A stretch of 60,382 bases of DNA, counting the filler, from Globobulimina sp. (taxonomy: Eukaryota): the NCBI GenBank assembly GCA_003354225.1. It is 3 parts of 3 records of this genome, joined end to end, with 100 filler letters (N's around TTAATTAATTAA, not from the genome) between each part and the next. Parts side by side here need not be neighbours in the genome. Positions count along the whole stretch, not along the records: positions 1 to 23,686 come from PIVH01000001.1; 2 more parts are not named here. One strand, given 5' to 3'. Both the position numbers and the translations under genes were made by a program. Numbering within the stretch: position 1 is the first letter of the stretch; each line of letters starts with the position of its first letter. Of the stretch, positions 1-60,382 are shown piece by piece. A model generated the notes under the pieces. The model worked only from the letters and a program-made list of their open reading frames with translations, was not told the origin of the DNA and did not search any database.

Positions 1-418
1 TATATTATGATATAAAATAAAATTAATTAATTAATTATTATAGGGGTTTTTTGGTCCCTTATCCATACTACTTGGATATGAATTACTATTACTATATATT
101 ATATGATAATCATAAGATAATCATAAGATATTGATTAAGATTGTATGATACGCATTGTATCTCTTTATATATAGTAGTAAGGTATTTATTTTATAAATGA
201 GACGATTAATTAATTCATTTAATATGATAATATATAAAATGACCTGCCTACCCACCCCCCCGATTATTATTTTCCGTGATATTTTTTTCTCAACATTTTC
301 AAAATAAAATGGAATAATGAAACCCTTGAATAACATATCCTTTAAAATGGATACTTTACACCTTTTAAGTGGATTAGTTTTATTTGACCCTTTTTTAGGT
401 GTTTTTAACAAGATTGAG

Positions 419-683
419 AATAATGGTTCAAGGTAAATATATAATATAAATATGAAAATATAATCAATCAATAATGATATATAATATAAAATGAAAATAT
501 ATACTCATTTTATTACCCATCTATCCCCCCGATTATTTTTTTTATTGATTTATAAATACTGGTGATTATCATATATTAAAAATAATGGTTCAAGGTAAAT
601 ATATAATATATTAATGATATATTTTCCTCACATTTGACCCCCAAATATTTCTTTTACTCATTTTATTATCCATCTATCCGCCC
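419..683. repeat. Dispersed direct repeats in the left non-coding end
   Basis: AATAATGGTTCAAGGTAAATATATAATATA at 419-448 and 581-610; TACTCATTTT..CCATCTATCC at ~502-530 and ~655-683. Confidence 0.85.
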
Positions 684-698
684 TAAAATTACTGATAT

Positions 699-928
699 AA
701 AAGTGTGAGTTTTTGTGTTAATTTTTATTCAATTTTTACTTTTAGTTTGAGTAAGGTCATTTTCATTTTAGAGAGTGTTTTAGAGAGTGTTTTTGAGTTT
801 AGAGAGTGTTTTTAAAAGTGTGAGTTTTTGTGTTAATTTTTATTCAATTTTTACTTTTAGTTTGAGTAAGGTCATTTTCATTTTTGAGAGTGTTTTTGAG
901 AGTGTTTTTGAGTTTTGAGAGCGTTTTT
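699..928. repeat. Tandem duplication of a ~115-bp unit (left arm of the inverted repeat)
   Basis: Units 699-813 and 814-928 are nearly identical and contain internal GAGAGTGTTTT sub-repeats. Confidence 0.95.
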
Positions 929-1131
929 AAGGGTGTTGATGTTGCTATATTAACTCAATGATTTTCATTTCTTCAATCCTCATTGAAAAATATTTCATAT
1001 TGTTTGTATCTAATCTTATTAAATCTTTTGTGTATCTCTTATCATTATAATATTTTTTGATGAATGTATAAAATAATCTTAACATATATGAATTGTTATT
1101 ATACAATCAATATATATATTTTAATCTTAAA

Positions 1132-1479
1132 TTAATCTAACATTTTTATATATTCTTCTTCTTCTTCACTATCAGTAAATACTAATTCTATCATTGATGG
1201 TATTGATTGTTTAACTTTCTTATTCTTCTTTCTTCTTCTTCTCTTCTTTATTGGTGTAGCAGTAAAATAGTCATAAGTTTTATATAATGAAAATCCTAAA
1301 CCTATACCAGCAAACCCTAATAAAAATCCTCCTAAAAGTGCTTTTTTATTTTCACTTGGTCCTTTTGGTTCGTCAAATACCCAATCATCAAAAATATTAA
1401 GTTCATCATCTCCTACACATATACCACAATTTTTTAATGCTTCTCTCTTGTCTTCTTTTGATAAATCTTTAATACTCAT
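1132..1479 (-). CDS. Hypothetical membrane protein with basic tract
   Basis: Hydrophobic LLGGFLLGFAGIGLGFSLY, then KKRRRRKK and DSEEEEE. Confidence 0.75.
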   Translation of the reverse strand: MSIKDLSKEDKREALKNCGICVGDDELNIFDDWVFDEPKGPSENKKALLGGFLLGFAGIGLGFSLYKTYDYFTATPIKKRRRRKKNKKVKQSIPSMIELVFTDSEEEEEYIKMLD

Positions 1480-1664
1480 ATTTTATTATATTACTATACT
1501 ATTTTTTATTTTTTAAATAAAAACATAAAAATATATGATAAATCAAGGTAAAAAATTATAGAAATATCATAGAGATTATAGAGTGTATAGATACTATGAA
1601 AAAAGTTTATAGAATTAAAAAAATATTTTAAGAATTATTATATATTTATACAATATAATACAAT

Positions 1665-2303
1665 ATGAGTTTAGACAATCAACAATCAAAGGTAGAAATT
1701 ACAGAAAAACCAATAGATAATGTAGTCATTGAAAATATTACAGATTTAATTGATGATGATGTTATTAAATCACTAAACAAAGGAGAACAAGCAAAAATAC
1801 ACGCAGAGGATATTAAAAAAGCAAATATCAAATTAAGGTGTGAAAAGGCTCGTGCTGGTAAGAAAAACAAAGCAGAACAAATTAAAATGTTAGAACAACA
1901 ATTATTAGAACAAAAAAGACAAACTCAACAACCTAAACAAGCACAACCTAAACAAGATATTAATGCTTCTGTTAATAATTATAATAATATTCAAAATCAA
2001 CCAGTTCAAGGATTTAGTAATACTACTAAATTGATGTTTGGATTAGGTGGATTATCTACATTATTCCTTGGATATAAAATGTTTATTATGGAAGATACTG
2101 ATAGTGAATGGGATAGTGATGTTGAAACAAGAGAAAAGAAAAAGAAAATCAAAAGAGCATCAAAGAAAAACAAAAAAAGAAGAAAACGAAGAAGAGAAAA
2201 GAAAGAAAAGAAGGAGGTTTCAAGAACAGTAGCACCTACACCTATTACTAATAAGAAAAATTATTCACTTAACCTATCAAGGTTTAATAAACAAGATGAT
2301 TAA
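1665..2303 (+). CDS. Hypothetical protein with one TM helix and acidic/basic tracts
   Basis: 212-aa ORF; LMFGLGGLSTLFLGY hydrophobic segment; poly-K/R. Confidence 0.8.
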   Translation: MSLDNQQSKVEITEKPIDNVVIENITDLIDDDVIKSLNKGEQAKIHAEDIKKANIKLRCEKARAGKKNKAEQIKMLEQQLLEQKRQTQQPKQAQPKQDINASVNNYNNIQNQPVQGFSNTTKLMFGLGGLSTLFLGYKMFIMEDTDSEWDSDVETREKKKKIKRASKKNKKRRKRRREKKEKKEVSRTVAPTPITNKKNYSLNLSRFNKQDD

Positions 2304-2325
2304 AAAAAAAAGATTTTTTTAAAGT

Positions 2326-2333
2326 AAAATTGA
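2326..2333 (+). promoter_or_regulatory. AAAATTGA giant-virus-type early promoter (representative of 14 intergenic copies)
   Basis: Copies at 2326, 2759, 3383, 3593, 5240, 5904, 6488, 9361, 10282, 10882, 18275, 18690, 20184, 23173; usually extended as AAAATTGATTTG and upstream of + strand ORFs. Confidence 0.85.
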
Positions 2334-2369
2334 TTTGTATATATACTATTAAATAAACCAATTATTATA

Positions 2370-2681
2370 ATGAATAAACTTTTATTAAAAGACCAAACTA
2401 AATTAGTAAATAAACTTATTCAATTAGAAGAAATTGAATATAATGATATTCAAAACTCTATTATATATGATGAAGAAACAGAAGAAGAAGAAGAACAAGA
2501 AGTATATATTTGGTATTTAATTGATAGTTGTTATTTAGATGTATTTTTTGATTTAAAAACACCGATTATTGAATATGAAAGTCAAGTGTGGATAGGTCAA
2601 ACTTGGTATGGATGTTCTTGGAAAAACTCTCATTTATGGAAACCTCTGTGTGAGAAATTACCATTCTTAAAGAATGAATAA
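2370..2681 (+). CDS. Hypothetical protein
   Basis: 103-aa ORF behind AAAATTGA; Trp-rich C-terminus. Confidence 0.75.
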   Translation: MNKLLLKDQTKLVNKLIQLEEIEYNDIQNSIIYDEETEEEEEQEVYIWYLIDSCYLDVFFDLKTPIIEYESQVWIGQTWYGCSWKNSHLWKPLCEKLPFLKNE

Positions 2682-2686
2682 ACTAT

Positions 2687-2717
2687 TTTTTAAAAAACCA
2701 TATATTATAATGGACTT
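2687..2717 (+). terminator. Conserved bipartite 3' element TTTTTAAAAA-N9/10-A(T/A)AATGGACTT (representative of 6 copies); function inferred
   Basis: Copies start at 2687, 3325, 6957, 10818, 12042, 20734, each just downstream of a gene that has the AAAATTGA promoter. Confidence 0.6.
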
Positions 2718-2789
2718 ATTTTCTATTATAATATTTTAAAAAAAAATGTTTTTAAATTAAAATTGATTTGTATATTATTTATAACAAAT

Positions 2790-3323
2790 ATGATTACTAA
2801 AACCCAAATCAAAATAAATAAAAGAAAAATGGAATTACAATTAAAAAGTATTATTCATTGTTGTAAATATTGTCGTGATATTAAAAAATCTATTGATATG
2901 AAATCTTCTAAAATGTGTAAGGATTGTTTTAGAAGTAGAGATATAATAAGATGTAAATTAAAAAGACAATTGAAGGGAAATAAATTAAAAAAACAAACAT
3001 ATTATCAAAAACATAAAAAAGAACTCATTAAAAAACAAAAGATAAATAATAAAAAAAGAAAAGAAGAATTAAAAAAATATCAAAAACAATATTGGATTAA
3101 AACAAGAACAATTGGAGAGTTATTCAATAGAGTTTTATTTGAATTAAGACAAACAACTATTAAATCTAAATCTATTGAACCTATTAATAAAAGAAGTAAA
3201 GGATATAAAAGAAATAAAGTAATTACTTTATATCCGTGTAAATGTTGTGGATTAAAAGGAAGGTCATATTCAGCATATATTAGACATTGTAAATCAAAGA
3301 AACATATTAAATTATCTTCTTAA
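2790..3323 (+). CDS. Basic Zn-finger protein
   Basis: CxxC pairs and C-terminal CxCC..H..SKKH finger; ATG 2790 preferred because the TTG at 2763 lies inside the promoter. Confidence 0.75.
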   Translation: MITKTQIKINKRKMELQLKSIIHCCKYCRDIKKSIDMKSSKMCKDCFRSRDIIRCKLKRQLKGNKLKKQTYYQKHKKELIKKQKINNKKRKEELKKYQKQYWIKTRTIGELFNRVLFELRQTTIKSKSIEPINKRSKGYKRNKVITLYPCKCCGLKGRSYSAYIRHCKSKKHIKLSS

Positions 3324-3354
3324 CTTTTTAAAAATCATATTATATAATGGACTT

Positions 3355-3603
3355 AATTGTAATTGTAAAATAAAATTATTTTAAAATTGATTTGTTTATT
3401 TATTTTAAAACTATGAAGTTTGTATTTTGGTGTGCTGTTTTGTATCTCGCATTCTTTTATCATCCTAAAAGAGAACTTGAAACACTGGAAGAAATTGAAG
3501 AAATTGAAAGACTTATTAAAGACTTTGAAGATAGAAAAGAACGAGTGCTTGAAGAACTTGAAGAAATTGTAATTGTAAAATAAAATTATTTTAAAATTGA
3601 TTT
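3355..3603 (+). repeat. 39-bp direct repeats flanking a small ORF
   Basis: AATTGTAATTGTAAAATAAAATTATTTTAAAATTGATTT at 3355-3393 and 3565-3603. Confidence 0.95.
3413..3583 (+). CDS. Small protein with hydrophobic N-terminus and coiled coil
   Basis: ATG 3413 downstream of AAAATTGA; MKFVFWCAVLYLAFF. Confidence 0.65.
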   Translation: MKFVFWCAVLYLAFFYHPKRELETLEEIEEIERLIKDFEDRKERVLEELEEIVIVK

Positions 3604-3636
3604 ATTTATTATAATAATATATCACCTATTATTATA

Positions 3637-3918
3637 ATGTCCTCTCATTTAGAACAATTAGAATTAAGATTAGAAAGAAACGAAAGAGAAATATCAAGAG
3701 CAAAAAAAGAGATGGATACATTTCTCAAAAATAAACAAATCATAACAACAGAATTACTTGAACTTATAGACGAATATGAGATTGAAGATAGATTAACATC
3801 CACATTTGGAGCACTACTTGTGAGTATCAAAAGCAAACAAGATGATAAAGAAAATATTGAAAATAAGATAATAGATTGTAAAATCCAAAGTATCTTTAAT
3901 AAATATATTTACGAATAA
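3637..3918 (+). CDS. Coiled-coil hypothetical protein
   Basis: 93-aa ORF behind AAAATTGA. Confidence 0.7.
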   Translation: MSSHLEQLELRLERNEREISRAKKEMDTFLKNKQIITTELLELIDEYEIEDRLTSTFGALLVSIKSKQDDKENIENKIIDCKIQSIFNKYIYE

Positions 3919-4281
3919 ATCTAATTGATAAATAAAAATGTTTAAAGAATTATTATATATATATTATATATAATATGTTTCAAGTATATAAATTATTAGA
4001 TAATACTGATAAATTACTTACAACCTTTCATAAGGATAGTAAGGATACTTTTTTTTTAATCAAGATTTTTATGATTTTTATGATTTTTTATATTTTTACC
4101 GAGATATTAAAAAATATGAGGTTTTTATACGATATTTAGGTGTTTTTATATAGAGATTATAGACTTTTTTTGTTTTTTAGAAAAAAATAAAAAAAATTAA
4201 AAAAACTATACCATTTTTCCTATACAAAAAATATTTTTTTTTAAAAATAAAAAAATAGTATAGAGTATATAAATAATTATT

Positions 4282-5211
4282 ATGAATAAATTAAATAATT
4301 TGATGAATGGTGTAAAAATTACAAACAAAAAAGAAAAAAAAGTAATTTGTGAATGTGGAAAAGCAGTCAATTCAATTTCTGCTCTCAACTATCATAAGTT
4401 TAAAGCAAAAAAACCTTGTGTTTTACAAACTGGGGAACAACAACCTACTAAATCATATTTAGATATGACCGAAGAAGAAGCAATTAATACAGCACATATT
4501 CAACAAGCAGATACTACCGAAGATGTTGAAGAACGGATTTTAAACCCAGCAGAACAAGCAGATAAATTAAGCAAACAAGAAGAGTTAAAAGATTTAATTA
4601 AACAAGATGCGAAGGTAATTAATTTAAATAAACCACCAGAGGTAAATACTATGTGTGATAATATTGATAAATTGGATTATGATAGTCTAAAAAATTATCT
4701 ACAAGAAGCAGAGACTAAAATCAATAAAGTAGCATCATCTAATATGGTAAATGGAGGAATACAATTTTTAAACCAAGGACTTTCAATGATTACTGATATA
4801 GCAAAAGAAGAATTGGATGAAGCAACAATTTTAGATAAAGCATATATGGAAGATACTCAATTTTTATTTAATAAATACGGAGGAAAACATATTAATAGAA
4901 ACAGAGAAATTAGATGGATGGTTCAAACAGTTAGTAAAGGTGCTGGTATGTTTTTTAGAAGTATGATGAACCAAGAAGCAATGTATAAAGAAGAAATGGA
5001 GAAAGAATATTTAAGACAACAACAAAAGAAAAAATCAAAGAAATCAAAGAAATCAAAGAAAGCAAAGAAAGCAAAGAGAAAGATTGAAGAAGAAACTGAA
5101 ATATTAGAAATATTAGATAGTGAAAGTGAAAGTGAAAGTGATACATCACCAGAAGATTATACTGATAGTGAAGAAGATACTGATTATACTGATAGTGAAG
5201 AAGAAGATTAA
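4282..5211 (+). CDS. Hypothetical protein with N-terminal Zn-finger and basic/acidic tail
   Basis: CECGK..LNYH motif; KKSKKSKKAKK then DSESESE/DYTDSEED repeats. Confidence 0.8.
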   Translation: MNKLNNLMNGVKITNKKEKKVICECGKAVNSISALNYHKFKAKKPCVLQTGEQQPTKSYLDMTEEEAINTAHIQQADTTEDVEERILNPAEQADKLSKQEELKDLIKQDAKVINLNKPPEVNTMCDNIDKLDYDSLKNYLQEAETKINKVASSNMVNGGIQFLNQGLSMITDIAKEELDEATILDKAYMEDTQFLFNKYGGKHINRNREIRWMVQTVSKGAGMFFRSMMNQEAMYKEEMEKEYLRQQQKKKSKKSKKSKKAKKAKRKIEEETEILEILDSESESESDTSPEDYTDSEEDTDYTDSEEED

Positions 5212-5276
5212 ATATTAAAAAAAATATTTTTTTCATATTAAAATTGATTTGTTTATATATATTAAACAACTCAACA

Positions 5277-5882
5277 ATGAATACAAAAAGAATAATCAAG
5301 AAAAACAAGAAAACAGATATGGAAGAGAAAACAAGAAAAGATACAGTAAAATCAAATTGTAAAATTGCGGTAGATGGTATAATTGAAAGAATAAATGATG
5401 ATTTTTTTGATTTAGAAGATAGAGAAGATGTAATCTTAAATGAAACAATTGAACGAAGAGAAGTTATAGGTAAAGTAATGTATGTAATAAGAAGAATTAG
5501 AGAACTTTCTTTATACGATATGATAGAATATAATTTTAATCATATATGTTTTGGTATGGGTGAAGATGAAGATAATTATTGGTTTATGATGAGATTTAAA
5601 AATATGGGTTTTAAAGATAAACGAATGATATATACATTTAACGACGAAATCCAAGAGTTATTATATGATTATCAATCAAAAGATACAGATAAAAGTCATA
5701 CAATTCAAGTATGTTATGATGATGAAGATGATGAGATATTTTTTTATATTGGGTTTAATAAACTACCAAATAAAATATGTCCTATTTGTGGAGAACCATC
5801 AATATTGGGTTGTAGTGATAGGAAAATGTGTTGGGATTGTGAATGGGATGGTAAGTGTGATGGTAAGTGTGATGATGATTAA
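5277..5882 (+). CDS. Hypothetical protein with C-terminal Zn-ribbon
   Basis: CPICG..CWDC; ATG 5277 preferred because the TTG at 5244 lies in the promoter. Confidence 0.75.
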   Translation: MNTKRIIKKNKKTDMEEKTRKDTVKSNCKIAVDGIIERINDDFFDLEDREDVILNETIERREVIGKVMYVIRRIRELSLYDMIEYNFNHICFGMGEDEDNYWFMMRFKNMGFKDKRMIYTFNDEIQELLYDYQSKDTDKSHTIQVCYDDEDDEIFFYIGFNKLPNKICPICGEPSILGCSDRKMCWDCEWDGKCDGKCDDD

Positions 5883-5956
5883 AAAAAAGATTTTTTCCAT
5901 ATTAAAATTGATTTGTTTATTATATATAAACAACTCAATTAATAACAACTTTTAAA

Positions 5957-6469
5957 ATGACTATTTTATCTACACCTTTTAACCTTCAAACATTCTTAAA
6001 GAAGTTTTATTCATTTCAAGTAGAAATGGGTATTACAAAACAACATTGTTTTCATAATGTTAGGTATTTAGTAGATTATCTAAAATGTTATGATATTAAT
6101 GTAAAATCTGTTAATGGATTTATAATATTGAGAAAGGAAAATCAACAAAGGAAAATAGAACATAACTGGATTGAATATGATAATGAAATCATTGAACCAA
6201 ATAAGAGATTATATGATTTTCAATCAATAAATAAGAAATATTTTAAGTTTAGTGAAACAAAAAAAATGTGGAAACAAATGAATACACCAAGAAAAGAGAG
6301 AATAGAAGATATGATATATAAAAAAAACCATTTAAAAAAATATTTTTCAAAATCTTATGGAATACATTTAAAATATGAAGATATGTTATGGAGTAGAATT
6401 ATAAATAAAGAACTATGTAATGAAGTATTATGTGAAACAAATGAATATAATTTATCACAACAAATATAA
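5957..6469 (+). CDS. Transglutaminase-like (Cys-His-acid) fold protein
   Basis: HCFHN ... VNGF ... HNWIE ... IIEP resembles the C..H-x-W..(D/E)P pattern. Confidence 0.5.
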   Translation: MTILSTPFNLQTFLKKFYSFQVEMGITKQHCFHNVRYLVDYLKCYDINVKSVNGFIILRKENQQRKIEHNWIEYDNEIIEPNKRLYDFQSINKKYFKFSETKKMWKQMNTPRKERIEDMIYKKNHLKKYFSKSYGIHLKYEDMLWSRIINKELCNEVLCETNEYNLSQQI

Positions 6470-6527
6470 AAAATATTTTTTTATATTAAAATTGATTTGT
6501 TTATTATTTATAAACTAATCAATTAAA

Positions 6528-6947
6528 ATGACTTATAATTGTATTGAAGATATATTGGAAGATTGTTCTGTTGAAACTGAAACTGAATGGAATAATTTAA
6601 TTCCAAAAGATATTGAAAGTATATTAAATACTATGTTATTTGAGACCGAGGAATATTTTTCTTTCTCTTGTGGAACTGATAGTTATTGTTTTAAACAAAT
6701 AGAAGAAGTTAGTAGGTATAAATCTGGAAAGAAGAAAGGACAAGTTAAAGAAGTTATAGTTCAAGAATGTCTTGGTAATGGTGAATTACTTAATGCTAAA
6801 AAGAAACTAAAATATACTGGGAAGAACTGGAAAATTACTCATTATTTTAGAACCTCTTGTTTTTATGGTAATAAATGGATTAAAGAAACTTCTAAATATT
6901 ATATGAGTAAAGGTTGGGTTCAACCATTCCAAGACCCTTCTTTTTAA
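6528..6947 (+). CDS. Hypothetical protein with possible F-box-like motif
   Basis: LIPKDIESIL; behind AAAATTGA. Confidence 0.7.
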   Translation: MTYNCIEDILEDCSVETETEWNNLIPKDIESILNTMLFETEEYFSFSCGTDSYCFKQIEEVSRYKSGKKKGQVKEVIVQECLGNGELLNAKKKLKYTGKNWKITHYFRTSCFYGNKWIKETSKYYMSKGWVQPFQDPSF

Positions 6948-7056
6948 AAAAAAATATTTTTAAAAAATATCCTTGAATAATGGACTTATTTTAAGTATAA
7001 TGAATATGAAATTATTATAAATATATAATAATATCATAATATATATTGATAATAGA

Positions 7057-7848
7057 ATGACTAAAAAAACAAAGAATAAAGAATGTGTTAATTTTTATAA
7101 CCATAACCATCACGGTATTTCTGTATTAGTTGGTCCTACTTTCTCTGGTAAATCTACGATTTTATTCACAATTCTTACTTCAAGTTTCTTGAAAAGATTT
7201 GTATATAAAAAAATATATATAGTTTGTGATGATACTTATAATGCTAATGAGTTATACAAAGTTTTAAACTTTAAAGTTAATTATATTTTTGAGTTTTTCA
7301 CACCAGAACTAATTGAAGAATTGTATGAAAAGGTAAAAGAAGATAGAGAAGAAGATATAAGAAAAGGTGAAATTAACCATTATGCTTTGGTAATGGATGA
7401 TTGTATAAATCATAAATGTTTTAATAAACGAGGTAGTGATGGTATAATATCAACGCTGGCTACAAAATCCAGACATTTTTTTTTAGATAATTACATACTT
7501 ACACAAAAATATAAAAGTATCCCAGATATAGTTCGTAAGAACACTCAATTTTTAATGGTTTGTGCTAATATTGGAGCAAAACAAGAAAGGGATGCGATAA
7601 TGGAAGAAATGAATATAATCAAAGATAATAATAATGAGTTTGTTAATCAAAATGTAATATGGAAGTTAGGACACAGAGTTAATAAAAAATATGATGTTTT
7701 AATATATGATATTAGAAATAAAAATGTATATAGAAACTTTCAATTATTAGATAAAGATTTATTAACAGAAGAAAATGAAAAATATGAAATGAGAAGATAT
7801 ATTAAAAAGAGAGAGTTTTTAGAAAAAATGGAAAAAATGAAGACTTAA
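7057..7848 (+). CDS. A32-like (FtsK/HerA) genome-packaging ATPase
   Basis: Walker A GPTFSGKST, Walker B LVMDD, A32 signature SRH..TQ..IP..RKN. Confidence 0.92.
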   Translation: MTKKTKNKECVNFYNHNHHGISVLVGPTFSGKSTILFTILTSSFLKRFVYKKIYIVCDDTYNANELYKVLNFKVNYIFEFFTPELIEELYEKVKEDREEDIRKGEINHYALVMDDCINHKCFNKRGSDGIISTLATKSRHFFLDNYILTQKYKSIPDIVRKNTQFLMVCANIGAKQERDAIMEEMNIIKDNNNEFVNQNVIWKLGHRVNKKYDVLIYDIRNKNVYRNFQLLDKDLLTEENEKYEMRRYIKKREFLEKMEKMKT

Positions 7849-7915
7849 TAAATGAATATTCAAACAAGAAAATTATATAAAAATAAAATATGATTATATA
7901 ATATAATAAATCAAT

Positions 7916-8647
7916 ATGAGTAAAGGAAAATTAATATTAAACTTATCAAAATCATTATATAATCAAAAATCAGTAGGTCATTTTAAAGTTAAATTACCAA
8001 AGAAAATAGAGAACTTTAATTCTTTTTATATCCATAATGTTAATATGATTAATTCACAATATACAAGTAATTCATTTAATAATACATTAGAAGTTTATTG
8101 GAATACTCAATTAAAAACAATTACTATGCCTACTCAACTATTCTCAACGATAGATGATTGGTGTTTAGAATTACAAACTCAATTAAATACAACTTTTTCT
8201 ACAAGTTTATTTTCAGTAGCATCTAATTCTGCTACTATGAAAAAAATGACTATCAAAACAACTGATAGTTCTGTATTTGAATTAAGGTTTTCAACATCAT
8301 CAAGAATTAATAGAGTTATGGGATTTTTAGAACAAGATTTCGTAGGAACATATACATATACAGCAACAAAGTTTTATAAACTATATCCAAAATATTTTGA
8401 TTTTAGATGTGATGAATTAGTTCAAAATATTACAACTGAAATTGATAATGAAGATACAAAAAGTTTTTTACAAGTTGATATTACTAATTCTACTGGTGGT
8501 ATATTATTTAATAAAACTCATATTATAGAAGATATGGTTGCTCCATTAGGTTATTTAGAATATTTAACTATTTATATTTATGATGATGAAGGTAATGCTG
8601 TTGAATTACAAGACGACGAAATTATCATTACTATTTATTATAAATAA
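7916..8647 (+). CDS. Minor capsid (penton) protein, single jelly-roll, Polinton/PLV-type
   Basis: N-terminal FKVKLPKKI..NSQY..NN and C-terminal LTIYIYDDEGNAVEL pattern; adjacent to the ATPase. Confidence 0.75.
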   Translation: MSKGKLILNLSKSLYNQKSVGHFKVKLPKKIENFNSFYIHNVNMINSQYTSNSFNNTLEVYWNTQLKTITMPTQLFSTIDDWCLELQTQLNTTFSTSLFSVASNSATMKKMTIKTTDSSVFELRFSTSSRINRVMGFLEQDFVGTYTYTATKFYKLYPKYFDFRCDELVQNITTEIDNEDTKSFLQVDITNSTGGILFNKTHIIEDMVAPLGYLEYLTIYIYDDEGNAVELQDDEIIITIYYK

Positions 8648-9079
8648 ACGAAACAATCATTTAAGAAAAAAATTATATTTAGTATTTATATATGTTTTAT
8701 TTTAAAAAGAAAAAAAAGAAAAAAAAGAATAATTTTGATTTTTTACCAAAAGAACTTGAAGATATAATAATGGATTATAAAGAAAGTTTAGAAAATTATG
8801 AAAAAAATAATATAATACATTTTAAAAATAAAACAAGAGACGAAATGTTGAAAATATATAAAAGAATTACTACTAATTATGATATTTTATTAAGAAAAAA
8901 TCATTTTGATGATGAAGAAGAAACATATTACGATAATAAATTATATAATTTATATATAAGAATTATAAGAAATGATTTTAGATATAACAAAACATTTAAT
9001 TTTTCTATACAAAGAGAATTATATTATAAATAAACGAAACAATCATTTAAGAAAAAAATTATAATTAGTATTTATATAT
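8636..9079 (+). repeat. 58-bp direct repeats (1 mismatch) flanking ORF 8692-9033
   Basis: 8636-8693 and 9022-9079; both contain the last codons YYK* of the preceding gene. Confidence 0.95.
8692..9033 (+). CDS. Hypothetical protein with F-box-like motif
   Basis: FLPKELEDIIMDY. Confidence 0.7.
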   Translation: MFYFKKKKKKKKNNFDFLPKELEDIIMDYKESLENYEKNNIIHFKNKTRDEMLKIYKRITTNYDILLRKNHFDDEEETYYDNKLYNLYIRIIRNDFRYNKTFNFSIQRELYYK

Positions 9080-9086
9080 ACTAACT

Positions 9087-9356
9087 ATGAATACAAATAC
9101 ACAAAATCCTTTCCAAGCATTACAAGACATATTTAAAATTATGATGAACCCAGATATATCAAATGAAGAATTAACCAAGTTTAGTGAAGAACTCACTAAT
9201 GATGATAAGTTTAAAAAATTACAAGACAACTTATTAGACATCAATAAACAGTTAGAAGATAAAGTTAAGACCCAACAACACAGAGAAAAAATTAAACGAA
9301 AAATTAAACGAAAATTGAAAAAAAAGAGAAGAAGAAGAAGAAAAAATAAAAATTAA
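9087..9356 (+). CDS. Small protein with basic C-terminal tail
   Basis: KIKRKIKRKLKKKRRRRRK. Confidence 0.7.
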   Translation: MNTNTQNPFQALQDIFKIMMNPDISNEELTKFSEELTNDDKFKKLQDNLLDINKQLEDKVKTQQHREKIKRKIKRKLKKKRRRRRKNKN

Positions 9357-9407
9357 AAGTAAAATTGATTTGTTTTATTATATTATATAAATATATAACA
9401 AAACAAA

Positions 9408-9737
9408 ATGGTAAGAATTGTAGCAGAACCTTTAACTATGAAAGATAGAAAAGATTTTTTTTATAACAAGTTTATTTCAAAATGTAATAATGATAGTGTA
9501 AATGATTTATTAATATGGAATATGGATAGTGTAAGAGTTCCTATTAAAAACTTAACAACTGATAATATTAAACCATTTTTAGATATGCTTTCAAAGTTTA
9601 ATGAATATGATTATGATACTTTCATAATAATTTTTGAAATATATGATTTTGATGTAAGTAAAATATATCATTTAACCGAAAAACAGCAGAAAAATAGTAT
9701 GTTGAATAAATTATCTTACACATTTATAGAAGATTAA
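9408..9737 (+). CDS. Hypothetical protein
   Basis: 109-aa ORF behind AAAATTGA. Confidence 0.75.
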   Translation: MVRIVAEPLTMKDRKDFFYNKFISKCNNDSVNDLLIWNMDSVRVPIKNLTTDNIKPFLDMLSKFNEYDYDTFIIIFEIYDFDVSKIYHLTEKQQKNSMLNKLSYTFIED

Positions 9738-9788
9738 TCAAAGTAAATTAATAGTATTTTTATATTATATTTATATATACAATATAAA

Positions 9789-10157
9789 ATGAATAATAAA
9801 TCAAAAGGATATTTTTATGCCGTAGATGCTGTATGGACTATTATGAATGTAGCAATGTTATATAATCCTAAAAAAGGATTATTAGAAGCAGTTAAAGAAG
9901 CAACTGAAAATACTACTTATAGTGTTATTGGTAATGCTGGTGAAAAACACTTAAATATTAATCATAATATAGGAAGACAACTTGTAGCATTTACAGATGA
10001 TATTACAAGAAAAAATAATAATGAAATTATTGATAAAATAGAATTACCAGCAAAAGTTATGAAACATTCAGTTCAGTTAGGTATTGGTTTAACTATGGAT
10101 TATGTTCTTACTGAATGTTTATGTATCAAAGATATACAAGGTGAAAGAATTGTATAA
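9789..10157 (+). CDS. Hypothetical protein
   Basis: 122-aa ORF with contig-typical codon usage. Confidence 0.75.
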   Translation: MNNKSKGYFYAVDAVWTIMNVAMLYNPKKGLLEAVKEATENTTYSVIGNAGEKHLNINHNIGRQLVAFTDDITRKNNNEIIDKIELPAKVMKHSVQLGIGLTMDYVLTECLCIKDIQGERIV

Positions 10158-10364
10158 AAAATGTAAGTTTTTGTTATAATTTTTGTTGAAAAAAACTTTA
10201 AAGTTATATCAAGGTTAAACTTGAAAATAGGGATGGTTTTTAAGATTAGGGAGTGTTTTAAAAAAAAGATTTATTTTTATTAAAATTGATTTGTATATTA
10301 TCTATAAACTAATCAATTAACCTTTTAACTTTAACTACTCTTTTTAATAACTTTCATTATAACT

Positions 10365-10817
10365 ATGATGCCGTTAGACGATTTTAATATGATGGGATTA
10401 TCTGGATTTATTGGTATGCTTAATATTATAAAAAGTCATAAATTACCAGTAAAAAAATTAAAACAAGAATGTAGATATTTTAACATTAAGGGATTTAGTA
10501 AATTGAAAAAAGCAGAATTAAAAGAATTATTAATAAAAACATTTGAATCAAAAATTAACAGAATAATAGCACGGAGATTGAAAGATGTTGGAACTTCAAT
10601 AAGAGTTTTAGGTCTTATGAGTTATACAGAAGAAAATAGCACAAATATAATACCAAGTATGATGAAACCAAGAAAAGATTTTAATTACACAAAACGACAA
10701 TTACGCAAACAATCAAGTATGGTAAGAATTAATTATAAACTTGATTTAGTTGAAAAAGAAACAATTAATCAATTAGATAAAGACACTACAAATATGTTAT
10801 TATCTTTTATTGATTAA
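10365..10817 (+). CDS. Protein with Rho-N/SAP-like helix-extension-helix motif
   Basis: LPVKKLKQECRYFNIKGFSKLKKAELKELL. Confidence 0.65.
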   Translation: MMPLDDFNMMGLSGFIGMLNIIKSHKLPVKKLKQECRYFNIKGFSKLKKAELKELLIKTFESKINRIIARRLKDVGTSIRVLGLMSYTEENSTNIIPSMMKPRKDFNYTKRQLRKQSSMVRINYKLDLVEKETINQLDKDTTNMLLSFID

Positions 10818-10917
10818 TTTTTAAAAAACAATATTATAAAATGGACTTATTTTAATATAAAAAAAAATATTTATTTATATTAAAATTGATTTGTATATTA
10901 TTTATATAATAACATAA

Positions 10918-11985
10918 ATGACTACTCAAACAGTTAAACCAATAAAAGCATTCTTCGGCAGAACTGGTGGAAAACATTTTAGTAAAAAATCAATATTACC
11001 ATTTATAGAACATTTAGAATATGACACTTATGTTGAACCATTTGTAGGTGCTGGTTCTATATTATTAGGAAGAAAGAAGAAAGTATCAAGAGAGATTATT
11101 AATGATTACGACCAATTAGTAGTTAATTTATGGAAAGGAATGAAATCAAGTGGAAATGAATTAAATGATTACTCATTATACTTTCAAGATAAATCTGTAT
11201 TTAAATGGTGGTTATTAAAAGAGAAACAATATAGAAGATTAAGACATTTAAAAGGAGAATATAAAGGAGGTCAAAAATATATTGATGAGATATATAATAA
11301 TACTGATTTTGGTATTGAGATTTTAAAAGAAGATATTTTTATTACCACGCATAGTAGAATGGCTAATAATAATAAACCAGACGGGAAATTAAAAGATAAT
11401 CATTATAGGTGTTGTCATTTTAGAGAGAAAACAAAAGAACTTAAAACAGAAACAATTGAAGAAGAAAAAGAAGATAAAGAAGTTTGTTGTTCTATTGAAA
11501 AAACAGAAGAAGGATTGAAATTAATAAAACGAAAATATTATGTTAGAAATAAGAAACATAGTGGAGATGAAACTAAATGGAGATTACATAACCCTAATTT
11601 ATGTGGATGGAATACTGTTTTAAAACAATGTAATAGATATTACGAAAGATTAAGAGACATTGAAATAAATCAAGGAGATTATAAAGAAATGCTACAATAT
11701 GATACTCCTAAAACATTATTTTATTTTGACCCACCTTGGACGAAAACTGCTACTGGTAAAAAGGGTAATAGTTGTTATAGTGGATGGGTTGAATTAGAAG
11801 ATTTTTATAATTCTATAAAAGATTTAAAAGGAAAATGGATGTGTTCTTATAATAACGATGAAGATATATTAAAAAGATTTGAAGGTCATAGAATAGAATA
11901 TATAAATACTATTTATACACAGAAAAAAACGGGTTCAAAGAAAACTGTTGATGTATTAATATTCAGTAAGAACTTTTTTGATTAA
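10918..11985 (+). CDS. D12-class (Dam-like) N6-adenine DNA methyltransferase
   Basis: GGK, YVEPFVGAGS, IINDYD, catalytic FYFDPPW, W..SYN. Confidence 0.9.
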   Translation: MTTQTVKPIKAFFGRTGGKHFSKKSILPFIEHLEYDTYVEPFVGAGSILLGRKKKVSREIINDYDQLVVNLWKGMKSSGNELNDYSLYFQDKSVFKWWLLKEKQYRRLRHLKGEYKGGQKYIDEIYNNTDFGIEILKEDIFITTHSRMANNNKPDGKLKDNHYRCCHFREKTKELKTETIEEEKEDKEVCCSIEKTEEGLKLIKRKYYVRNKKHSGDETKWRLHNPNLCGWNTVLKQCNRYYERLRDIEINQGDYKEMLQYDTPKTLFYFDPPWTKTATGKKGNSCYSGWVELEDFYNSIKDLKGKWMCSYNNDEDILKRFEGHRIEYINTIYTQKKTGSKKTVDVLIFSKNFFD

Positions 11986-12133
11986 AAAAAAGATTTATTT
12001 ATTATTAAAATAGATTTAAACATATTGATGACTGGAATTAATTTTTAAAAAATATATTTGAATAATGGACTTATTTTATATTTAGATTTGGTTTTTTATT
12101 TAAATATAATATAATACATATATTATATAAAAA

Positions 12134-12448
12134 ATGGTTTCAAAGAAAACAAAAACAGTAGCAAAGGCAACATTAATTTCATCAGCAGTAGGCGCTGGTG
12201 CTTATTTTGTATATAAACATTACAATTTAAGAATGAGAGTAAAGGCAGCAGCAGATACAGTCAAAGATTTTGAACCTAAAAATCTATTAAAGTCAAAAAG
12301 ATTTCATAACGCAGATAAATCTATTTCTTTCAAAAAATATACAAAAAAAAATACTTCTATCGCATATAAATATCAAAAAATCAAAACCTCTGCGAAAGAT
12401 GAAAATAAATCAATTGATTTATCATTTAGACAAAACAAATATTTTTAA
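12134..12448 (+). CDS. Small protein with N-terminal TM helix
   Basis: ATLISSAVGAGAYFVY. Confidence 0.75.
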   Translation: MVSKKTKTVAKATLISSAVGAGAYFVYKHYNLRMRVKAAADTVKDFEPKNLLKSKRFHNADKSISFKKYTKKNTSIAYKYQKIKTSAKDENKSIDLSFRQNKYF

Positions 12449-12511
12449 ACGATTAAGATATTAAAACAAAATAAAAATATTAATTTATAATATAACATAT
12501 AATAAATTAAA

Positions 12512-12844
12512 ATGGATACAGTTATTAAACAAACAATCGCAATGAAAGATGATTTGAAAGATAGTTTTAATAAACCTAAAAATACTAATGATAGAGAATT
12601 ACCCAGTTGGTTTAAGTATTCTGTTTATGGAATTGCTACCGTATTTCTTGGTTCTTTATATCACGGACTTAATATGAAAGAAGAACTTTTCAATTCTACT
12701 ATTGAAGTTGTAAAAGATGCGAATGAAGTTGTAGGAGTTAATAAAGCATATGAAGGAGCAAGTGATACTTTAATTGGTTTATTCAATTTTCCAGTTGAAA
12801 AATCAAATGAAGGTTCAAAAACCTTTAATGGAAAACAATTTTAA
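12512..12844 (+). CDS. Small protein with one TM helix
   Basis: WFKYSVYGIATVFLGSLY. Confidence 0.75.
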   Translation: MDTVIKQTIAMKDDLKDSFNKPKNTNDRELPSWFKYSVYGIATVFLGSLYHGLNMKEELFNSTIEVVKDANEVVGVNKAYEGASDTLIGLFNFPVEKSNEGSKTFNGKQF

Positions 12845-12890
12845 AATAGAAATAAAAAACTATGTATATTATATAAAACAAAAAAGTATA

Positions 12891-13265
12891 ATGGGTTTTT
12901 TCAAGAATATTGGAAAGTCAGTAAATAAGAAAATAATTAAACCAGTAGGTAAGGAATTGAAAAAAGCAGACCCTATTGGAAAAGTAAAGGATGTTGCGGA
13001 AGATGCTCTTCAATTTTTTGAAAAAATTGGTTCAAAATTATCCGTTATTGGAAAGGATATTGGTTCAATTTTTGAATTACAATTCAAATTATTAGAGAAT
13101 ATAATAAAATTAGTGCCTACAATAATTTCAATTTTAAAGAACTCACTTGTATTATTTTCTACTACTTGTGAGGTATTAGAATTATTGATTATTATTGGTC
13201 CAGTTTTAATAACATATTATTATATATCAAGAATGATTACCAATTTTGAGAAAAATGATTTATAA
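12891..13265 (+). CDS. Amphipathic protein with hydrophobic C-terminus
   Basis: ATG 12891 (MGFFKNIGK) follows an AT-rich leader; C-terminal LLIIIGPVLITYYYI. Confidence 0.7.
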   Translation: MGFFKNIGKSVNKKIIKPVGKELKKADPIGKVKDVAEDALQFFEKIGSKLSVIGKDIGSIFELQFKLLENIIKLVPTIISILKNSLVLFSTTCEVLELLIIIGPVLITYYYISRMITNFEKNDL

Positions 13266-13335
13266 TGAATATTCAAAGGAGTAAATATAATAAATATAAA
13301 ATATTATAATATTATATAAAACATAAAATATTATA

Positions 13336-13821
13336 ATGCTTTCATTTAAAAAAGATATTATGAAAATGAAACAATCTGCTAAACAAATAAGTAAAAAAGT
13401 TGAAAAAACTGTTGAAGAGAATACTAAAAAAACAATTGAAACTGTTAAAAAAACTGTTAAAAAAACTGTTGAAAAAATTAATTATAGTGATATACATAAA
13501 GATTGTAGTTATTTTGATTACAATACATATATACACAAATTAACATTATTAAAAAATACATTTTTATCCAAAATTAATGGAAAGATTAATGAAATCAAAA
13601 CTGATGAAGAAATTAAAGATATTAAAAAGAAAGAAGCAGTCAAAGGTTTAAAATCAATTGTTAAATATATTGATGACCTATTTGATGTATTATTAAAGGT
13701 TGTTAAAGTTTTAGCGAATAGTGTTGAACGAATAACATTATTCTTACCATCATTCTTAAAAATCATTCCTTTATTTTTTATAATTTATACTGGAATGGCT
13801 GTATTTAATAGTTTAAATTAA
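13336..13821 (+). CDS. Amphipathic protein with C-terminal TM helix
   Basis: KKTV repeats; IIPLFFIIYTGMAVF. Confidence 0.75.
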   Translation: MLSFKKDIMKMKQSAKQISKKVEKTVEENTKKTIETVKKTVKKTVEKINYSDIHKDCSYFDYNTYIHKLTLLKNTFLSKINGKINEIKTDEEIKDIKKKEAVKGLKSIVKYIDDLFDVLLKVVKVLANSVERITLFLPSFLKIIPLFFIIYTGMAVFNSLN

Positions 13822-13985
13822 GTATTATATAAAAAAACAAAAACATATAGGAAAAAACACTTTTTTTTTATGTTTTTATACAAAAAATCACCTTGAAGAA
13901 TGAAATCGTATTTTTTTGTATTTAATTTTCGTTTTTAACTTAAATAAATAAAGTTATAGTATAATATACAAAACTATAATACAAA

Positions 13986-15179
13986 ATGTCTAAACAAAAA
14001 CCAACATATATGAAAGATGAAGAAATCCACGACTTATCAAACACAAAAACATCAATCGTAATATTAGAACCAGTTGGAGCATTAGATTATGTAAAAACCA
14101 ATACTGGTGCTAATTTTATTGAGTTTCAAATGCCTAAATCTGGTATTTTTGATATGAGAGTAGCATATGTAAAAGGATTAACTCAATCTAACGGAATAAT
14201 GAGTAAAGATATTCAAGCATCAGTTTCTTCTTTTGAAGTAAGAGTTGGTGGTAAAGCAATATTTAAAAGTAGTGAAATGAACGCCGACAACATCATTAAT
14301 CCATTAATCAATAAATTAACTTTAACCGATTTTCAAGTAGCAGATGGAGATTATCAATTATACAATCAAACTTGTATTGCCGATACTGATTATCCATTTC
14401 AATTAAAATTATCAAATGAAAATAAACATTTTGGACTATGTCCCATTTTAAACAAAACAATTGACTTTTCTTTAATTAAAGATAAAGTTGTATTAAGAAT
14501 TATTTTTGATAAAACAGTTTCTAATCATTGCCATACATTAGCAACTACCCGACAATGGACCGATATGAGATTAATGTTAGAGAAAATTGATGCTGATATT
14601 GATTTATCCAGTGAAGTTGTATTCAAATCAGTTGGTTATTCAATCATTCAACAAACTCAATTAGCAAGTTCTAATAAATGTAAAATTGATATGAGCGGAT
14701 TAGACCACGATAACGTAATTGGTGTAATTCCAATGATGATTTCAAGTGATAATTTTAATTCAAGTGATTTAGCAGAAAAATATCTAAATAACTTTGATTA
14801 TACTGGATTAAAAAACTTACAAGTCTATAATGACTATAATCCAATCCTATCCCACGAACCATTAGAGATGGAAGATTATTTCCAAACACAAAACCTAATG
14901 GCTGAAAAGTTTTTAGGAACAAGATTTAAGAAAAATCAAGCGAAAATTGGAACATATCATTCTACTTATGCTAAAACAGCAACAGACAGCAAAAGATGTC
15001 TATTAATTCCTTTATCCGCAAATGTAAAATCTTTATCTGGATTAAATCTATCCAAAAGTGATACAAGTTCAGTAGAGTTCGGTATTGCTAATACAGTTGA
15101 TATGACTGTATGGAGTGTTGTATTATATACAAAAATATTTGCCCTTGAAAATGGTAAGTTCGTAGCAGTATTAAATTAA
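13986..15179 (+). CDS. Major capsid protein, double jelly-roll (Polinton/PLV-type)
   Basis: 397 aa, beta-rich; N-terminal P..FIEFQMPKSGIFD pattern resembles Polinton/PLV MCPs; same contig as the ATPase and penton. Confidence 0.75.
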   Translation: MSKQKPTYMKDEEIHDLSNTKTSIVILEPVGALDYVKTNTGANFIEFQMPKSGIFDMRVAYVKGLTQSNGIMSKDIQASVSSFEVRVGGKAIFKSSEMNADNIINPLINKLTLTDFQVADGDYQLYNQTCIADTDYPFQLKLSNENKHFGLCPILNKTIDFSLIKDKVVLRIIFDKTVSNHCHTLATTRQWTDMRLMLEKIDADIDLSSEVVFKSVGYSIIQQTQLASSNKCKIDMSGLDHDNVIGVIPMMISSDNFNSSDLAEKYLNNFDYTGLKNLQVYNDYNPILSHEPLEMEDYFQTQNLMAEKFLGTRFKKNQAKIGTYHSTYAKTATDSKRCLLIPLSANVKSLSGLNLSKSDTSSVEFGIANTVDMTVWSVVLYTKIFALENGKFVAVLN

Positions 15180-15260
15180 ATAATTTTTAAGATATATTAG
15201 TATTCACCACCCATCATTGTTGTATTTGATTTTAATACTAATCTTTTCTTTTAAAATGCT

Positions 15261-15377
15261 TTCTATAATTTAAGCAGTCTACCCCGCCTATAATCTCTAT
15301 GGTGGAAACGGTAGCAAATGTATATTTTATATATACCTATGGAACTATATCCGTAGTCTGTTAATAAAATTATAGAA
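15261..15377 (+). ncRNA. Putative four-way-junction structured RNA between MCP and fibre genes
   Basis: Closing stem TTCTATAATTT/AAATTATAGAA plus three hairpins; non-Watson-Crick stem pairs are G-U on the + strand. Confidence 0.45.
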
Positions 15378-15459
15378 TTATAAGAGTTTTCTTTTACATT
15401 ATTCAAAAAACAAAATAAAATAAAAATAAAAAATCATTTTGTATTATATATAATATAAA

Positions 15460-17040
15460 ATGTTTAACAATAACGGATTTAATATAGATGGAAATAATTT
15501 TTTTAATACTGTAAATACAAATCAATTAATTACTGATAAAATAGAGGTTGATAGTGCTGTAATCCAAGGTGGATTAATAGTTGATGGAGGAACATTAACT
15601 ATTGATGAAACTTTAAATGCTGTTGGTATAAATTGTTTAACTCCAACATTAGATTTAACTATTCAAAACTCTTCCACTGGTTTTGAGGTAGGGAATAGTG
15701 GTAATATGTATATTGTAAGAGAAAATGAAACAATGATTACTTTGGGAACTGATACTACTATTCATACTAATACTATAATTGATGGTAATATTACAACAGA
15801 TACTTTAAATGTCTCTGGAACTGCTAATATTACTGGTAATTTAATAATTCAAGACCAGTTATATTTTAAAGACAGTAATACGAGAATTAAAGAATGGAAC
15901 GGTGATATGGTATTTTTAACCAATAATACTGAAAGAATGAAAATTGATGAACCTGCTGGTGATATTAACATTACAAATAGTTTAGATGTAGGAAGTAATA
16001 TAACAAGTCAAACTTTAACAACAACCAGTATAGCAACTTTTAATGATGATGTAATAATTATAGGTGATTTAAATGTTAATGGAACAACAACAACAATTGA
16101 TACACAAAATCTAACCATAGAAGACAGTATGATTAAACAATCAAAAAACAATTATTTAAGTGATTTAATTGATATTGGAGAATATGGAGTTTATAATAAT
16201 GGAACAACTGCTTATACTGGAATGTTTAGAGATGCTGATGATGGAGTTTATAAGATTTTCAATAGTTTAGAAGTTGAACCAACAACAACAGTTGATATTG
16301 GAGCAACTGGTTTTACTTATGCTGATTTAATGATAAATGATTTAACAGCAATTAATTTGAACGCAGATTATATTCAAATTACAGATGATAGTTTATATCA
16401 TTCACAATTAGGCGTAAAGGAACTCAAACTCTTTAACCCATCTCGGGGACACTTCTCAATTTTGAATACTGATGGTGAAGCAAGTAATGCGGCAGAGTTT
16501 GTAATCGCAACCACGAATACTGGGCCGGGATTAGGTTTAACACCAACTCCTTTATTTACATTAACAGAAGGAGGTAATTTAGACATTAAAGGTGATATTA
16601 CAGCAACTAATATCCCTACTACTGGTGGTGTTTTAAATATGATTATGGCTGATACATCAAGTGGTTTAGTAGCAATTGATACTACTTGTAGCACAACAAG
16701 TGAAACTGCTATGTATTATTACGCATATAGTCCAATATCATCAACGGGGAAAATATTAGTAGAAACTAATTTCCCTTATATCGTAAATGGGGATGGTAGT
16801 GATAGTTTTGAAGCAAGATTAAAGTTTTCTTACAATAATGCTCCAACCACTTTCTATACTTTACAAATGAAAATGTATGGCTCATCAACCAGAAAAAACA
16901 ATATAGATATATTATGGGGGAATATTGATAAAACGGGAGAAGACATTTTAATTAAGTTTTATGTTAATAGATTATCTAGTAATGATACTTACACAAGCAC
17001 AACAGCAGAAGCAATGATAAAAATTACAGAAACAAATTAA
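15460..17040 (+). CDS. Fibre/spike-like virion protein
   Basis: Repeated I.GN(I/L) beta motifs; GDLNVNGTTTTIDTQNLTIED and YTGMFRDADDG resemble phage and giant-virus fibre proteins. Confidence 0.7.
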   Translation: MFNNNGFNIDGNNFFNTVNTNQLITDKIEVDSAVIQGGLIVDGGTLTIDETLNAVGINCLTPTLDLTIQNSSTGFEVGNSGNMYIVRENETMITLGTDTTIHTNTIIDGNITTDTLNVSGTANITGNLIIQDQLYFKDSNTRIKEWNGDMVFLTNNTERMKIDEPAGDINITNSLDVGSNITSQTLTTTSIATFNDDVIIIGDLNVNGTTTTIDTQNLTIEDSMIKQSKNNYLSDLIDIGEYGVYNNGTTAYTGMFRDADDGVYKIFNSLEVEPTTTVDIGATGFTYADLMINDLTAINLNADYIQITDDSLYHSQLGVKELKLFNPSRGHFSILNTDGEASNAAEFVIATTNTGPGLGLTPTPLFTLTEGGNLDIKGDITATNIPTTGGVLNMIMADTSSGLVAIDTTCSTTSETAMYYYAYSPISSTGKILVETNFPYIVNGDGSDSFEARLKFSYNNAPTTFYTLQMKMYGSSTRKNNIDILWGNIDKTGEDILIKFYVNRLSSNDTYTSTTAEAMIKITETN

Positions 17041-17135
17041 ATAATTCTTTTTGATTATATCAAGGTAATTTTAATATACTTTTATGTTTTAATTTAAATA
17101 TAATAATATATGTTAAAGATATACATCAAAATAAA

Positions 17136-18104
17136 ATGGAAGTAGTATTATTAAGTATCGCTGGAATATCAGCAACATTATTAAAAGTAAGTGTAATGGG
17201 AGTTGGATTAAAAGAATTAGCACCATCCACTTTCTCTGGATTAATTTTATTAACGAAGTTTTGGAAAAAATCATACGCAATAACCAAATTATCACAGTGT
17301 CTTTTTTTCAGTATTTTTGTGAGATTACCAAGAAAAAGTGATAAAGACCTCATACAATTTAGAAAACTTGTAAAGAAGATTTGGTCCAGACATTCTGCTT
17401 ATGAAATCTATCGTTATTATAGGTATGTAAAAGCATTAAGTCCATTAATTTTACAAGCCAATTTAAGTCAAGATGAAATCTTTATGGAGAATAAGCACGA
17501 AATCCTATTAAATTGTGATAGGTTCAAAGATTATGTATGTAAAGCCTTATATTGTAATGCTTTATCTAAAATCATTGAAGTTCAATTATGGTGTGCTTCT
17601 GCCCCAATTAAAGATATACAAAAATTAAAATATTCATTTTTATTTAATTTAGCAGAAAAGAAAACAGTATCAGTAGAGCAATGTAGAACTATCTGCGAGC
17701 AATTTGAAGAGAAAGTCAATAAATATCAAGTATCTCAAATGGAAAAATATGCTACTGATTTTGATTGTGAAAAAACTGTTATTGATAATATCTTTGATGA
17801 ATTAGAGAATGACGATGATACATTTAAAGAAGGAGCAATTGGGTCAATTGTTATGATTAGAAAATGTATTATGAGACAAAAACACGCAGTAGGTTATGAT
17901 AATTTTAATTCATTATCATCAACTTTAACTGGAATTAACGAACAAGTTGAAACCAGTAAGAACTTAAAATCTGGTTCAACAGAAGAAGCAAATAGAGTTC
18001 ATCAATTATTCCATCAAGATAGACAAAATAGTATTTTAAGTGATACTCCAAGTGTATCAACAACATCAACAACATCAACAATATCAAGAACAGAAAGAAA
18101 TTAA
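17136..18104 (+). CDS. Hypothetical protein with hydrophobic N-terminus
   Basis: 322-aa ORF. Confidence 0.8.
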   Translation: MEVVLLSIAGISATLLKVSVMGVGLKELAPSTFSGLILLTKFWKKSYAITKLSQCLFFSIFVRLPRKSDKDLIQFRKLVKKIWSRHSAYEIYRYYRYVKALSPLILQANLSQDEIFMENKHEILLNCDRFKDYVCKALYCNALSKIIEVQLWCASAPIKDIQKLKYSFLFNLAEKKTVSVEQCRTICEQFEEKVNKYQVSQMEKYATDFDCEKTVIDNIFDELENDDDTFKEGAIGSIVMIRKCIMRQKHAVGYDNFNSLSSTLTGINEQVETSKNLKSGSTEEANRVHQLFHQDRQNSILSDTPSVSTTSTTSTISRTERN

Positions 18105-18295
18105 AAAATAATTATATAATATATAGGAAAAATGAAAATAAAATATATAAGAATATATCAAGGTAAGAAAAAGACAAAATATATAATTCGTAAGAAAATT
18201 AATATATGGAGAAGAAACGGATTTTATAAACCTCAATGTATTTATATATTGAAGAAATAAAAAATATATTTATTAAAATTGATTTATTTTAATAA

Positions 18296-18373
18296 AATAC
18301 TATACAAAATATCATTTAAATATAAATCGTTATAATACTATACAAAAATATCATTTAAATATAAATCGTTATA
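18296..18373. repeat. ~38-bp tandem duplication
   Basis: AATACTATACAAAA(A)TATCATTTAAATATAAATCGTTAT x2. Confidence 0.9.
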
Positions 18374-18406
18374 AGAATTATAATATTATATATTATATAT
18401 TATACT

Positions 18407-18679
18407 ATGAATATTACTCAAATACAACAAATGCTAACACCCGAATTATTATTATCAATATTAAATAAGTTTAGAGTATGTAAAATGTGCGATAAACCAA
18501 AGGACAAAAGCACATTCAAAGGGACAAAATGTGCTGAATGTTATAAAACATATATAACTGGAAAAATGAAGACATACAACGAAAAACAATCAACCAAAGA
18601 TAGATTACATTTAAAATATAAAGCAATTAAGGCAAGTAAAGCAATTAAGGCAAGTAAAGCAACCACCATAAAGGTATAA
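18407..18679 (+). CDS. Small Zn-binding protein
   Basis: CKMC..CAEC. Confidence 0.7.
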   Translation: MNITQIQQMLTPELLLSILNKFRVCKMCDKPKDKSTFKGTKCAECYKTYITGKMKTYNEKQSTKDRLHLKYKAIKASKAIKASKATTIKV

Positions 18680-18779
18680 AAACATTATTAAAATTGATTT
18701 ATTACATTTATTTAAATAAAATCGTTTAAATAAATATATATATATATAATATAAGTATATAGACAACTAACTCTTTAAA

Positions 18780-20138
18780 ATGAATAATCAAAATCAAGAA
18801 GAAGAAGAAACAATTTTAGATATTACCGAAGAATTAACTGACGAGGAACAAACAACACAAATATTAAATGATGACCCTTTAATATGTATTTGTAGAGATT
18901 GTATTCAAAACCACGGACAAGATGGAAAAACATTCACAGCAAAAAGAAATAAATCAAGACATTTAAAAAGAATGGCTAAAATGGTTAAAAAGACAAAAAT
19001 CATTTATAATTGTAAATGTAAAGTCTGCCTTAAAAAATACGGAATTAATGGAAGAACTGATTTTGATAAATACGGATATGAAAGACATTTAAAAGCAATT
19101 GAAAACAAAATCAAAAGAGATAATAAAGTTTATATATGTGGGTGCTGTAATAAAGATTGGGAACATCAAAGCATATTAGATAAACATCAAGGGGGAGATA
19201 AGTATAGAACTTGGTATAATACGATGAATGGTGAAATTAATGGAATTAAGATTTTTACAACCAGTAAAGATAAAACATTTACGAAGGAGATATTAAATAA
19301 AGAAGCAGAAGAAAAAAAAAATATAATTACTGAAAAATATAAAAAAACATTAGGACAAGATAAAAAAACATTAGAACAAGAATTAAAAGAAGAATTAAAA
19401 AAGTTTGAAGAAAACACAATAGGGGAGGATTATGATACAATTACCTTAAAATGTATTGAATGCTCTATATGTAAAGTTTATTGTAATGATTTAAAAAAAC
19501 ATACAGAATTAGAAACTCATAAATGGATATTAAATTATTTATCAAATCAAAATACTCAAAATAATTACAGTTATTCAAAATATACAAATATGATGTTATA
19601 CAATCAATTATATAATAGAAACGCAATTAATAGAATAGCAAGGTCAAGAGACACCAGAGAAGATTTTAAAAAAGCAGAACAGAAATTAACCAGATATTTT
19701 GAAGGAGATAATAACAATAACAATATCAAAGAGAATAAACAAATACACGGTTATAATAAAATGATGATTGTAAAAAGTTTAAACGGACAAAATACATTAA
19801 ATAAACAATATTATAAATCATTTAAACAGTTCAATTGTAAATGCTGTAAAACATCATTTAAATTATATGAAACATTTAAAAGACATAACGAAAAGAATGA
19901 ATATTATCATATAGAACAAGAGAAAGAAAGAAAAGAAGAGAAAAAACAAAAACAACAATATTTAATAGATAGTGGAAATTATAGAGTTTTATCACTTTTC
20001 AATATGGGTTATGGTATTGACGCATTAACATTTGAAAATATGCGACAAAAAACCTCAATAGATATTAGAGCAGAACGAGCAGAACGATATGATGAAATAA
20101 CAGAAAAGAATAAATGGGAAAAAATGATAATAGATTAA
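18780..20138 (+). CDS. Multi-Zn-finger protein
   Basis: Several CxC/CxxC..H motifs (CICRDC..RH, CKCKVC..RH, CGCC..KH, CSIC..KH, CKCC..RH). Confidence 0.8.
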   Translation: MNNQNQEEEETILDITEELTDEEQTTQILNDDPLICICRDCIQNHGQDGKTFTAKRNKSRHLKRMAKMVKKTKIIYNCKCKVCLKKYGINGRTDFDKYGYERHLKAIENKIKRDNKVYICGCCNKDWEHQSILDKHQGGDKYRTWYNTMNGEINGIKIFTTSKDKTFTKEILNKEAEEKKNIITEKYKKTLGQDKKTLEQELKEELKKFEENTIGEDYDTITLKCIECSICKVYCNDLKKHTELETHKWILNYLSNQNTQNNYSYSKYTNMMLYNQLYNRNAINRIARSRDTREDFKKAEQKLTRYFEGDNNNNNIKENKQIHGYNKMMIVKSLNGQNTLNKQYYKSFKQFNCKCCKTSFKLYETFKRHNEKNEYYHIEQEKERKEEKKQKQQYLIDSGNYRVLSLFNMGYGIDALTFENMRQKTSIDIRAERAERYDEITEKNKWEKMIID

Positions 20139-20262
20139 ATTAAAAAGATATTAAAGTTATATAAATTACGAAAAAAACATAGTAAAATTGATTTGTTAAT
20201 ATACTATTAATTAATCAATTATTATAAACCTTTAAAAACTTTAAGACATTTAAAAAGACATT

Positions 20263-20733
20263 ATGAGTAAAACTTTTTGTAGATTTTGTAAAAAAGAGTA
20301 TTCTTTGAATTATTATAATTCCTATCATATTAAGAGTAAAAAACATTTAGGATTAAAAAAAGAAATTGAAGACAAAGAAGAATTGAATAATTTTAGAGTA
20401 GAAAAACAAAAAGAAGAAATAAGTAATAATTTTATGATTGAGTTTATGAATATGAAAAAGAAAATGTTAGAAATGGAGAAAAGAATTAAAGAGTTAGAGA
20501 AAAATGAAGATATTAATGATTTAATTGGAGAAGGTGTAATTACAGAGAGAAGATTTGTAATAGTTAAGAAACAAAAATGTAATGTTTGTAATGAAGAAAA
20601 AGATTTGAATATGTTTGATATTGATAGAAAATGTAGAAATGGAAGAAGAAAGAGATGTAAAGAGTGTAGAAGAGTTAGAAAGAAAGAATTAGATTTGGAA
20701 AAGATATTAGAGAGTTGTTTAAACATAGTTTAA
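20263..20733 (+). CDS. Zn-finger / coiled-coil protein
   Basis: CRFC..HIKSKKH and CNVC..CKEC. Confidence 0.8.
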   Translation: MSKTFCRFCKKEYSLNYYNSYHIKSKKHLGLKKEIEDKEELNNFRVEKQKEEISNNFMIEFMNMKKKMLEMEKRIKELEKNEDINDLIGEGVITERRFVIVKKQKCNVCNEEKDLNMFDIDRKCRNGRRKRCKECRRVRKKELDLEKILESCLNIV

Positions 20734-20937
20734 TTTTTAAAAAATGTAATTGTATAATGGACTTGTTTTTAAGAATAAGTATTTATAAAGATATTAAAGT
20801 ATTTTTATAAATCAAATTGTAAAGAAAATCAAAAGTGTAAATATATTAGGGTGCTGGTAATGTGAAGTTTATTACAATCTATATCAATATTTTTATTTTG
20901 AGTTAATTCATCAATAAATAAATATACACCTTATAAA

Positions 20938-21025
20938 GGTTCTCTTAAAGTTCTTAAATGGTTCTCTTAAAGTTCTTAAATGGTTCTCTTAAAGTTCTTA
21001 AATGGTTCTCTAAAAGTTCTTAATA
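20938..21025. repeat. 22-bp tandem repeat x4
   Basis: GGTTCTCTTAAAGTTCTTAAAT x3 plus one degenerate copy. Confidence 0.95.
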
Positions 21026-21056
21026 GTTCTCAATTTATATATTTATATATAATATA

Positions 21057-22166
21057 ATGACTGAAATTAAAAAAAAATATCCGTGTCCTTATTGTGGGGT
21101 AGAATACGAACATCCTACATCTATGTATAAACATAAAAATCATAAATGTAAAAAGAACCCTAAACGAAAAATAAATAAAGAAATTGTAAAAAATGAAATA
21201 CTCGCAAATAAATCAAAAACATTTAATAAAATGGTTAAAGAAGAAGTTAAAGAACAAGTAAAAGAACGAATTGTATATATAGATAGAGATAAGGAAGTAT
21301 ATAGAGATAATCCAGCAAATATAAATAGAATTAGACAATTAGAAAATAGAATTAGAGAACTTGAAACCGAAATATATCATATAAATAATATTACACCTCG
21401 TAGAAATAATAAAATCCAAAATACAATAAAAAAATTACGAACTGATAATCAAACATTACGAAATGATAATCAATCAGTATATAAAGAAAATCAAACATTA
21501 CGAAATTATAATCAATCAGTATATAATGAGGGCTTTAATGAAGGTGCTAAATCTATTTTTGAAGATGATACTATACGAGATTTAAGATTTTCTCAAAATA
21601 GAGATAATATCAATTTAAAACATAAATCCATAAGTGAAGCAACAACACCTCATTTTGAAATTGATTTAACACCAAAGAAGAAGAAGAAACGAGGAAGACC
21701 AAAAAAACAAATAAAAGATATAAATGAATATAAAAGAGGACCACAAATTAAGATAAAAAAGATGGAAACAGAACACGATAAAAATATAGAAATGAAAGCA
21801 GCAGAAAGAGTTAAAAAACAGAAAGAAGATAAAGAAAAGTTAATAAAACAAAAACAAAAATTAACACAAAAATTAACACAAAAATTAACAAAACCTAAAC
21901 CAAAACCTAAACCAAAACCTAAACCAAAACCTAAACCTAAAACAAAAAAACAAATACATAATGAACCACTCATAATAGAAGAGAATAATATGATTAATAA
22001 ATTAAGAAACAAACTTAATGATATAGATAATAACAAAAAATTAGGTGAATGGACGAAAAAAAAGAAGAAACGAGCAATAGAACTAAAAATTAAAGGTTGT
22101 AATAACCGTATTTTTAAATTAAGTAAAACGGACAAAAATAAGTTTAGATATGTTGAATATAAGTAA
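21057..22166 (+). CDS. Zn-finger protein with coiled coil, AT-hook and KP repeat
   Basis: CPYC..H..C; KRGRPKK; (KP)n. Confidence 0.8.
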   Translation: MTEIKKKYPCPYCGVEYEHPTSMYKHKNHKCKKNPKRKINKEIVKNEILANKSKTFNKMVKEEVKEQVKERIVYIDRDKEVYRDNPANINRIRQLENRIRELETEIYHINNITPRRNNKIQNTIKKLRTDNQTLRNDNQSVYKENQTLRNYNQSVYNEGFNEGAKSIFEDDTIRDLRFSQNRDNINLKHKSISEATTPHFEIDLTPKKKKKRGRPKKQIKDINEYKRGPQIKIKKMETEHDKNIEMKAAERVKKQKEDKEKLIKQKQKLTQKLTQKLTKPKPKPKPKPKPKPKPKTKKQIHNEPLIIEENNMINKLRNKLNDIDNNKKLGEWTKKKKKRAIELKIKGCNNRIFKLSKTDKNKFRYVEYK

Positions 22167-22200
22167 AACGGAAAATAATAAGTTTAAATATGTTGAATAT
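22121..22200. repeat. 40-bp tandem duplication across the stop codon of 21057-22166
   Basis: AAGTAAAACGGA..AATAAGTTTA.ATATGTTGAATAT x2. Confidence 0.9.
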
Positions 22201-22206
22201 TAATAT

Positions 22207-22371
22207 ATGAAAATACCGAACGATATTCAAGACATAATCAAGGATTATTTAGGTTATTTAAAATGCCCCAAGTGTGGAATAAGAATAGATAAATATTTTA
22301 AACTGTATAAACATTATTTCAAGAAACATAAGAAAGGTTTTATCAATAATGATTTAATATTAAAATATTAG
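22207..22371 (+). CDS. 54-aa F-box-like plus C2H2 finger protein (absent from ORF track)
   Basis: Manual translation MKIPNDIQDIIKDYLGYLKCPKCG..LYKHYFKKH. Confidence 0.6.
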   Translation: MKIPNDIQDIIKDYLGYLKCPKCGIRIDKYFKLYKHYFKKHKKGFINNDLILKY

Positions 22372-22400
22372 TTAATAATATAATATTAGTTAATAATATA

Positions 22401-22679
22401 ATGGATAATATGGATTATATTTATAAAATAATGGTAAAAAGAGAAAATGAATATACGAACAAAAAATCATATTGTTATGCGTGTGATTGTGAATTATACT
22501 ATCATAAACATCATATAAAAAGTTCTAAACATCAAGAACAAATTAAGAAGTTAAAAGATACAAAAATCAATATTATTATGGTTGAAAATGCTCTTAAAAA
22601 TTGTGAAATCAAAACTAAATTAATGAACTTTGGGAAGTTCTATAAAGATAAACAATTTAAGTTAAAAAAAATATATTAA
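22401..22679 (+). CDS. Zn-finger protein
   Basis: CYACDC..HIKSSKH. Confidence 0.75.
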   Translation: MDNMDYIYKIMVKRENEYTNKKSYCYACDCELYYHKHHIKSSKHQEQIKKLKDTKINIIMVENALKNCEIKTKLMNFGKFYKDKQFKLKKIY

Positions 22680-22701
22680 TCAATATTATATAAATATAAT
22701 A

Positions 22702-23037
22702 ATGAGTAATTTAAGAAATGGATTAGTAGAAATAGACACGGACGATGTTGAGAAAATGGACGAAAACGAACACGGTAATTTAGTCATTTATGTTAATTAT
22801 GAAAAATTGGGAAAATATGCTTTAACTTTTTTTGACGGATTTGAAAGAGAGTTTAATGATGAGAAAGAAACTTACGGACACGCAGACATATTTTTTAAAA
22901 GTAATAGCGACAAAGTTGGGAAAGTGATTGGGACAAAAGAGGACATAATTCATTTTATGGATTTTGTAGAAGACCATTTTAAAGAACCTATTTATTTAGA
23001 AAACGAAAAGCATTTAGTATTATTAATTGAACCTTAA
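22702..23037 (+). CDS. Hypothetical protein
   Basis: 111-aa acidic ORF. Confidence 0.75.
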   Translation: MSNLRNGLVEIDTDDVEKMDENEHGNLVIYVNYEKLGKYALTFFDGFEREFNDEKETYGHADIFFKSNSDKVGKVIGTKEDIIHFMDFVEDHFKEPIYLENEKHLVLLIEP

Positions 23038-23149
23038 AACACTCTCTAAACTCAAAAACACTCTCTAAAACACTCTCTAAAATGAAAATGACCTTACTCA
23101 AACTAAAAGTAAAAATTGAATAAAAATTAACACAAAAACTTACACTTTT
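23036..23149. repeat. Right arm of sub-terminal inverted repeat
   Basis: Reverse complement of 699-812 with about 1 mismatch. Confidence 0.95.
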
Positions 23150-23216
23150 TAAAAAAAAGATTTTTTCATATCAAAATTGATTATTATTATATTGTTAAAT
23201 AATATACTATTTAACA

Positions 23217-23561
23217 ATGTCTATTCCAAACAGAATGATTAAGAAACTATTTGAATTAAAGAAAGTAAAAGATATTACAAAAGACCATAAACAATTTTTA
23301 CATTATACAATAGCAGAAGCAGTTGGAGAATGTAAATGCTGGGGTGATTTTCTTAATTTTATGAAAACATACGGTCATATAGATTGGGTAAATGAATATA
23401 ATAAATGGATTACTTCAAATAAAACAATTTGGGTTGTATATGATTTATCATTTAATAACAAGGAGAATAAGAAATATTTTAAAAATGGTGTAATGATAAA
23501 TAAAACTATTATCAAATATCAAGGTGAAAAAATCACTAAATATATAGTAAAGAAGAAATAA
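23217..23561 (+). CDS. Hypothetical protein
   Basis: 114-aa ORF behind AAAATTGA. Confidence 0.75.
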   Translation: MSIPNRMIKKLFELKKVKDITKDHKQFLHYTIAEAVGECKCWGDFLNFMKTYGHIDWVNEYNKWITSNKTIWVVYDLSFNNKENKKYFKNGVMINKTIIKYQGEKITKYIVKKK

Positions 23562-23686
23562 GCCCTTATAATACCCTATGAAACAATCAAAAATAAAGAA
23601 TATGGATTAAAAACATTTTAATTATGAATAACTTATTCTTAATTAATCCACAATTTATTAAACTCACCTTTCATCTAAATCATTGA

Positions 23687-23786
23687 NNNNNNNNNNNNNN
23701 NNNNNNNNNNNNNNNNNNNNNNNNNNNNNNTTAATTAATTAANNNNNNNNNNNNNNNNNNNNNNNNNNNNNNNNNNNNNNNNNNNN
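23687..23786. other. Artificial contig spacer
   Basis: N-run with TTAATTAATTAA linker. Confidence 0.98.
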
Positions 23787-24065
23787 GTATAGTTTGTAGT
23801 ACTGTATTGCGTATTAAACTGATCCTTTTTGATATAATTTTGATTACTTTTATATGCAATTTTTCTTTTCACAGATGTTAAACATATCATTCAATTACTT
23901 CTACTATCATCTATGGCAATAGTTTTGTTTATCCAGGCATTGTATGCTCTGCGTCATGTAATTAAATATTCAGTACTATATCTTTTCATTCTGTATTCAT
24001 CATGTCTGCCTGAGAACTAACCTTGGAGTTGGAATTACTTTTGTTCTCGTGTTTTCCATCAGACC

Positions 24066-24154
24066 TAAACAGGTCAAGGGGATCGAACCCTTACGCACTT
24101 AGTGCATGAATATAGTAATCTACACTATCCTCCACAACCCCAAATGGAATCTGT
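24066..24154 (-). ncRNA. Degenerate tRNA-like element
   Basis: T-arm AAGGG-TTCGATC-CCCTT, variable-arm-like GCAC-TAA-GTGC, hairpin ATAGT/ACTAT; imperfect acceptor stem. Confidence 0.35.
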
Positions 24155-24602
24155 CGGAACTCACCAACTCTATGTGGGCAAATTGTGTAGTATGTTAATA
24201 TAATGAATAATATAATAGGTGTTCATCTATTATAAATTAGAATGTATGTTACTACTCTTTTCAATAACTAGTAGATTATCTTGTGCTATCTATATACATT
24301 CAAGTCATTTAATGACTTATACTTCATTTAAATAGTGTAATTGCCTATGCAATTCATTATATCGGTTTTAATCAAATGTCTCTTTTCCATTACTCTAAAT
24401 TGTTCAGCATTTGCTATAAACCCCATGCACTACAGACAGTAGTTTTGGGTAAGTAATATCTTTTCCCTGTTAGGGATAGGAGTCGTTGAGGCTCGAAACC
24501 TCAGATATCTATCATATTCCGTTCTGAATGGTGACTATAAGTACATATAAGATGTATATATAGCCTATAATAATATCCGACCCACAACCGCATAAAAAAT
24601 CT

Positions 24603-25088
24603 TTAATCTATTAGTAATAGTAGTCTATAACCTTTAGGAACTTGAGAATAAGATTCGTGTAGGAGATGTGTTGTTTCATCATCATCTGATTTAACAATTT
24701 CTCCTAAATTTAATATTATATCGTAACTGTTTTTGTTACTATCTACGGGTGCTGGAATGTGTACGAATCCTTGTTCAATTTCTTTAAGTTTAAACGGTAC
24801 TATAGATTGAGCATCTATGTCGTTTGTTAATCTACTAATATCAAGTAATTTAATACTTAATTTTAATAGTATTTTCATGTGTCTCTCGATTTCTGTAGTT
24901 AAACAAGTCGTTACTTCTGATAAGTTAACTAATTTATCGTGAGATTCTTCACCGAACAATGCTTTTATTGCTGGTTTAGTTTTATCAATCTTTCTTTTTA
25001 ACGCTTTAGCTAGTTTTACTTCTAAAGAATGATGGATAATTTGATTAATCAATAGTTCTTTGTTGATTATTGGTTTTTCTGTTTTCAT
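24603..25088 (-). CDS. Hypothetical phage protein
   Basis: 161-aa ORF in the minus-strand block. Confidence 0.75.
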   Translation of the reverse strand: MKTEKPIINKELLINQIIHHSLEVKLAKALKRKIDKTKPAIKALFGEESHDKLVNLSEVTTCLTTEIERHMKILLKLSIKLLDISRLTNDIDAQSIVPFKLKEIEQGFVHIPAPVDSNKNSYDIILNLGEIVKSDDDETTHLLHESYSQVPKGYRLLLLID

Positions 25089-25098
25089 ATAATTTACT

Positions 25099-25497
25099 TT
25101 AAATTACTTTTAGTGATTCTTGTAATGCTATTTCTAATGCTTCTTCATAAGAATTATATTGTGTATTACTTTCACCCATTAAGCATCCATGTTCATCATA
25201 TGTTAATAAGTTTTCAAGTTGATACCACCATGTTTTAGAATCCCATGGTAATATAGCAGTATGAATATTATGCTTTTCTCTTAACCATTTTTGAAGTAAT
25301 GATTGAGTTTCAAGTATAAATACATTTTTATTTGATAAATCTTTTAGTTTTCCAGATAAATATTCTTCTTTATTTATTTTATATCCAAATGTTTGAATAC
25401 ATCCATCTTCACAGTCAAGTGTTTTAATTCCTTTAATAAAGAATCCTTTTTCCTTAGCTAATTTAGCTGTTTCGAATGATATTATTTGTTCTTTCAT
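25099..25497 (-). CDS. Conserved-looking Bacteroidota phage protein
   Basis: ISFETAKLAKEKGF..TQSLLQKWLREKHNIH..YEEALE pattern. Confidence 0.8.
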   Translation of the reverse strand: MKEQIISFETAKLAKEKGFFIKGIKTLDCEDGCIQTFGYKINKEEYLSGKLKDLSNKNVFILETQSLLQKWLREKHNIHTAILPWDSKTWWYQLENLLTYDEHGCLMGESNTQYNSYEEALEIALQESLKVI

Positions 25498-25512
25498 ATA
25501 TTTTACTTTAAA

Positions 25513-25543
25513 AAATGGTGTATACTTATTGCATACACCATTT
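25513..25543. terminator. Hairpin terminator (read on the minus strand)
   Basis: AAATGGTGTAT/ATACACCATTT inverted repeat next to an A-tract. Confidence 0.65.
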
Positions 25544-25558
25544 ATATTTATATGTACT

Positions 25559-26527
25559 TTATAGGTTGTCTATAACGTTTAAGATCCTTTGTTTTTCGTA
25601 TTTGAACGTAGGTCTGTAATAAAGAAGTTTTTTAGCATCACATATGAATTCACCAAGTTGGTCTATAATAACTCCCGGTTTATCTTTATTAAGGATACCA
25701 AATGCACTTCCAATTTTAGCTTTTCTCTTTTCGCCTTTTTTGTCAGTACATGCTTCCTTAATTAAGTATTGAATTCGTAACCATGTATCTTCTGGTAGAT
25801 TTTTTACTTCTGTGAATTCAATAGTAGGTTTTTCTGATGGTTCATCTACTCCATAATGAGATTTTACAGCTTCTACAAGCATGTTAGCTTCAGCATTAGA
25901 GAAGTTTTGATGTTTAAATATGTAATTCTGAACTAATTCTGTTGCCTCGATACGACCACCATTTCGAATCATTTCAATAATAGTGTCTTTTATGTCCTTA
26001 GCGAATAGTAATCTTTCTTCTTCATCAGTAAGATCTATACCGTCATTAGCTTTACCTTTCAACATTTTTTCTTTTTTCTTACTTAATGCAAATAGATCCA
26101 CATCTTCTAACTTAGATAGTTTAACAATTCTAGACATTTCGTCTTTGAATTTTTGAACTCTAGTTCGTTCTTCGGGTCCATGTATTTTTGCTTGTATGAT
26201 TTCAGAATGTTGAGGATCACCTGTATCCAGCTCTATGAAAGCTGTATCTTCACCAAGATGTTCTCTAATAATACTTTCTGTTAGAGATATGGCTCTGATT
26301 CTTACTGCAGGTAATTGTAATACGTCAGATATAGGCAAAAGTGCAAATTCCATCATTTTATTAGTGATAGTATGATACGTATCAGCTAGATGTTTGTAAT
26401 ACTCAAATGCGTCTAAATCTTTGATTCTTAATGCTGTTTCCATGTACTTAAGCTCTAATTCAGCTTGTCTTTGTATATGTTCAACAGTTATTGTACCATC
26501 AAAAGATGGTATTATTGGTTTTGTCAT
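25559..26527 (-). CDS. Hypothetical phage protein
   Basis: 322-aa ORF. Confidence 0.85.
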   Translation of the reverse strand: MTKPIIPSFDGTITVEHIQRQAELELKYMETALRIKDLDAFEYYKHLADTYHTITNKMMEFALLPISDVLQLPAVRIRAISLTESIIREHLGEDTAFIELDTGDPQHSEIIQAKIHGPEERTRVQKFKDEMSRIVKLSKLEDVDLFALSKKKEKMLKGKANDGIDLTDEEERLLFAKDIKDTIIEMIRNGGRIEATELVQNYIFKHQNFSNAEANMLVEAVKSHYGVDEPSEKPTIEFTEVKNLPEDTWLRIQYLIKEACTDKKGEKRKAKIGSAFGILNKDKPGVIIDQLGEFICDAKKLLYYRPTFKYEKQRILNVIDNL

Positions 26528-26554
26528 GTTTGATTAAGTTTTAAAAGTTTATAA

Positions 26555-27160
26555 TTATCTGATATGCAGAACTTCCTCTGCTAATTTGATAAGTACATCT
26601 TCATTGGCAAGATTTTTGTGCTTCTTTAAAACTATCTCAACTACTTCACGAGCATCTAGTGAACTAGGTACTCTTTTATTACCTAATACTTCATTCTTCA
26701 TTGCTTTTAGAATGTTTAGTTTTAGTGCATGTTTTTCATCAGTCATGTAATCTGGCACAGGGAATAGACCTTGTTTTGTTTGTTGAAATAATTCAGCATC
26801 CAAATAGTCCATTATAAATGCAGCGAATTCACTGAATTCACTTCCATCTCTTAGTAGATTATCTCTTTGTTGTTGAAAATAAGATTTGATAGCTTTTGGA
26901 TTTCTTAATTTCTTACTAACTTTTCTTTTATTTTCAACTTCTCCAATGAAAGCACCTAATGTACCAAATTCTTCAGCGATAATAGTACGAACTTCTTCGT
27001 CATCATCACCCATAATTATGGGACTACCAAATGTTCCTTTGAGACTTATTCTTTTTCCTAACTTACGTCGATGTTTTTTTATGATATCGATATAAGCATT
27101 TGCATCATTAGCATCATCGTCATTAATAACGAGGAATGCAACTCTTTTCTTGTTTGTCAT
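26555..27160 (-). CDS. Hypothetical phage protein
   Basis: 201-aa ORF. Confidence 0.85.
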   Translation of the reverse strand: MTNKKRVAFLVINDDDANDANAYIDIIKKHRRKLGKRISLKGTFGSPIIMGDDDEEVRTIIAEEFGTLGAFIGEVENKRKVSKKLRNPKAIKSYFQQQRDNLLRDGSEFSEFAAFIMDYLDAELFQQTKQGLFPVPDYMTDEKHALKLNILKAMKNEVLGNKRVPSSLDAREVVEIVLKKHKNLANEDVLIKLAEEVLHIR

Positions 27161-27189
27161 TATATTATAATATTGGTTAATGTTTCCAA

Positions 27190-27742
27190 ATTATAAGCAA
27201 ATAGGAGCCGTTTAAAGCCCCTATATGCACTTTATTATAGTGTTTCCACTAACTACGCAGCTATTCTAAATAACTGTGTAATTGTTGTTAAATTGCCTTT
27301 TAAAGCTGTTATTACATCTCTTGTTCTTAATAGCAGTTATACTTTTTAATGCTATCTTTTGTCGTACTTACATTTATCCTGTCAAAACCAGAACAGCCCC
27401 ATATGGTTAAGTTAGGTAGATATAATTCAATATCATCCTCTTGTTATTAAACACAAGTCACCTAACTTAATAACGGCGGAGAGCAACCTGTTACAGTTAC
27501 TCCCTAATGTTGTTATTCTGGGATTAGCCAATGATATCCTTCTGCATGTTTTGTATTATAATGCATCATTGTTAATCCAGATTGAAGTCCCATATTTTCT
27601 TGTAATATTGTAATGGGAGATCGTTTGGTTCTTTTAAATACTAATTTATATTTCATAATTAATAGATATTAGTTGGTGGAGCTGACGGGAGTCGAACCCG
27701 TGTCCAAAATACATGCTCTTTCTGACGAGATTGCAATTTCTT
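27190..27742 (-). ncRNA. ssrA: Circularly permuted (two-piece) tmRNA; outer ends approximate
   Basis: Acceptor piece with T-arm ACGGG-TTCGACT-CCCGT and CAGCTCCACCA ends at 27674 and lies upstream of the coding piece starting GGGGCTG at 27400; G3-U pair; tag ORF 27297-27253 = GNLTTITQLFRIAA*. Confidence 0.85.
27513..27656 (-). CDS. 47-aa ORF inside the tmRNA intervening sequence
   Basis: Manual translation MKYKLVFKRTKRSPITILQENMGLQSGLTMMHYNTKHAEGYHWLIPE*; AT-rich leader with A at -3. Confidence 0.45.
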   Translation of the reverse strand: MKYKLVFKRTKRSPITILQENMGLQSGLTMMHYNTKHAEGYHWLIPE

Positions 27743-28111
27743 TTATTCGATTGAGATTACAGCTCCTTCTGTTTCTAACTCAGTTTTGATATTTTGAGCT
27801 TCTTCATTGGAGATGTTTTCTTTTAATGTAACGGGTGCTGAATCAATTATTTTCTTACATGCTATTAATGATCCAACGGCACCTAATTTGTTCCAAGCTT
27901 TAACTACGTGTAGTGATCTTGCACCAGCTTCAGTTAATACTACATTAAATTGTGTTTTTTCTTTTGCTACAGTTTCTACTTCAGCAGGTGCTGATGTTTG
28001 AGCTGTTGGTGGTGTAAAACCATAAGTTTCTTTTAATTCTGCGGATAATGCTAAAATTTCTTCAGAAGTTAATCCTGCTAAAGTTTTAGCTAATGTTTTA
28101 ATGTCTATCAT
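27743..28111 (-). CDS. rplL: Phage-encoded ribosomal protein bL12 (L7/L12), divergent
   Basis: N-terminal LT..E..L..ELKETYG, hinge, EKTQFNVVLTEAG and C-terminal APVTLKE..SNEEA..IK.ELE.EGA.I. Confidence 0.9.
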   Translation of the reverse strand: MIDIKTLAKTLAGLTSEEILALSAELKETYGFTPPTAQTSAPAEVETVAKEKTQFNVVLTEAGARSLHVVKAWNKLGAVGSLIACKKIIDSAPVTLKENISNEEAQNIKTELETEGAVISIE

Positions 28112-28117
28112 GACTTT

Positions 28118-28390
28118 TTAATTTTTAAAGTTTAAATTACCTAATTGTGCTCCCAATTTTTGCATTGGTGAGTTTAAGCTGTTGAACAATTTATTTATTG
28201 CTTCAGCTTTTGCTTTTGAAACAGGTATTTTAAATTGTCCTACTTCAACAGTTAATCTGATATTTGGAAATACACTTATGTATTCTTCAGCAGTTTCTTT
28301 AATTTTTTCAGTATCTTCAGATACTTTTAAAACTGTTGGTTTTTGGTCTTTTGTTATTTGACCACTTAATTTTATCTTTTCAGTAGGCAT
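28118..28390 (-). CDS. Hypothetical phage protein
   Basis: 90-aa ORF. Confidence 0.75.
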   Translation of the reverse strand: MPTEKIKLSGQITKDQKPTVLKVSEDTEKIKETAEEYISVFPNIRLTVEVGQFKIPVSKAKAEAINKLFNSLNSPMQKLGAQLGNLNFKN

Positions 28391-28405
28391 CTTATTCAGT
28401 TTTAG

Positions 28406-28912
28406 TTAATATTTAATGTTTTTTCCTTGTGGTATATTTTCTTTTTTGTTTATATTATTATAGATATCCATTATACAATTTTTACTTAACGCTATGTTTA
28501 ATTTTACATTATTAGTTAAGTTATTAAAATCTTTACCTTGTTGAATAGCTACAGCAATAGTATATACATCTTTATATGATCCTGTTATAGCAAGTATCTC
28601 TGTAGTACTATTTGTTTGTGATACGAATAGTAATTTTGTAGGTAATGTAAAAGTATTACCTTTGATTGAGAGTGTTGCTGTTGTTTGATCATATTCAACA
28701 CATGGGCATGGTTCATATATATCAATAATATCTAAATCATACATAAGTGTTATATTTGTTTGATCAAATATTTCATTTTGATTGATGTTAGTTGATGAAT
28801 TAGGTTGTATTGACCATACATACATTATTAATAGCATTGTAAAAAATAATACTAATGTTAAAGTTTCACTATTTAATTTTATATTTTTCATAGTTTTATA
28901 GTTGTAGTTCAT
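28406..28912 (-). CDS. Membrane-anchored hypothetical protein
   Basis: LTLVLFFTMLLIMYVWSI. Confidence 0.7.
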   Translation of the reverse strand: MNYNYKTMKNIKLNSETLTLVLFFTMLLIMYVWSIQPNSSTNINQNEIFDQTNITLMYDLDIIDIYEPCPCVEYDQTTATLSIKGNTFTLPTKLLFVSQTNSTTEILAITGSYKDVYTIAVAIQQGKDFNNLTNNVKLNIALSKNCIMDIYNNINKKENIPQGKNIKY

Positions 28913-29114
28913 AATATCTTACTGCATTATATATAACACACATTACAATATGGTTTCTGTTAAAGCTTATTGATAGAGCTTCTATTGCTTTTGAGTGTTT
29001 TTCTTTGGCAAATGATATGCCTTTTTCACAAATATCAGTAATGATATCATCACAAGCTTTAATTTCTTCTTTTGAAGCTTGTATAATTTCTTTGTTATTG
29101 TCTAATTTTAACAT
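28896..29114 (-). CDS. Hypothetical phage protein
   Basis: 72-aa ORF in operon-like block. Confidence 0.6.
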   Translation of the reverse strand: MLKLDNNKEIIQASKEEIKACDDIITDICEKGISFAKEKHSKAIEALSISFNRNHIVMCVIYNAVRYYELQL

Positions 29115-29137
29115 AAGCAGTAGATTAAGTATAACTT

Positions 29138-29509
29138 TTATCCTTCATCTATGAAGTTCTGGATATTATTAGCTGCAACATGCAGTATATCCATTTCTTG
29201 TAAGATGTCGTGAATTTGATTTAATCTGTGTTCAACTTGAACTTCGATGTCAGCGAGAGGAACAGGTGTAGATTTTTGAAATACTCTTTCTCTTTGATTT
29301 TGTTCATTTATTTTTTGTATTTCAAGTGTGTAATTAGTTTCATCTTCTTTATTTTTTGATTCTGAAACTATAACACGAACAGTTTGATTATGTTCTGTGT
29401 TAACTATTGATGTTTTTGTACGTACTTTTTCTTCAGATTCGATATCTGTTGATTTAGTTGTACCTAATTCATTTAAGAATTTAGTAATCATTTTTAGTTT
29501 ATTCATCAT
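29138..29509 (-). CDS. Hypothetical phage protein
   Basis: 123-aa ORF. Confidence 0.75.
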   Translation of the reverse strand: MMNKLKMITKFLNELGTTKSTDIESEEKVRTKTSIVNTEHNQTVRVIVSESKNKEDETNYTLEIQKINEQNQRERVFQKSTPVPLADIEVQVEHRLNQIHDILQEMDILHVAANNIQNFIDEG

Positions 29510-29513
29510 AACT

Positions 29514-29711
29514 TTATATGGTTTTAAATTGTTTCCATTTTCTTTTTAACCATTTCTTAAAATGGTATTCACATCTTAATTTTCCATTGCCGATATCATA
29601 TTTAGCAATGCTTTTACATTTATCACGATCTTTAGGATTGAACTCATTGATACGTGTAAATGAATGACATTCTTCGTTACCGTTATATGTAGTATAGCTA
29701 AATTTTGGCAT
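29514..29711 (-). CDS. Small Cys/His protein
   Basis: C..C..CEYH. Confidence 0.65.
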   Translation of the reverse strand: MPKFSYTTYNGNEECHSFTRINEFNPKDRDKCKSIAKYDIGNGKLRCEYHFKKWLKRKWKQFKTI

Positions 29712-30158
29712 GATTGTTTAATGTTTTAAGTAGAAATAAGAATCTCTTTTTATAAATATAATTTTAAGGTAGAGACTTTAACTCTACTAATGCGTAATTC
29801 TTAATGTAATATTATATAATATGTGAGATTCTTATTTACTGCAGTTTTTTATCTCTTTCTATCCTTAATGTTATTGCACATTCAGTACAGAATTTATGAG
29901 TTGTTATACGTTGTTCTTTTGTTAATGAATAGATACATTCATCAGGTGTGTGAATATTATCTTTTTCATGTTCACATTTTAGTTTTTGATTAATGTGTTT
30001 ACTCATAATTATATTTGTTTGTTGTTTTTAATAGAAAACTAATTGAGTCCTATAACAGTAATATCTTACTGTACCTCCTCCGACTTTTTAGGGCACTTCC
30101 GTTACTCAATTAGCTTATGGGTTTTAATAACTTTCATTTTTTATAGCTTTTTTAATAA

Positions 30159-30188
30159 AAAAGGGTTACTTTTTAGTGTAACCCTTAA
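30159..30188 (-). terminator. Rho-independent terminator
   Basis: AAGGGTTAC/GTAACCCTT hairpin with a T-tract on the minus strand after 30208-30669. Confidence 0.7.
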
Positions 30189-30207
30189 GTTTTTCAATAT
30201 TTATTTT

Positions 30208-30669
30208 TTATGTGTTATTATTGTATGTTACAATCATGCGATAAATAGTATCTCCGTCTCTTGCTTTTTTACAATAATGTACAGATTCACTGTCGTGTTC
30301 GAATAGTATTTCAGTCTCATTTATAGAATAGTACACATCTCGACTACAGGGGACTATTTTACGTTCTTGATTTAATGCTAATCGTTCTTGTCCTGTAGGT
30401 GGTGGTAATTCTGAGTCAATAAGATAACTGATTTCTTTAATAATATACGAAGAGAAGTCATTAAATATGATCTCTAAGTCTGTACCGTTTTGAATGATTT
30501 GATATTCTTGATATCTGTAATCTTCTATACCGTCTTCATACATTTGTATGTCTTCAAGAGCTATTAACTCTTCAGTTTCAACATTTGTACTCTGAACAGT
30601 ATCGCAAGATGAATAGATACCAATTGAGAATAATGCAATCATACATAAATAAATAATTGATTTTTTCAT
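30208..30669 (-). CDS. Putative lipoprotein
   Basis: MKK, hydrophobic stretch and SSC lipobox of Bacteroidota type. Confidence 0.7.
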   Translation of the reverse strand: MKKSIIYLCMIALFSIGIYSSCDTVQSTNVETEELIALEDIQMYEDGIEDYRYQEYQIIQNGTDLEIIFNDFSSYIIKEISYLIDSELPPPTGQERLALNQERKIVPCSRDVYYSINETEILFEHDSESVHYCKKARDGDTIYRMIVTYNNNT

Positions 30670-30867
30670 AGGCTATTAATTTGATTTGGTTAGTAATTAT
30701 ACTTTTGTAATATATTTAGTTGATATGGCTTGACTTTCAGTCTCATCTCCTATCTTTACAAAGTATTTGTCTTTTTTATCATTACATGGGGCAACTATAA
30801 CGGCTTGAACGTTATCAAATACACCTTGTATAAATATTGTTACATTTTGTCCTTCATTCATGGGTTG

Positions 30868-31353
30868 TTATTTTAAAATGTGATTATTATCTTTAAATAT
30901 ACTGTTATGTATATTAAGTTTTAATACATTATTATTTATTAGTTTAGAAAATAGACTTTCCCAATTTGATTTTGGTAAATTGCTTGTTTCTATAGAATGT
31001 TCTTTTAATAATCGCATCATGTATAATGCAGATGATCTTGTTTCTTGAAAGTCAATAGATAATTTAATTATATTATTTAGTGTTTTATCATCTATATCTA
31101 TTGATTTTTTAACTGCACTTTTAAATGTATTCATAATTGATTTTTTCATTTCAATTACTTTTTTTTCTAATTTTATAACTTCTGAGTCCATTTTAATTGC
31201 ATTTATTATTGAACTAAATCCTATATTGAAAGGATCATGTAAGTTATTGCTATTTAAAATAAATATATGTTTTTTAGCATTTTGTATTTTTTTACAGTTA
31301 AGTTTAGTTCTCCATAAAGCATATTCTTGATTTATAGTTTTTTTATTATTCAT
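30868..31353 (-). CDS. Hypothetical phage protein
   Basis: 161-aa ORF. Confidence 0.7.
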   Translation of the reverse strand: MNNKKTINQEYALWRTKLNCKKIQNAKKHIFILNSNNLHDPFNIGFSSIINAIKMDSEVIKLEKKVIEMKKSIMNTFKSAVKKSIDIDDKTLNNIIKLSIDFQETRSSALYMMRLLKEHSIETSNLPKSNWESLFSKLINNNVLKLNIHNSIFKDNNHILK

Positions 31354-31371
31354 GATTTTATTAGTTTAGTT

Positions 31372-31477
31372 TGGCTCCGCTACAGAGAATTGAACTCTTT
31401 TTATCAATTAAGTTTACCATAATCTACTTATTAGTGCCTTTTAGCATCCTGACCCAACAGGCATAGAATCAGCGGAG
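31372..31477 (-). ncRNA. tRNA-like RNA with acceptor stem, T-arm and CCA but non-canonical core
   Basis: 5' CTCCGCT pairs with AGCGGAG followed by CCA; T-arm AGAG-TTCAATT-CTCT. Confidence 0.5.
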
Positions 31478-31495
31478 GGTATCGTTTATATTGTT

Positions 31496-31843
31496 TTATT
31501 GCGGTACCCAGTAATATTTACCTGCTGTTGTTCTTTTACCATTGATAACATCAGATATTGCTGATGCTTTTACACCTGTGTATAATTGAGCTTGTGCATA
31601 ACTATCAAAAGTACCAACTTTAGAACCAAATTTGTTATATTGAAATACTGGTACTGCTTTAGTTGATTTTTTAATTCTTTGTTTAATGGCTTTATGTTTA
31701 GTTTGTTGAAAACTTTGATAAGCTCTATTTAAATAACAATATATAGTTATCTCATTATATACATGAGTGTCATGTTTTAAATCTTCAATTAATTGTTTGG
31801 TAAGTTTATTTAAAATCTTTTTTCTTCTTTTTATATGTGACAT
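31496..31843 (-). CDS. NUMOD1-type HTH DNA-binding protein
   Basis: PVFQYNKFG..VGTFDS..QA...TG...SAIS.VING.R.TAGKYYW. Confidence 0.8.
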   Translation of the reverse strand: MSHIKRRKKILNKLTKQLIEDLKHDTHVYNEITIYCYLNRAYQSFQQTKHKAIKQRIKKSTKAVPVFQYNKFGSKVGTFDSYAQAQLYTGVKASAISDVINGKRTTAGKYYWVPQ

Positions 31844-31863
31844 AACTATATGTTTAGAGGTTG

Positions 31864-32574
31864 TTATTCATTTTGTTTTAACCATGATTTCCTAACAAAG
31901 TATGCTGAACCATTAAATTCTCTTTCTAATGGACAGTCATTTACTAATTGAGAGTTTTCTTTAAATCCTTTTTTATCCATTAGTTTTTGTACATCAGGCC
32001 ATATTATTACTTTGAAGTCATATTCATTTATATTGTTATCAATTAATGAAATATTGATAGTATTATCTCGATAGTTTATCATAAGTTCATGATTCCATCC
32101 AATAAGTCTATGTGTATTTATAATTGGATGTTCAAGATATTCAACCATTACTTTAGTAATTATATTACCTTTATTGTATTCAGATATATATTTCTCAATG
32201 AATTGTTGAGATGGTTGAGGTAATGATTGACAACTACATGTATAATTACCACTGTGTAATGTTGAAGCAAACGATCTTTTACAACCATCACATTCAATCT
32301 TTAGTGATTTATCAGTTGTTGCTATGATTTTCTTAAATAATAATCCTTCTTCAAAAGGTTCAGTAGCTTTATTTATGGTAAAATTTACAGTATCATAATA
32401 CCAATTACCTACTTTTATATCTTCATCTGATGTGATGTAGAGATTATGATATATAATGTCTTTATCTATTTTAGTGTCTTTAGAAAATAACTTGATTCCT
32501 TTATTTCCTTTTCTACTAAATATGATTGCTTTTTCATTAGTAGCTAACATAACTACATTTGTTTGTTCTTTCAT
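31864..32574 (-). CDS. Conserved-looking Bacteroidota phage protein
   Basis: HNLYITSDEDIK.G.W..KKIIATTDKSL..LPQPSQQFIEKY. Confidence 0.8.
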   Translation of the reverse strand: MKEQTNVVMLATNEKAIIFSRKGNKGIKLFSKDTKIDKDIIYHNLYITSDEDIKVGNWYYDTVNFTINKATEPFEEGLLFKKIIATTDKSLKIECDGCKRSFASTLHSGNYTCSCQSLPQPSQQFIEKYISEYNKGNIITKVMVEYLEHPIINTHRLIGWNHELMINYRDNTINISLIDNNINEYDFKVIIWPDVQKLMDKKGFKENSQLVNDCPLEREFNGSAYFVRKSWLKQNE

Positions 32575-32991
32575 AATTATATTAGTTTTAGTTAGTATCT
32601 TAACTTGTTAAGTATCTATTCAGTTTCTGAGACTGATTAAACAATATTGTAATAGATAAATAATACTTTAATAAAGTGAGCTTACAGAACCCGTTTGTAT
32701 CAAATTAATGATGATGGGTGAATCTGCATAGTATAGCAGGGCAATTCACATCTTATGCTCGAAAAAGCGCCACTCTATTAATGTCTTGTAAGACTAAGAA
32801 TGATATTAAAGCATTATTGCTACGGGATTAGTAAGACACCTTGTATGGTATCTTACTTGCAACCTATTGGTTAATCCCATAAGGGTTAAAACATTTCAAT
32901 ATCGCAACGTTTGCTGAATAGTATCTGTACGTGTCTCCGCTATATTTTGCTTAATTCACTCGTTTACGGCGTTGAATCAGCTTAAAATGCT

Positions 32992-33267
32992 TTATTTCTT
33001 TCTATTTCTTTGCCATCTTGCACCTGCTAAGAATGCACGATAGAAATGATTATAATGTTTTCTAACAAATTCATCTTTGTGTTTAGTAACGAATTCTGAA
33101 GCAAATTTCTTCATTTCTTTTTCGTTATCTTCAATTTTAGTGAATCTGCCTTTTTTTATGTTACTTGATATTTTGTTAGCGAATATTGAAATTGCTATCC
33201 ATAATATAATAACACCGATGATTCCTCCAATTGAGTAAACATCTAAATTTTGTATAAATTCTTTCAT
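32992..33267 (-). CDS. Small membrane protein
   Basis: IGGIIGVIILWIAISIF; FLAGARWQ. Confidence 0.7.
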   Translation of the reverse strand: MKEFIQNLDVYSIGGIIGVIILWIAISIFANKISSNIKKGRFTKIEDNEKEMKKFASEFVTKHKDEFVRKHYNHFYRAFLAGARWQRNRKK

Positions 33268-33270
33268 ATT

Positions 33271-33654
33271 TTATAATTGTTGGTTTCTTTCCCAAAGTTC
33301 TTTATCAATTTTATGTAATTTAATCTTTACATTATTGATATCTAAATAGAATGAACCATTCCATATTTGAGTAATTTCTCTTAATGCAGTTTGCCAAAAT
33401 ATTAATCTCATGTTAATAACATTATTAAAATCTTTTTTTTCATGAAATAAGATTGCATCAAATGTTGGCATATTAAGACATGAACTATCAGTATTTGCCT
33501 GTAGTACACAGTTTGTACATATATTATTATTTATGATACATAGAGGACAATGGTTCGGACCTATATATATTGAATTAGCAATGAGTGCTAATTCATATTT
33601 TTTAATCATCTGATTGATTAAGTTAATTAATGTTGATTTCTTTATTGCTATCAT
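33271..33654 (-). CDS. Cys-cluster phage protein
   Basis: CPLC..CTNC..C. Confidence 0.7.
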   Translation of the reverse strand: MIAIKKSTLINLINQMIKKYELALIANSIYIGPNHCPLCIINNNICTNCVLQANTDSSCLNMPTFDAILFHEKKDFNNVINMRLIFWQTALREITQIWNGSFYLDINNVKIKLHKIDKELWERNQQL

Positions 33655-33771
33655 TTCTTTTATGATTTTAGTTTGTATTTATAACCCAATTAAATGGTAG
33701 TCTCTAAGGACATTATAAATAAACTAAGGTACTGTTGTTGCACCTTAGTTTTAATTTTTGATAGATGATGG

Positions 33772-34401
33772 TTATTCGTCGCCTTCGTCTTTATCTTTTT
33801 TATCTTTTTTAGTACTAACTGCTTCAACCTCTTCAGGTGGTGTTTCGTTAGTAAGAGATAAGAGATTATAAGCTTTACCACCAACTGTGTATTTCTTGAT
33901 AGTTGCATCAAGAGTTGCAGTGTCAACCATTTTTTGACGTCCTAAGAAGTCAGCAACAGCAACATCTGGATTTTCATCTACAGTAAGTAGTAACTTAAAT
34001 TTATTAGCAATGACACGTTGACCTTCATCTTCGTGATCTTTGTCATATGTTTCGTATTTCCATTCACCATCAGCATCTTTGCGACGGATATAATATGGAG
34101 CAGTTTCACACTCATGTATGAATCCTTTAAATACAGGTGTGTCTTTATAATCAAAATCATTATCAGGGTCTACAACCTTTTTTAATAATCTGATCCAACC
34201 ACCTTCTTGTTTTTCTAAGAAAGTTTTTCCTATAGTTTTACCACCGTAAACAGGACGACCACCAACTTTTTCGTCACCTTGATATTCGGCTACTTGAGTA
34301 CTGAACCAAGTCTCATCTTTACCAGAGAATTTGTTCTTATTAGTACCAGAGTCAACTATATTCACAACTTCAAATGCTTTTACTTCTCTGTTTTCTTGCA
34401 T
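33772..34401 (-). CDS. Hypothetical phage protein with charged C-terminal tail
   Basis: 209-aa ORF followed by a hairpin at ~33723-33749. Confidence 0.85.
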   Translation of the reverse strand: MQENREVKAFEVVNIVDSGTNKNKFSGKDETWFSTQVAEYQGDEKVGGRPVYGGKTIGKTFLEKQEGGWIRLLKKVVDPDNDFDYKDTPVFKGFIHECETAPYYIRRKDADGEWKYETYDKDHEDEGQRVIANKFKLLLTVDENPDVAVADFLGRQKMVDTATLDATIKKYTVGGKAYNLLSLTNETPPEEVEAVSTKKDKKDKDEGDE

Positions 34402-34705
34402 TGTAATAGTTTTTAATTAATATTGTTGATATATATATTTGCTTTCGTTAACTGATTAAATTAACTTCTTTATTATGCGTTGTTTTATTAGAAAGAGAGC
34501 AAGACTATAAAACTCTCCTCTAACTCAATGTGATTTAGTGCGTTTGTTCGTGTTTTCTATCACGTCACTTCATTCTAATAGTCTTAATCGTTTTAGTAAC
34601 ATAATGATATCGTATTGAAATAGTTCTTCAATACACTAATTATGTTAGATAGCTTCCCTCGTTCAATTTCCAACAAGTGCTATAAGGATTTAGAATGTGA
34701 GATTG

Positions 34706-34978
34706 TTATTGTGTGAGATAGTAAGGTGGCATGCTAAATACCATTTTATCTAACTCTACAATAGGTAATTCTTCAAGGTCAAGAGCATCATCAGCTGTAT
34801 TAGATAATACTTTGAATAACTCTGTGCCTTTCCATACCATGAATCTAACTTTTGTATTAGTACGAACTTCTGATAGTTGTACTTGTATTCCTAATAATTG
34901 TGTATCATCATTAGGATCAAAGAATGAGTCCAGTATGTCTGTAATGTTGTATGCGTTCCTTTGTATTAAAGTGCTCAT
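34706..34978 (-). CDS. Hypothetical phage protein
   Basis: 90-aa ORF overlapping its neighbour (ATGA). Confidence 0.7.
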   Translation of the reverse strand: MSTLIQRNAYNITDILDSFFDPNDDTQLLGIQVQLSEVRTNTKVRFMVWKGTELFKVLSNTADDALDLEELPIVELDKMVFSMPPYYLTQ

Positions 34979-35220
34979 ATGATTGAGGTTATTTTAGTAC
35001 ATAACTCATTGTTAGAATCATTAAGTACGTTATTAATTACTTGTTGATCTTTTAAATAATTACTGTTTTCATCAATTACAGCATCAGTATGAATGTAGAT
35101 TATGTCATATATATAACCATATCCACATTTAATTGCTAAATCAAGTAACCAACTCATGTTATCATAAGTTATAGTGTATGATTTGTTGAATAATCTGAAT
35201 ATTTTTATAAATGTTTTCAT
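34975..35220 (-). CDS. Hypothetical phage protein
   Basis: 81-aa ORF. Confidence 0.65.
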   Translation of the reverse strand: MKTFIKIFRLFNKSYTITYDNMSWLLDLAIKCGYGYIYDIIYIHTDAVIDENSNYLKDQQVINNVLNDSNNELCTKITSII

Positions 35221-35335
35221 ATTATAAGGTTGTTGATTACTAAGTTGGACTAAGGGTAGGTTAGTGCAAAACTATAACAAATCAGCATAATTGTTAATAA
35301 TAATTTCATCTATTCCTACCTTTAGCTTAATTTCT

Positions 35336-35608
35336 TTACGGTGTTCCATAACTGTTCCAAACCATATTATAACCCTTATTGATAAGGATTATTATAATAA
35401 GTAGAACAACCACTACTATAAGTATCCAAAGATAAGCTGTAATGAGTGTTATGTCTGATGCAGGTATATTATCTATACCAAATGAACTAAAGCCTAATGC
35501 TAATAGTCCTATGAATATAAGACCTGCTAATGCGATTAAAAATGCTCCTAAATTTCTTTTACTGAATAACATATAATGTGTGTATTGATTATGTAAGATA
35601 ACACCCAA
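35336..35608 (-). CDS. Two-TM membrane protein
   Basis: Two long hydrophobic stretches. Confidence 0.65.
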   Translation of the reverse strand: MGVILHNQYTHYMLFSKRNLGAFLIALAGLIFIGLLALGFSSFGIDNIPASDITLITAYLWILIVVVVLLIIIILINKGYNMVWNSYGTP

Positions 35609-35891
35609 GGCTCCAATTATTGTCAGTTGCGCTTTAGCCTTTAATAATACATTTAACAGTCCAGCTGACGCTGTGATGTTGTAATCATCCGCAATGTGTC
35701 GTCTTTAGGGTGTTAAATACTCCTTTTAAGAGTAAGTTACATGATAGTATTCTCCTATCTTTTAGTAATGTATCAATAATGATATCTCAAGGATATCCCC
35801 GTTCAAACAATTAAAAATGAATCCCCGACTTATGGGTATTGGGATGCAGAGATTCATATCGCTACGGCACTCGTGGAACTGGGCAATATTG

Positions 35892-36101
35892 TTAATGCGG
35901 TGGATGTAATACTCTATCAGATATTAATACATTTGATTTGTATTTAGATACTGATGTTATTTCATATTCCATTAGTTTATCTAAAGTAGATAGATAAGTG
36001 GTAGCTGTATCTAATGCATCTTGTTGACTGAGTGCAATAATATGTTTATTGAATGCATTACCGTTATAAGCTGTAAATATTACAATGTAGATTTTATACA
36101 T
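35892..36101 (-). CDS. Hypothetical phage protein
   Basis: 69-aa ORF. Confidence 0.6.
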   Translation of the reverse strand: MYKIYIVIFTAYNGNAFNKHIIALSQQDALDTATTYLSTLDKLMEYEITSVSKYKSNVLISDRVLHPPH

Positions 36102-36428
36102 GATATAATAAGTGTATTGATTACAAATGAATCAAGTAATGATGCTCTAATGGTTATTAATGGGATTGAAGTTAGGGGAATTAAAGCAAGAAGTATTACT
36201 TGATGTGGGATAATCAGCAGTCATTGTAGAAATGTCTTTATTTGTTACAAGAATATCTGTGTCTCTTGTCTTGAGGATGTTTCAACCTTGTTTTCTACAT
36301 ATATTTACAGATTGCTGCTGATTAAAAGATAAACCAAATGAACGATGGATGTTGTTGCTACCGTTGATACATAAGTATTCCGTTGAGCATATCCATTGTG
36401 CAATGCACTATCCATTTGGTTTAAAAGG

Positions 36429-36707
36429 TTAATGAGGTTGTGTTTTTTTAATATGGCGTTTTAACCATTTAATTCTTGGTTTTATTAAACCTTTTCTCCA
36501 GAAATACCCAGAATAAAATCTAAATATATAGCTCCAGAAAGGTTTGTTATCATTAATGTATTCTTGTAATTGTACATTTTCTGATAATTTTATAGGTATT
36601 TTATTAACTATTAAACATAATCCTCCACTATATTTTTTGTTAATATAAATAGATAGGTAATGAAGTAATAGTTTAAGTAATTCATGTATTGATCTATCTT
36701 TGTTCAT
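36429..36707 (-). CDS. Hypothetical phage protein
   Basis: GLC..YFW..G..PRIKWL. Confidence 0.7.
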   Translation of the reverse strand: MNKDRSIHELLKLLLHYLSIYINKKYSGGLCLIVNKIPIKLSENVQLQEYINDNKPFWSYIFRFYSGYFWRKGLIKPRIKWLKRHIKKTQPH

Positions 36708-36754
36708 AATATATGAATGTATTGATTACAAGTGGTAATAAAGAACTACTGCAA

Positions 36755-36958
36755 TTAAGCAGTAGCCTTTTGTATTTTAGCCAATTCTTTATACTTGTTG
36801 AACATCTTAGCATTGATGACATTAGCATCTTTAACTGGTGTACCCTGAAGGCGTGCAGTATGTGATGTTTTATGTTTACCATTAGCACAGTTCTCAACAA
36901 ATATGCATGTTCTACCTTCTTTGTCAATGTAGACAAATTCAATTTTAGTAATAGGCAT
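36755..36958 (-). CDS. Hypothetical phage protein
   Basis: 67-aa ORF. Confidence 0.6.
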   Translation of the reverse strand: MPITKIEFVYIDKEGRTCIFVENCANGKHKTSHTARLQGTPVKDANVINAKMFNKYKELAKIQKATA

Positions 36959-37163
36959 ATCGTAGCGGTGTTGATGACTTGATTAATAACAGGCTTTGCT
37001 CACCACTCATATCCATACTCGTTAAAGCATCGGCGATATTCAGTATCCTGTTGTAGGTACATAAAGAATAAGCATCACTCATTGATCTAACTTCAAGCTT
37101 AGATTGTACACCTGTTGTTGTACGTCTCAATTTATTGAGTTGCGTTGTACATGTGTGTAGCAA
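36945..37163 (-). CDS. Hypothetical phage protein
   Basis: 72-aa ORF, start uncertain. Confidence 0.4.
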   Translation of the reverse strand: MLHTCTTQLNKLRRTTTGVQSKLEVRSMSDAYSLCTYNRILNIADALTSMDMSGEQSLLLIKSSTPLRYAYY

Positions 37164-37720
37164 TGTGGTTAGTGATGCAGTAAATATTTAAATAAGTTTA
37201 ATACTAAGGCTTGCACTCCTTAGTTAGTATCACCGCCACACTGACCGTTGTCAGTTATTTAAGTCTGAGGGGATCATGCCCAAGACTGGTTGATGTATCT
37301 GGATGATTAGGTCACAACTCCGTGCTTTTTTAACGTACCATACAATACGAACCGTTACTGTCTTAAGTGGTTAACTTGAACTCAACTTATAGTGTGAGTA
37401 ACTATAAAGCTATGTAATATCAATGACTAATGAAAGTATGATAATACAAATAGACGAGAATAGGGGAAGTGAGTAGAGAACAATCCATTCATACTCTTAT
37501 CGACCCAATATTGTGTGGAATTCCGTGAAGAAAACTCAAAGCAATACAGTTCAATTGAAGGGGGATACCCTTTCTCGCAAAAATGCATAGGGGGAGTTGA
37601 ACTAAGGTCCTCTAAGCACTCGTTAATCCTTTGTAAAAAATTATCTGAAAAAATATAAAAAATTTTTAAAATTTATCAGCGAATCAGCAAATAGGCAGTA
37701 CTGCTTTTTCAACTAATTTG

Positions 37721-37745
37721 GTAACTTTGGTACTTAAAGTACGTA
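37721..37745 (+). promoter_or_regulatory. GTAAC-N16-CGTA ECF-sigma-like promoter
   Basis: One of four identically spaced copies; upstream of the ATG at 37755. Confidence 0.7.
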
Positions 37746-38180
37746 TACTATAGTATGAATGATAAATTACAACTTGTGATAAATGACATTAAAGATGAAA
37801 TCGAATTAGTTACTCTTTATAGTAATGATGGAGTTAGTAAATCTGCAAAATGGTATTTAGATATGCATGTAAAATATTTACAGAAAGTAGTTGATAATTT
37901 AGAATCTATAATTTAAAAATAAATAGTATGGAAACAATAAATACAATCAGTACCCTTTCTAATTTGATTGATTCATTGAATAGAGCTGGGGAAATAAAAG
38001 CATTAAAATTAGTAGTTAAGAAATTATTAGAATTACTAGAGAAATTATAAGTACAATGTAGTGGTATAGAGATATACTGCGGTTACGGAAAGCCGATGCG
38101 TGTAGCTAAATCGAGGAGAGGCTATACTACATTACAGCCCTCATCCTAACAGGTGGGGGTTTAATTTAAAACAGATAATT

Positions 38181-38423
38181 ATGAAAACATATGAAATTTG
38201 GGAAGAAGGATTCTTAGCTACAGGACAATCAGCACAAGCACATTATCATGGTAAAATAGAAGCTAATTCATTTGATGAAGCTTGTATTAAACTATTAGGT
38301 GATAAATTAGATAAAGATGAAAATCAACCTGATGGTTATCGTAGAATGAGTGATGGTAGTCTATGCATATGGGCATGTTCACTATATGATAATGAAGCTC
38401 ATGCTCGTAAATCATTTGGTTAA
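38181..38423 (+). CDS. Hypothetical phage protein
   Basis: YEIWEEG..ATG..A..F..AC..W.C.LYDNE..ARKSFG. Confidence 0.8.
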   Translation: MKTYEIWEEGFLATGQSAQAHYHGKIEANSFDEACIKLLGDKLDKDENQPDGYRRMSDGSLCIWACSLYDNEAHARKSFG

Positions 38424-38605
38424 TTAAAATAAATACAATATGATAGCAATAGTAATAGCAGCAATACTGATAGTTATAATAGCTGGTGATAGAAATGGTA
38501 GTAATACATAACCAACATTTTTTCATTCTGCAATGCCGGTTCAATATACGGTTAAAATAGTGAAAAAATTTGGAGTGCTAATTTTAAATAAAATCAGAGT
38601 AAGAG

Positions 38606-38630
38606 GTAACACTATATTATATATTACGTA
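38606..38630 (+). promoter_or_regulatory. GTAAC-N16-CGTA ECF-sigma-like promoter
   Basis: Exact spacing; 8 nt before the ATG at 38639. Confidence 0.7.
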
Positions 38631-38638
38631 TACTCAGT

Positions 38639-38890
38639 ATGATTAGAATAATAGAAGATTACAGTAATTCCATTATCGCAGCCAACATAGAAACTGCTGA
38701 TAATAGACAGAAACAGATTAATAATATCGGTAAACAAACTGAGAATTTAGAATCATATAATAACACACAATTCTTAAATATGGTATCTAAAATTATAGTT
38801 AAGATGGATGCAATAGGTACTGATAGAGATCATTGTGAGTATTGTACTCAATGTCATCCAGAGACATGTAATTGCCCATGTCATAATTAA
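38639..38890 (+). CDS. Hypothetical protein with Cys/His-rich C-terminus
   Basis: HCEYCTQCHPETCNCPCH. Confidence 0.7.
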   Translation: MIRIIEDYSNSIIAANIETADNRQKQINNIGKQTENLESYNNTQFLNMVSKIIVKMDAIGTDRDHCEYCTQCHPETCNCPCHN

Positions 38891-39112
38891 TATAATATGG
38901 CAGATAAACGATTAATAGAGCACATGAGGAAATATATGTATCAGATTATGTATGCTAATATGAGGATACAAGCTGCTATAGATAGAGCAAAAAAGAAACC
39001 TCTAATGTTATGTGAAAAGAATAAAATTAGGTAATATGGATACACAATTAGAAATACAGTTCTATCCAGATACACAATTAGAGATAGATTTTGATTATAT
39101 AAATAAATAATA

Positions 39113-39436
39113 ATGAGAGAAGATAGTATATTTTATACTCCCAAATGGGAAGAAAGAACTGATGACGAAGGTAAGGAATTAGAACCGTTATTGTCATTTC
39201 AGTTTAATGCAGTTAATTTAGAATTAGCTAATATTAAGGAATTAAAACAAGTTAAAGGTGATACATTCAGTATGACAGTAGAAGAGAAAGGTAAACCTAA
39301 AACTGTTGAGTCTCATGTATTAGCAATTGTATCATATGTAGATGATCTGCAATTACAGATGGAGACTACAATGAAAATGATGAAAGCAATAGAGGATAAT
39401 AAACCTAAAAAAGGAACCAAAAAAGATAAGAAATAA
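39113..39436 (+). CDS. Hypothetical phage protein
   Basis: 107-aa ORF, TAATG-coupled to the next gene. Confidence 0.8.
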   Translation: MREDSIFYTPKWEERTDDEGKELEPLLSFQFNAVNLELANIKELKQVKGDTFSMTVEEKGKPKTVESHVLAIVSYVDDLQLQMETTMKMMKAIEDNKPKKGTKKDKK

Positions 39437-40035
39437 TGAGTATAATGGAAGAGAAAATACAAAGTATAATGGAAGAACCAATGACATATGATGAAACAGT
39501 ATGTGTTGATCCACGATGTGAATGTGATCATATTGAAATGGTAAGAACTGAAGATAAAGATACTTTAGAATTAGTAATAGATAATGCAATTAGTAGACCT
39601 GTTAATATAGATAATACTCCAATGTCAGATAAAGAAATTATAGAAAATATGAAAATACCATTTAGTCCAGTAAGTGATCGTTTATTAGTTAAACCACTAC
39701 CTCCAGTTAAATTAACTGTTACACATGATGTAATAGATGAAGAGAAAATGGATGAACAAAAGGAATTAGACGATAATGGTGTTCCGACATTACAAACTAA
39801 AACTGTAACAGAGGAATTAGATTCTAACTTACGTATAGGTATAGTATTAGCAATTACAGAAACTAAGTGGACATTGAATACAAATGTTATGATACCAGAA
39901 TATAAAATAGGTGATAAAGTAGTATATCCCAACAAATCTGCTATGCCATTCGATTTATTTAAAGATTCAGTCTTATTGCGCAAACATGATGTGCTTGGCG
40001 TATGGCTAAAGGACATTGAGAAAGTTGAAGATTAA
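39436..40035 (+). CDS. GroES/Cpn10-like co-chaperonin with extensions
   Basis: FSPVSDRLLVKP..GIVLAI..KIGDKVVY..LLRKHDVLG. Confidence 0.8.
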   Translation: MSIMEEKIQSIMEEPMTYDETVCVDPRCECDHIEMVRTEDKDTLELVIDNAISRPVNIDNTPMSDKEIIENMKIPFSPVSDRLLVKPLPPVKLTVTHDVIDEEKMDEQKELDDNGVPTLQTKTVTEELDSNLRIGIVLAITETKWTLNTNVMIPEYKIGDKVVYPNKSAMPFDLFKDSVLLRKHDVLGVWLKDIEKVED

Positions 40036-40036
40036 T

Positions 40037-40061
40037 GTAACCTTTTAATTAAGGTTCCGTA
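40037..40061 (+). promoter_or_regulatory. GTAAC-N16-CGTA ECF-sigma-like promoter
   Basis: Exact spacing; precedes a structured non-coding region. Confidence 0.7.
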
Positions 40062-40069
40062 ATATAACA

Positions 40070-40360
40070 CGATACCAGCATAAAGCTGATCATCCTAGAG
40101 GGCCGAAAGGTAGTTATAGGATTAGACGGAGGGTTAGTAGCTTTAAATAAAAGCGAGGTTTTCTCCTCCAGTATCAAAAAGACTTAAGAAATAAACCACT
40201 AGATATGCGGTTACTATAGTGTAACTAAAAGAGGAGATTGAGAATAGCATATGAGGGTGTACCGAAAGGGACGAACAGTAGAGGTGAAATTCTTATAGTA
40301 AATTGGAACCAAAGGAAATTAATAATTCCCCTAAGGGGGATCTTGTGTAAAGTTATTAAA
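40070..40360 (+). ncRNA. Putative structured ncRNA
   Basis: No ORF in the track; own promoter; nested stems (GATAC/GTATC, CAGC/GCTG, ATCCTA/TAGGAT, GGAGG/CCTCC) and GAAA tetraloops. Confidence 0.45.
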
Positions 40361-40420
40361 TAAGTTAATTGTTTTAATGTATTTGGGTTGTCTATATAAT
40401 ATGATATAAAGTATTGAATT

Positions 40421-40452
40421 TGTCTCTATCTTAACTGGTAGGGACATTTTTA
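40421..40452 (+). terminator. Rho-independent terminator
   Basis: TGTCTCTATC/GGTAGGGACA followed by TTTTT. Confidence 0.65.
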
Positions 40453-40493
40453 TGCCCTAATGTGAACAGTGATACATTTTATATAACAATAAC

Positions 40494-40518
40494 GTAACTT
40501 AATTAATACTCCTTCGTA
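40494..40518 (+). promoter_or_regulatory. GTAAC-N16-CGTA ECF-sigma-like promoter
   Basis: Exact spacing; 9 nt before the ATG at 40528. Confidence 0.7.
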
Positions 40519-40527
40519 CAATGAGGT

Positions 40528-40710
40528 ATGGAAACAATATTAGACATGCTCAATAAAGAAGAACTTGAGAAACTTGATATATATGCTTGTCCGTCAGGAT
40601 TATATGAAATTCATGTAATACCTGGGTTCACATTAACAATGTCAGAAAGCAACACTGTAAAATATATTGAGAAAGCAATAGATATATGTTACAGATTAGG
40701 AATTAGATAA
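40528..40710 (+). CDS. Hypothetical phage protein
   Basis: 60-aa ORF behind a promoter. Confidence 0.65.
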   Translation: METILDMLNKEELEKLDIYACPSGLYEIHVIPGFTLTMSESNTVKYIEKAIDICYRLGIR

Positions 40711-40729
40711 TAATAATTAAAAATAAGAT

Positions 40730-41107
40730 ATGTATTTTTTAGACGTAATAAACAGCAACAACCAATCAGAACGAGTATATATAGATAAGGATATCTATTT
40801 ATCAGAGTTCGCACCCACACGCAGAGAAAAGAATGATATACTAGATGATATAGTATTAGAAGTACAGAAACGTAATAGAGAACGTGGTATCACAGTTAGT
40901 AGAAAAGGTAAAAAACAAATAAAACAATTAGTTAAAAATGCTAGAGCAACGTTACTTAAGAATGGTAGAAGAATACCTATTTTTAATGAACGCAAAGCAT
41001 CAGATTACACATTGTTCAATGACGGTACTTATGATTTTAATGAAGTTAGATCACAGAACTATAATGACGACTATTTTAATTTTAGTGAACTTAAAAGATT
41101 AATGTAA
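40730..41107 (+). CDS. Hypothetical phage protein
   Basis: 125-aa ORF. Confidence 0.8.
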   Translation: MYFLDVINSNNQSERVYIDKDIYLSEFAPTRREKNDILDDIVLEVQKRNRERGITVSRKGKKQIKQLVKNARATLLKNGRRIPIFNERKASDYTLFNDGTYDFNEVRSQNYNDDYFNFSELKRLM

Positions 41108-41304
41108 TGTTAGAACCAGTTATTAAGTATTGGATTAGGGAACGTGAACATAACGATGCTAAGATAAACGCATATGAAAGTGTTATAATGCATTGTATGA
41201 AGAATAATATATACTGTTCTGATTTTATAGATAAGAGAACAGAACTACTTAATAGAGCTGAAGTTATAAAACAAGAATATAAAAAGATTAATGATGAAAG
41301 ATAG
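41107..41304 (+). CDS. Hypothetical phage protein
   Basis: TAATG-coupled ORF. Confidence 0.7.
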   Translation: MLEPVIKYWIREREHNDAKINAYESVIMHCMKNNIYCSDFIDKRTELLNRAEVIKQEYKKINDER

Positions 41305-41728
41305 ACTTATAAATAAAGTAAAAGTTATTAGGGAATTTCCGGGATTTGATGAAGGAGATATACTTATATTTAATACGGAAAATGGATTATTTGAATTTTC
41401 ATATAATGAAGTAGCAAAAGATAATATAAAAGATACTGCGGTTATTAATATATTTAATGCTATTGCAAAACATAAACCTATTTTATCTAAATTAGATATA
41501 TCTAGACATATGGGATACTTTGAAGATATCTCTGAATATGAAATGAAGGATAGAGAATGGGTACTTGAAAGAATAGAAGAATTAAAAGTTTATATTAGAG
41601 AATTAGATAAAGATGTAGAAGATGATGTTGTATCAGTAGATGTTAATGTTAATGAATCAAGAGCTGTATGGCAGAATATCATATGGGAATACGAAACTCT
41701 TTTAGGAATGCGTAAATTAATAGCATAA
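41291..41728 (+). CDS. Hypothetical phage protein
   Basis: 145-aa ORF. Confidence 0.8.
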   Translation: MMKDRLINKVKVIREFPGFDEGDILIFNTENGLFEFSYNEVAKDNIKDTAVINIFNAIAKHKPILSKLDISRHMGYFEDISEYEMKDREWVLERIEELKVYIRELDKDVEDDVVSVDVNVNESRAVWQNIIWEYETLLGMRKLIA

Positions 41729-41916
41729 TGATTAAATCAAAATTAGATAGTATACTAAACTCGCTAGATGAAAAGTTGGAAGAATTCGCAACTAAGATAG
41801 CGGACTTCCCTGAGACTAAAGCTGAAGTCATGGACTTAGAGGAAGTTGTATACTATTTAAATGATCTAAAGAATAAGATAGAAGTATTATTAATAATAGT
41901 GGAAAGTGATGAGTAA
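41728..41916 (+). CDS. Hypothetical phage protein
   Basis: TAATG-coupled ORF. Confidence 0.7.
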   Translation: MIKSKLDSILNSLDEKLEEFATKIADFPETKAEVMDLEEVVYYLNDLKNKIEVLLIIVESDE

Positions 41917-42221
41917 ATTTACAACATATAAAATGCCAGGTTCTTATAAAGGAACTACTGATTTAAAAGATATATATGCATTTCGTTTTGATGCTACTGG
42001 AGAACACGATAGAACAAATGATGTAGAAAGGTATAAACAATCAAAAGGGTTGTTAAGTGTAGCTAATAGATTTAAAGATATTGATTATTTAAACCAAGAA
42101 GAGGTAGATAAACGATCACTTGAAATACAAAAAGAAAATGAAGAGTATATAAACTTATTACATGAATCTGGAGAATATGGTAAATATAATGGTGATATGG
42201 AATTAAAAATAATGGATAATC
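41909..42221 (+). CDS. Hypothetical phage protein, truncated by contig end
   Basis: Runs into the N spacer. Confidence 0.7.
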
Positions 42222-42321
42222 NNNNNNNNNNNNNNNNNNNNNNNNNNNNNNNNNNNNNNNNNNNNTTAATTAATTAANNNNNNNNNNNNNNNNNNNNNNN
42301 NNNNNNNNNNNNNNNNNNNNN
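42222..42321. other. Artificial contig spacer
   Basis: N-run with TTAATTAATTAA linker. Confidence 0.98.
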
Positions 42322-42471
42322 CATCATCACAACCACGCGATCACACCAAATCTTAACATTCAAATTTTCTATATTTAGCACAAATTTCTGCTGCATGACA
42401 TTCAAATACTATGTAAAAAACTACAACATGTTATGTAAAAACATGCAAACAACAACAAAAAAAATATTACA

Positions 42472-45400
42472 TTAAGTTAGCAATGGAGTGGTTTTTGAAT
42501 CCCGATGGGCAGAACCTTGTGATTCGTCTTCTTCTGCAGCACCACTGCCATCGCCAGACATTTGTGATATTTGTGTCAATTCCTCATCGGCCAATTGTCC
42601 ATATTCTAAATTTGTATCGCCAGAAATTAATATTGTACCACCAAGGAAATGTTTGTAACCCGGATCTTCTTTGTTTAAGCCGCACAACATATTCCTTATG
42701 GAAATGCAGCACGGTTTGCAAATCGGCAAACAAGTGATGGCGATCAGCGCCAATATGGCAATGTACAGCGGCTGCACCAAAATAATGGAGGTCAGAAAGG
42801 TTATTACCGAGGCAATGCTAAATCGCACCCGATAATCCCAGCAATGCGGCATAGAACCTTCGATCTCTTGGGGCGAACACGCCGGATTTCGCCTTTCTGC
42901 CTCATCCAAACTATAATCATAATCAAAGCGGGTTTGCTCACTAATGGAGACGGTGCAATTTGTACTGTTGAATTGCTGCGGAATCCACAAGAAGGCGGCC
43001 CCCAATTTATTGCCTTCCTGCAAGAAGAGCACAATAAACAATACAATCAAAACCAAGAGAATGAGCCAAACGACATAGCGGCACCAGCGAGGTAACCAAT
43101 ATTTGCGTTGCAACAAATCCCGTCTTTGCTTAAAATGATTGCTTAACTTATCCCGATACTCTTCCTCTTCGTCGTCGCGCAGTGGCTTTTGGATTGGTTT
43201 CAATTCGTTTTCTTTCCACGGATCATAGGGATCTTCCAACGCGTCCAACAACTCTGGCGGCAGAGCCCCGGTCACCTCCCAGATGTCGTCCATATTTATA
43301 TTCTTATTGTTCCGCACCTCGCCTTCCACCATCTCTCCGCCGCCAAATACGACCAACGATTGTTGCCATAGCTCGTCGCCAATATTGGTTTTTTTCTCTT
43401 GTTGTGGTCTTTGTGATGGTGCTCTTTCTGGCAATTCTTCTAATTTTCGTAATTCAGCCGGCGAATATGCAAAACCGCCGCCTTGTTTCGCCATATTATT
43501 TGGATCGACATTGGCAAAGACAGTGTTGATGACATCTTGTTTGCGTAATAATTTTTGAATATGTTTTTGATTTTTATTGGTGGCGCCACTCTCAATTTCA
43601 TCAAACAACGGATCGCCGCTACTGATTAATTTCGCCGCTCGTCGCACTATTTTTTTACTGCCAATCAATGATAAATCACCAGAACTAATGGCATTGTCTA
43701 CAATTCGTAGCAATAATTTTGGATTATTTTTAATTTTTAAACGATTTATGCGTCCAATTTGTAATATTTTGTTAAATTGGACATATTTTCTTTGACAGTT
43801 TAAGTGAACCGCAATAAATTCGCCGCTCACAATCTCAGAGCGCGAAAAGGATCCAATTTCTTCTAATTCAATTTCAATTTCATTTTCATTTTCATTTCCT
43901 TTTTTTCTTCTTTTCTTGTTCCTTTTTGATGAACTTTCATTTTGCATCGGTTTCGGTGCATTCATCCCACTGTTTGTCGGAATTACTTTTTTCTTCTTCT
44001 TCTTCTTTTTGTTCTTTCTTTTCTCTCTTTTACGTCTTTTCCTTTTCTCTGAACTGGTCTCTGATTCTTCGTCGTCGTCGTCGTCTTGGTCTTCTTCGTC
44101 TTCTTCATAATCATAATCATCCTCATCCTCATCCTCATCCTCCTCCTCTTCATCTGAATAATATTGCTCTTGTTCTTGTTCTCGTTCTGGTTCTTCATTT
44201 GAATAATATTGCTCTTCGGCTTCGGCTTCGGATTCTTTTTCTTGTGGTTCTGGTTGTGGTTTATCGTCAATTTCGACATCTTTTTTAGATCCAAATGATA
44301 ATAATTGCGATAACCGCGAAGAGCGTCTCCTTTTTTTTTCTTTTTTCTCCTTTTTTTCCTTCTTTTTTTTCTGACTACTTTTGTTTGTTCGACTGAACAT
44401 CGAAGAGATTTTCGAAGAGACAGAGTTTTCTCTCTCGTGTTTGCCTCGTTTGTGCTGTATGTTTTCCTTTTGGTTTTCATGCAACATTTTGGAGGCCGCG
44501 GCGTCATACTCTTCATTGACATTCGTCGGAATGAAGCCCAACGACTCGGCATCGCGCGCCTGGCTAAAATGGGCATTCTCGCTTTGCCCTTCGAAGCCGC
44601 GCCGTTCCTCATAGGAATTCACAGAATCGGCAGAGCCGTCATCATCATCCATCGCGACATAGCCAATCTTTTTTAAGCTGTACGCTTTGCGTTTTTTCTT
44701 ATACCATTTCATTTCTTGAGGCATAAAATTCTCTTCTAAGTATTCCACCTCTTCATCAATATCCGTATAAATACGTAATATGTCCCAATTATTTTGATTT
44801 TCAATGTCGTCGTCGAATATTTGGGGCACAGCAAATACGCCCAAAACGTCCTCTTTTTCGTCAAACTCGTCATCGCCACCATGCTCAATATCCGATTCGT
44901 AGTCGTCTTCCCATTTCTGATTCTTTGTAATGATCGCCATCTGATCCTCCACCATCTCATCAATCTCTTCGTCACTAAATTCATGCGGACGAATCTTTGA
45001 AATGCACCACGCGCATAACCAGATTGGTAATATCGTCTCAAAAGCGATCAAAAAAGCAAACAAAGTGTCGGCAAACACGGTCTCTTTCTCGGCCCCATAG
45101 AACCACGCAATTTGGAGCATGAATAATAGGCAATACAAGACGGTCAATAATACTTTAATGAAATGCGAAATATTGCTGCCAGGATCGTCGCAGCACCACC
45201 ATAGACACAAATGGTCGTTGCGCAGTCTTATTTTGTACACTTCGATGTAAACCTGGCAAAAACTCAAATTATTCATATTTATTCTGGCCGCTCGATACGT
45301 TTTGCCCTCTGCCGTCTGAAAATAGGCCCCTTCTCTTTGTGATTTGGGTAAACCTTTTTTCACCGCTAATAAGGCTTTGTGTTTGTCGTAAGATGGCAAT

Positions 45401-48400
45401 ATGTAAAAGGCGAAGGTGAAGAGGAAGAATAATATCAATAACCACAACATTGCACTAACGGACTGCATCAAGCCCGTCCACGTAAAATCGGGATTGTAGC
45501 GAGACAGAGTCGCCTTAAATTGCGGATAATATAATTCCTCTTCCACGCCTAATAAGGTATAGTTTGACTGGCACGCACAAACTGTTTTTTCTTCGTCATG
45601 CGTCAATACGTAGCAATCCTCGGCATTGGGCGCCTGCAAATCGTCAAAGTCGCCGTCCCCGGTAATGTTCTCGTAGACCAATATGGTTTTACACACAGAC
45701 CACGTCGAATAAGGTTGCTTCCCCGTTTCTAATCGTCGCGTTGAGTACGACTTTAATGACGTATTTGCATTATGCGGTATTGTATATAAAAACGGCGAAC
45801 ATTCATCAAATGTAACTAAGCGACGACGCGTTTGCGACACTTCATCGCCATTTTTTTGGTACCCTTTTAAAGTCCAAAAGATTATGGCTGAACTCATTGA
45901 TTCCGAGATGGCGGTCGGGGTTAAAATGCCTCCATTAAACGCAATCAACTCACATTTAACATAGGCAACCTCCTGACCGCCAAAATAATCACTTTCAAAA
46001 TTCGGCGCTAAATCCACCAAATCACCGCCACAGTCGGAATCGTCTGAAAATAGTTTGGATTTCGTTTCCCAGCCCGACAATATTGTTAATCCGCGAAAGG
46101 ACACATTGTAATGCGTCTCGTCGATTAATCGTTCATTTAAACCCAATGCATTTATGCCTAATACCTGTTTGCGATATAAATTTTTTAATTTGTTAAATTG
46201 TCGAATTTGTTGCGGCAAATCACTTTGCTGCATGGCACTGTTACCGGCCCAGGTCATTGATATTAATTCATAGACGCTCAAATCGCGAGGTATCATACCA
46301 TTGTTTAAACCATCACGCTTCGAATTAAAATACGAAATCATATCCGATATTATTGCAAAATTTCTTTTTGCTACGTTTTGACTAAATGGTAAATCATTTA
46401 ATTTGGTCGGATCAAACTGCCTGAAATCATAAAATAATTCATCCATTATTAAGGAATATATTTTATTATAATCATAAAATCGATCAAATAATAAATTATT
46501 GTCTGAAGATGTTAATATAGTGTACATTTCATAAATTAATTGGACAATATCTGACCGATCATACGTACCATACGCATCCATCCATGAATCAAAAGCATTG
46601 ATGTTTGCGGCAAAGGCAGTCGTAGAGTGCGCATCGGCGGCACTCGATATCAATGCTTTGGTCACCTCATAATCCTCAATCTCACTGCTTTGTTGCCCGC
46701 TAAATGGTGTATCAAAAGTGGTGACAAATCCACTATAATCGCGTATAAATGAGCGTAAAATATAGTTATTACTATTCTTGAGTGCAAAATAATGATTATT
46801 GCCGCTGGTCCATTCACGTAAATAATTTTGTACCACACCAACCGTACTCAGTATGCAAACACCGACATTATATTCGGATTGAGTCAAGTCGCAAATCAGC
46901 TCATTGCCACAGTCTGAATCAACATTACATTCATGTAATAGCATAAAATTGTATTCCAATCCCAGTTCCATATATTCGTCGGTCCAGCCATAACATTCCA
47001 CTCTATAAATATTTACAGAGTCATATATTAAATCAACTGCACACAATCCGCCATTTGGGCCACGATTAGCAATCAATTCAATTTGTCCGTAGCCGCCGTA
47101 TTCCACATCCCCATTAATGAAATCTTTTGTGTTTGTTATCGCCAGTTCAAAACCGTATTTTTCGCCATCAAATACGAATCTATTTACTTCATCATCAACC
47201 ACAAAATTCACTGTATATCCACGTTCATAATCAATATGATCAATTATGGAAATACCGTATACATTATCAAATAAATTATAATTTTTCCCAAAATTGCGCC
47301 AAACAAACGCATAATTATCAAAATATAAACCATCATCAATGGTATTTTTCGCCATAAACGAGTCAACAAAAGACGCCGATATTACAATGCGTTTATTTCG
47401 ATTTATTATACCGATATTGGTGCTTAATTGTACCGAAATTAATTTATGTGTTGAATTTGTAGCAATTAACTGGACCGGATCAGAGGATATATATTCAAAT
47501 ACAAAATAAGATTCCCTTCGACCCCACGTTATACCCAATGTTGAACTCGATGTTGAATATAAATGAGCCGAACAATTATAAAAATTGCCCACTGCCAAAT
47601 TTGCATTATTCTCATTTAAGGTAATAATGGCGGCCGATCTCACCACCGACGCCTCCAATATGCTCTCATTGTTATTCAGATCGAGACATTGCCATTCAAT
47701 GCCATAATCTGTGGCCGGTTGCCTCGAAAAATCATAAAAATTGCTAATATCTAACACGATGTCATCACCTTCGCGAACGGATTGATACATTATGGATGGT
47801 TTTGGATATGGTATGGGAAGAGACACAATCACACCAACAAAAGCAGAGTTTGCTGCATTATTCGCATTGTACGTCACAGTCACTTTAAATGCATAATATT
47901 TGCCAGCTTCAAGTTGTTGACCGGGTATTATTAACGTGGAGGAGGAGCTGGATAGCGATGGAATGGCCGACATATCAAACTCAATAAAATTGTCTGTATC
48001 GATATTGGAGGAAAAGGCGCTGCCAAAGGGAGTATGTATGCCTTCTATATCGGTTCGCAAAGTCAAGCTTTCCCATTCGAAAGAAAATAAATCTAAATCG
48101 GTTTTGATAACGGAGCCGCACTCAGAACCATCATTTACAGAAACAAAGGTTGCTACGACCAAATCTTGCTCATTTGTAATATTTATAATGCTCGGAGTTA
48201 ATAATTTGATTGCCGGCAATTGCATACTTTCTTGTGCTTTTATTGTGATCGTAATGTCATTCGACGAGGTGGATGCGGCATAATTAAAGTTTGAAAAATA
48301 ATAATTTGTCGCATTTAATTGTATAAAATAATTGATATCCCTTTGAAAGGAAGTTGGCGCTAAACATCTATGTGGAATTTCTAAAATTTCCCGATTGGTC

Positions 48401-51400
48401 GGTATTGCTTCGGAACCAAACACACAGCCATTGGCCAACAGGCCATTGGCATTCAGTAAAATCCATTGCCAGCTCATTGGCGCGGCCTGGCCACTCGTCG
48501 GCGTCCCCAATAATCGCAAATCATCGCAGGGCCCCAACTGTGTTGCACCTAAAATATTGGCAAAAACTGGCGGCGGATTAAACATTGGATACACAATACA
48601 ATATCCATTGGTTGGCGATGAAAATTCATCAAAATCAAGTATATTATTACCAACTAATTCTAAATAATATGAATCTTCTCCAAATGAGGCGCGAATATTA
48701 AAGCCGTAACCCAACTCAATGCGAAGAGTGCGAAAATCCTTCCAAATGCATCGTGAATCCGATGTCATTCCTTCAATATTATTAAATGTGGCCGGTGTAA
48801 ACACCGATAAACACGAAAATGGCTTACCGCCAAATCTAGCACGATTGGTATCCTCTGAAAAAAACATCAATATCGCTGTACCATGATCTTCAAATCGACA
48901 ATCTGTTAAAATCGGACCTAAATCAGAATTGATAGGCGACGAAGTTGGGGGCAGTGTTGGCGATGTTGTTGGGTCATTGGTTATTCTCTGCACGCACAAC
49001 TCAGTAAACTCAATAAACAAATCATTAAAATAAGCGCTGCCACGAAAGGCGTACTCTCTATCAATCTGAGTGCACGACAATGCACTGCCACTTTCATCGT
49101 AGGTTTCATATAAAATGGACATAAAAATACAATTATTATCAGTCCAGTTATATTCATTGGTTGCAAAGGTCCAATATTTATCAGATATGTATTCGCCGCG
49201 TATAATGATACTGTTAGCAATGTTGTGCTGCGACTCTGGTATTAAAGTGCCAATAGATAAGGAATCGATTAATACGAAGGCATCTCGATTCGATTGTGTT
49301 ACATTTTTCAATTCAAAGAAAACCGTCGCATCGTTATCCGTTGCAAATCGAAATACGGAGGAATATTCTTCCAGAAACATGGGGGCAAAACCACGCAAAA
49401 CCCGGCCGTCTTGAACCAAGGTCTCTTCTCGACTGCTTACGTTTAAATATAAAAATTTGCCCGTTGACACTTGTAAGGAATACCAAATATCCTCCAAACC
49501 ATTGGGGCATGGATTGCTTAATAATAAATCTGAACATGTATTCCTATCATTTTGCAAATAGTCCAATGAAGGGTCCATTGCAATTCTTTGAGAATATGAT
49601 AAATCAGAAATCGCCACAACTGGCACAGAAATATCAATATCATTCAGATAAAAGCTGGTTGCTTGGGCATCAAATGCGGTATGCCGACAATCATAGTTTA
49701 CATCGACAAATAGCGCATCGGAGCAGCAATCTGAGCCGGAATTGGACGAAAATATGTTTTCATCGTTTATTTCATTTGAACATTGATAATTTATCGATCT
49801 TTCAAAACTATATCTATTAAAAATGTTTGGTGGCAATTCATTTTTGATAGTTTGTCCGGAATTTATTTGTTGATATCCGTCGCCAGCTACAATCTCTTTG
49901 TCATAAACGTGTTTGACAATATTCTCAACATCGTCGATATACGAGATCTCAATTATTTGTCCAATAACCATTGAAATGTTTGATTCTGTTTCTGCGCTAA
50001 CTTTCATATTACAGCTTGCAACATGTTGCAATGATGAATTTGTCGAGGAACCACTCGACGATGCGCCGGCTAACCGCAATTCGCCACGAATGGTATCAAT
50101 ATTCCATGATAACATTTGTCCCTCCCAGTCACCAGCAGTTGTGCATTGAGGCCATGACTCTCTGTTGCTGCCCTCCTCAAAATAGGAACATTGGTCGGGG
50201 CCCGTCCCATTCTCAATAAATAAGTTATCATCCCACCAGATGCGGATTGAAAAGGATAACAAGGTGCCACTGCTGGCATTTATGTAGATATCATAAGTGA
50301 ATGGCTCGCTATTTGAAATGTCTTTGTTTTCAAACTGTAGTCCGGTGATGCTCGTCGATGCTTCAATATCGATATCCCAAAAATCTGGCTTTAAATTTGG
50401 AAAAATCGATTCAATATCAAATATAGTCTCGGCACCGTCGCTACATTTACTCACTACGCTTATATTGACTTCTCGCCACCAATTATCTAATATAGTGACA
50501 TAACCATAGCCATCCACTGCAAGAACCGCAGGGTCCGACGACGAAAAATTGAACATCTCTGTTATTATACTTATATCACCGTCACCTAACAAACTATTCT
50601 CTATTATCTCATGTAATATATCATTAATAATCAATCCATCACTAAAAAAAACATCCATCTTCAACAGTTCCCGGCTATTTATTATATCGGAAAATACATT
50701 ATTCCGATCATTAAATGTATGCAATGATATTGCTGTTATGTCTGTAAATGCATTTGTAATATCATACGAAATAATATTTGAATAGTAATTATCTCGATTA
50801 ATATTTACATTTTGTGCAAATAGTGTTGCCATTACATCTGCGCTGCCAATATGTATTCCACTCGTTAATCTTTTTGAATTTTCTATTTCTAATGCCGACG
50901 AGTTGGAGACATTGATTATTATATCATTTCTTTGCGTTAATTCTTTGTAAATGCCATTGGTTAAATTGCCAAATATAACTAATTCACTCATTTCATACTC
51001 TGATAAACAATAAAATTTATTTAATATACTCGCATCTGAACCCGCAGTATAATTTGGATACGGATAGGCAGTCACTTGTAAACGATCAAATATTACAACC
51101 TCAACACTAATGCGATCACTCCAGTTTGCTAAGATTGGGTAATCGCTAAAACTAACCTCAATTATATCACTTCCATAACAATTTGCATTTTGAGATGAAA
51201 AATCTGTTGAAATATTACACGATAAATTTGCACGAACAACATTTTTATTTTCCAAAATTAATAAATTATAATTTGGAATAATATCATAATTTGTACGATT
51301 ATCCGTGGATAAATCCGTTTGAGTTCCATCACTCCAAAATACAGTCACAATCAAAAAACATTCAATGGGTAAACCAAATATATAATTTGCGGGATCATAT

Positions 51401-54400
51401 TGTCGCGTAATTATAGTGGTATTACAGGATAAAGTTACACTGACATTCAACACATTTGTTTTGTTAATTGAACCATAAATACACCCAACACCACGCAGAC
51501 GATCACTACCAATGCTTAGATTGCGCGGGACATTCCAGTCAAATTGAATTAAGGAGCTCCATTCGATCTGTTCAAACAAAGCATCACTGACTACGGCATA
51601 CGCTCCGGCTTCGCCCATGTTTGCGCCACCACTCTTATCCACATTTATTATTTCCAAATATTGCGGCATCACCGAGGAATAAACAATATTCTCATCATCA
51701 CTTAAATCAATTAATACGCCGTCACTTAATTTCATAAATGCATGGACCGATGCAATGTCACCAGACGCAGATAAATGTTGTTTTAAATCCGATAATATAG
51801 TGATTATGGTGAAACTATCGGTGCCCGGCGGGTCAATCCCAACCACGTGTTGACGCCGACCAACCTCAACCTCGATGTGCGTCACTAATACGCCGCCAAA
51901 ACCTATTATTGTCACTAACGGCGCGGGATTCCCCACAATCATTGGAATACTCACAAAATGGCGCCAGGGACTCGCTAATTGTAATGAAATGTTACTTTGT
52001 CCAGTCGATAAGCCATGAATTAAAAATCGCGATAACGAACCACTAAAATGTATAATTTCTGCTACATTGTCATCACTAATCGCAAATGAATCCTCATTTA
52101 AAAGTTCATTAATTACAACCGCCGAGGTGGTGGTGTCTGCGCCATCCAATGTGAAATTGCAATAGATATACAATGGCAGGGACTCATAATAAATATCACC
52201 CACTGCGCGATAAGCCATATCGATTTGGGATAACTCAAATTGGGCCTCTTTTGTACCAGTATTATACGGTATGATTGCAAATGTTGATAAAAGAGGCAAC
52301 CATACATTTAGAATCTGGATGCTTTTGATAGCATCGGCAGTGATATTGACATATACCTCACCATATTCTGTCTGATACGCCGATGCGATGGCATTACAAT
52401 CCACGCCCGTTGTCGTCAAAAAAAATGATAGAAATGAGGTTTCTTTGGTACATGCCAACGATGTCGGCGATCTCACTGAGAAATGATATACAACAAATAT
52501 TGGAAAGGTAACAGCTCGGCCTTCCGTTCCAGAAATAAATGCTGTGTTCCATAAATTAATTGTATCGACTTGAACAAAAATGTCAATTGGATCATCGGCT
52601 AAAACTTGCAATGAGGCCTCCACCGTATACCAACCATTTATGTCCGCCATCCGTCCTTCGGCATTATTTGTAATCGCATAGCCATTATCCCCGCTCATCG
52701 ATATGGTCACAAATGACAACACCGACGCGTACAAACCAGCGGCCGTGTCGTCATAGACGGAAAACAAAAAATAGCCAACCGAGATATTGCCACCGTTTGT
52801 ATTCAATAATTGGCCAATTTTGGAGCCCCAAATTTCTATTAAACCGTTATTATTACTTTGCTCCATCGAATATAGGGAACCAATGGAACCCCAAATCGTC
52901 TCATCGGCCACAAAAGAAACGTATTGAAGAAGTGCATGATTAAAATCGATCGATAACCACCATGCTTGTGCATATCGCTGCCGATTCGCCAAATCATCAG
53001 AGTTTAACCATAAATCCAACCGAACCTCTTCTCCGACATATCTTGGCGACATAGCAAATTCGCCATATATTCCCGCAAAATCAATACCTTTTGCAACAAT
53101 TCTCGGTGCCAGCGTTAATTCAATAATCTCAGTTTTATTTAGAACCGCACCGGAATTGTCGGATAATTCCGCATGGATTTGCAAGATATTTGTATCATTT
53201 TCAATAAATAACCAATCTGAAACAGTCAGGTTGCATTTCACCGCATTAAAACCTCCATCATTAAAGACATTAATAACAGAGTTTTCAATGTCACATTCAT
53301 CATTAATGCCAAATAGGGTGGTAAAGGATGCACAGTCCGGACAACTGGCCCATACACTGATAGTTACATTGGATAAATCAATAAAAGTAGACCCATATTT
53401 ATCAAATAATTGAAACCATAAACCAATCTCTGCCGAGTCTCGATGTATAGTAAAATCTAATGAATCATATACTAAATTAATCAAAATTGGTGGATATAAC
53501 TCACGAGAAAAGGTCACATTTCCATATGGTAAAATATAGTCCGATATTGCTAATTTTATCACAGATTGGTCATTATGCCGACTGTATAAAAATTCATCAT
53601 ATTGCCGCTCAAATTCAAAGATATTAATCTCATTTACGTCTTCATTTTCTGTGGGATTTATTGCGAAACCCATTTGCGTCTCAGATGTATATTCATATTC
53701 GGCATCCACATAATCCCATTCATTATATGTCGGACATAATGGCGAATACAAGCAACTGACACCGACACCGCAGCTAAATGTTACATTCACAGTCAAGGAA
53801 GTAATCGCATCGGTAAACACAATTGGTTCCCCAAAGGGCGGTAATTGGGTTGGATCCACATTTGGTGTATAAGCCGCATCCGTGAATTCAAAATATGCGC
53901 CATTGCCAGTAATTAGCCAGGTTTCTAAGTTTGTATCATAATATAATCTCATTTTGTCTTTTGGTCGATAATAATCACCGCCATCATTTGTTGTATCATT
54001 TGAGTGTTTATAATATCCATCGATTGCCGATAAGCCAGCGCCCGATGTATCGACTTGTATGCAGTCACAAAGAATTTGATCCGGTGGGGATGGCGAGTGC
54101 GTTAATATAAATTCGGAGGAGTTGCAACTTAAAACCAATTCAATGGTTTGGGAGGGATCCGCCTGGTTGTACCAAATGGAGGGCTGCTCGCTAGGATCGA
54201 AGGGCGGGAAAGTACTGCTTGGATCATTATCCGCATGCAACCATCGCTTGCCATCAATCGGCTCCGTGTCAAAGAGCCACGCACTTTCGATGGCTAACCA
54301 TCCTAATTCAAAATCATTGCTTGGCGGCGCACTGTCTTGCCATGAATAGCGAAAATCATTCATTATGCCGTAATCATTTAATACAGTCAAAGCATAGTCA

Positions 54401-57400
54401 GTGGAGCTAATATCAATGGTGGCACAAACGCCTAATGTCGGTGCGGGCGTTGTAATCGCCAGTGTTGTATTACATTGCTTATAATATATTACTTTATAAA
54501 TATTTCGTTCAAAATTTAAGCCAATTTGATTACCGGCCCTCCATCCACCAGTTTGCGAATTGATCATATGCCAACACAATGCGTTATTGGACGCGGTATC
54601 ATATATATCACAGCCGCCTTGTGCTAAATTGATACGTCCATTTGGTGCATCGGTAAAACCAAAAGCCACATTCTCCACATAATACCAATATGTTTGCTGT
54701 GGGTATTGATTATCGTACGTGGTTTGATACGCATACTGCAGAGAGCTGGTAAAATCTTGTAAAATGGAGACATGTCCATATGCCCCAATATAGGCATAAT
54801 CTAAGTTTGTTTTTTCAACCGCACCAACAAAAATATATACATCTTTAACATCGATTGGGGCGGAACCATAATTGTCTGTAATTTCAGTCAAACACAAATC
54901 CTCTAAATCAGTGGCGGTGCTACCATCTGAATATGTAGTTTGATAACAAATATCCCACGTTCTTAAATGATCCAAATGCCAATAATGTACAATGTCGTCG
55001 GGGAATGCGCAAGGATCGAAAGGAAAGGTGGGAGAAAGTGCAGGTGGTGGTATTGGAGTGGATATGCATTCTATAGAAAATTCATAAAAAAGATAGCGAC
55101 TGCTGATATAGCTCCATTTACCACTATAATTTTCTTGGACGGGGTCAGATAAACTCGATAGAGCAACGGGGCCAAAATATAACTCATCGTAGTTGCCATC
55201 ATAAAATGTCCATCTTTGGTTCATATCATACCAAGAAATGGTATATGTGCCATCCGTCCATATACCTTTGCCATCACTTAATGGCGGCGAATCTAAATCT
55301 AATTGGAGGGTCAGAGGGTCGCGATTCTGTGGTTCGGCATCAGAAGTTACAATTAATTGGGTACAATTTGGAAGAGGAGGAATTGTGGGTGGTAGAACCA
55401 CCGGTGTTGGGGTTGGGTGCGGTGTGGAAGGCGGCGGATTGCCACCACACACTAACATTAACTCAATGGTTTTGTCATCAAATGTATCCGTCCAATTCGT
55501 ATATTGCCCGGTTGCATACGACTGTGAATAGGGCGGCAATGCGCCGCTATCATTTGCGGCTGAAACCAAGTAGGCGAAGACGGACTGAATGACCCACACA
55601 TTATTACTGTCGGAATAGTAAATGCCGCCCATAGTGGCCAACCGATCTCTTTTCCAGGTCCACTTGGCTAAAGAAGACGAATTGGATAAAATATGATAAT
55701 TGCCTTGTAAATCAATCACAGCATCGCTATAAGTCGGGGCTTGGTATTTGGAATAAACGATAATAGTATCACACACAAATGGGGTGGGCGCCAATGTGGG
55801 CTCCGAAGTGGTAGGCTGTGCCGTGGTGGGTGACAGCGTCGGGGCCACAGTTGGCAGCGAAGGCGCAGTCGTTGGCGTTACCGTTGGTGCCACAGTGGGA
55901 TCGGTTAAATTACAAAATGTTTTGGGTGACTCAATCAACGGAGCAGACTGAAATATTGTAGTCACTGCATAGTTAGTCACTGGTTGGACGCACGAAGAAC
56001 CATTTAATTCAATTTCGGTTACGGTTGAAGCCACAGTCTGGAATATCTCTCCATTTTTATAGATTCGGTACGATTCGACGGCAGATGTTGATGGTGAACA
56101 CCATGCCAATAATATAATGTTTGCGGCACAATTCTCTTTAAACGTATAACAGCAATCTGGCGAATATAACGGTATACAGACGCCGCCAGATAAAATATAA
56201 TCGTCTGAACACACACATTTGCCGTCCGTGCCGGTGCCACAATAGGCCGCTTTGTCGCCTTTTGCAATACATTTGAGATAACGGCAAGGACACGGCTCTT
56301 GATTTGGAGATTGTGGCGTCCCGTATACATAGCACGACTCCTCCCAGTTACCACCTAATATGTTATCCAAATCTTCCGTTATTAATTCATGCGTAAAAAG
56401 AGTGTTTACAATGGGAAAGAAATCGCGATTCCTTTCCACAAAATCAACCTCGTCGCCGGCACCATTAAATAAGCTTAATTTCCAATAATCATTATTCATA
56501 TTTGTGTCGGCGTAAATATCGTCCACTAAGAGGTCCTGGCCGCAGCCCCGGCAGCCCGCCTCGGTCTGGTCAATGCCAAACATGTCATACGTCGATATCA
56601 CCCAATACTGTCCCTGAGCCACCCCATAGCCGCTTTCTTCAATGGTAAAATTGATCAGTCCTTCAAAGCGGAAGCCGGTTAACGACACTCCAACCGACGG
56701 ATTATATAACTCTATGAAGTATAAGTCCTCTCCATTTGGACCATAATCGCGATTCAGTCCAACTTCATTGATAATTAATATAATATCTGCACTGCAAACG
56801 ATAGTGCCAATGGCCGACACCAAACCTTTGAGCGCATCAAAATCTGTGGCATAAAAAAAATATTTATCAAAATCTTCAACCACACAGGTAAAAAAATCAT
56901 CGATTGTCGATGTCGACACATCAATACCAATGGCAACAATGGTTACATCTAAAGCTTGTAAAGCAGCCAATGTCGGCGACACATAGCCCGTGGCTGCTAT
57001 ACACGGCTCGTGGTCGGGTGTTTTCACGCCGGTATCGGGGTCCTCAATCACTGGAAATGGCTCCCCATCGGTTAAGATTATTATCATTTTACTACGATCG
57101 TCGCTGGAATTGCCCTGGAACTCTCTTAAAGCGATGGTTAATGCTTCATTGGTCCACGTATAGCCACCATTAAAATCGCCGGGCCCCATAGCCGCAAATC
57201 TATTATAAACATCGATTTGGTTATTTGGTATACCAAAGTCGGTTAAACCCCACATTTTCTTGAGCTTTCCATCCGCTTGACACGACGCAAAATCCCAGGA
57301 AGGCCCACAACCACTAAAATTTATTGCCGCTACTTTGGTATCGCCGGGCAATGAGCTATTCACAATTGCTTTGGCAAAATCTAGCTCTTGCTGCCAATTG

Positions 57401-58607
57401 TTATACTCTGGATCGCCATCCTTTGAGCCATCATAGACACTGCCACTGCTGTCTAGGATGAATATTAAGTCCAACAATAAGGAAGAACCACAACCTGCGT
57501 AGGTCGGCGCCTTGGTCGGTGACACCGAGGGCAGTGCAGTGGTCACCGGGGACAGCGTGGGAGTGGCGCTCGGATCCCAGGTTTCGTCGGTCATGGTGGG
57601 TCGACGAGTCGGTGCATACGTATATGGACAAGTAATACGCTGCGATTCGATGCTGCTGTTATCCGATCGGTCAATGCCAACTAAGCTCATTTGCACCTCG
57701 CCGGCCTGAAATCCTCCATAAGTGATACTAACCGGTTGATTGGGATACAAATTATCAGTCTCAGAGGCCGCACCATAATAAATATTATACGATACTATAG
57801 ATATTGCAGAAGCATAGTAGCTGGAATTGAGTGGCTCTTGAAAGGATACCTCAATGTAGCTGTTTTGCACCGAGGTCACATAGGCAGCACAGGACAAAGG
57901 GGTCACAACCAACAGACAACTGCCCGTATTGCCGATATCACTGAAATAGGCACTGCTACACTGACATTGCGACGGTACGCAATATGTATAATTATCTACG
58001 CCCGGATAGCCGAGCGGCGCGATATCATAACAACTGGTGCCAGAATTACTACATTGAGCGTTGCTATCGTAACGAGTGCATTTTAGTGGATCACAAATCT
58101 TTGGACAATGTGCTAAGTTCAATACACCGGGCGATCCATACAAATAACAAGATTCTCGCCAGGACGATAAATCTGTAAAATCATTAAAAACTATTTCTAA
58201 TTCATATGAATATCCATCATCAATCAAAAAATTATCACTGGCTGACACTTCAAACTGTGAATTAGCGCCGTCATTGAGGGCAATAATGAACTCGTTTAAT
58301 GCCACACTTGCTGGCAAATTATAATCAGAAGAAAAATAATTGTCGCAATCATAATTATCAACGCCAATGCTTGACGGGAAATAAATATCGCACGGCGCCT
58401 CATTGCCAATCACAAATATATCTCCTTGATTTATTAATGTTTGGTTGGCTTCGTTGGAAGCGGTGCTTCCTCCCAATAATAAATTGCCTGGCGATGTAAA
58501 TGAAAGTGCTGAAATATTGAAGGCAAATCCTAAATTTACAATTTCTATCCAATATCTACCATTAGTTTCATCCACAAATATTTCTGTAATTGCTACGTTA
58601 ATATAAG
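42472..58607 (-). CDS. Exon 2 of giant polycystin-1/REJ-like membrane protein (eukaryotic)
   Basis: Lamin-tail-like, EGF-like, VWA (DLIFILDSSGS), P/T linkers, cohesin/TMEM132-like Ig modules, REJ-like motifs (GPCDDL, LIIPGQQLEAG, NRGPNGGLC, CYGWTD), GPS-like C..CAC, then several TM helices. Confidence 0.8.
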
Positions 58608-58675
58608 CTATATATTATTGCGAATATGCGTAATGCGAATAGGCGTTAAAAAGTAAAAAAGTAAAAAAACTAAAC
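58608..58675 (-). other. 68-nt spliceosomal intron
   Basis: GT at 58675, T-rich body, TAG at 58610-58608; removal joins the two ORFs in frame (LLCS-SYINVAITEIF-VDETNG). Confidence 0.85.
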
Positions 58676-59792
58676 ATGAACAAAGTAATGCTTGAATATT
58701 GCCATACTGCTCGTGTATGAATGAAAACTGATCGATAGCAATAATATTATTATTATTGGCATCAGCCAGACATTCTAAATGTTGGTTGTAGGTGGTTTCA
58801 GCCAATATAATGAGTTGAATGCCATTTACTCGCAAGGTTGCTTTTGTTCCTTCGCAAGAGAATCGAAGTTTGGTTTGTTGAGTATCGATATATTCGTCGG
58901 TATATAATACAATGTATTCCTGCCGATTTATATTATCATAGGCCGTGGTTGGATATTGCGCCAAAAATATATCAATCGCTGCGTTTAAGCCATCAACGGT
59001 GGCATGACTACCGCCAATACATTGAGTGGCACTAAAACCAGCAATCGCGTCCTTATAAGTATTGTACCATTCATTTGGAAATGAAATGCTTTTCAAATCT
59101 GCTCCACCCACAATGGCATTCAATGGTTTTTTGATGATTGTGGAGCCATTCACCGATGTACCAAATGTTACAATTGCAATGTTTAAGTCCTGTCTTGGGA
59201 TATTATTCTCAATTAAGTCGATAATGGATTGGAAATAATAATGATGACAATCAAACGATAAATCACCAGACGTATCTAATAAAAAAATAATATCGACAGC
59301 TGTCGTTTCATGACATCCGGTATTTGGTCGGTTTTGGTTTGGAAAATGGCAGCCACCAAAAGGAGCGCTACCATTTTGCAATAAATACTCCTCAAAACCA
59401 GCCTCGCCGCCTTTTCCCTGCAAGCGGAAAAGATCACTCTTCGCCGCTCCATCAAATACTACACTCTCTACATTTGAAGTGATTGCTTCTTCGCCAAAAT
59501 ATACACTTATATTGCCACCATCCGCCGCAATCCCATCACCGTATAGATCGGTAAAGTTGAATACTAAACAATCGCTTGGTTCTACGTCAACAACCGAGAC
59601 TAAATAATTGTCAATGCCACTTCCTTCATCAAGTAGTTCTCTCGAACCATCTGCTGCTTCCTTGTATAATTCCCAAATTATATCATTTTGCCATTGGTTG
59701 TTACGACCCGGCTTCACTGCAGTCTTTAAACGTTTAGCTGTTATATTATCAATCGCACAAATAGATAATAACAGTACTGTAAATATACACAT
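58676..59792 (-). CDS. Exon 1 of the giant protein: signal peptide plus VWA domain
   Basis: MCIFTVLLLSICA signal-like start; DLYGDGI module; DIIFLLDTSG VWA motif. Confidence 0.8.
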
Positions 59793-60382
59793 TATTTTCT
59801 CTAATCCTGTGAAAGGAAAAAAAAAATGTTTAGTGACACTAGCTCAAAAAAAAAAGGAGATCACTGGAATGAATAGGGCTTTGCGAACAGCTCCATAATG
59901 CATCCGTTCAGTTCGAAAAGGTCACACCATGCCCGAAGAAAAGCAATTTTTATTAAACGAGTTACAAGCGTAATTTATCAAATATTATCTATTGTTTTCT
60001 TCTCACCATTCTTATATTTATTACCTTTTACTATCAGTTATTTTATCCCTCATTTACGTTCGACATCATTGTGGCAAATTATATGACAGCAAATTATTAG
60101 AAACGATTTTGTCGCCATATGCATTTATACCGCCATTCAAAACACACATATTTTATTTCCAATGTCCATCAAAAAGCGCATCATATTTATGTGTACAGCG
60201 ACGTCGACCTATTTCAAATTAAATGGTTTCATAAATATCAATCTTTTTATACGCTCATGGGAGATGGATGATTGCTCATAAATAATATGAGCGTTTAATA
60301 CGGAATCGTATTGAGCATAAAGACATATCTGGGCAGTGTTTCTGAGCGAATTATATTCTATGAAATGGTGATAATGTGAATA

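Follow-up and report, generated by a model that had tools for sequence, protein, structure and literature searches.

Introduction

The described counterparts of the element studied here include satellites of giant viruses. PgVV-14T / Gezel-14T, a polinton-like virus and small dsDNA satellite of Phaeocystis globosa virus, carries ORFs that all run in one direction, are expressed as single units, and lie downstream of the mimivirid early promoter core AAAATTGA (available part of bioRxiv 10.1101/2022.07.28.501842; for the virus and the promoter, see also PMC5294985). Giant viruses, in turn, methylate their DNA. According to the accessible portion of PMC12700378, the methylome of the algal giant virus AaV contains 6mA at CTAG, CTNAG, CTNNAG, GTNNAC, and TGNNCA; the enzymes that modify GTNNAC and CTNNAG belong to methyltransferase clades confined to Imitervirales, and methyltransferases are reported without cognate nucleases for the gapped motifs. 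CpV-BQ2 encodes 13 to 14 DNA methyltransferases and at least eight predicted restriction-modification (R-M) systems (PMC6459981, in the part available), chlorovirus PBCV-1 encodes GATC and CATG R-M systems (PMC7248222), and TGCA is a 6mA motif of ChlorV (PMC13196603). A palindrome purge in a satellite was not found described in the literature.

We analyzed a window of 60,382 nucleotides from a Globobulimina sp. assembly (GCA_003354225.1), in which N spacers separate three contigs (1-23686, 23787-42221, and 42322-60382). The original prediction was that contig 1 avoids GATC, CATG, TGCA, AGCT, and GTAC in order to escape the restriction enzymes of helper giant viruses, with the R-M systems of chlorovirus-type viruses as the known example.

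Results

1..23686, unstranded: contig 1, the palindrome-purged element, 23.4% GC

Expected tetramer counts were derived from a second-order Markov model. All five predicted tetramers are absent from contig 1 (observed/expected: GATC 0/48.6, CATG 0/45.9, TGCA 0/43.4, AGCT 0/32.7, GTAC 0/33.7), far below expectation and with no sites missed, whereas contigs 2 and 3 are ordinary, with 29 to 81 copies of each and ratios of 0.53 to 1.06. The list of five was correct but understated the purge, which covers at least 17 motif classes (17 of 25 palindromic classes by the scan metric). TCGA (0/12.9), CTAG (1/23.8), and ACGT (1/17.2) are likewise depleted, and the eight palindromic tetramers of mixed A/T and G/C composition together occur twice, compared to about 258 expected. 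Motifs with a one-base gap (GANTC 1/43.6, GTNAC 0/37.5, CTNAG 0/37.1, TCNGA 0/47.1, TGNCA 3/35.4) or a two-base gap (TGNNCA 0/54.5, CTNNAG 0/43.1, GTNNAC 1/39.3; Poisson P between 1e-9 and 1e-37) follow the same pattern, as do AAATTT (0/79.1) and RAATTY. RGCY, a recognition site of the chlorovirus type, is depleted only in part (13 observed versus 48.3 expected); AGCT is the avoided word. For the GC-only tetramers (CCGG 1/5.7, CGCG 0/1.9, GCGC 1/2.4, GGCC 1/1.5), expectations are too low to judge. The residual sites include the only ACGT (14713) and a TGNCA (14529) in the candidate capsid gene described below, CTAG (16976) and GGCC/CCGG (16523/16525) in the 3′ (C-terminal) part of the fibre-like gene, and two further TGNCA sites within the methyltransferase gene.

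The selection behind this avoidance is real, sequence specific, and palindrome specific. Among tetramers with an expectation of at least 8, purging affects 8 of 12 palindromes versus 1 of 210 nonpalindromic words; the tetramers at zero are seven palindromes and CAGG, and among 399 asymmetric 4- and 5-mers CAGG/CCTG alone is near zero (2 versus 30.7). Since short palindromes are mildly underrepresented in many genomes (PMC3077040, as far as available), a structural or mutational bias (such as avoidance of hairpins or cruciforms, or decay driven by methylation) might deplete them without any nuclease. We regard this as very improbable: AT-only palindromes are normal (AATT 378/458, TTAA 468/442, TATA 463/469, ATAT 545/519), as are ACNGT (35/38.6) and CAATTG (14/8.1); TTTAAA, AATATT, ATTAAT, and the series CANNTG, ACNNGT, and AGNNCT occur about as often as expected; and most purged words lack CpG. 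Lineage-specific binary patterns among close relatives also contradict such a bias: GATC stands at 0/94 in virophage L216 versus 116/111 in virophage L221, where every other mixed A/T and G/C tetramer is at 0.

Codon choice bends around the missing sites, as had been read from single examples. Aspartate is encoded by GAC in 12 of 12 cases before C (elsewhere, GAT 320 and GAC 38), histidine by CAC in 13 of 13 cases before G, and alanine never by GCA after T (0/107) or by GCT after A; all 18 Lys-Phe pairs are written AAG-TTY. In 300 synonymous shuffles of 31 ORFs, each motif was expected 11.6 to 58.3 times, compared to 0 to 3 observed. For nine dipeptides (CH, CQ, CT, HV, MH, MQ, VT, WH, and WQ), any coding would create a purged site, and they total 2, versus 47.2 expected and a minimum of 30 over 500 residue shuffles.

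The + strand of contig 1 carries 31 ORFs; another 2, at the left end, lie on the - strand. The contig showed neither terminal overlap nor terminal inverted repeat, and it may therefore be incomplete.

698..927, unstranded: two tandem 115-nt units (repeats D9, I1, I2), with an inverted copy at 23036-23154
7057..7848, + strand: packaging ATPase of the FtsK/HerA Pox_A32 type (Pfam PF04665, PHROG 2666)
7916..8647, + strand: 243-aa ORF adjoining the ATPase (Atlas feature score 0.98 to viral clusters)
10918..11985, + strand: orphan D12-class (alpha) N6-adenine DNA methyltransferase (PF02086, PHROG 56)
12134..13821, + strand: four small ORFs with hydrophobic stretches (translations read by eye)
13986..15179, + strand: 397-aa candidate major capsid protein (nearest Atlas clusters viral, score 0.97)
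15460..17040, + strand: 526-aa fibre-like protein (72 partial homologs, query coverage 11-42%)
17136..18104, + strand: 322-aa ORF common to L127 (phmmer 8.6e-22 to L127:3010-3885)
18780-20138, 20263-20733, 21057-22166, + strand: three lysine-rich ORFs with Cys/His zinc-finger-like motifs (translations)
23217..23561, + strand: 114-aa ORF common to L123 (phmmer 8.4e-18)

The ATPase matched PF04665 (E 8.3e-08; 32.4 bits, cut-off 22.8) and PHROG 2666 (E 3e-08), and its phmmer matches are the ATPases of metagenome loci L183-L194, L121, L122, and L127. Pfam and PHROG searches gave nothing for the adjoining 243-aa ORF; DUF5901 occurs in 13% of the members of one matched Atlas viral cluster, a lead that makes a minor capsid (penton) protein possible. 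The candidate major capsid protein gave no Pfam match and two weak matches among 1.84 billion representatives, and its AlphaFold single-sequence model reached a pLDDT of 30; Capsid_N or Capsid_NCLDV is found in 12-16% of the members of its Atlas clusters. Some homologs of the fibre-like protein carry Peptidase_S74, YadA, or Mtd_N domains, and its residues 164-314 are 45% identical to P0002. The four small ORFs are candidate membrane proteins; the two that were scanned (12774-13265 and 13336-13821) had zero family matches. The lysine-rich ORFs showed weak zf-C2H2 matches (E 0.13), and the one at 21057-22166 contains KP repeats. Contig 1 has no recognized major capsid protein (MCP), polymerase, or integrase, and a search for a replication gene found none.

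The methyltransferase, which the original prediction had linked to the purge, is indeed carried by the element (PF02086, 6.7e-14; PHROG 56, 2.2e-34; TIGR00571, 3.3e-12, below its cut-off; PADLOC matches to MTase_II and oMTase), and PADLOC found no nuclease in the neighboring ORFs. The purge does not explain it, however, because nearly all of its obvious targets are gone; a conserved methyltransferase in a genome devoid of GATC, CATG, and other obvious adenine palindromes counts against our preferred explanation. The same methyltransferase was found in 12 metagenome loci, three of which (L121, L122, and L127) also carry the A32 ATPase. It is the only contig 1 gene similar to these relatives at the nucleotide level (blastn identity, 70-87%), and its homologs show 56-75% identity. 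The purged sets of these relatives overlap but differ. L127 and L119 have the full contig 1 pattern (in L127, the eight tetramers stand at 0 versus 52 and RAATTY at 0 versus 21). L121-L124, L126, and L128 retain some or all of GATC, TGCA, TCGA, GTAC, TCNGA, and RAATTY, and they lack CATG, ACGT, GTNNAC, and nearly all CTAG, AGCT, and CTNNAG. More distant A32-bearing contigs purge a few motifs each (L186/L189: GATC 0/34, TGCA 0/70, GTAC 0/15). Almost all common cloning-enzyme sites, e.g., GAATTC, AAGCTT, GGATCC, and TCTAGA, are missing from contig 1, as they might be from a designed or synthetic site-free sequence. Such an artefact, or a misassembly, is scarcely credible, given that the same purge occurs in the independent contigs with this methyltransferase and in dozens of virophage contigs, and that no assembler could remove sites.

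On the + strand, AAAATTGA occurs 19 times, versus 5.3 expected, usually in the context TAAAATTGATTTGT (repeat families D1-D5). Fifteen copies are intergenic, 4-132 nt before an ORF start.

2326..2333, + strand: first intergenic AAAATTGA promoter core, 44 nt upstream of ORF 2370
2326, 2759, 3383, 3593, 5240, 5904, 6488, 9361, + strand: starts of the first eight intergenic copies
10282, 10882, 18275, 18690, 20184, 23112, 23173, + strand: starts of the last seven
10882..10889, + strand: promoter core 36 nt upstream of the methyltransferase gene
2708..2722, + strand: conserved element TAATGGACTTATTTT, directly downstream of ORFs (repeat families D11, D12)

The core is that of mimivirid early promoters (bioRxiv 10.1101/2022.07.28.501842, available part), and, as putative promoters, the 15 intergenic copies tie the contig 1 element to a giant virus. 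We counted against our preferred explanation that four large viral records carrying the extended promoter string lack a D12 methyltransferase. TAATGGACTTATTTT matched six times (2708, 3345, 6978, 10839, 12063, and 20755; 1.14 expected, with 0 of 100 shuffles reaching 6), often preceded by a T-run/A-run palindrome, and is possibly a 3′-end or termination signal.

These promoters bear on whether contig 1 could instead be a tail-less, membrane-containing bacteriophage of an AT-rich, R-M-rich bacterium, with the purge being ordinary phage antirestriction. The ATPase also matches a PHROG annotated as terminase, the methyltransferase matches phage families, the fibre domain is common to phage and bacterial proteins, and multisite avoidance is known in phages (PMC6286503, in its accessible part). 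We nevertheless judge this reading improbable: apart from the 15 cores before single ORFs, the ATPase had zero tblastn matches in 50,697 phage records, 8 of the 10 largest proteins lack a PHROG match, and the Atlas neighbors are clusters labeled as eukaryotic viruses. The same purge, TGNNCA and GTNNAC included, occurs in bona fide virophages and matches the giant-virus methylome as far as reported in the available text. In a background of 86 viral loci, most of them of unknown type, 59 purge nothing, 17 purge one motif, 6 purge two, and one each purges three, four, six, and seven. The two loci with at least five (L016 and L063, of unknown type, with 6-7 motifs) mean that strong purging is not proven exclusive to satellites.

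Of the 45 viral loci that encode a distant D12 methyltransferase, only two purge at least six motifs, and Pfam models for MCP and penton identify both as virophages. The virophage set (IMG/VR loci L133, L182, and L195-L274; Sputnik-type MCP, Maveriviricetes) is a biased sample, with two purging virophages as seed and the best 80 of 282 matches kept. Within this set, 62 loci reach 6 kb or more, of which 59 purge one or more motifs and 26 purge ten or more; of 36 clusters, 34 purge at least one, 18 at least five, and 9 at least ten; purged tetramers number 158/528 among palindromes versus 20/8293 among nonpalindromes; and the purges of TGNNCA (30/62 loci), GTNNAC (26/62), and RAATTY (13/62) are shared with contig 1. 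L195, L199, and L204, which keep CATG, carry a D12 methyltransferase. Seven loci labeled as giant-virus MAGs purge 0-1 motif.

Discussion

We consider it probable that contig 1 is a small dsDNA satellite that replicates with a mimivirid-type helper and has been swept of sites for Type II-like nucleases met in coinfection. It looks like a polinton-like virus, but this assignment is weak: the capsid searches and the structure model confirmed no capsid fold, the search for replication genes was negative, and the contig may be incomplete. Restriction-escape selection, as originally proposed, is supported by the promoters, by the lineage-specific all-or-none purges in relatives and virophages, and by the match to the gapped motifs methylated in AaV, although the helper indicated is of the mimivirid rather than the chlorovirus type. 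We infer that the selection is exerted by nucleases and that helper giant viruses encode these. The element would be transcribed from the early promoters of a giant virus, and the nucleases would most likely come from helpers whose own DNA is shielded by methylation at the purged motifs. An element of 24 kb has no room for some twenty methyltransferases, and escape would thus be passive: purifying selection would remove every new site, either by the use of other synonymous codons or, if no combination of codons is free of sites, by avoidance of certain dipeptides. One adenine methyltransferase would be kept, presumably to cover a site that occurs too often to be purged.

The nucleases could also stem from the cellular host, competing satellites, or other coinfecting viruses, or the purge could reflect collateral damage by nucleases directed at host DNA. 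No nuclease bearer has been identified, host endonucleases were raised as a possible reason for AaV methylation (PMC12700378, available part), methylases of polinton-like viruses may counter nucleases from either giant viruses or the host (PMC12220804), and chlorovirus nucleases degrade host DNA (10.1101/299784, as far as accessible). We think a nonhelper source unlikely: giant-virus contigs are unpurged (0-1 motif in the seven loci examined) and AaV, in the available account, methylates the same motifs, which fits self-protection against their own enzymes, and giant viruses are known to encode Type II R-M systems (PMC6459981, in part; PMC13196603; PMC7248222). Counted against the helper-encoded source that we favor, Acanthamoeba mimivirids, their virophage, and transpovirons are unmethylated (PMC7253447). 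That contig 1 and many virophages purge alike suggests that giant viruses and their parasites are engaged in an arms race over restriction enzymes.

Like contig 1, virophages purge in an all-or-none manner from largely the same motif catalogue, and the D12 methyltransferase that some of them encode shares 34% identity with the contig 1 enzyme. Unlike them, contig 1 gave no Sputnik-type MCP or penton matches in Pfam searches and has 23% GC compared to mostly 27-55%; many virophages purge GC-only palindromes, for which contig 1 is too low in GC to judge. PgVV-14T resembles contig 1 as a small dsDNA satellite with unidirectional ORFs, AAAATTGA upstream of genes, and a phage fibre-like protein, but no sequence similarity was detectable except for the ATPase class, and the available part of its description does not mention site avoidance. 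The reported self-methylation motifs of AaV (PMC12700378, accessible portion), methylated GATC and CATG of PBCV-1, and methylated TGCA of ChlorV are all purged in contig 1. Giant viruses have their own protective methylation, some with cognate nucleases, whereas contig 1 is the presumed target with one orphan methyltransferase. In phages and plasmids, underrepresented Type II palindromes likewise act as passive antirestriction, largely via synonymous codons and differing between lineages (available parts of PMC6286503 and PMC10359461). The setting there is a bacterium and its phage rather than a eukaryotic giant virus and its satellite, and the extent in contig 1 is extreme, with 17 of 25 classes near zero and nine dipeptides almost absent, compared to a maximum of 7 motifs in the 86-locus background.

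Palindromic words are purged from contig 1

The window comprises three unrelated contigs with N spacers between them, which differ in GC content: contig 1 (1 to 23686; 23.4%), contig 2 (23787 to 42221; 29%), and contig 3 (42322 to 60382; 40%). The original prediction held that contig 1 lacks GATC, CATG, TGCA, AGCT, and GTAC, whereas contigs 2 and 3 contain them in abundance, and a Markov-2 comparison of observed and expected tetramer counts bore this out. The values for contig 1 were 0/48.6, 0/45.9, 0/43.4, 0/32.7, and 0/33.7 (observed/expected, in the same order), near zero for each named palindrome, and the other two contigs carry 29 to 81 copies of each. The purge is much broader than these five tetramers. 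The remaining mixed palindromes were likewise missing or nearly so (TCGA, 0/12.9; CTAG, 1/23.8; ACGT, 1/17.2), and the tetramers with a count of zero were seven palindromes and CAGG. Palindromes made of G and C only have an expectation of just 1.5 to 5.7, too low to judge, and AATT, TTAA, TATA, and ATAT occur at normal frequency. Depletion of longer words was quantified with 200 Markov-2 simulations (GANTC, 1/43.6; GTNAC, 0/37.5; CTNAG, 0/37.1; TCNGA, 0/47.1; TGNCA, 3/35.4; AAATTT, 0/79.1; GAATTC, 0/6.4). When 20,480 words, contiguous or gapped, were scanned greedily, TGNNCA (0/54.5), CTNNAG (0/43.1), and GTNNAC (1/39.3) were added, and RAATTY has a count of 0.

Other palindromes were not avoided (ACNGT, 35/38.6; CAATTG, 14/8.1; likewise TTTAAA, AATATT, ATTAAT, GGNCC, and GCNGC) or were only partially depleted (CANTG, 31/52.9; AGNCT, 12/27.0). 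For RGCY, which the original prediction had listed among the chlorovirus targets, the avoidance of AGCT stood, but avoidance of the degenerate (CviJI-type) site as such was rejected: RGCY was found at 13/48.3, with the whole loss in AGCT. Among 399 asymmetric 4- and 5-mers, CAGG/CCTG was the sole near-zero word (2 versus 30.7 expected); the other depleted asymmetric words were by-products of purged palindromes. Overall, 8 of 12 palindromic tetramers were purged, compared to 1 of 210 nonpalindromic ones. The depletion thus singles out palindromic (type II-like) words over others of equal composition. Structural bias and artefact as causes of the pattern were each contradicted by specific results.

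Contig 3 displays ordinary tetramer usage at its 40% GC. It holds a single open reading frame (ORF) of 5,367 amino acids (aa) (42472 to 58575, − strand) with von Willebrand A domains within the N-terminal 1,525 residues, followed by a 394-aa protein with the same domain type (58608 to 59792). Contig 2 contains short ORFs, nine of which reach at least 150 aa; seven scanned ORFs gave no Pfam match except a marginal Cpn10. Only mild depletion was seen there (CTAG, 14 versus 44.8; GATC, 34 versus 55.2).

Avoidance extends to codon choice and dipeptides

Synonymous codons were shuffled within each of the 31 plus-strand ORFs of contig 1 (18,315 nucleotides [nt]; 300 rounds). The shuffled sequences yielded 11.6 to 58.3 copies per purged motif, compared to 0 to 3 in the real ORFs, and the controls ACNGT, CANNTG, ACNNGT, AGNNCT, and GANNTC matched the shuffle expectation. 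The purged words therefore fall below both a composition-preserving and a codon-preserving null, the pattern by which restriction-site avoidance is recognized. The codon contexts described in the original prediction were all recovered: Asp before C is GAC in 12 of 12 cases, His before G is CAC in 13 of 13, and Ala is never GCA after T (0 of 107). In addition, Lys-Phe is encoded as AAG-TTY in 18 of 18 cases and Glu-Phe as GAG-TTY in 8 of 8.

Nine dipeptides (CH, CQ, CT, HV, MH, MQ, VT, WH, and WQ) have no encoding that is free of purged words. In the 6,074 residues of contig 1 they occur twice, both times as CH, compared to 47.2 expected; the minimum across 500 residue shuffles was 30, and VT alone was found 0 times versus 17.9 expected. 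Since these dipeptides are nearly absent, selection has reached the protein sequences. This is an unusually clear case of selection at the nucleic acid level dictating which dipeptides are permitted in proteins.

Contig 1 resembles a polinton-like satellite

Thirty-one ORFs of contig 1 share one strand, and the following features were assigned:

7057 to 7848: Pox_A32 packaging ATPase (FtsK/HerA; PF04665, 8.3e-08; 32.4 bits versus a cutoff of 22.8)
7916 to 8647: 243-aa ORF resembling viral clusters, a minority with DUF5901 domains; a lead only
10918 to 11985: D12-class (alpha) N6-adenine DNA methyltransferase (PF02086, 6.7e-14; 52.7 bits versus a cutoff of 22)
13986 to 15179: 397-aa capsid candidate (Atlas, 0.97 to viral clusters, a minority with capsid domains); a lead only
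15460 to 17040: fibre-like protein

Other ORFs encode small proteins of hydrophobic character and lysine-rich ones bearing zinc-finger-like motifs. The few residual sites of the purged words were found in the methyltransferase gene (two of the three TGNCA sites), in the capsid candidate, and, within the fibre gene, in the part encoding the C terminus. The capsid candidate, considered as the double jelly-roll major capsid protein expected of a polinton-like virus, gave no Pfam match and two weak partial matches among 1.84 billion representative proteins, and its single-sequence AlphaFold model was unusable (pLDDT, 30). PHROGs and Pfam returned nothing for the 397-aa and 243-aa ORFs. The ATPase was unmatched in phage records and in a set of 5.8 billion proteins, and peptides of the capsid candidate, fibre, ATPase, and ORF 17136 found no relatives in IMG/VR. 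No Pfam match to a polymerase, primase-helicase, or integrase was obtained in the 20 ORFs scanned; these genes may lie off the contig.

A helper-type promoter was indicated by AAAATTGA, which is present in 19 copies on the + strand of contig 1 (5.3 expected). Fifteen copies are intergenic and lie 4 to 132 nt upstream of ORF starts, usually in the context TAAAATTGATTTGT. The motif is the mimivirid early promoter (PMC5294985) and was not enriched in contig 2. The polinton-like virus (PLV) PgVV-14T is described, in the part of the report cited, as using the mimivirid early promoter and having same-facing ORFs and a fibre gene (10.1101/2022.07.28.501842). Contig 1 resembles it in all three respects and would, like PgVV-14T, use a promoter of its helper. 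Its 23,686 bp fit the PLV size range of about 14 to 40 kb given in the portion of the source cited (PMC12220804), although the contig ends are undefined and display neither terminal overlap nor a terminal inverted repeat.

Identity as a Sputnik-type virophage was rejected: the major capsid protein (MCP) models PF21915 and PF22031 and the penton V18/19 model PF21507 gave no match on the scanned ORFs, while the identical capsid models match the metagenome loci L133 and L182 with 1.8e-96 and 2.1e-54. Bacteriophage identity was contradicted by specific results. The ATPase, the promoters, and the fibre, together with the lack of a virophage capsid match, therefore lead us to assign contig 1, with moderate confidence, to the polinton-like satellites of a mimivirid-type virus rather than to the virophages.

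A conserved 15-nt element was observed just 3′ of six ORFs (6 copies versus 1.14 expected), often preceded by a palindrome of a T run and an A run:

2708, 3345, 6978, 10839, 12063, and 20755, + strand: TAATGGACTTATTTT

This element may signal 3′-end formation in the transcription system of the helper. Two tandem 115-nt units (698 to 927) have an inverted copy at 23036 to 23154 (95 to 99% complementary), each about 0.5 to 0.7 kb inside the contig ends. Tandem 22-nt units occupy the intergenic stretch 20935 to 21022 before the ORF at 21057 to 22166, which contains a KP dipeptide repeat.

An orphan methyltransferase is shared with partially purged relatives

The methyltransferase displayed the motifs FVGAGS and FDPPW in alignments (AdoMet and DPPY/W catalytic motifs). 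PADLOC detected no nuclease in nine other ORFs of contig 1, among them four that immediately precede the methyltransferase gene; the enzyme was therefore called an orphan and not part of a complete restriction-modification (R-M) system. It is retained though nearly all adenine palindromes are gone. Prediction of its target from solved structures or NCBIfam was abandoned, as the nearest solved relatives are too remote (7m6b, E value of 5e-09; DpnM, 4e-08). As a tentative guess, the target may be a common AT-rich site with an adenine that has escaped the purge, such as one inside AATT.

The methyltransferase is present in 12 short metagenome loci (L117 to L128; GC, 18 to 24%), and its homologs are 56 to 75% identical. 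Its gene is the sole part of contig 1 that could be aligned to these loci at the nucleotide level (70 to 87% identity); the flanking genes have diverged past recognition. In these alignments, it behaves as would a cassette under strong conservation or lateral exchange. The A32 ATPase is also found in L121, L122, and L127, ORF 17136 in L127, and ORF 23217 in L123. The entire purge pattern of contig 1 was reproduced in L127 (5.3 kb) and L119; in L127, the eight mixed tetramers were found 0 times versus 52 expected and RAATTY 0 versus 21, with ACNGT at 7 versus 5.7. Loci L121 to L124, L126, and L128 lack CATG, ACGT, GTNNAC, and nearly all CTAG, AGCT, and CTNNAG, and some or all of GATC, TGCA, TCGA, GTAC, TCNGA, and RAATTY are near expectation. 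The CAGG/CCTG purge was seen in contig 1 but not in its methyltransferase-bearing relatives.

More distant A32-bearing contigs (21 to 23 kb) each had few words purged: GATC (0/34), TGCA (0/70), GTAC (0/15), and AGCT (1/32) in L186/L189, CATG (0/44) in L185/L192, and TGNNCA (0/25) and GTNNAC (0/13) in L187/L190. The avoided set varies among related lineages and so reflects exposure, not chemistry. L186/L189 (21 kb) encode a primase-helicase and, adjoining the ATPase, a methyltransferase of a different family (10751 to 11752; N6_N4, PF01555, 1.2e-28), which suggests a methyltransferase slot whose occupant varies among A32-bearing elements.

Most sampled virophages are purged and giant-virus loci are not

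We scored palindromic motifs (of 25 to 31) with an expectation of at least 8 as purged when the observed count was at most 10% of that expected. Contig 1 scored 17 of 25, and contigs 2 and 3 scored 0. An IMG/VR scan with an extended promoter string returned at least 116 single-match loci, which are mostly unrelated and were used as background only; four large viral records containing the string lack a D12 methyltransferase. Among 86 viral loci fetched in this way, 59 had no purged motif, 17 had one, 6 had two, and one each had three, four, six, and seven. Among 45 viral loci that encode a distant D12 methyltransferase, the counts were zero in 39, one in 3, and two, six, and nine in one each. 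The two outliers of these 45 (L133 and L182) were identified by Pfam as virophages, with matches to the Sputnik MCP (1.8e-96 and 2.1e-54) and the penton.

The capsids of L133 and L182 were used to assemble a virophage set from the best 80 of 282 matches, of which 62 loci were at least 6 kb long; seeded from two purging genomes, this sample is biased and does not represent an unbiased census. Within it, 59 of the 62 loci had at least 1 motif purged, and 26 had at least 10. Grouped by shared 13-mers, the 62 loci from these best 80 matches formed 36 clusters, with at least 1 motif purged in 34, at least 5 in 18, and at least 10 in 9. Counted per word, the loci with a purge among the 62 from the best 80 matches were CATG (37), GATC (36), GTAC (35), TGCA (34), AGCT (30), TGNNCA (30), TCGA (28), CTAG, GCGC, and GTNNAC (26 each), ACGT (25), GGCC (24), CGCG (22), and RAATTY (13). 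Among the 36 representatives from the best 80 matches, 158 of 528 palindromic tetramers were purged versus 20 of 8,293 nonpalindromic ones; in background loci, the values were 47 of 1,154 versus 0 of 18,573. The pattern was binary. Virophage L221 has GATC at 116/111 and no copy of any other mixed A/T and G/C tetramer, and L216 has GATC at 0/94. In L195, L199, and L204, which carry a D12 methyltransferase, CATG is the sole word kept (31 to 41 versus 52 to 57). Even AATT is purged in L259, L263, L265, and L269 (0 versus 40 to 58), with 7 versus 80 in L182, and an AATT-specific agent is thereby implied in those virophages. Contig 1, at 77% AT, retains 378 AATT sites.

Seven loci labelled as giant-virus metagenome-assembled genomes (MAGs) had 0 to 1 motif purged. 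One giant-virus MAG locus (L061, 12.8 kb) has 23% GC, like contig 1, and 11 AAAATTGA motifs; no motif was purged, and the eight mixed tetramers were only mildly depleted (121 versus 180). It shows an example of a helper-type genome at the composition of contig 1. Two background loci of no recognized type, L016 and L063, had 6 and 7 motifs purged, with TGNNCA and GTNNAC in the latter set. No diagnostic Pfam match was obtained for either, and both may be further unrecognized satellites.

Proposed escape from nucleases during coinfection

The best reading of the purge is passive escape from nucleases during coinfection, in which the unmethylated DNA of the satellite would meet many palindrome-reading nucleases. 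We infer that these are encoded by the helper giant virus, as the original prediction had proposed; possibly they come from the cellular host or from competitors instead. With helper-encoded nucleases, giant viruses would shield their own DNA by methylation, so their contigs would not be purged, and a satellite would be too small for many methyltransferases, so sites would be lost instead. A lineage with a suitable methyltransferase would keep one site class at full frequency, as with CATG in L195-type virophages and GATC in L223.

Site avoidance is classical for phages. In the main texts of open-access papers and preprints, we found no report that virophages or PLVs avoid palindromes or restriction sites. 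The action of giant-virus R-M systems on virophages and PLVs is treated as an open hypothesis in the cited parts of three sources (10.1101/299784, PMC7253447, PMC13196603), and a 2026 preprint describes virophages without recognizable counterdefense genes and suggests simple strategies (10.64898/2026.08.10.744029). What is new here is therefore not site avoidance itself, which was already known, but that the present results supply evidence for this existing hypothesis. The near-total, lineage-specific purge is found in contig 1 and its relatives and in most of the virophages sampled, and giant-virus contigs lack it; from the side of the parasite, this is direct genomic evidence for the existence and importance of such nucleases. 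The purge also yields testable specificity predictions, gapped and AT-only sites included, and a cheap sequence signature to recognize satellites and pair them with helpers. Evenly balanced, in our judgment, is the broader claim that algal giant viruses subject virophages and PLVs to pervasive attack with a large type II-like nuclease arsenal, both shared and diversified, with wholesale deletion of target words as the main counterdefense and reshaped proteomes as a result. If true, the purged-word list of a satellite would document which nuclease specificities its helpers have, could serve to predict giant-virus restriction enzymes for sites such as TGNNCA, CTNNAG, TGNCA, RAATTY, and CCTG, and could match satellites to helpers in metagenomes.

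Comparison with known enzymes

Chlorovirus enzymes exist for GTAC, TGCA, RGCY, and GANTC, and bacterial prototypes exist for ACGT, GTNAC, CTNAG, and RAATTY. Hpy188I recognizes TCNGA, and Hpy166II recognizes GTNNAC according to the cited portion of a study of the giant virus AaV (Kratosvirus quantuckense) (PMC12700378). PBCV-1 has R-M systems for GATC and CATG (PMC7248222). The relevant passages of further reports describe TGCA methylation in ChlorV strains, with an RCGY methyltransferase adjoining an endonuclease (PMC13196603), and 13 to 14 methyltransferases with at least 8 predicted R-M systems in CpV-BQ2 (PMC6459981). For AaV, the parts of the study cited list adenine methylation at CTAG, CTAGY, CTNAG, TTCTNAG, CTAAG, CTNNAG, CYTAGC, GTNNAC, and TGNNCA, give GATC and CATG as unmethylated, and report only Imitervirales sequences in the methyltransferase clades to which GTNNAC and CTNNAG were ascribed (PMC12700378). 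As listed there, the five methylated palindromic classes of AaV are all purged in contig 1; many virophages have likewise purged TGNNCA and GTNNAC.

Follow-up and report, generated by a model that had tools for sequence, protein, structure and literature searches.

Contig 1 of the analysed Globobulimina sp. sequence is probably a small capsid-encoding DNA virus of the polinton- or virophage-like kind, with genes that, judging from their signals, are adapted to the transcription apparatus of an AT-rich, mimivirus-like giant virus. Since the element carries both the gene start and the gene end signals of one giant-virus lineage, it most likely depends on a giant virus to read its genes. The window (the whole analysed stretch of 60,382 nt) consists of three unrelated contigs joined by spacers of the form N44-TTAATTAATTAA-N44 at positions 23687-23786 and 42222-42321, and all of the finding lies within contig 1 (1-23686, plus strand, bounded by the N spacers). 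This contig has 22% GC and about 34 ORFs, of which a single one is on the minus strand, and its genes are small, with the longest product of 526 aa. The gene block is bracketed by a 114-nt inverted repeat with 99% identity: the left subterminal part (699-927) is composed of two tandem 115-nt units with outward-facing minus-strand AAAATTGA at 729 and 844, and the right part (23036-23154) is 99% complementary to 699-812. When compared, the two contig termini do not form an inverted repeat, and no gene of contig 1 was recognisable as a polymerase, helicase, integrase or RNA polymerase.

The window holds 33 copies of the start signal AAAATTGA, where shuffles give 17.2 ± 3.9, and 28 of the 33 are in contig 1. 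Its plus strand holds 19 copies, 15 of them intergenic and 4 within ORFs. Positions 1480 to 23216 contain 29 intergenic segments (4,018 nt in total), in which the 15 plus-strand copies compare with 0.99 ± 0.99 expected from 2000 dinucleotide-preserving shuffles (shuffle maximum 6), so the intergenic copies described in the earlier note, 14 by its count, are borne out; the minus strand of the same segments has none (0.39 expected), and there is no enrichment inside plus-strand ORFs (4 vs. 6.9 ± 2.5). The note had also described the motif as mostly extended and often preceded by an A-run/T-run hairpin, and both descriptions hold: AAAATTGATTTG is the reading of 10 of the 15 intergenic copies, AAAATTGATTT is present in 13 copies (0.78 expected), every one intergenic and on the plus strand, and 8 of the 15 sites are members of a 62-nt repeat family (68–90% identity to the reference copy) in which an A-run/T-run palindrome (e.g., A8GAT6) precedes the motif, starting 20–24 nt before it in the six located cases.

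Fourteen of the 32 contig 1 genes have AAAATTGA upstream, at 22–124 nt from motif to ATG (22–45 nt for 10 copies and 71–124 nt for 4), and TATAA starts exactly 14 nt past the motif end at 4 of these 14 sites; the fifteenth intergenic copy (23112) sits within the right inverted repeat. The early-type cassettes of the 62-nt family, all on the plus strand, are located at 2303-2364 for ORF 2370-2681 (palindrome and AAAATTGATTTG at 2326, with the ATG 36 nt past the motif end), 2736-2797 for the Cys-rich ORF 2790-3323 (motif 2759, 23 nt), 5217-5278 for ORF 5277-5882 (motif 5240, 29 nt), 5881-5942 for ORF 5957-6469 (motif 5904, 45 nt), 6465-6526 for ORF 6528-6947 (motif 6488, 32 nt), 10259-10320 for ORF 10365-10817 (motif 10282, 75 nt), 10859-10920 for the DNA methyltransferase gene (motif 10882, 28 nt) and 23150-23211 for ORF 23217-23561, located beyond the right inverted repeat (motif 23173, 36 nt). 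The other early motifs, also on the plus strand, are found at 3383-3390 for the 56-aa ORF 3413-3583 (22 nt), 3593-3600 for ORF 3637-3918 (36 nt, within a 46-nt copy of the unit at 3355-3400, with 98% identity), 9361-9368 for ORF 9408-9737 (39 nt), 18275-18282 for ORF 18407-18679 (124 nt), 18690-18697 for the multi-Cys/His ORF 18780-20138 (82 nt) and 20184-20191 for ORF 20263-20733 (71 nt); the genes at 18407 and 18780 also have a ATATAATA box near the ATG.

The remaining 18 genes, including the ATPase, two capsid candidates and the fibre gene, have A/T-rich ATATAATA-type leaders which fit the late pattern, tested here as the published Megamimivirinae late-promoter pattern. This pattern is present upstream of 12 of the 18 non-early genes (3.75 ± 1.57 in shuffles, none of 500 reaching 12) and of 5 of the 14 early genes (2.47 ± 1.29 expected), while ATATAATA lies at most 45 nt from the ATG in 10/18 non-early vs. 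2/14 early genes. It was claimed earlier that the motif is missing before the ATPase, penton, capsid and fibre genes and that these have TATATA-rich leaders; indeed, AAAATTGA is absent upstream of all four (ATPase at 7057, penton-like at 7916, capsid-like at 13986 and fibre at 15460), and their leaders are of the A/T-rich type described above. As to the motif standing before Zn-finger and methyltransferase genes, the methyltransferase part was confirmed and the zinc-finger label was not: CxxC/HxxxH patterns occur in the translations of at least nine contig 1 ORFs, all Pfam zinc-finger matches of contig 1 proteins are sub-threshold (E-values 0.04–0.13), and Cys-rich genes are present in early and non-early promoter classes alike.

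Two of 31 contig 1 proteins reach the cut-off of a Pfam family, and the polinton-like identity is supported by the Pox_A32 match of the ATPase together with language-model look-alikes for two putative capsid genes. The genome-packaging ATPase of the A32/FtsK-HerA type (7057-7848, plus strand, as are all genes given here) matches Pox_A32 with E 8.3e-8 and 32.4 bits (cut-off 22.8), contains GPTFSGKST and VMDD motifs, and has a late-pattern match upstream. The penton-like candidate (7916-8647, 243 aa, non-early) resembles viral clusters in Atlas features (0.98), the first of them named DUF5901, with 13% of members carrying DUF5901; sequence and fold comparison of this candidate gave no confirmation. 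The major-capsid-like candidate (13986-15179, 397 aa, non-early) resembles viral clusters of 394–430 aa (Atlas features 0.97), and in two of these 12–16% of members carry Capsid_N or Capsid_NCLDV; the recognition value is low. No homologue of this candidate was found among 1.84 billion representatives, there was no match to Pfam, and its predicted fold, with a pLDDT of 30, is not usable. The fibre protein (15460-17040, 526 aa, non-early) has a central module of about 100 aa (residues ~200–300) in common with phage tail-fibre-type proteins, which is also present on a 145-kb IMG/VR contig (48.5% over 101 aa). The early-class D12-class N6-adenine DNA methyltransferase (10918-11985) matches MethyltransfD12 with E 6.7e-14 and has a DPPW motif; its relatives, with 55–93% identity, are on AT-rich metagenome contigs. 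Since AAAATTGA is upstream of only one of the eight relatives with the gene start covered (L361, where both signals are present), and the five inspected upstream regions have A/T-rich late-like leaders, the assignment of the gene to a class is not conserved. Both L361 and another relative, L362, retain the signals, and in L362 all four AAAATTGATTTA copies are intergenic.

Downstream of stop codons we found a 3' signal with the pattern T5A6-N10-11-ATGGACTT(A/G)TTTT. In the whole window ATGGACTT has 8 copies vs. 2.38 ± 1.52 expected; the six on the plus strand of contig 1 follow 6/14 early-class vs. 0/18 other genes (Fisher p = 0.003), and ATGGACTT starts about 24–33 nt past the stop codon (80 nt for the methyltransferase gene). 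These plus-strand motifs are at 2686-2726 (T6A6-N-ATGGACTTATTTT, 29 nt past the stop of the early-class ORF 2370-2681), 3325-3358 (24 nt past ORF 2790-3323), 6957-6996 (33 nt past ORF 6528-6947), 10818-10857 (24 nt past ORF 10365-10817, with a text nearly equal to the giant-virus copy L315:9992-10053), 12042-12081 (80 nt past the methyltransferase stop, with a decayed early cassette, AAAATAGA, at 11979-12017 between the two) and 20734-20773 (24 nt past ORF 20263-20733). For generic hairpins, contig 1 shows no excess past stop codons (16/31 vs. 14.8 ± 2.6).

A scan of IMG/VR for the 3' motif with a gapped pattern returned 62 loci, 14 of them in the bin GVMAG-M-3300018048-10 and 3 in GVMAG-M-3300017986-31. 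The former is a real giant virus, because 28 of 83 proteins have Pfam matches (among them DUF5759/5767/5832/5906/5901, XPG, Fpg, photolyase, two SNF2 helicases, IF4E and NUDIX). In the sample of this bin (89,380 nt, 21.8% GC), the contigs of which were picked for carrying the 3' motif, so that motif density is biased upward and class coupling is unbiased, 22 of the 23 ATGGACTT sites lie between genes, each of the 20 sites for which an upstream gene was called follows its co-oriented 3' end (18 of them 17–47 nt past the stop, and 4 opposing a convergent gene end), and the coupling of ATGGACTT to AAAATTGA genes is again seen (14/32 vs. 4/52 others, p = 2e-4). Moreover, AAAATTGA is upstream of 33 of the 85 bin genes (1.9 ± 1.3 expected), with TATAA starting exactly 14 nt past the motif end in 16 of the 33 sites, and the late pattern is present in 33 of 50 non-early genes (16.7 ± 3.3 expected). 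The only 8-mers (with at least two G/C) common to many intergenic regions of both genomes are members of AATGGACTTATT. Contig 1 and the bin are therefore alike in start, end and late signals, in their arrangement and in G+C.

The orientation of ATGGACTT, its distance from the stop and its coupling to early promoters suggest a class-specific transcript-end signal, unlike an origin or packaging site. This role rests on position, no pair was found in the consensus RNA structure of the 3' motif across 27 sequences, and many copies read ATGGACTT(A/G)TTTTAA, i.e., ATG with an in-frame stop, so it could be argued that ATGGACTT is instead a mini-ORF of four codons (ATG GAC TTA TTT TAA) or a DNA site used in replication, recombination or packaging. 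We find this unlikely, as in the bin the motif keeps to the strand of the upstream gene and, in 18 of 20 cases, to 17–47 nt past its stop whatever lies downstream, and in both genomes it is coupled to genes whose own promoter is of the early type. The likeness to the bin also raises the question of whether contig 1 is a genome piece of a related giant virus that bears its own promoters and 3' signals: G+C and all three signal types agree, bin contigs are also mostly one-directional (e.g., 12/15 and 15/18 genes on one strand), A32 ATPases, capsid proteins and DUF5901 proteins are encoded by giant viruses as well, and contig 1 has only candidate capsid genes. However, ATPase, penton-like, capsid-like and fibre genes fall within 10 kb on a contig of 23.7 kb, the inverted repeat brackets its gene block, the genes are small (maximum 526 aa), the 397-aa capsid candidate gives no match to Capsid_NCLDV or Capsid_N with the threshold relaxed to E 10, the share of Pfam-assigned proteins is 2/31 vs. 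28/83 in the bin, and, save for one 26-residue match, the 89 kb from the bin encode no homologue of the element proteins, all of which makes such an origin quite improbable.

It would be less probable still, and in our opinion very doubtful, that the host cell or a factor encoded by the element (e.g., a Cys/His-rich protein) reads the motif, its likeness to the mimivirus promoter being A/T-rich convergence in a helper-independent nuclear polinton-like virus or an integrated copy. The ORFs with CxxC/HxxxH patterns are potentially DNA-binding, and the 62-nt cassettes could have spread by duplication. Nevertheless, the likeness extends beyond the octamer to TATAA at the same +14 spacing, and the giant virus has the 3' motif, with some 25 conserved positions, at the same stop distance and with the same promoter-class coupling, that motif alone being returned by the unbiased shared 8-mer search; the contig ends, when inspected, showed no host-like flanking sequence and no composition shift.

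We thus favour a virus read by a giant virus. In a co-infected cell, the early transcription complex of the giant virus would start the accessory, Cys-rich and methyltransferase genes at AAAATTGA promoters and would stop or process their transcripts at the ATGGACTT signal, after which the genes for packaging and capsid would be expressed by the late apparatus. The earlier note's proposal of a two-phase programme run by a giant virus gains support from the class split, the late enrichment and the matching signals of the bin.

Early-promoter use by such an element is not new and the lifestyle is already known, because the PgVV-14T preprint (10.1101/2022.07.28.501842) reports the same motif in a polinton-like virophage, upstream of 5 genes, compared with 14 of 32 in contig 1. 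The preprint sets early-motif use against Sputnik and mavirus. According to a Sputnik transcriptome study (PMC11998528), a few genes of Sputnik carry the early motif. The end signal common to the element and the giant virus appears to be new.

The entire finding lies in contig 1 (1-23686, 23,686 nt, about 22% GC), referred to here as the element, whose ORFs are all on the + strand except one. Spacers of the form N44-TTAATTAATTAA-N44 at 23687-23786 and 42222-42321 show that the window is three contigs and not one molecule, and features are not readable across these two joints. The mimivirus-type early promoter octamer AAAATTGA is present in 33 copies in the window, compared with 17.2 ± 3.9 in shuffles, and 28 of the 33 are in contig 1. 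The + strand of contig 1 carries 19 copies, 15 of them intergenic and 4 in ORFs. In the intergenic DNA of 1480-23216 (4,018 nt), those 15 + strand copies compare with 0.99 ± 0.99 expected from 2000 dinucleotide-preserving shuffles (shuffle maximum 6), the - strand has 0, and within + strand ORFs the octamer is not enriched (4 vs 6.9 expected). The motif observation of the earlier note is thus borne out, at a frequency that greatly exceeds chance.

Fourteen copies precede ATG-ORFs, at a distance of 22-45 nt for 10 of them and of 71-124 nt for the remaining four, while the fifteenth intergenic copy is found within the right inverted repeat. The extended form AAAATTGATTT occurs 13 times, always on the + strand and always intergenic (0.78 expected), and 10 copies of the early motif have the text AAAATTGATTTG. 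A 62-nt repeat family, consisting of an A-run/T-run palindrome followed by the motif, covers 8 sites, and the palindrome starts 20-24 nt before the motif where it was located, even with the upstream stop codon 57 nt off. This palindrome, described in the earlier note as a hairpin before the motif, is therefore part of the promoter cassette rather than of the upstream gene's end. Separately, the octamer is found on the minus strand inside ORFs 7 times vs 1.5 expected; four antisense copies are clustered in 350 nt (12783-13135, minus strand), inside ORFs 12512-12844 and 12807-13265, with no minus-strand ORF downstream of these four.

By this motif, 14 of the 32 genes are early-type, with + strand starts at 2370, 2790, 3413, 3637, 5277, 5957, 6528, 9408, 10365, 10918 (methyltransferase), 18407, 18780, 20263 and 23217. 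The 18 non-early genes include the ATPase, two capsid candidates, the fibre gene, four small membrane-type proteins and several Cys/His-rich proteins. This division agrees with what had been claimed from the sequence, namely that the motif is upstream of the methyltransferase gene and missing before the ATPase, penton, major capsid and fibre genes; all four of the latter (the two capsid genes being candidates) are non-early. For the late pattern we used the Megamimivirinae text given in the methods portion of PMC11464507, [AT]8-T[AC]T-N4-[AT]5-[AG]TA[TG]A, with one mismatch allowed and 100 nt upstream scanned. It precedes 12 of the 18 non-early genes (3.75 ± 1.57 expected, a count of 12 being reached by none of 500 dinucleotide shuffles) and 5 of the 14 early-type genes (2.47 ± 1.29 expected). 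Similarly, ATATAATA is found at most 45 nt from the ATG in 10/18 non-early vs 2/14 early genes. The latter two are 18407 and 18780, and since the early motif is far upstream in both and ATATAATA is near the ATG, these genes may have both promoter types.

Several repeats were also seen in this DNA. A 58-nt intergenic unit is duplicated with 98% identity (8636-8693 and 9022-9079) before the non-early ORFs 8692 and 9087, and a second non-early intergenic unit (7851-7914 and 13264-13327) opens with the palindrome TGAATATTCA, in one copy directly past the ATPase stop and in the other directly past that of ORF 12807-13265. Four 22-nt tandem repeats (GGTTCTCTTAAAGTTCTTAAAT) at 20935-21022 lie upstream of ORF 21057-22166, within which 12-nt repeats, then a run of Pro-Lys codons, are found at 21828-21902.

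Regarding gene content, Pfam searches with 31 element proteins gave nothing above cut-off beyond a Pox_A32 packaging ATPase (7057-7848, +; E 8.3e-8, 32.4 bits vs a cut-off of 22.8, with Walker A and B in the translation) and a D12 DNA methyltransferase (10918-11985, +; E 6.7e-14). The fibre ORF (15460-17040, +, 526 aa) has a central module of about 100 residues common to phage tail-fibre-type proteins. A capsid-like candidate (13986-15179, +, 397 aa) was chosen by protein language-model (Atlas) features, with 0.97 to viral clusters; in two of these clusters 12-16% of members have Capsid_N or Capsid_NCLDV, and the recognition value is low. It has no Pfam, PDB or phmmer homologue and no Capsid_NCLDV or Capsid_N match even at E 10, exhaustive phmmer gave 2 weak multi-stretch matches whose own Pfam families are unrelated to capsids, and its single-sequence AlphaFold model (pLDDT 30) is unusable. 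The penton-like candidate (7916-8647, +, 243 aa) has Atlas features of 0.98 to viral clusters, one of them named DUF5901, a name not found in the literature searched; it has no sequence match in Pfam or PDB, and its single-sequence model (pLDDT 40) is equally unusable. For the ATPase, the fibre and both capsid candidates, PDB sequence searches returned chance-level rows only; in IMG/VR neither the major capsid candidate nor the ATPase had a relative, and a word-index search with the ATPase found no relative among 425 candidates.

None of the element's genes was recognised as coding for a polymerase, helicase, integrase or protease, no polymerase or integrase family was found among the 31 proteins at E 0.01, and neither a Yrec recombinase nor a TVpol replication gene is recognisable. 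As in polinton-like viruses (PLVs), a packaging ATPase is present and the 23,686 nt fall within about 15-40 kb, without the protein-primed polymerase and retroviral-type integrase of Polintons. A 114-nt inverted repeat, 99% complementary and present on the left as two tandem copies, brackets the gene block (699-927 and 23036-23154); these repeats (114-230 nt) are set 698 nt and 532 nt inside the contig ends, and the extreme ends do not match each other.

A second signal is found at the other end of the genes. The window contains 8 copies of the core ATGGACTT (2.38 ± 1.52 expected), and the 6 copies on the + strand of contig 1 have the context T5-6A5-6, then 10-11 nt, then ATGGACTT(A/G)TTTT. 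In five of these 6, ATGGACTT starts 24-33 nt past the stop codon, and in the sixth it starts 80 nt past it. It follows 6/14 early-type genes vs 0/18 others (Fisher p = 0.003). No consensus RNA structure was obtained from 27 aligned copies, and hairpins with stems of at least 6 bp are not enriched after stops in the element (16/31 vs 14.8 ± 2.6 in shuffles); a mimivirus-type hairpin rule is thus not supported for the element's 3' ends. Just past the methyltransferase stop, at 11979-12041, lies a decayed early cassette (A8GATTT...AAAATAGA), and about 25 nt on the 3' motif. This position between stop and 3' motif suggests a lost gene, that is, an early gene deleted between its promoter and its end signal. 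As a side observation, the 3' motif in many of its copies spells out a four-codon mini-ORF, ATG GAC TT(A/G) TTT TAA (MDLF-stop), as at 2710, 6980 and 10841 and in the database loci L315, L324 and L329; it is kept in both the element and the giant virus described below, and is probably a coincidence of the motif letters.

When IMG/VR was scanned with TTTTTAAAAAA-N8-13-ATGGACTT, 62 loci were found, 14 of them in the giant-virus bin GVMAG-M-3300018048-10 and 3 in GVMAG-M-3300017986-31. We analysed 7 contigs of the former (89,380 nt, 21.8% GC), in which Pfam assigned families at E 1e-5 to 28 of 83 proteins, including DUF5759, DUF5767, DUF5832, DUF5906, DUF5901, YqaJ recombinase, XPG and Fpg, and further photolyase, two SNF2 helicases, IF4E, NUDIX and ankyrins. 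This bin is a genuine giant virus. In it, 22 of 23 ATGGACTT sites are intergenic. Wherever a gene is called upstream (20 sites), the site comes past the 3' end of that gene and in its orientation, and 18 of the 20 sites are 17-47 nt from the stop. At 4 of these sites the next downstream gene is convergent, and therefore the motif there is not that gene's promoter. The octamer is present in the upstream intergenic region of 33/85 bin genes (1.9 ± 1.3 expected), 25-104 nt from the ATG, and a TATAA starts exactly 14 nt past the promoter motif at 16/33 bin sites and 4/14 element sites. The two ends are coupled here as well, with ATGGACTT ending 14/32 promoter-motif genes vs 4/52 others (p = 2e-4); as the contigs were chosen for carrying the 3' motif, its density there is biased upward, but its coupling to promoter class is not. 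The late pattern precedes 33/50 non-early bin genes (16.7 ± 3.3 expected) and 8/32 early ones (8.1 expected). When the intergenic 8-mers containing two or more G/C were compared without bias, element and bin had in common only words of AATGGACTTATT.

Other records in the database carry parts of the same signals. Two virus contigs of 18-20% GC, L309 (GVMAG-M-3300017986-31) and L308 (IMGVR_UViG_3300008740_000626), carry ATGGACTT at 5 and 4 sites, respectively, over 10-14 kb vs about 0.2-0.3 expected, and thus the 3' signal is not limited to one bin. The 145-kb contig L317 (IMGVR_UViG_3300009103_001445), a large virus contig, encodes at 203-502 the element's fibre module with 48.5% identity over 101 residues, and has a T5A6-N-ATGGACTT site too. 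In IMG/VR scans with a promoter 16-mer and a 3' motif 14-mer, nearly every contig appeared once among the matches listed, at one per locus; the palindrome-plus-promoter pattern gave 7 singletons, and a related 60-kb IMG/VR record has 18 AAAATTGA vs 13 for the reversed control, whole-record counts that cover 3 records.

The other two contigs of the window were rejected as the helper, as they have no DNA in common with contig 1 and resemble a phage and a cellular surface-protein gene, respectively. Contig 2 (23787-42221, about 30% GC) has small genes in two divergent blocks, most of them without a family, with a ribosomal L7/L12 C-terminal domain protein at 27743-28111, a NUMOD1 protein at 31496-31843 and a Cpn10-like protein at 39436-40035, and is probably a phage. 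Contig 3 is filled by a 5,072-codon ORF (42472-57690, minus) whose product has a VWA domain at its N-terminus and also a REJ domain, and resembles a giant protein of the cell surface or of adhesion; a second VWA protein is at 58608-59792.

With such signals in common, it has to be asked whether contig 1 is a fragment of a giant-virus genome, and we consider this improbable. Against the 89 kb of bin sequence, the 34 element proteins give no homologue beyond a 26-residue match, and Pfam families are found for 2/31 element proteins vs 28/83 in the bin, the element's proteins being nearly all orphans. The capsid candidate is without NCLDV capsid families, and the morphogenesis module (its capsid genes being candidates) is on a 23.7-kb contig between inverted repeats. 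Because of these orphan proteins, the missing bin homologues and NCLDV capsid, and the repeat-bracketed module, contig 1 as a separate small virus is favoured. The short match, the sole protein similarity found between element and bin, is an N-terminal motif (FDFLPKELEDIIMDYK...) of ORF 8692-9033, which recurs at 62-65% identity at L346:521-598 in the bin and at L362:5205-5282 in the closest relative contig.

That the element has relatives can be seen from its methyltransferase, for which homologues with 55-93% identity are found on short metagenome contigs of 18-24% GC. One homologue, at 75% identity, is encoded by a metagenome contig of 19.7 kb. The closest, L362, has 93% identity over the last 88 residues, 4/4 copies of AAAATTGATTTA that are intergenic and on the gene strand, and a homologue of ORF 17136-18104. 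Another, L361, has a T5A5-N-ATGGACTT site past the end of one gene, and its methyltransferase is preceded by two copies of AAAATTGATTA. L358 encodes a homologue of ORF 23217-23561. Since the methyltransferase, other ORF homologues and the signals are found together on such contigs, a family of these elements exists. Among 8 relatives covering the gene start, only L361 has AAAATTGA upstream of the methyltransferase, so that promoter type per gene is not fixed in the family; the 5 upstream regions inspected from relatives are A/T-rich late-like leaders.

The earlier reading of the element as a PLV with a two-phase programme run by a co-infecting giant virus is supported by comparative sequence evidence, and the lifestyle is one already known. 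As regards borrowing of helper signals, the early motif is at a subset of genes (14/32), and a giant virus with the same signals is present in GVMAG-M-3300018048-10. What appears to be new is, on sequence grounds, the matching of the element to one uncultured giant-virus lineage over three signals (bipartite early promoter, late pattern and 3' motif), together with a candidate sequence-defined, early-class-restricted transcript-end signal in both genomes. We infer the function of all these signals from position and conservation. To hypothesize, T5A6-N10-12-ATGGACTT(A/G)TTTT would be an early-specific termination or 3'-end signal of an AT-rich mimivirus-like lineage, the first sequence-defined one in that group and poxvirus-terminator-like rather than hairpin-like, and the small virus would have copied the whole early cassette, bipartite promoter plus terminator; we give this combined proposal slightly less than an even chance. 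If it is true, shared promoter-terminator "barcodes" could pair uncultured virophage-like elements with their helpers from sequence alone. Confirmation of the motif would offer a testable early terminator for giant viruses and a practical prediction of which giant virus is parasitised by an orphan virophage-like element.

A short, sequence-defined signal limited to early-class transcripts is known in cytoplasmic large DNA viruses, namely the poxvirus early-gene termination signal TTTTTNT. It may be the nearest functional analogue of the role proposed for ATGGACTT, with a different sequence. In the literature searched for the ATGGACTT signal and for a Mimiviridae early-gene termination motif no such signal was described, and the available text of PMC8400408 and PMC12126595 describes none. 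The polyadenylation signals of mimivirus are, according to the text available in PMC4402537, hairpins not conserved in sequence. Both these and ATGGACTT are virus-specific signals just past the stop codon that would replace the cellular polyadenylation signal; however, the hairpin is not conserved at the nucleotide level, while ATGGACTT is conserved in sequence, has no pairing predicted for it and belongs to the early class only. The mimivirus early promoter AAAATTGA and the degenerate late element go back to Suhre 2005 and Legendre 2010, as relayed in parts of PMC4402537 and PMC11464507. In those accounts, mimivirus resembles the element in the identical octamer, strand-specific and before a large minority of genes, with the late pattern enriched at the rest; in element and bin the octamer is extended to AAAATTGATT(T), and a TATAA box is added at +14.

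Sputnik and Zamilon (Lavidaviridae) are, like the element, small viruses with helper promoter motifs, and Sputnik has both early and late ones. In the texts available, 12 Sputnik genes have the late motif vs 3 with the early (PMC11998528), and Zamilon has the late motif at 9/20 genes (PMC11464507). These viruses thus rely mainly on the late motif, whereas the element is early-type at 14/32 genes and has no virophage-type capsid or cysteine protease family of Lavidaviridae among its 31 proteins (Pfam, E 0.01), a search that very divergent forms would escape.

The closest precedent is PgVV-14T, a PLV and virophage of the mesomimivirus PgV-14T, and in the available text of that preprint (10.1101/2022.07.28.501842) AAAATTGA is the core of the PgV early motif, with 10 matches in PgVV-14T, 5 of them upstream of start codons, a usage set explicitly against Sputnik and mavirus. 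PLV use of the mimivirus early promoter is thus already published, and the element is a further, very clean example. As far as that text describes PgVV-14T, both are small dsDNA genomes that encode a phage-fibre-like protein and an A32 ATPase, along with major and minor capsid proteins (in the element, candidates), with ORFs all one way in PgVV-14T and all but one on the + strand in the element. The fibre module common to L317 and the element also recalls the fibre-like genes common to PgV and PgVV. As the capsid candidate is without a detectable sequence relative, the element is at most a possible member of the PgVV clade. The two differ in that 14/32 genes bear the motif in the element vs 5 ORFs in PgVV-14T, in the Yrec recombinase and TVpol replication gene, neither of them recognisable in the element, in that the available account of PgVV-14T mentions neither a 3' signal nor a significant late motif, and in the candidate helper lineage, which is the 22% GC giant-virus bin for the element and PgV for PgVV-14T. 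Both have AAAATTGA, the early motif of the helper or candidate helper, before a subset of genes only, with A/T-rich intergenic stretches elsewhere, a pattern read in the available PgVV-14T text as dependence on the helper's transcription, and the same reading would apply to the element.

Follow-up and report, generated by a model that had tools for sequence, protein, structure and literature searches.

What does a short conserved sequence do when it recurs, always on the strand of the gene before it, at the ends of otherwise unrelated genes? The question is raised by the first contig (positions 1-23686) of the DNA analysed here, a window of 60,382 nt in which three contigs are concatenated via N44-TTAATTAATTAA-N44 linkers. 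Contig 1, with a GC content of 22%, is a polinton-like or virophage-like element that carries an A32 ATPase, a capsid candidate (13986-15179), a fibre-like ORF and a D12 methyltransferase, and it has inverted repeats at 699-927 and 23036-23154. A first-pass annotation had reported six copies of a bipartite motif on this contig, and all six were found, each on the plus strand with zero to two mismatches (2687, 3324/3325, 6957, 10818, 12042 and 20734), against 0.05 copies expected by chance; none of 100 shuffled sequences contained at least six. The copies are confined to contig 1, with contigs 2 and 3 lacking the element, and no published description of it was found in the literature.

Public bacterial and archaeal assemblies were scanned and yielded 15 further copies, spread over 11 short contigs, rich in AT, of record PIVM01. 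The coding sequences of these contigs are for the most part unrelated to those of the window, and the contigs may represent the helper virus or further polinton-like viruses (PLVs). Because the copies from outside all stem from this single record, the evolutionary breadth of the element is narrow. When anchored on TGGACTT, the 21 copies (six from the window and 15 from outside) align without gaps and yield a consensus of about 40 nt, TTAA-T5-W-A5-C-AA-N5-TATAATGGACTTATTTT, or in the longer form given by column counts, TTAA-T5-W-A5-C-AA-N5-TATAATGGACTT-ATTTT. The bipartite motif of the first-pass annotation is present, although it was stated too short, and the spacing of 19-20 bp assigned to it is an artefact of where the end of the T-run is placed. 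The conserved unit has sharp borders, a left box of T5-W-A5 and a core, ATGGACT, that does not vary. For 12 of the 15 copies from outside, the search pattern itself partly dictates that T5...A5 and AATGGACTT are constant, and columns outside that pattern are also conserved (C18 in 16/21 copies, A27 in 20/21, T28 in 19/21, and T39-42 in 18-20/21). A TTAA stands ahead of the T-run in most copies (columns 5-6 are A in 17-19 of 21); stop codons of this genome, too, usually stand in a TTAA context.

The placement of the element with respect to genes is equally regular. Copy 1, a T6A6 form (2684-2722), follows an ORF at 2370-2681 whose stop codon lies 4 nt before the T-run, and copy 2 (3321-3359) follows the ORF at 2790-3323, whose stop is 1 nt from the T-run. 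Copy 3 (6954-6992) lies 9 nt after the ORF at 6528-6947, which is the last of three successive early-promoter genes (5277, 5957 and 6528); the next gene is the A32-type ATPase. Copy 4, an AAAATGG variant (10815-10853), begins at the stop codon of the ORF at 10365-10817, and copy 6 (20731-20769) begins at that of the ORF at 20263-20733, again behind three successive early-promoter genes (18407, 18780 and 20263). Behind copy 6 lie 292 nt of non-coding DNA with 22-nt tandem repeats. Five window copies thus begin 0-9 nt past a stop codon (4, 1, 9, 0 and 0 nt), and copy 5 (12039-12077) stands 56 nt downstream of the D12 methyltransferase gene (10918-11985). The intervening DNA (11986-12041, plus strand) is an 'empty cassette', consisting of an A-run/T-run, a degenerate promoter AAAATAGATTT and a 6-codon ORF whose stop runs into copy 5; its degenerate promoter module, AAAATAGA, belongs to repeat family D12 and is 73% identical to the reference promoter module. 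Over all 21 copies, the T-run begins 0-22 nt past a same-strand stop codon in 20 and 56 nt past it in the remaining one, with the distances for four copies that the script missed taken by direct reading, and the strand of the element is that of the upstream ORF in every copy.

What lies behind the element is far less constant. An exact AAAATTGA follows within 10-60 nt in 11/21 copies, the next same-strand ATG lies anywhere from 25 to 292 nt away, and several copies have no such downstream gene. In L011, an opposite-strand gene for a 580-aa ABC transporter (Pfam E=3e-35) ends 22 nt behind the element, or 17 nt beyond its trailing T-run, and this copy, facing the end of a convergent gene, speaks against the element being a promoter of the next gene; the copies at L023:1280 and L106:741 probably also lie between convergent genes. 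Comparison with relatives points in the same direction. Copy 1 has an orthologous copy in L106 that follows the orthologous gene, and copy 3 has one in L089 where the downstream gene is different. In both orthologous pairs the element is kept with the upstream gene (85% and 82% amino acid identity), and in both the downstream neighbour differs.

The element is also tied to one class of genes. Early-promoter genes, defined here by AAAATTGA within 150 nt upstream, use a promoter sequence also employed by a PLV virophage of a mesomimivirus, as described in bioRxiv 10.1101/2022.07.28.501842. Eleven genes are directly followed by the element, of which ten have an exact AAAATTGA upstream and one a one-mismatch variant. 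Among 47 genes, the element follows 10/21 with AAAATTGA versus 1/26 without (Fisher p=0.001), and within the window it directly follows 5/14 AAAATTGA genes versus 0/21 others (p=0.006). No copy was found behind a capsid, fibre or ATPase gene among the genes examined: the A32 ATPase (7057-7848), the capsid candidate, the fibre-like ORF (15460-17040) and likewise the gene at 17136-18104 all lack a trailing element. Two statements of the first-pass annotation, that each copy follows a AAAATTGA gene and that none follows a structural gene, are borne out by these counts. A third, that the element closes early-promoter genes, is right as to the restriction to early genes but not in implying that every early gene is closed. 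Because only 10/21 early-promoter genes have the element, and some early blocks end without it (3414-3918 and 9408-9737), it cannot be the sole early stop signal.

The promoter side of these transcription units is itself repetitive. The early-promoter module, A8-GA-T7 plus AAAATTGATTTGT (2303-2364, plus strand), represents repeat family D1, whose eight copies lie at 2303, 2736, 5217, 5881, 6465, 10259, 10859 and 23150. Every cassette has its own promoter, and the cargo genes are mutually unrelated, as the first-pass annotation had remarked; the promoter-ORF-3' element cassette that it proposed fits the data, except that the 3' element is missing from about half of the early-promoter genes. Beside copy 2, a 46-nt direct repeat of 98% identity (3355-3400 and 3565-3610, spanning 3355-3610 on the plus strand; family D14) flanks the small early gene at 3414-3583, covering that gene's last codons and promoter, and is a trace of cassette duplication or insertion.

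Folding of the element gave uniformly negative results. The six window copies contain no hairpin (RNA fold z from -1.72 to +1.15), RNAalifold predicts 0 pairs over the 21 copies, and the best hand-drawn helix, between the A-run and the U-run, is 70.8% paired versus 71.0% in shuffles, with 0 compensatory changes; no covariation was seen across the copies. Nor is there excess folding in 33 window 3' flanks (z from -2.0 to +1.6). Established signals were also considered as candidates. The poxvirus TTTTTNT signal is present in only 3/21 55-nt windows, a run of T7 or longer occurs in 0/21 copies, and the eukaryotic and algal poly(A) signals AATAAA and TGTAA are found in 0/21 and 2/21 copies, respectively.

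The observed existence, conservation, position, strand, class association and upstream-gene linkage of the element are best accommodated if it acts in cis to mark the 3' ends of early-class transcription units in an AT-rich polinton-like element that uses AAAATTGA and depends on a giant virus of mimivirid type, and likewise in its relatives, a reading that we judge to have about an even chance of being correct. The first-pass annotation had likewise suggested an early-class termination or 3'-processing signal, and its ties to 3' ends, to the early class and to the upstream gene stand; its role in ending transcripts, like its mode of action as DNA or RNA, is what we infer from sequence. Transcription would start at the AAAATTGA module through the early machinery of the helper virus, pass one to three ORFs, and meet the element just beyond a stop codon. 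There the element would be read by sequence rather than by fold, as a T5-W-A5-C box and TATAATGGACTT at an invariant distance followed by a short T-run, upon which the polymerase would stop, or the transcript would be cut and polyadenylated at the element. Junctions with a promoter module only would be read through, producing 3'-coterminal nested early transcripts. With the element (about 40 nt) and the promoter module both repeated at many gene borders, there would be homology for recombination, and promoter-ORF-element units could thereby behave as portable cassettes, which we count as a secondary consequence.

It is possible, although in our view unlikely, that the element is instead a post-transcriptional 3'-UTR element, that is, a site on early mRNAs through which a bound factor would control their translation, stability or decay as early expression gives way to late; the true transcript end would then lie further downstream. 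The same positional, strand and class evidence fits such a site, and a conserved sequence without structure suits recognition of single-stranded RNA; moreover, m6A sites are enriched near stop codons, and the GGACU of the element presumably fits their DRACH consensus. There is, however, little room for a separate signal or terminator, because the next early promoter follows within 10-60 nt in 11/21 copies and the convergent gene of L011 ends 22 nt behind, and downstream of the element neither a further conserved 3' motif nor a hairpin was seen.

A primary role as a recombination site or cassette boundary, through which genes are gained, lost or exchanged as at attC sites or T4-type PeSL modules, is quite unlikely, even though several features of the locus lend themselves to it. 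Homology to L106 and L089 breaks at or beside module borders at 3/3 visible junctions (in L106, on the left between element and promoter module and on the right about 15 nt after the element; in L089, at or inside the element), and the 9-nt spacer of L089 is wholly different despite a gene that is 87% identical at the DNA level. The empty cassette, the 46-nt direct repeat around gene 3414-3583 and the unrelated cargo genes are of the same kind. The junctions, however, come from two relatives only, and with short intergenic spacers of about 100 nt breakpoints would quite often land close to the element by chance. Pfam searches found no integrase or recombinase match in 57 window protein queries (a 5072-aa ORF being entered as two halves) or in 13 PIVM01 ORFs, and neither an inverted repeat nor a foldable structure is present in the element. 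Strict co-orientation, abutment on stop codons and a single promoter class are predictions of a transcription signal, and are not required of a pure recombination site.

Some other DNA-level site, serving replication, packaging or an insulating protein, or else a selfish miniature repeat spread by gene conversion into TTAA-rich gene ends, is very unlikely. The sharply bordered unit and the TTAA before most T-runs, which is also the ordinary stop context, would suit either, but a replication or packaging site needs no co-orientation with genes, stop abutment or avoidance of late genes. The alignment of the 21 copies shows neither a target-site duplication nor terminal inverted repeats, and no presence/absence polymorphism was seen, both comparable orthologous gene ends already carrying the element. 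Least credible is a rightward promoter or initiator, whether it drives the downstream gene as a second-class promoter or starts a short non-coding RNA: two boxes at invariant spacing plus a TATAAT-like box resemble core-plus-initiator promoters, the invariant ATG sits in an A-3/G+4 context, in 5/6 window copies TGGACTT is followed by the next ATG at 60-72 nt, and three window copies precede genes without AAAATTGA (7057, 12134 and 21057), but the variable or missing downstream genes, the convergent cases and the retention of the element when the downstream gene is replaced all speak against it, as do the ORFs of only 4-17 codons that its ATG opens in the six window copies (by direct reading) and the absence of the element from the other non-early genes, the capsid candidate and fibre-like ORF among them.

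If the element is indeed a 3'-end signal of early units, it would constitute a second regulatory 'word' beside AAAATTGA by which polinton-like viruses plug into the programme of their helper, and early transcription units would become predictable from sequence alone. It would also provide a marker linking PLVs, virophages and helper viruses in metagenomes, and a concrete substrate for studying the movement of gene cassettes between them. To our knowledge, early transcript ends in giant-virus systems other than the amoeba-infecting Mimiviridae are poorly known, and the only rule described is a sequence-independent hairpin. A bolder proposal, which we hold tentatively and at somewhat less than an even chance, is that this is the first stop or polyadenylation signal of a mimivirid-type system to be both class-specific and defined by primary sequence. 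It would be read in a poxvirus-like manner by the helper's early machinery rather than by the hairpin rule, would be common to the helper and its polinton-like parasites, and would form with the AAAATTGA module self-sufficient early cassettes that are exchanged among these genomes.

How the element compares with known systems depends on which of its properties is considered. Integron attC sites are folding imperfect inverted repeats that are cut by the IntI integrase next to attI/Pc. The element resembles them as a recurrent site 3' of promoterless or unrelated cargo ORFs, but differs in that no integrase was matched and each cassette has its own promoter; because it has no inverted repeat or hairpin, the integron analogy of the first-pass annotation fails on structure. 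The comparison drawn there with T4-type promoter/terminator modules is apt, as an analogy only. PeSL are likewise short conserved regulatory modules bordering small, unrelated and mostly unknown genes, and PeSL differences between relatives map to the modules, as reported in PMC2839356 and PMC4122927. They consist, however, of a bacterial sigma-70-type promoter and a stem-loop terminator in phages, whereas here the promoter is of AAAATTGA type, the element has no stem-loop and the host system is eukaryotic-viral, and the closer PeSL analogue is the A-run/T-run plus AAAATTGA module, with the element as an additional, separate 3' module.

Under the hairpin rule, the poly(A) addition site coincides with the hairpin motif. 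Mimiviridae are reported to use such hairpins as a 3' signal (PMC4402537), and the sites described there and in PMC6163669 resemble the element in lying just past stop codons within a AAAATTGA early-promoter system. Hairpin-rule sites are palindromes without sequence conservation that serve all temporal classes, whereas the element is a conserved sequence without hairpin that stands behind early-promoter genes only. Class-specific or sequence-defined 3' signals are described for other large DNA viruses, namely the vaccinia early TTTTTNT and the chlorovirus TGTAA (PMC3946568). Like the putative signal here, the chlorovirus and green-algal TGTAA, which is found on early genes in PBCV-1 according to the same source, and the eukaryotic AAUAAA are sequence-defined 3' signals, but both are rare or absent in the element (2/21 and 0/21). 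The element differs from vaccinia in that the putative signal is about 40 nt long and bipartite, with its invariant ATGGACT core, and holds TTTTTNT in 3/21 only. Poxvirus early termination occurs 20-50 nt downstream of the signal and needs the capping enzyme and NPH-I. The vaccinia signal, TTTTTNT or U5NU, is nevertheless similar as a primary-sequence signal with a T-run, located downstream of ORFs of the early class in a cytoplasmic large DNA virus (PMC3946568), and the element matches the poxvirus terminator in its early-class restriction, following 10/21 AAAATTGA genes versus 1/26 others.

The 3' element of the window had been reported in six copies, and a pattern search allowing up to three mismatches finds exactly six, all on the plus strand (2687, 3325, 6957, 10818, 12042 and 20734; copies 1 to 6), against a shuffle expectation of 0.05 copies and with none of 100 shuffles containing six. 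Taken singly, the right box (ATAATGGACTT, one mismatch allowed) and the left box (TTTTTAAAAA) each occur at nine window sites, and the two are combined at these six only. All six copies lie within contig 1 (1-23686); contigs 2 and 3, which are unrelated, are without any copy. Printed with their flanks, the copies reveal an element longer than first described. Together with 15 copies from elsewhere they form a set of 21 that aligns without gaps, both by anchoring on TGGACTT and by MAFFT, with the consensus (T)TTAA-TTTTT-W-AAAAA-C-AA-N5-T-ATAATGGACTT-ATTTT. The spacing given in the first-pass annotation as 19 versus 20 is in fact invariant across the 21 gapless copies, the apparent difference arising at the W in the centre of the T5-W-A5 box. 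For 12 of the 15 copies from elsewhere, invariance of the boxes is imposed by the search pattern that found them; conservation also extends to columns outside that pattern, namely a C 3' of the A-run (16 of 21 copies), A27 (20 of 21), T28 (19 of 21) and the trailing T-run (18-20 of 21). An invariant ATG precedes the GGACT core in what we take to be an A-3/G+4 context, and a genuine small ORF starting there is ruled out, since in the six window copies it runs for 4-17 codons (MDLF...) with differing ends.

The outside copies derive from a scan of a bacterial and archaeal genome collection with the motif pattern at a gap of 9-11, which fits the form at 3325 only and leaves the five other window copies outside its reach. 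At least 120 loci matched. Among the matches listed, 109 stand alone, do not show the extended consensus and are chance hits in unrelated bacteria, and 11 are contigs (0.5-6 kb, roughly 20% GC) of PIVM01, a record labelled as a gammaproteobacterial MAG and, among the matches listed, the sole source of outside copies. These contigs carry at least 12 exact copies by pattern and three more by profile search. Contig 1 of the window is absent among the matches listed. Five of the PIVM01 contigs (L011, L031, L050, L068 and L075), with ~20% GC and promoters of the giant-virus (Mimiviridae-type) early motif AAAATTGA, encode an ABC-2 transporter, two DUF2589 proteins, C5 and N6 DNA methyltransferases and helicase-like proteins, and look like mis-binned viral DNA of PLV or giant-virus origin; a PDB sequence search with the helicase-like ORF of L068 gave no match.

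That the window is a concatenation follows from two N44-TTAATTAATTAA-N44 linkers (23687-23786 and 42222-42321), which join contigs at 1-23686 (22% GC), 23787-42221 (26-32%) and 42322-60382 (37-45%). Nearly all ORFs of contig 1 are on the plus strand, and they include a packaging ATPase of the poxvirus A32 type (7057-7848, E=8e-8), an adenine methyltransferase of the D12 type (10918-11985) and a capsid-protein candidate (13986-15179), the last a lead only, whose language-model neighbours are all viral with a minority annotated Capsid_N or Capsid_NCLDV. The 526-aa ORF at 15460-17040 was rejected as a capsid gene; its 72 matches, covering 11-42% of the query, some named trimeric autotransporter adhesin and some with PF13884 or PF18454, point to a fibre-like protein. 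Nothing was found for 17136-18104 by language-model neighbour search, nor for 18780-20138 by PDB sequence search. A pair of 114-nt inverted repeats, 99% complementary, lies at 699-927 and 23036-23154, the left arm being present as a tandem duplicate (698-812 and 813-927, 97%); both arms are internal, with ~700 nt outside the left and ~530 nt, an early-promoter gene (23217-23561) included, outside the right. The window contains 33 AAAATTGA sites versus 17 expected, and most of them lie 31-90 nt upstream of plus-strand ORFs of contig 1. Judged by gene content and motifs, this is the make-up of a putative polinton-like or virophage-like element using the Mimiviridae early promoter, as a PgVV-type PLV is likewise reported to do (bioRxiv 10.1101/2022.07.28.501842).

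Other repeats were seen in contig 1. Two 58-nt intergenic stretches (8636-8693 and 9022-9079; ACGAAACAATCATTTAAG...), 98% identical, stand ahead of the non-early genes 8692 and 9087 and are possibly modules of a second regulatory class. The stretches 7851-7914 and 13264-13327 (repeat family D9), directly 3' of the ATPase gene's stop and that of ORF 12807-13265, share a sequence that opens with the perfect palindrome TGAATATTCA. Repeats at 20935-21022, 21889-21948 and 23038-23080 comprise a 22-nt tandem repeat of 3-4 copies in the long spacer 3' of copy 6, 12-nt repeats within ORF 21057-22166 and CACTCTCTAAA-type repeats at the right inverted-repeat arm. Contig 2 has genes for a protein with a ribosomal L7/L12 C-terminal domain, for another with a NUMOD1 domain and for a third that matches Cpn10 weakly (27743-28111, 31496-31843, 39436-40035); contig 3 has one 5072-aa ORF on the minus strand (42472-57690), carrying domains of the VWA (E=3e-11) and REJ (E=2.5e-8) types, and another VWA protein at 58608-59792.

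In 20 of the 21 copies, the T-run of the element starts 0-22 nt past the stop codon of a same-strand ORF; ORF calling covered 18 copies, of which L031 had no upstream ORF call, and the distances for L031, window 3325, L023:240 and L050:1011 come from direct reading. Only the 12042 copy departs from this, lying 56 nt 3' of the methyltransferase gene, where the intervening 11986-12041 holds a degenerate promoter module (AAAATAGA) and a six-codon ORF with a stop that runs into the element; this empty cassette looks to be what is left of a deleted gene. The upstream ORFs encode 53 to 1381 aa; among their products are a helicase-like protein, an N6 methyltransferase that has a specificity domain and numerous proteins belonging to no family. 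Strong similarities among 19 of them are confined to two window/PIVM01 orthologue pairs, and two weak C-terminal matches link the L106:2-289 fragment to the L068:407-4552 (minus strand) protein (42% over 71 aa) and to the window 10365-10817 protein (37% over 49 aa); at its C-terminus the L068 protein also has weak Pfam matches to Rho_N and SAP. On L011 an opposite-strand 580-aa ABC-transporter gene ends 22 nt 3' of the element, and the copies at L023:1280 and L106:741 look convergent as well, judged on less sequence.

Promoter class was compared across 47 genes whose 5' ends are complete, 35 from contig 1 and 12 from PIVM01 contigs. The element follows 10 of the 21 genes with an exact AAAATTGA within 150 nt upstream (absent from 11) and only one of the 26 without (absent from 25), and that lone gene has a one-mismatch variant (Fisher p=0.001 for the 47 genes, p=0.006 for the window alone). 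The element had been said to close early-promoter genes and never structural ones. The latter is borne out, as the ATPase, capsid-candidate and fibre-like genes all lack an element behind them; the former holds insofar as the element is confined to the early class, but only about half of that class has it. Early-promoter genes without the element directly adjoin the next promoter module (A8-GA-T7, CATATT, AAAATTGATTTGT; repeat family D1). By our own reading of gene and motif order, the early genes of the window form nine runs, six of which end in an element: 2370 in copy 1, 2790 in copy 2, 5277-5957-6528 in copy 3, 10365 in copy 4, 10918 in copy 5 and 18407-18780-20263 in copy 6. L068 and L075 have the same arrangement, two early genes and then one element.

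Two PIVM01 contigs match the window by blastn, the results of which alone were used because tblastx was swamped by low-complexity matches: L106 (window 2303-2779, 80.5%) and L089 (window 6671-6988, 87%). Both retain the upstream gene with its element in changed surroundings. Left of the promoter module, L106 has a different gene with an element of its own, and to the right homology fades ~15 nt beyond the element, where a probable opposite-strand ORF follows. In L089, homology stops at the element, the inter-box spacer is wholly different, and the ATPase that lies downstream in the window is replaced by another ORF, the start of which carries what we take to be a cytosine-methyltransferase motif. 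Within the window, a 46-nt direct repeat (3355-3400 and 3565-3610, 98%) adjoins copy 2 and brackets a small gene (3414-3583), taking in its last codons plus promoter, which suggests a recent 210-bp cassette duplication or insertion. These comparisons link the element to its upstream gene, and they fit a shuffling of cassettes, on the thin evidence of two relatives, three junctions and short spacers.

A hairpin terminator is ruled out on four counts: single-sequence folds have z-scores of -1.72 to +1.15; RNAalifold predicts no pair from the 21-copy alignment; the sole drawable helix, which joins the A-run to the trailing U-run, is 70.8% paired versus 71.0% in shuffled sequence and has no compensatory change; and 33 window 3' flanks have no general folding excess. 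For the last reason, the Mimiviridae hairpin rule for transcript ends (PMC4402537) is not visible in contig 1. Known linear signals are likewise rare or missing (TTTTTNT in 3/21 copies, T7 or longer in 0/21, AATAAA in 0/21 and TGTAA in 2/21).

The element is strictly co-oriented with the upstream gene, abuts the stop, keeps to one promoter class, is linked to the upstream gene and occurs between convergent genes, five properties that point to a transcription or RNA signal at the end of early units; fixed spacing and sequence conservation without structure suggest that the sequence itself is recognised. We give about even chances to an early-class termination or 3'-end-formation signal, which the five positional properties, with the evidence on spacing, conservation and structure, favour over its rivals. 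The first of these is a 3'-UTR element acting post-transcriptionally; in all 21 copies the invariant core GGACT (for example at window 2711-2717) fits what we take to be the DRACH consensus for m6A methylation. A dedicated recombination site is the second, and the changed surroundings in the relatives bear on it; under a termination or 3'-end-formation signal, the exchange of cassettes would follow incidentally from having many identical 40-nt borders. Another rival is a rightward promoter, against which stands the variable distance to the next same-strand start codon, 25-292 nt away and absent for several copies. Some other DNA site or a selfish repeat is a further rival, set against the same positional properties.

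The element appears to be a previously undescribed signal within the literature searched: the available portions of work on AAAATTGA and polinton-like elements and on hairpin-rule termination in giant viruses do not describe the motif, and the matches listed for the literal string TAATGGACTT are, by title, unrelated (human cell and cancer biology, bacterial, yeast). It is neither a hairpin-rule site, nor a PeSL, nor an attC site. While it does not belong to the vaccinia early terminator family, it is alike in logic to the vaccinia early terminator, being class-specific, sequence-defined and T-run-containing.
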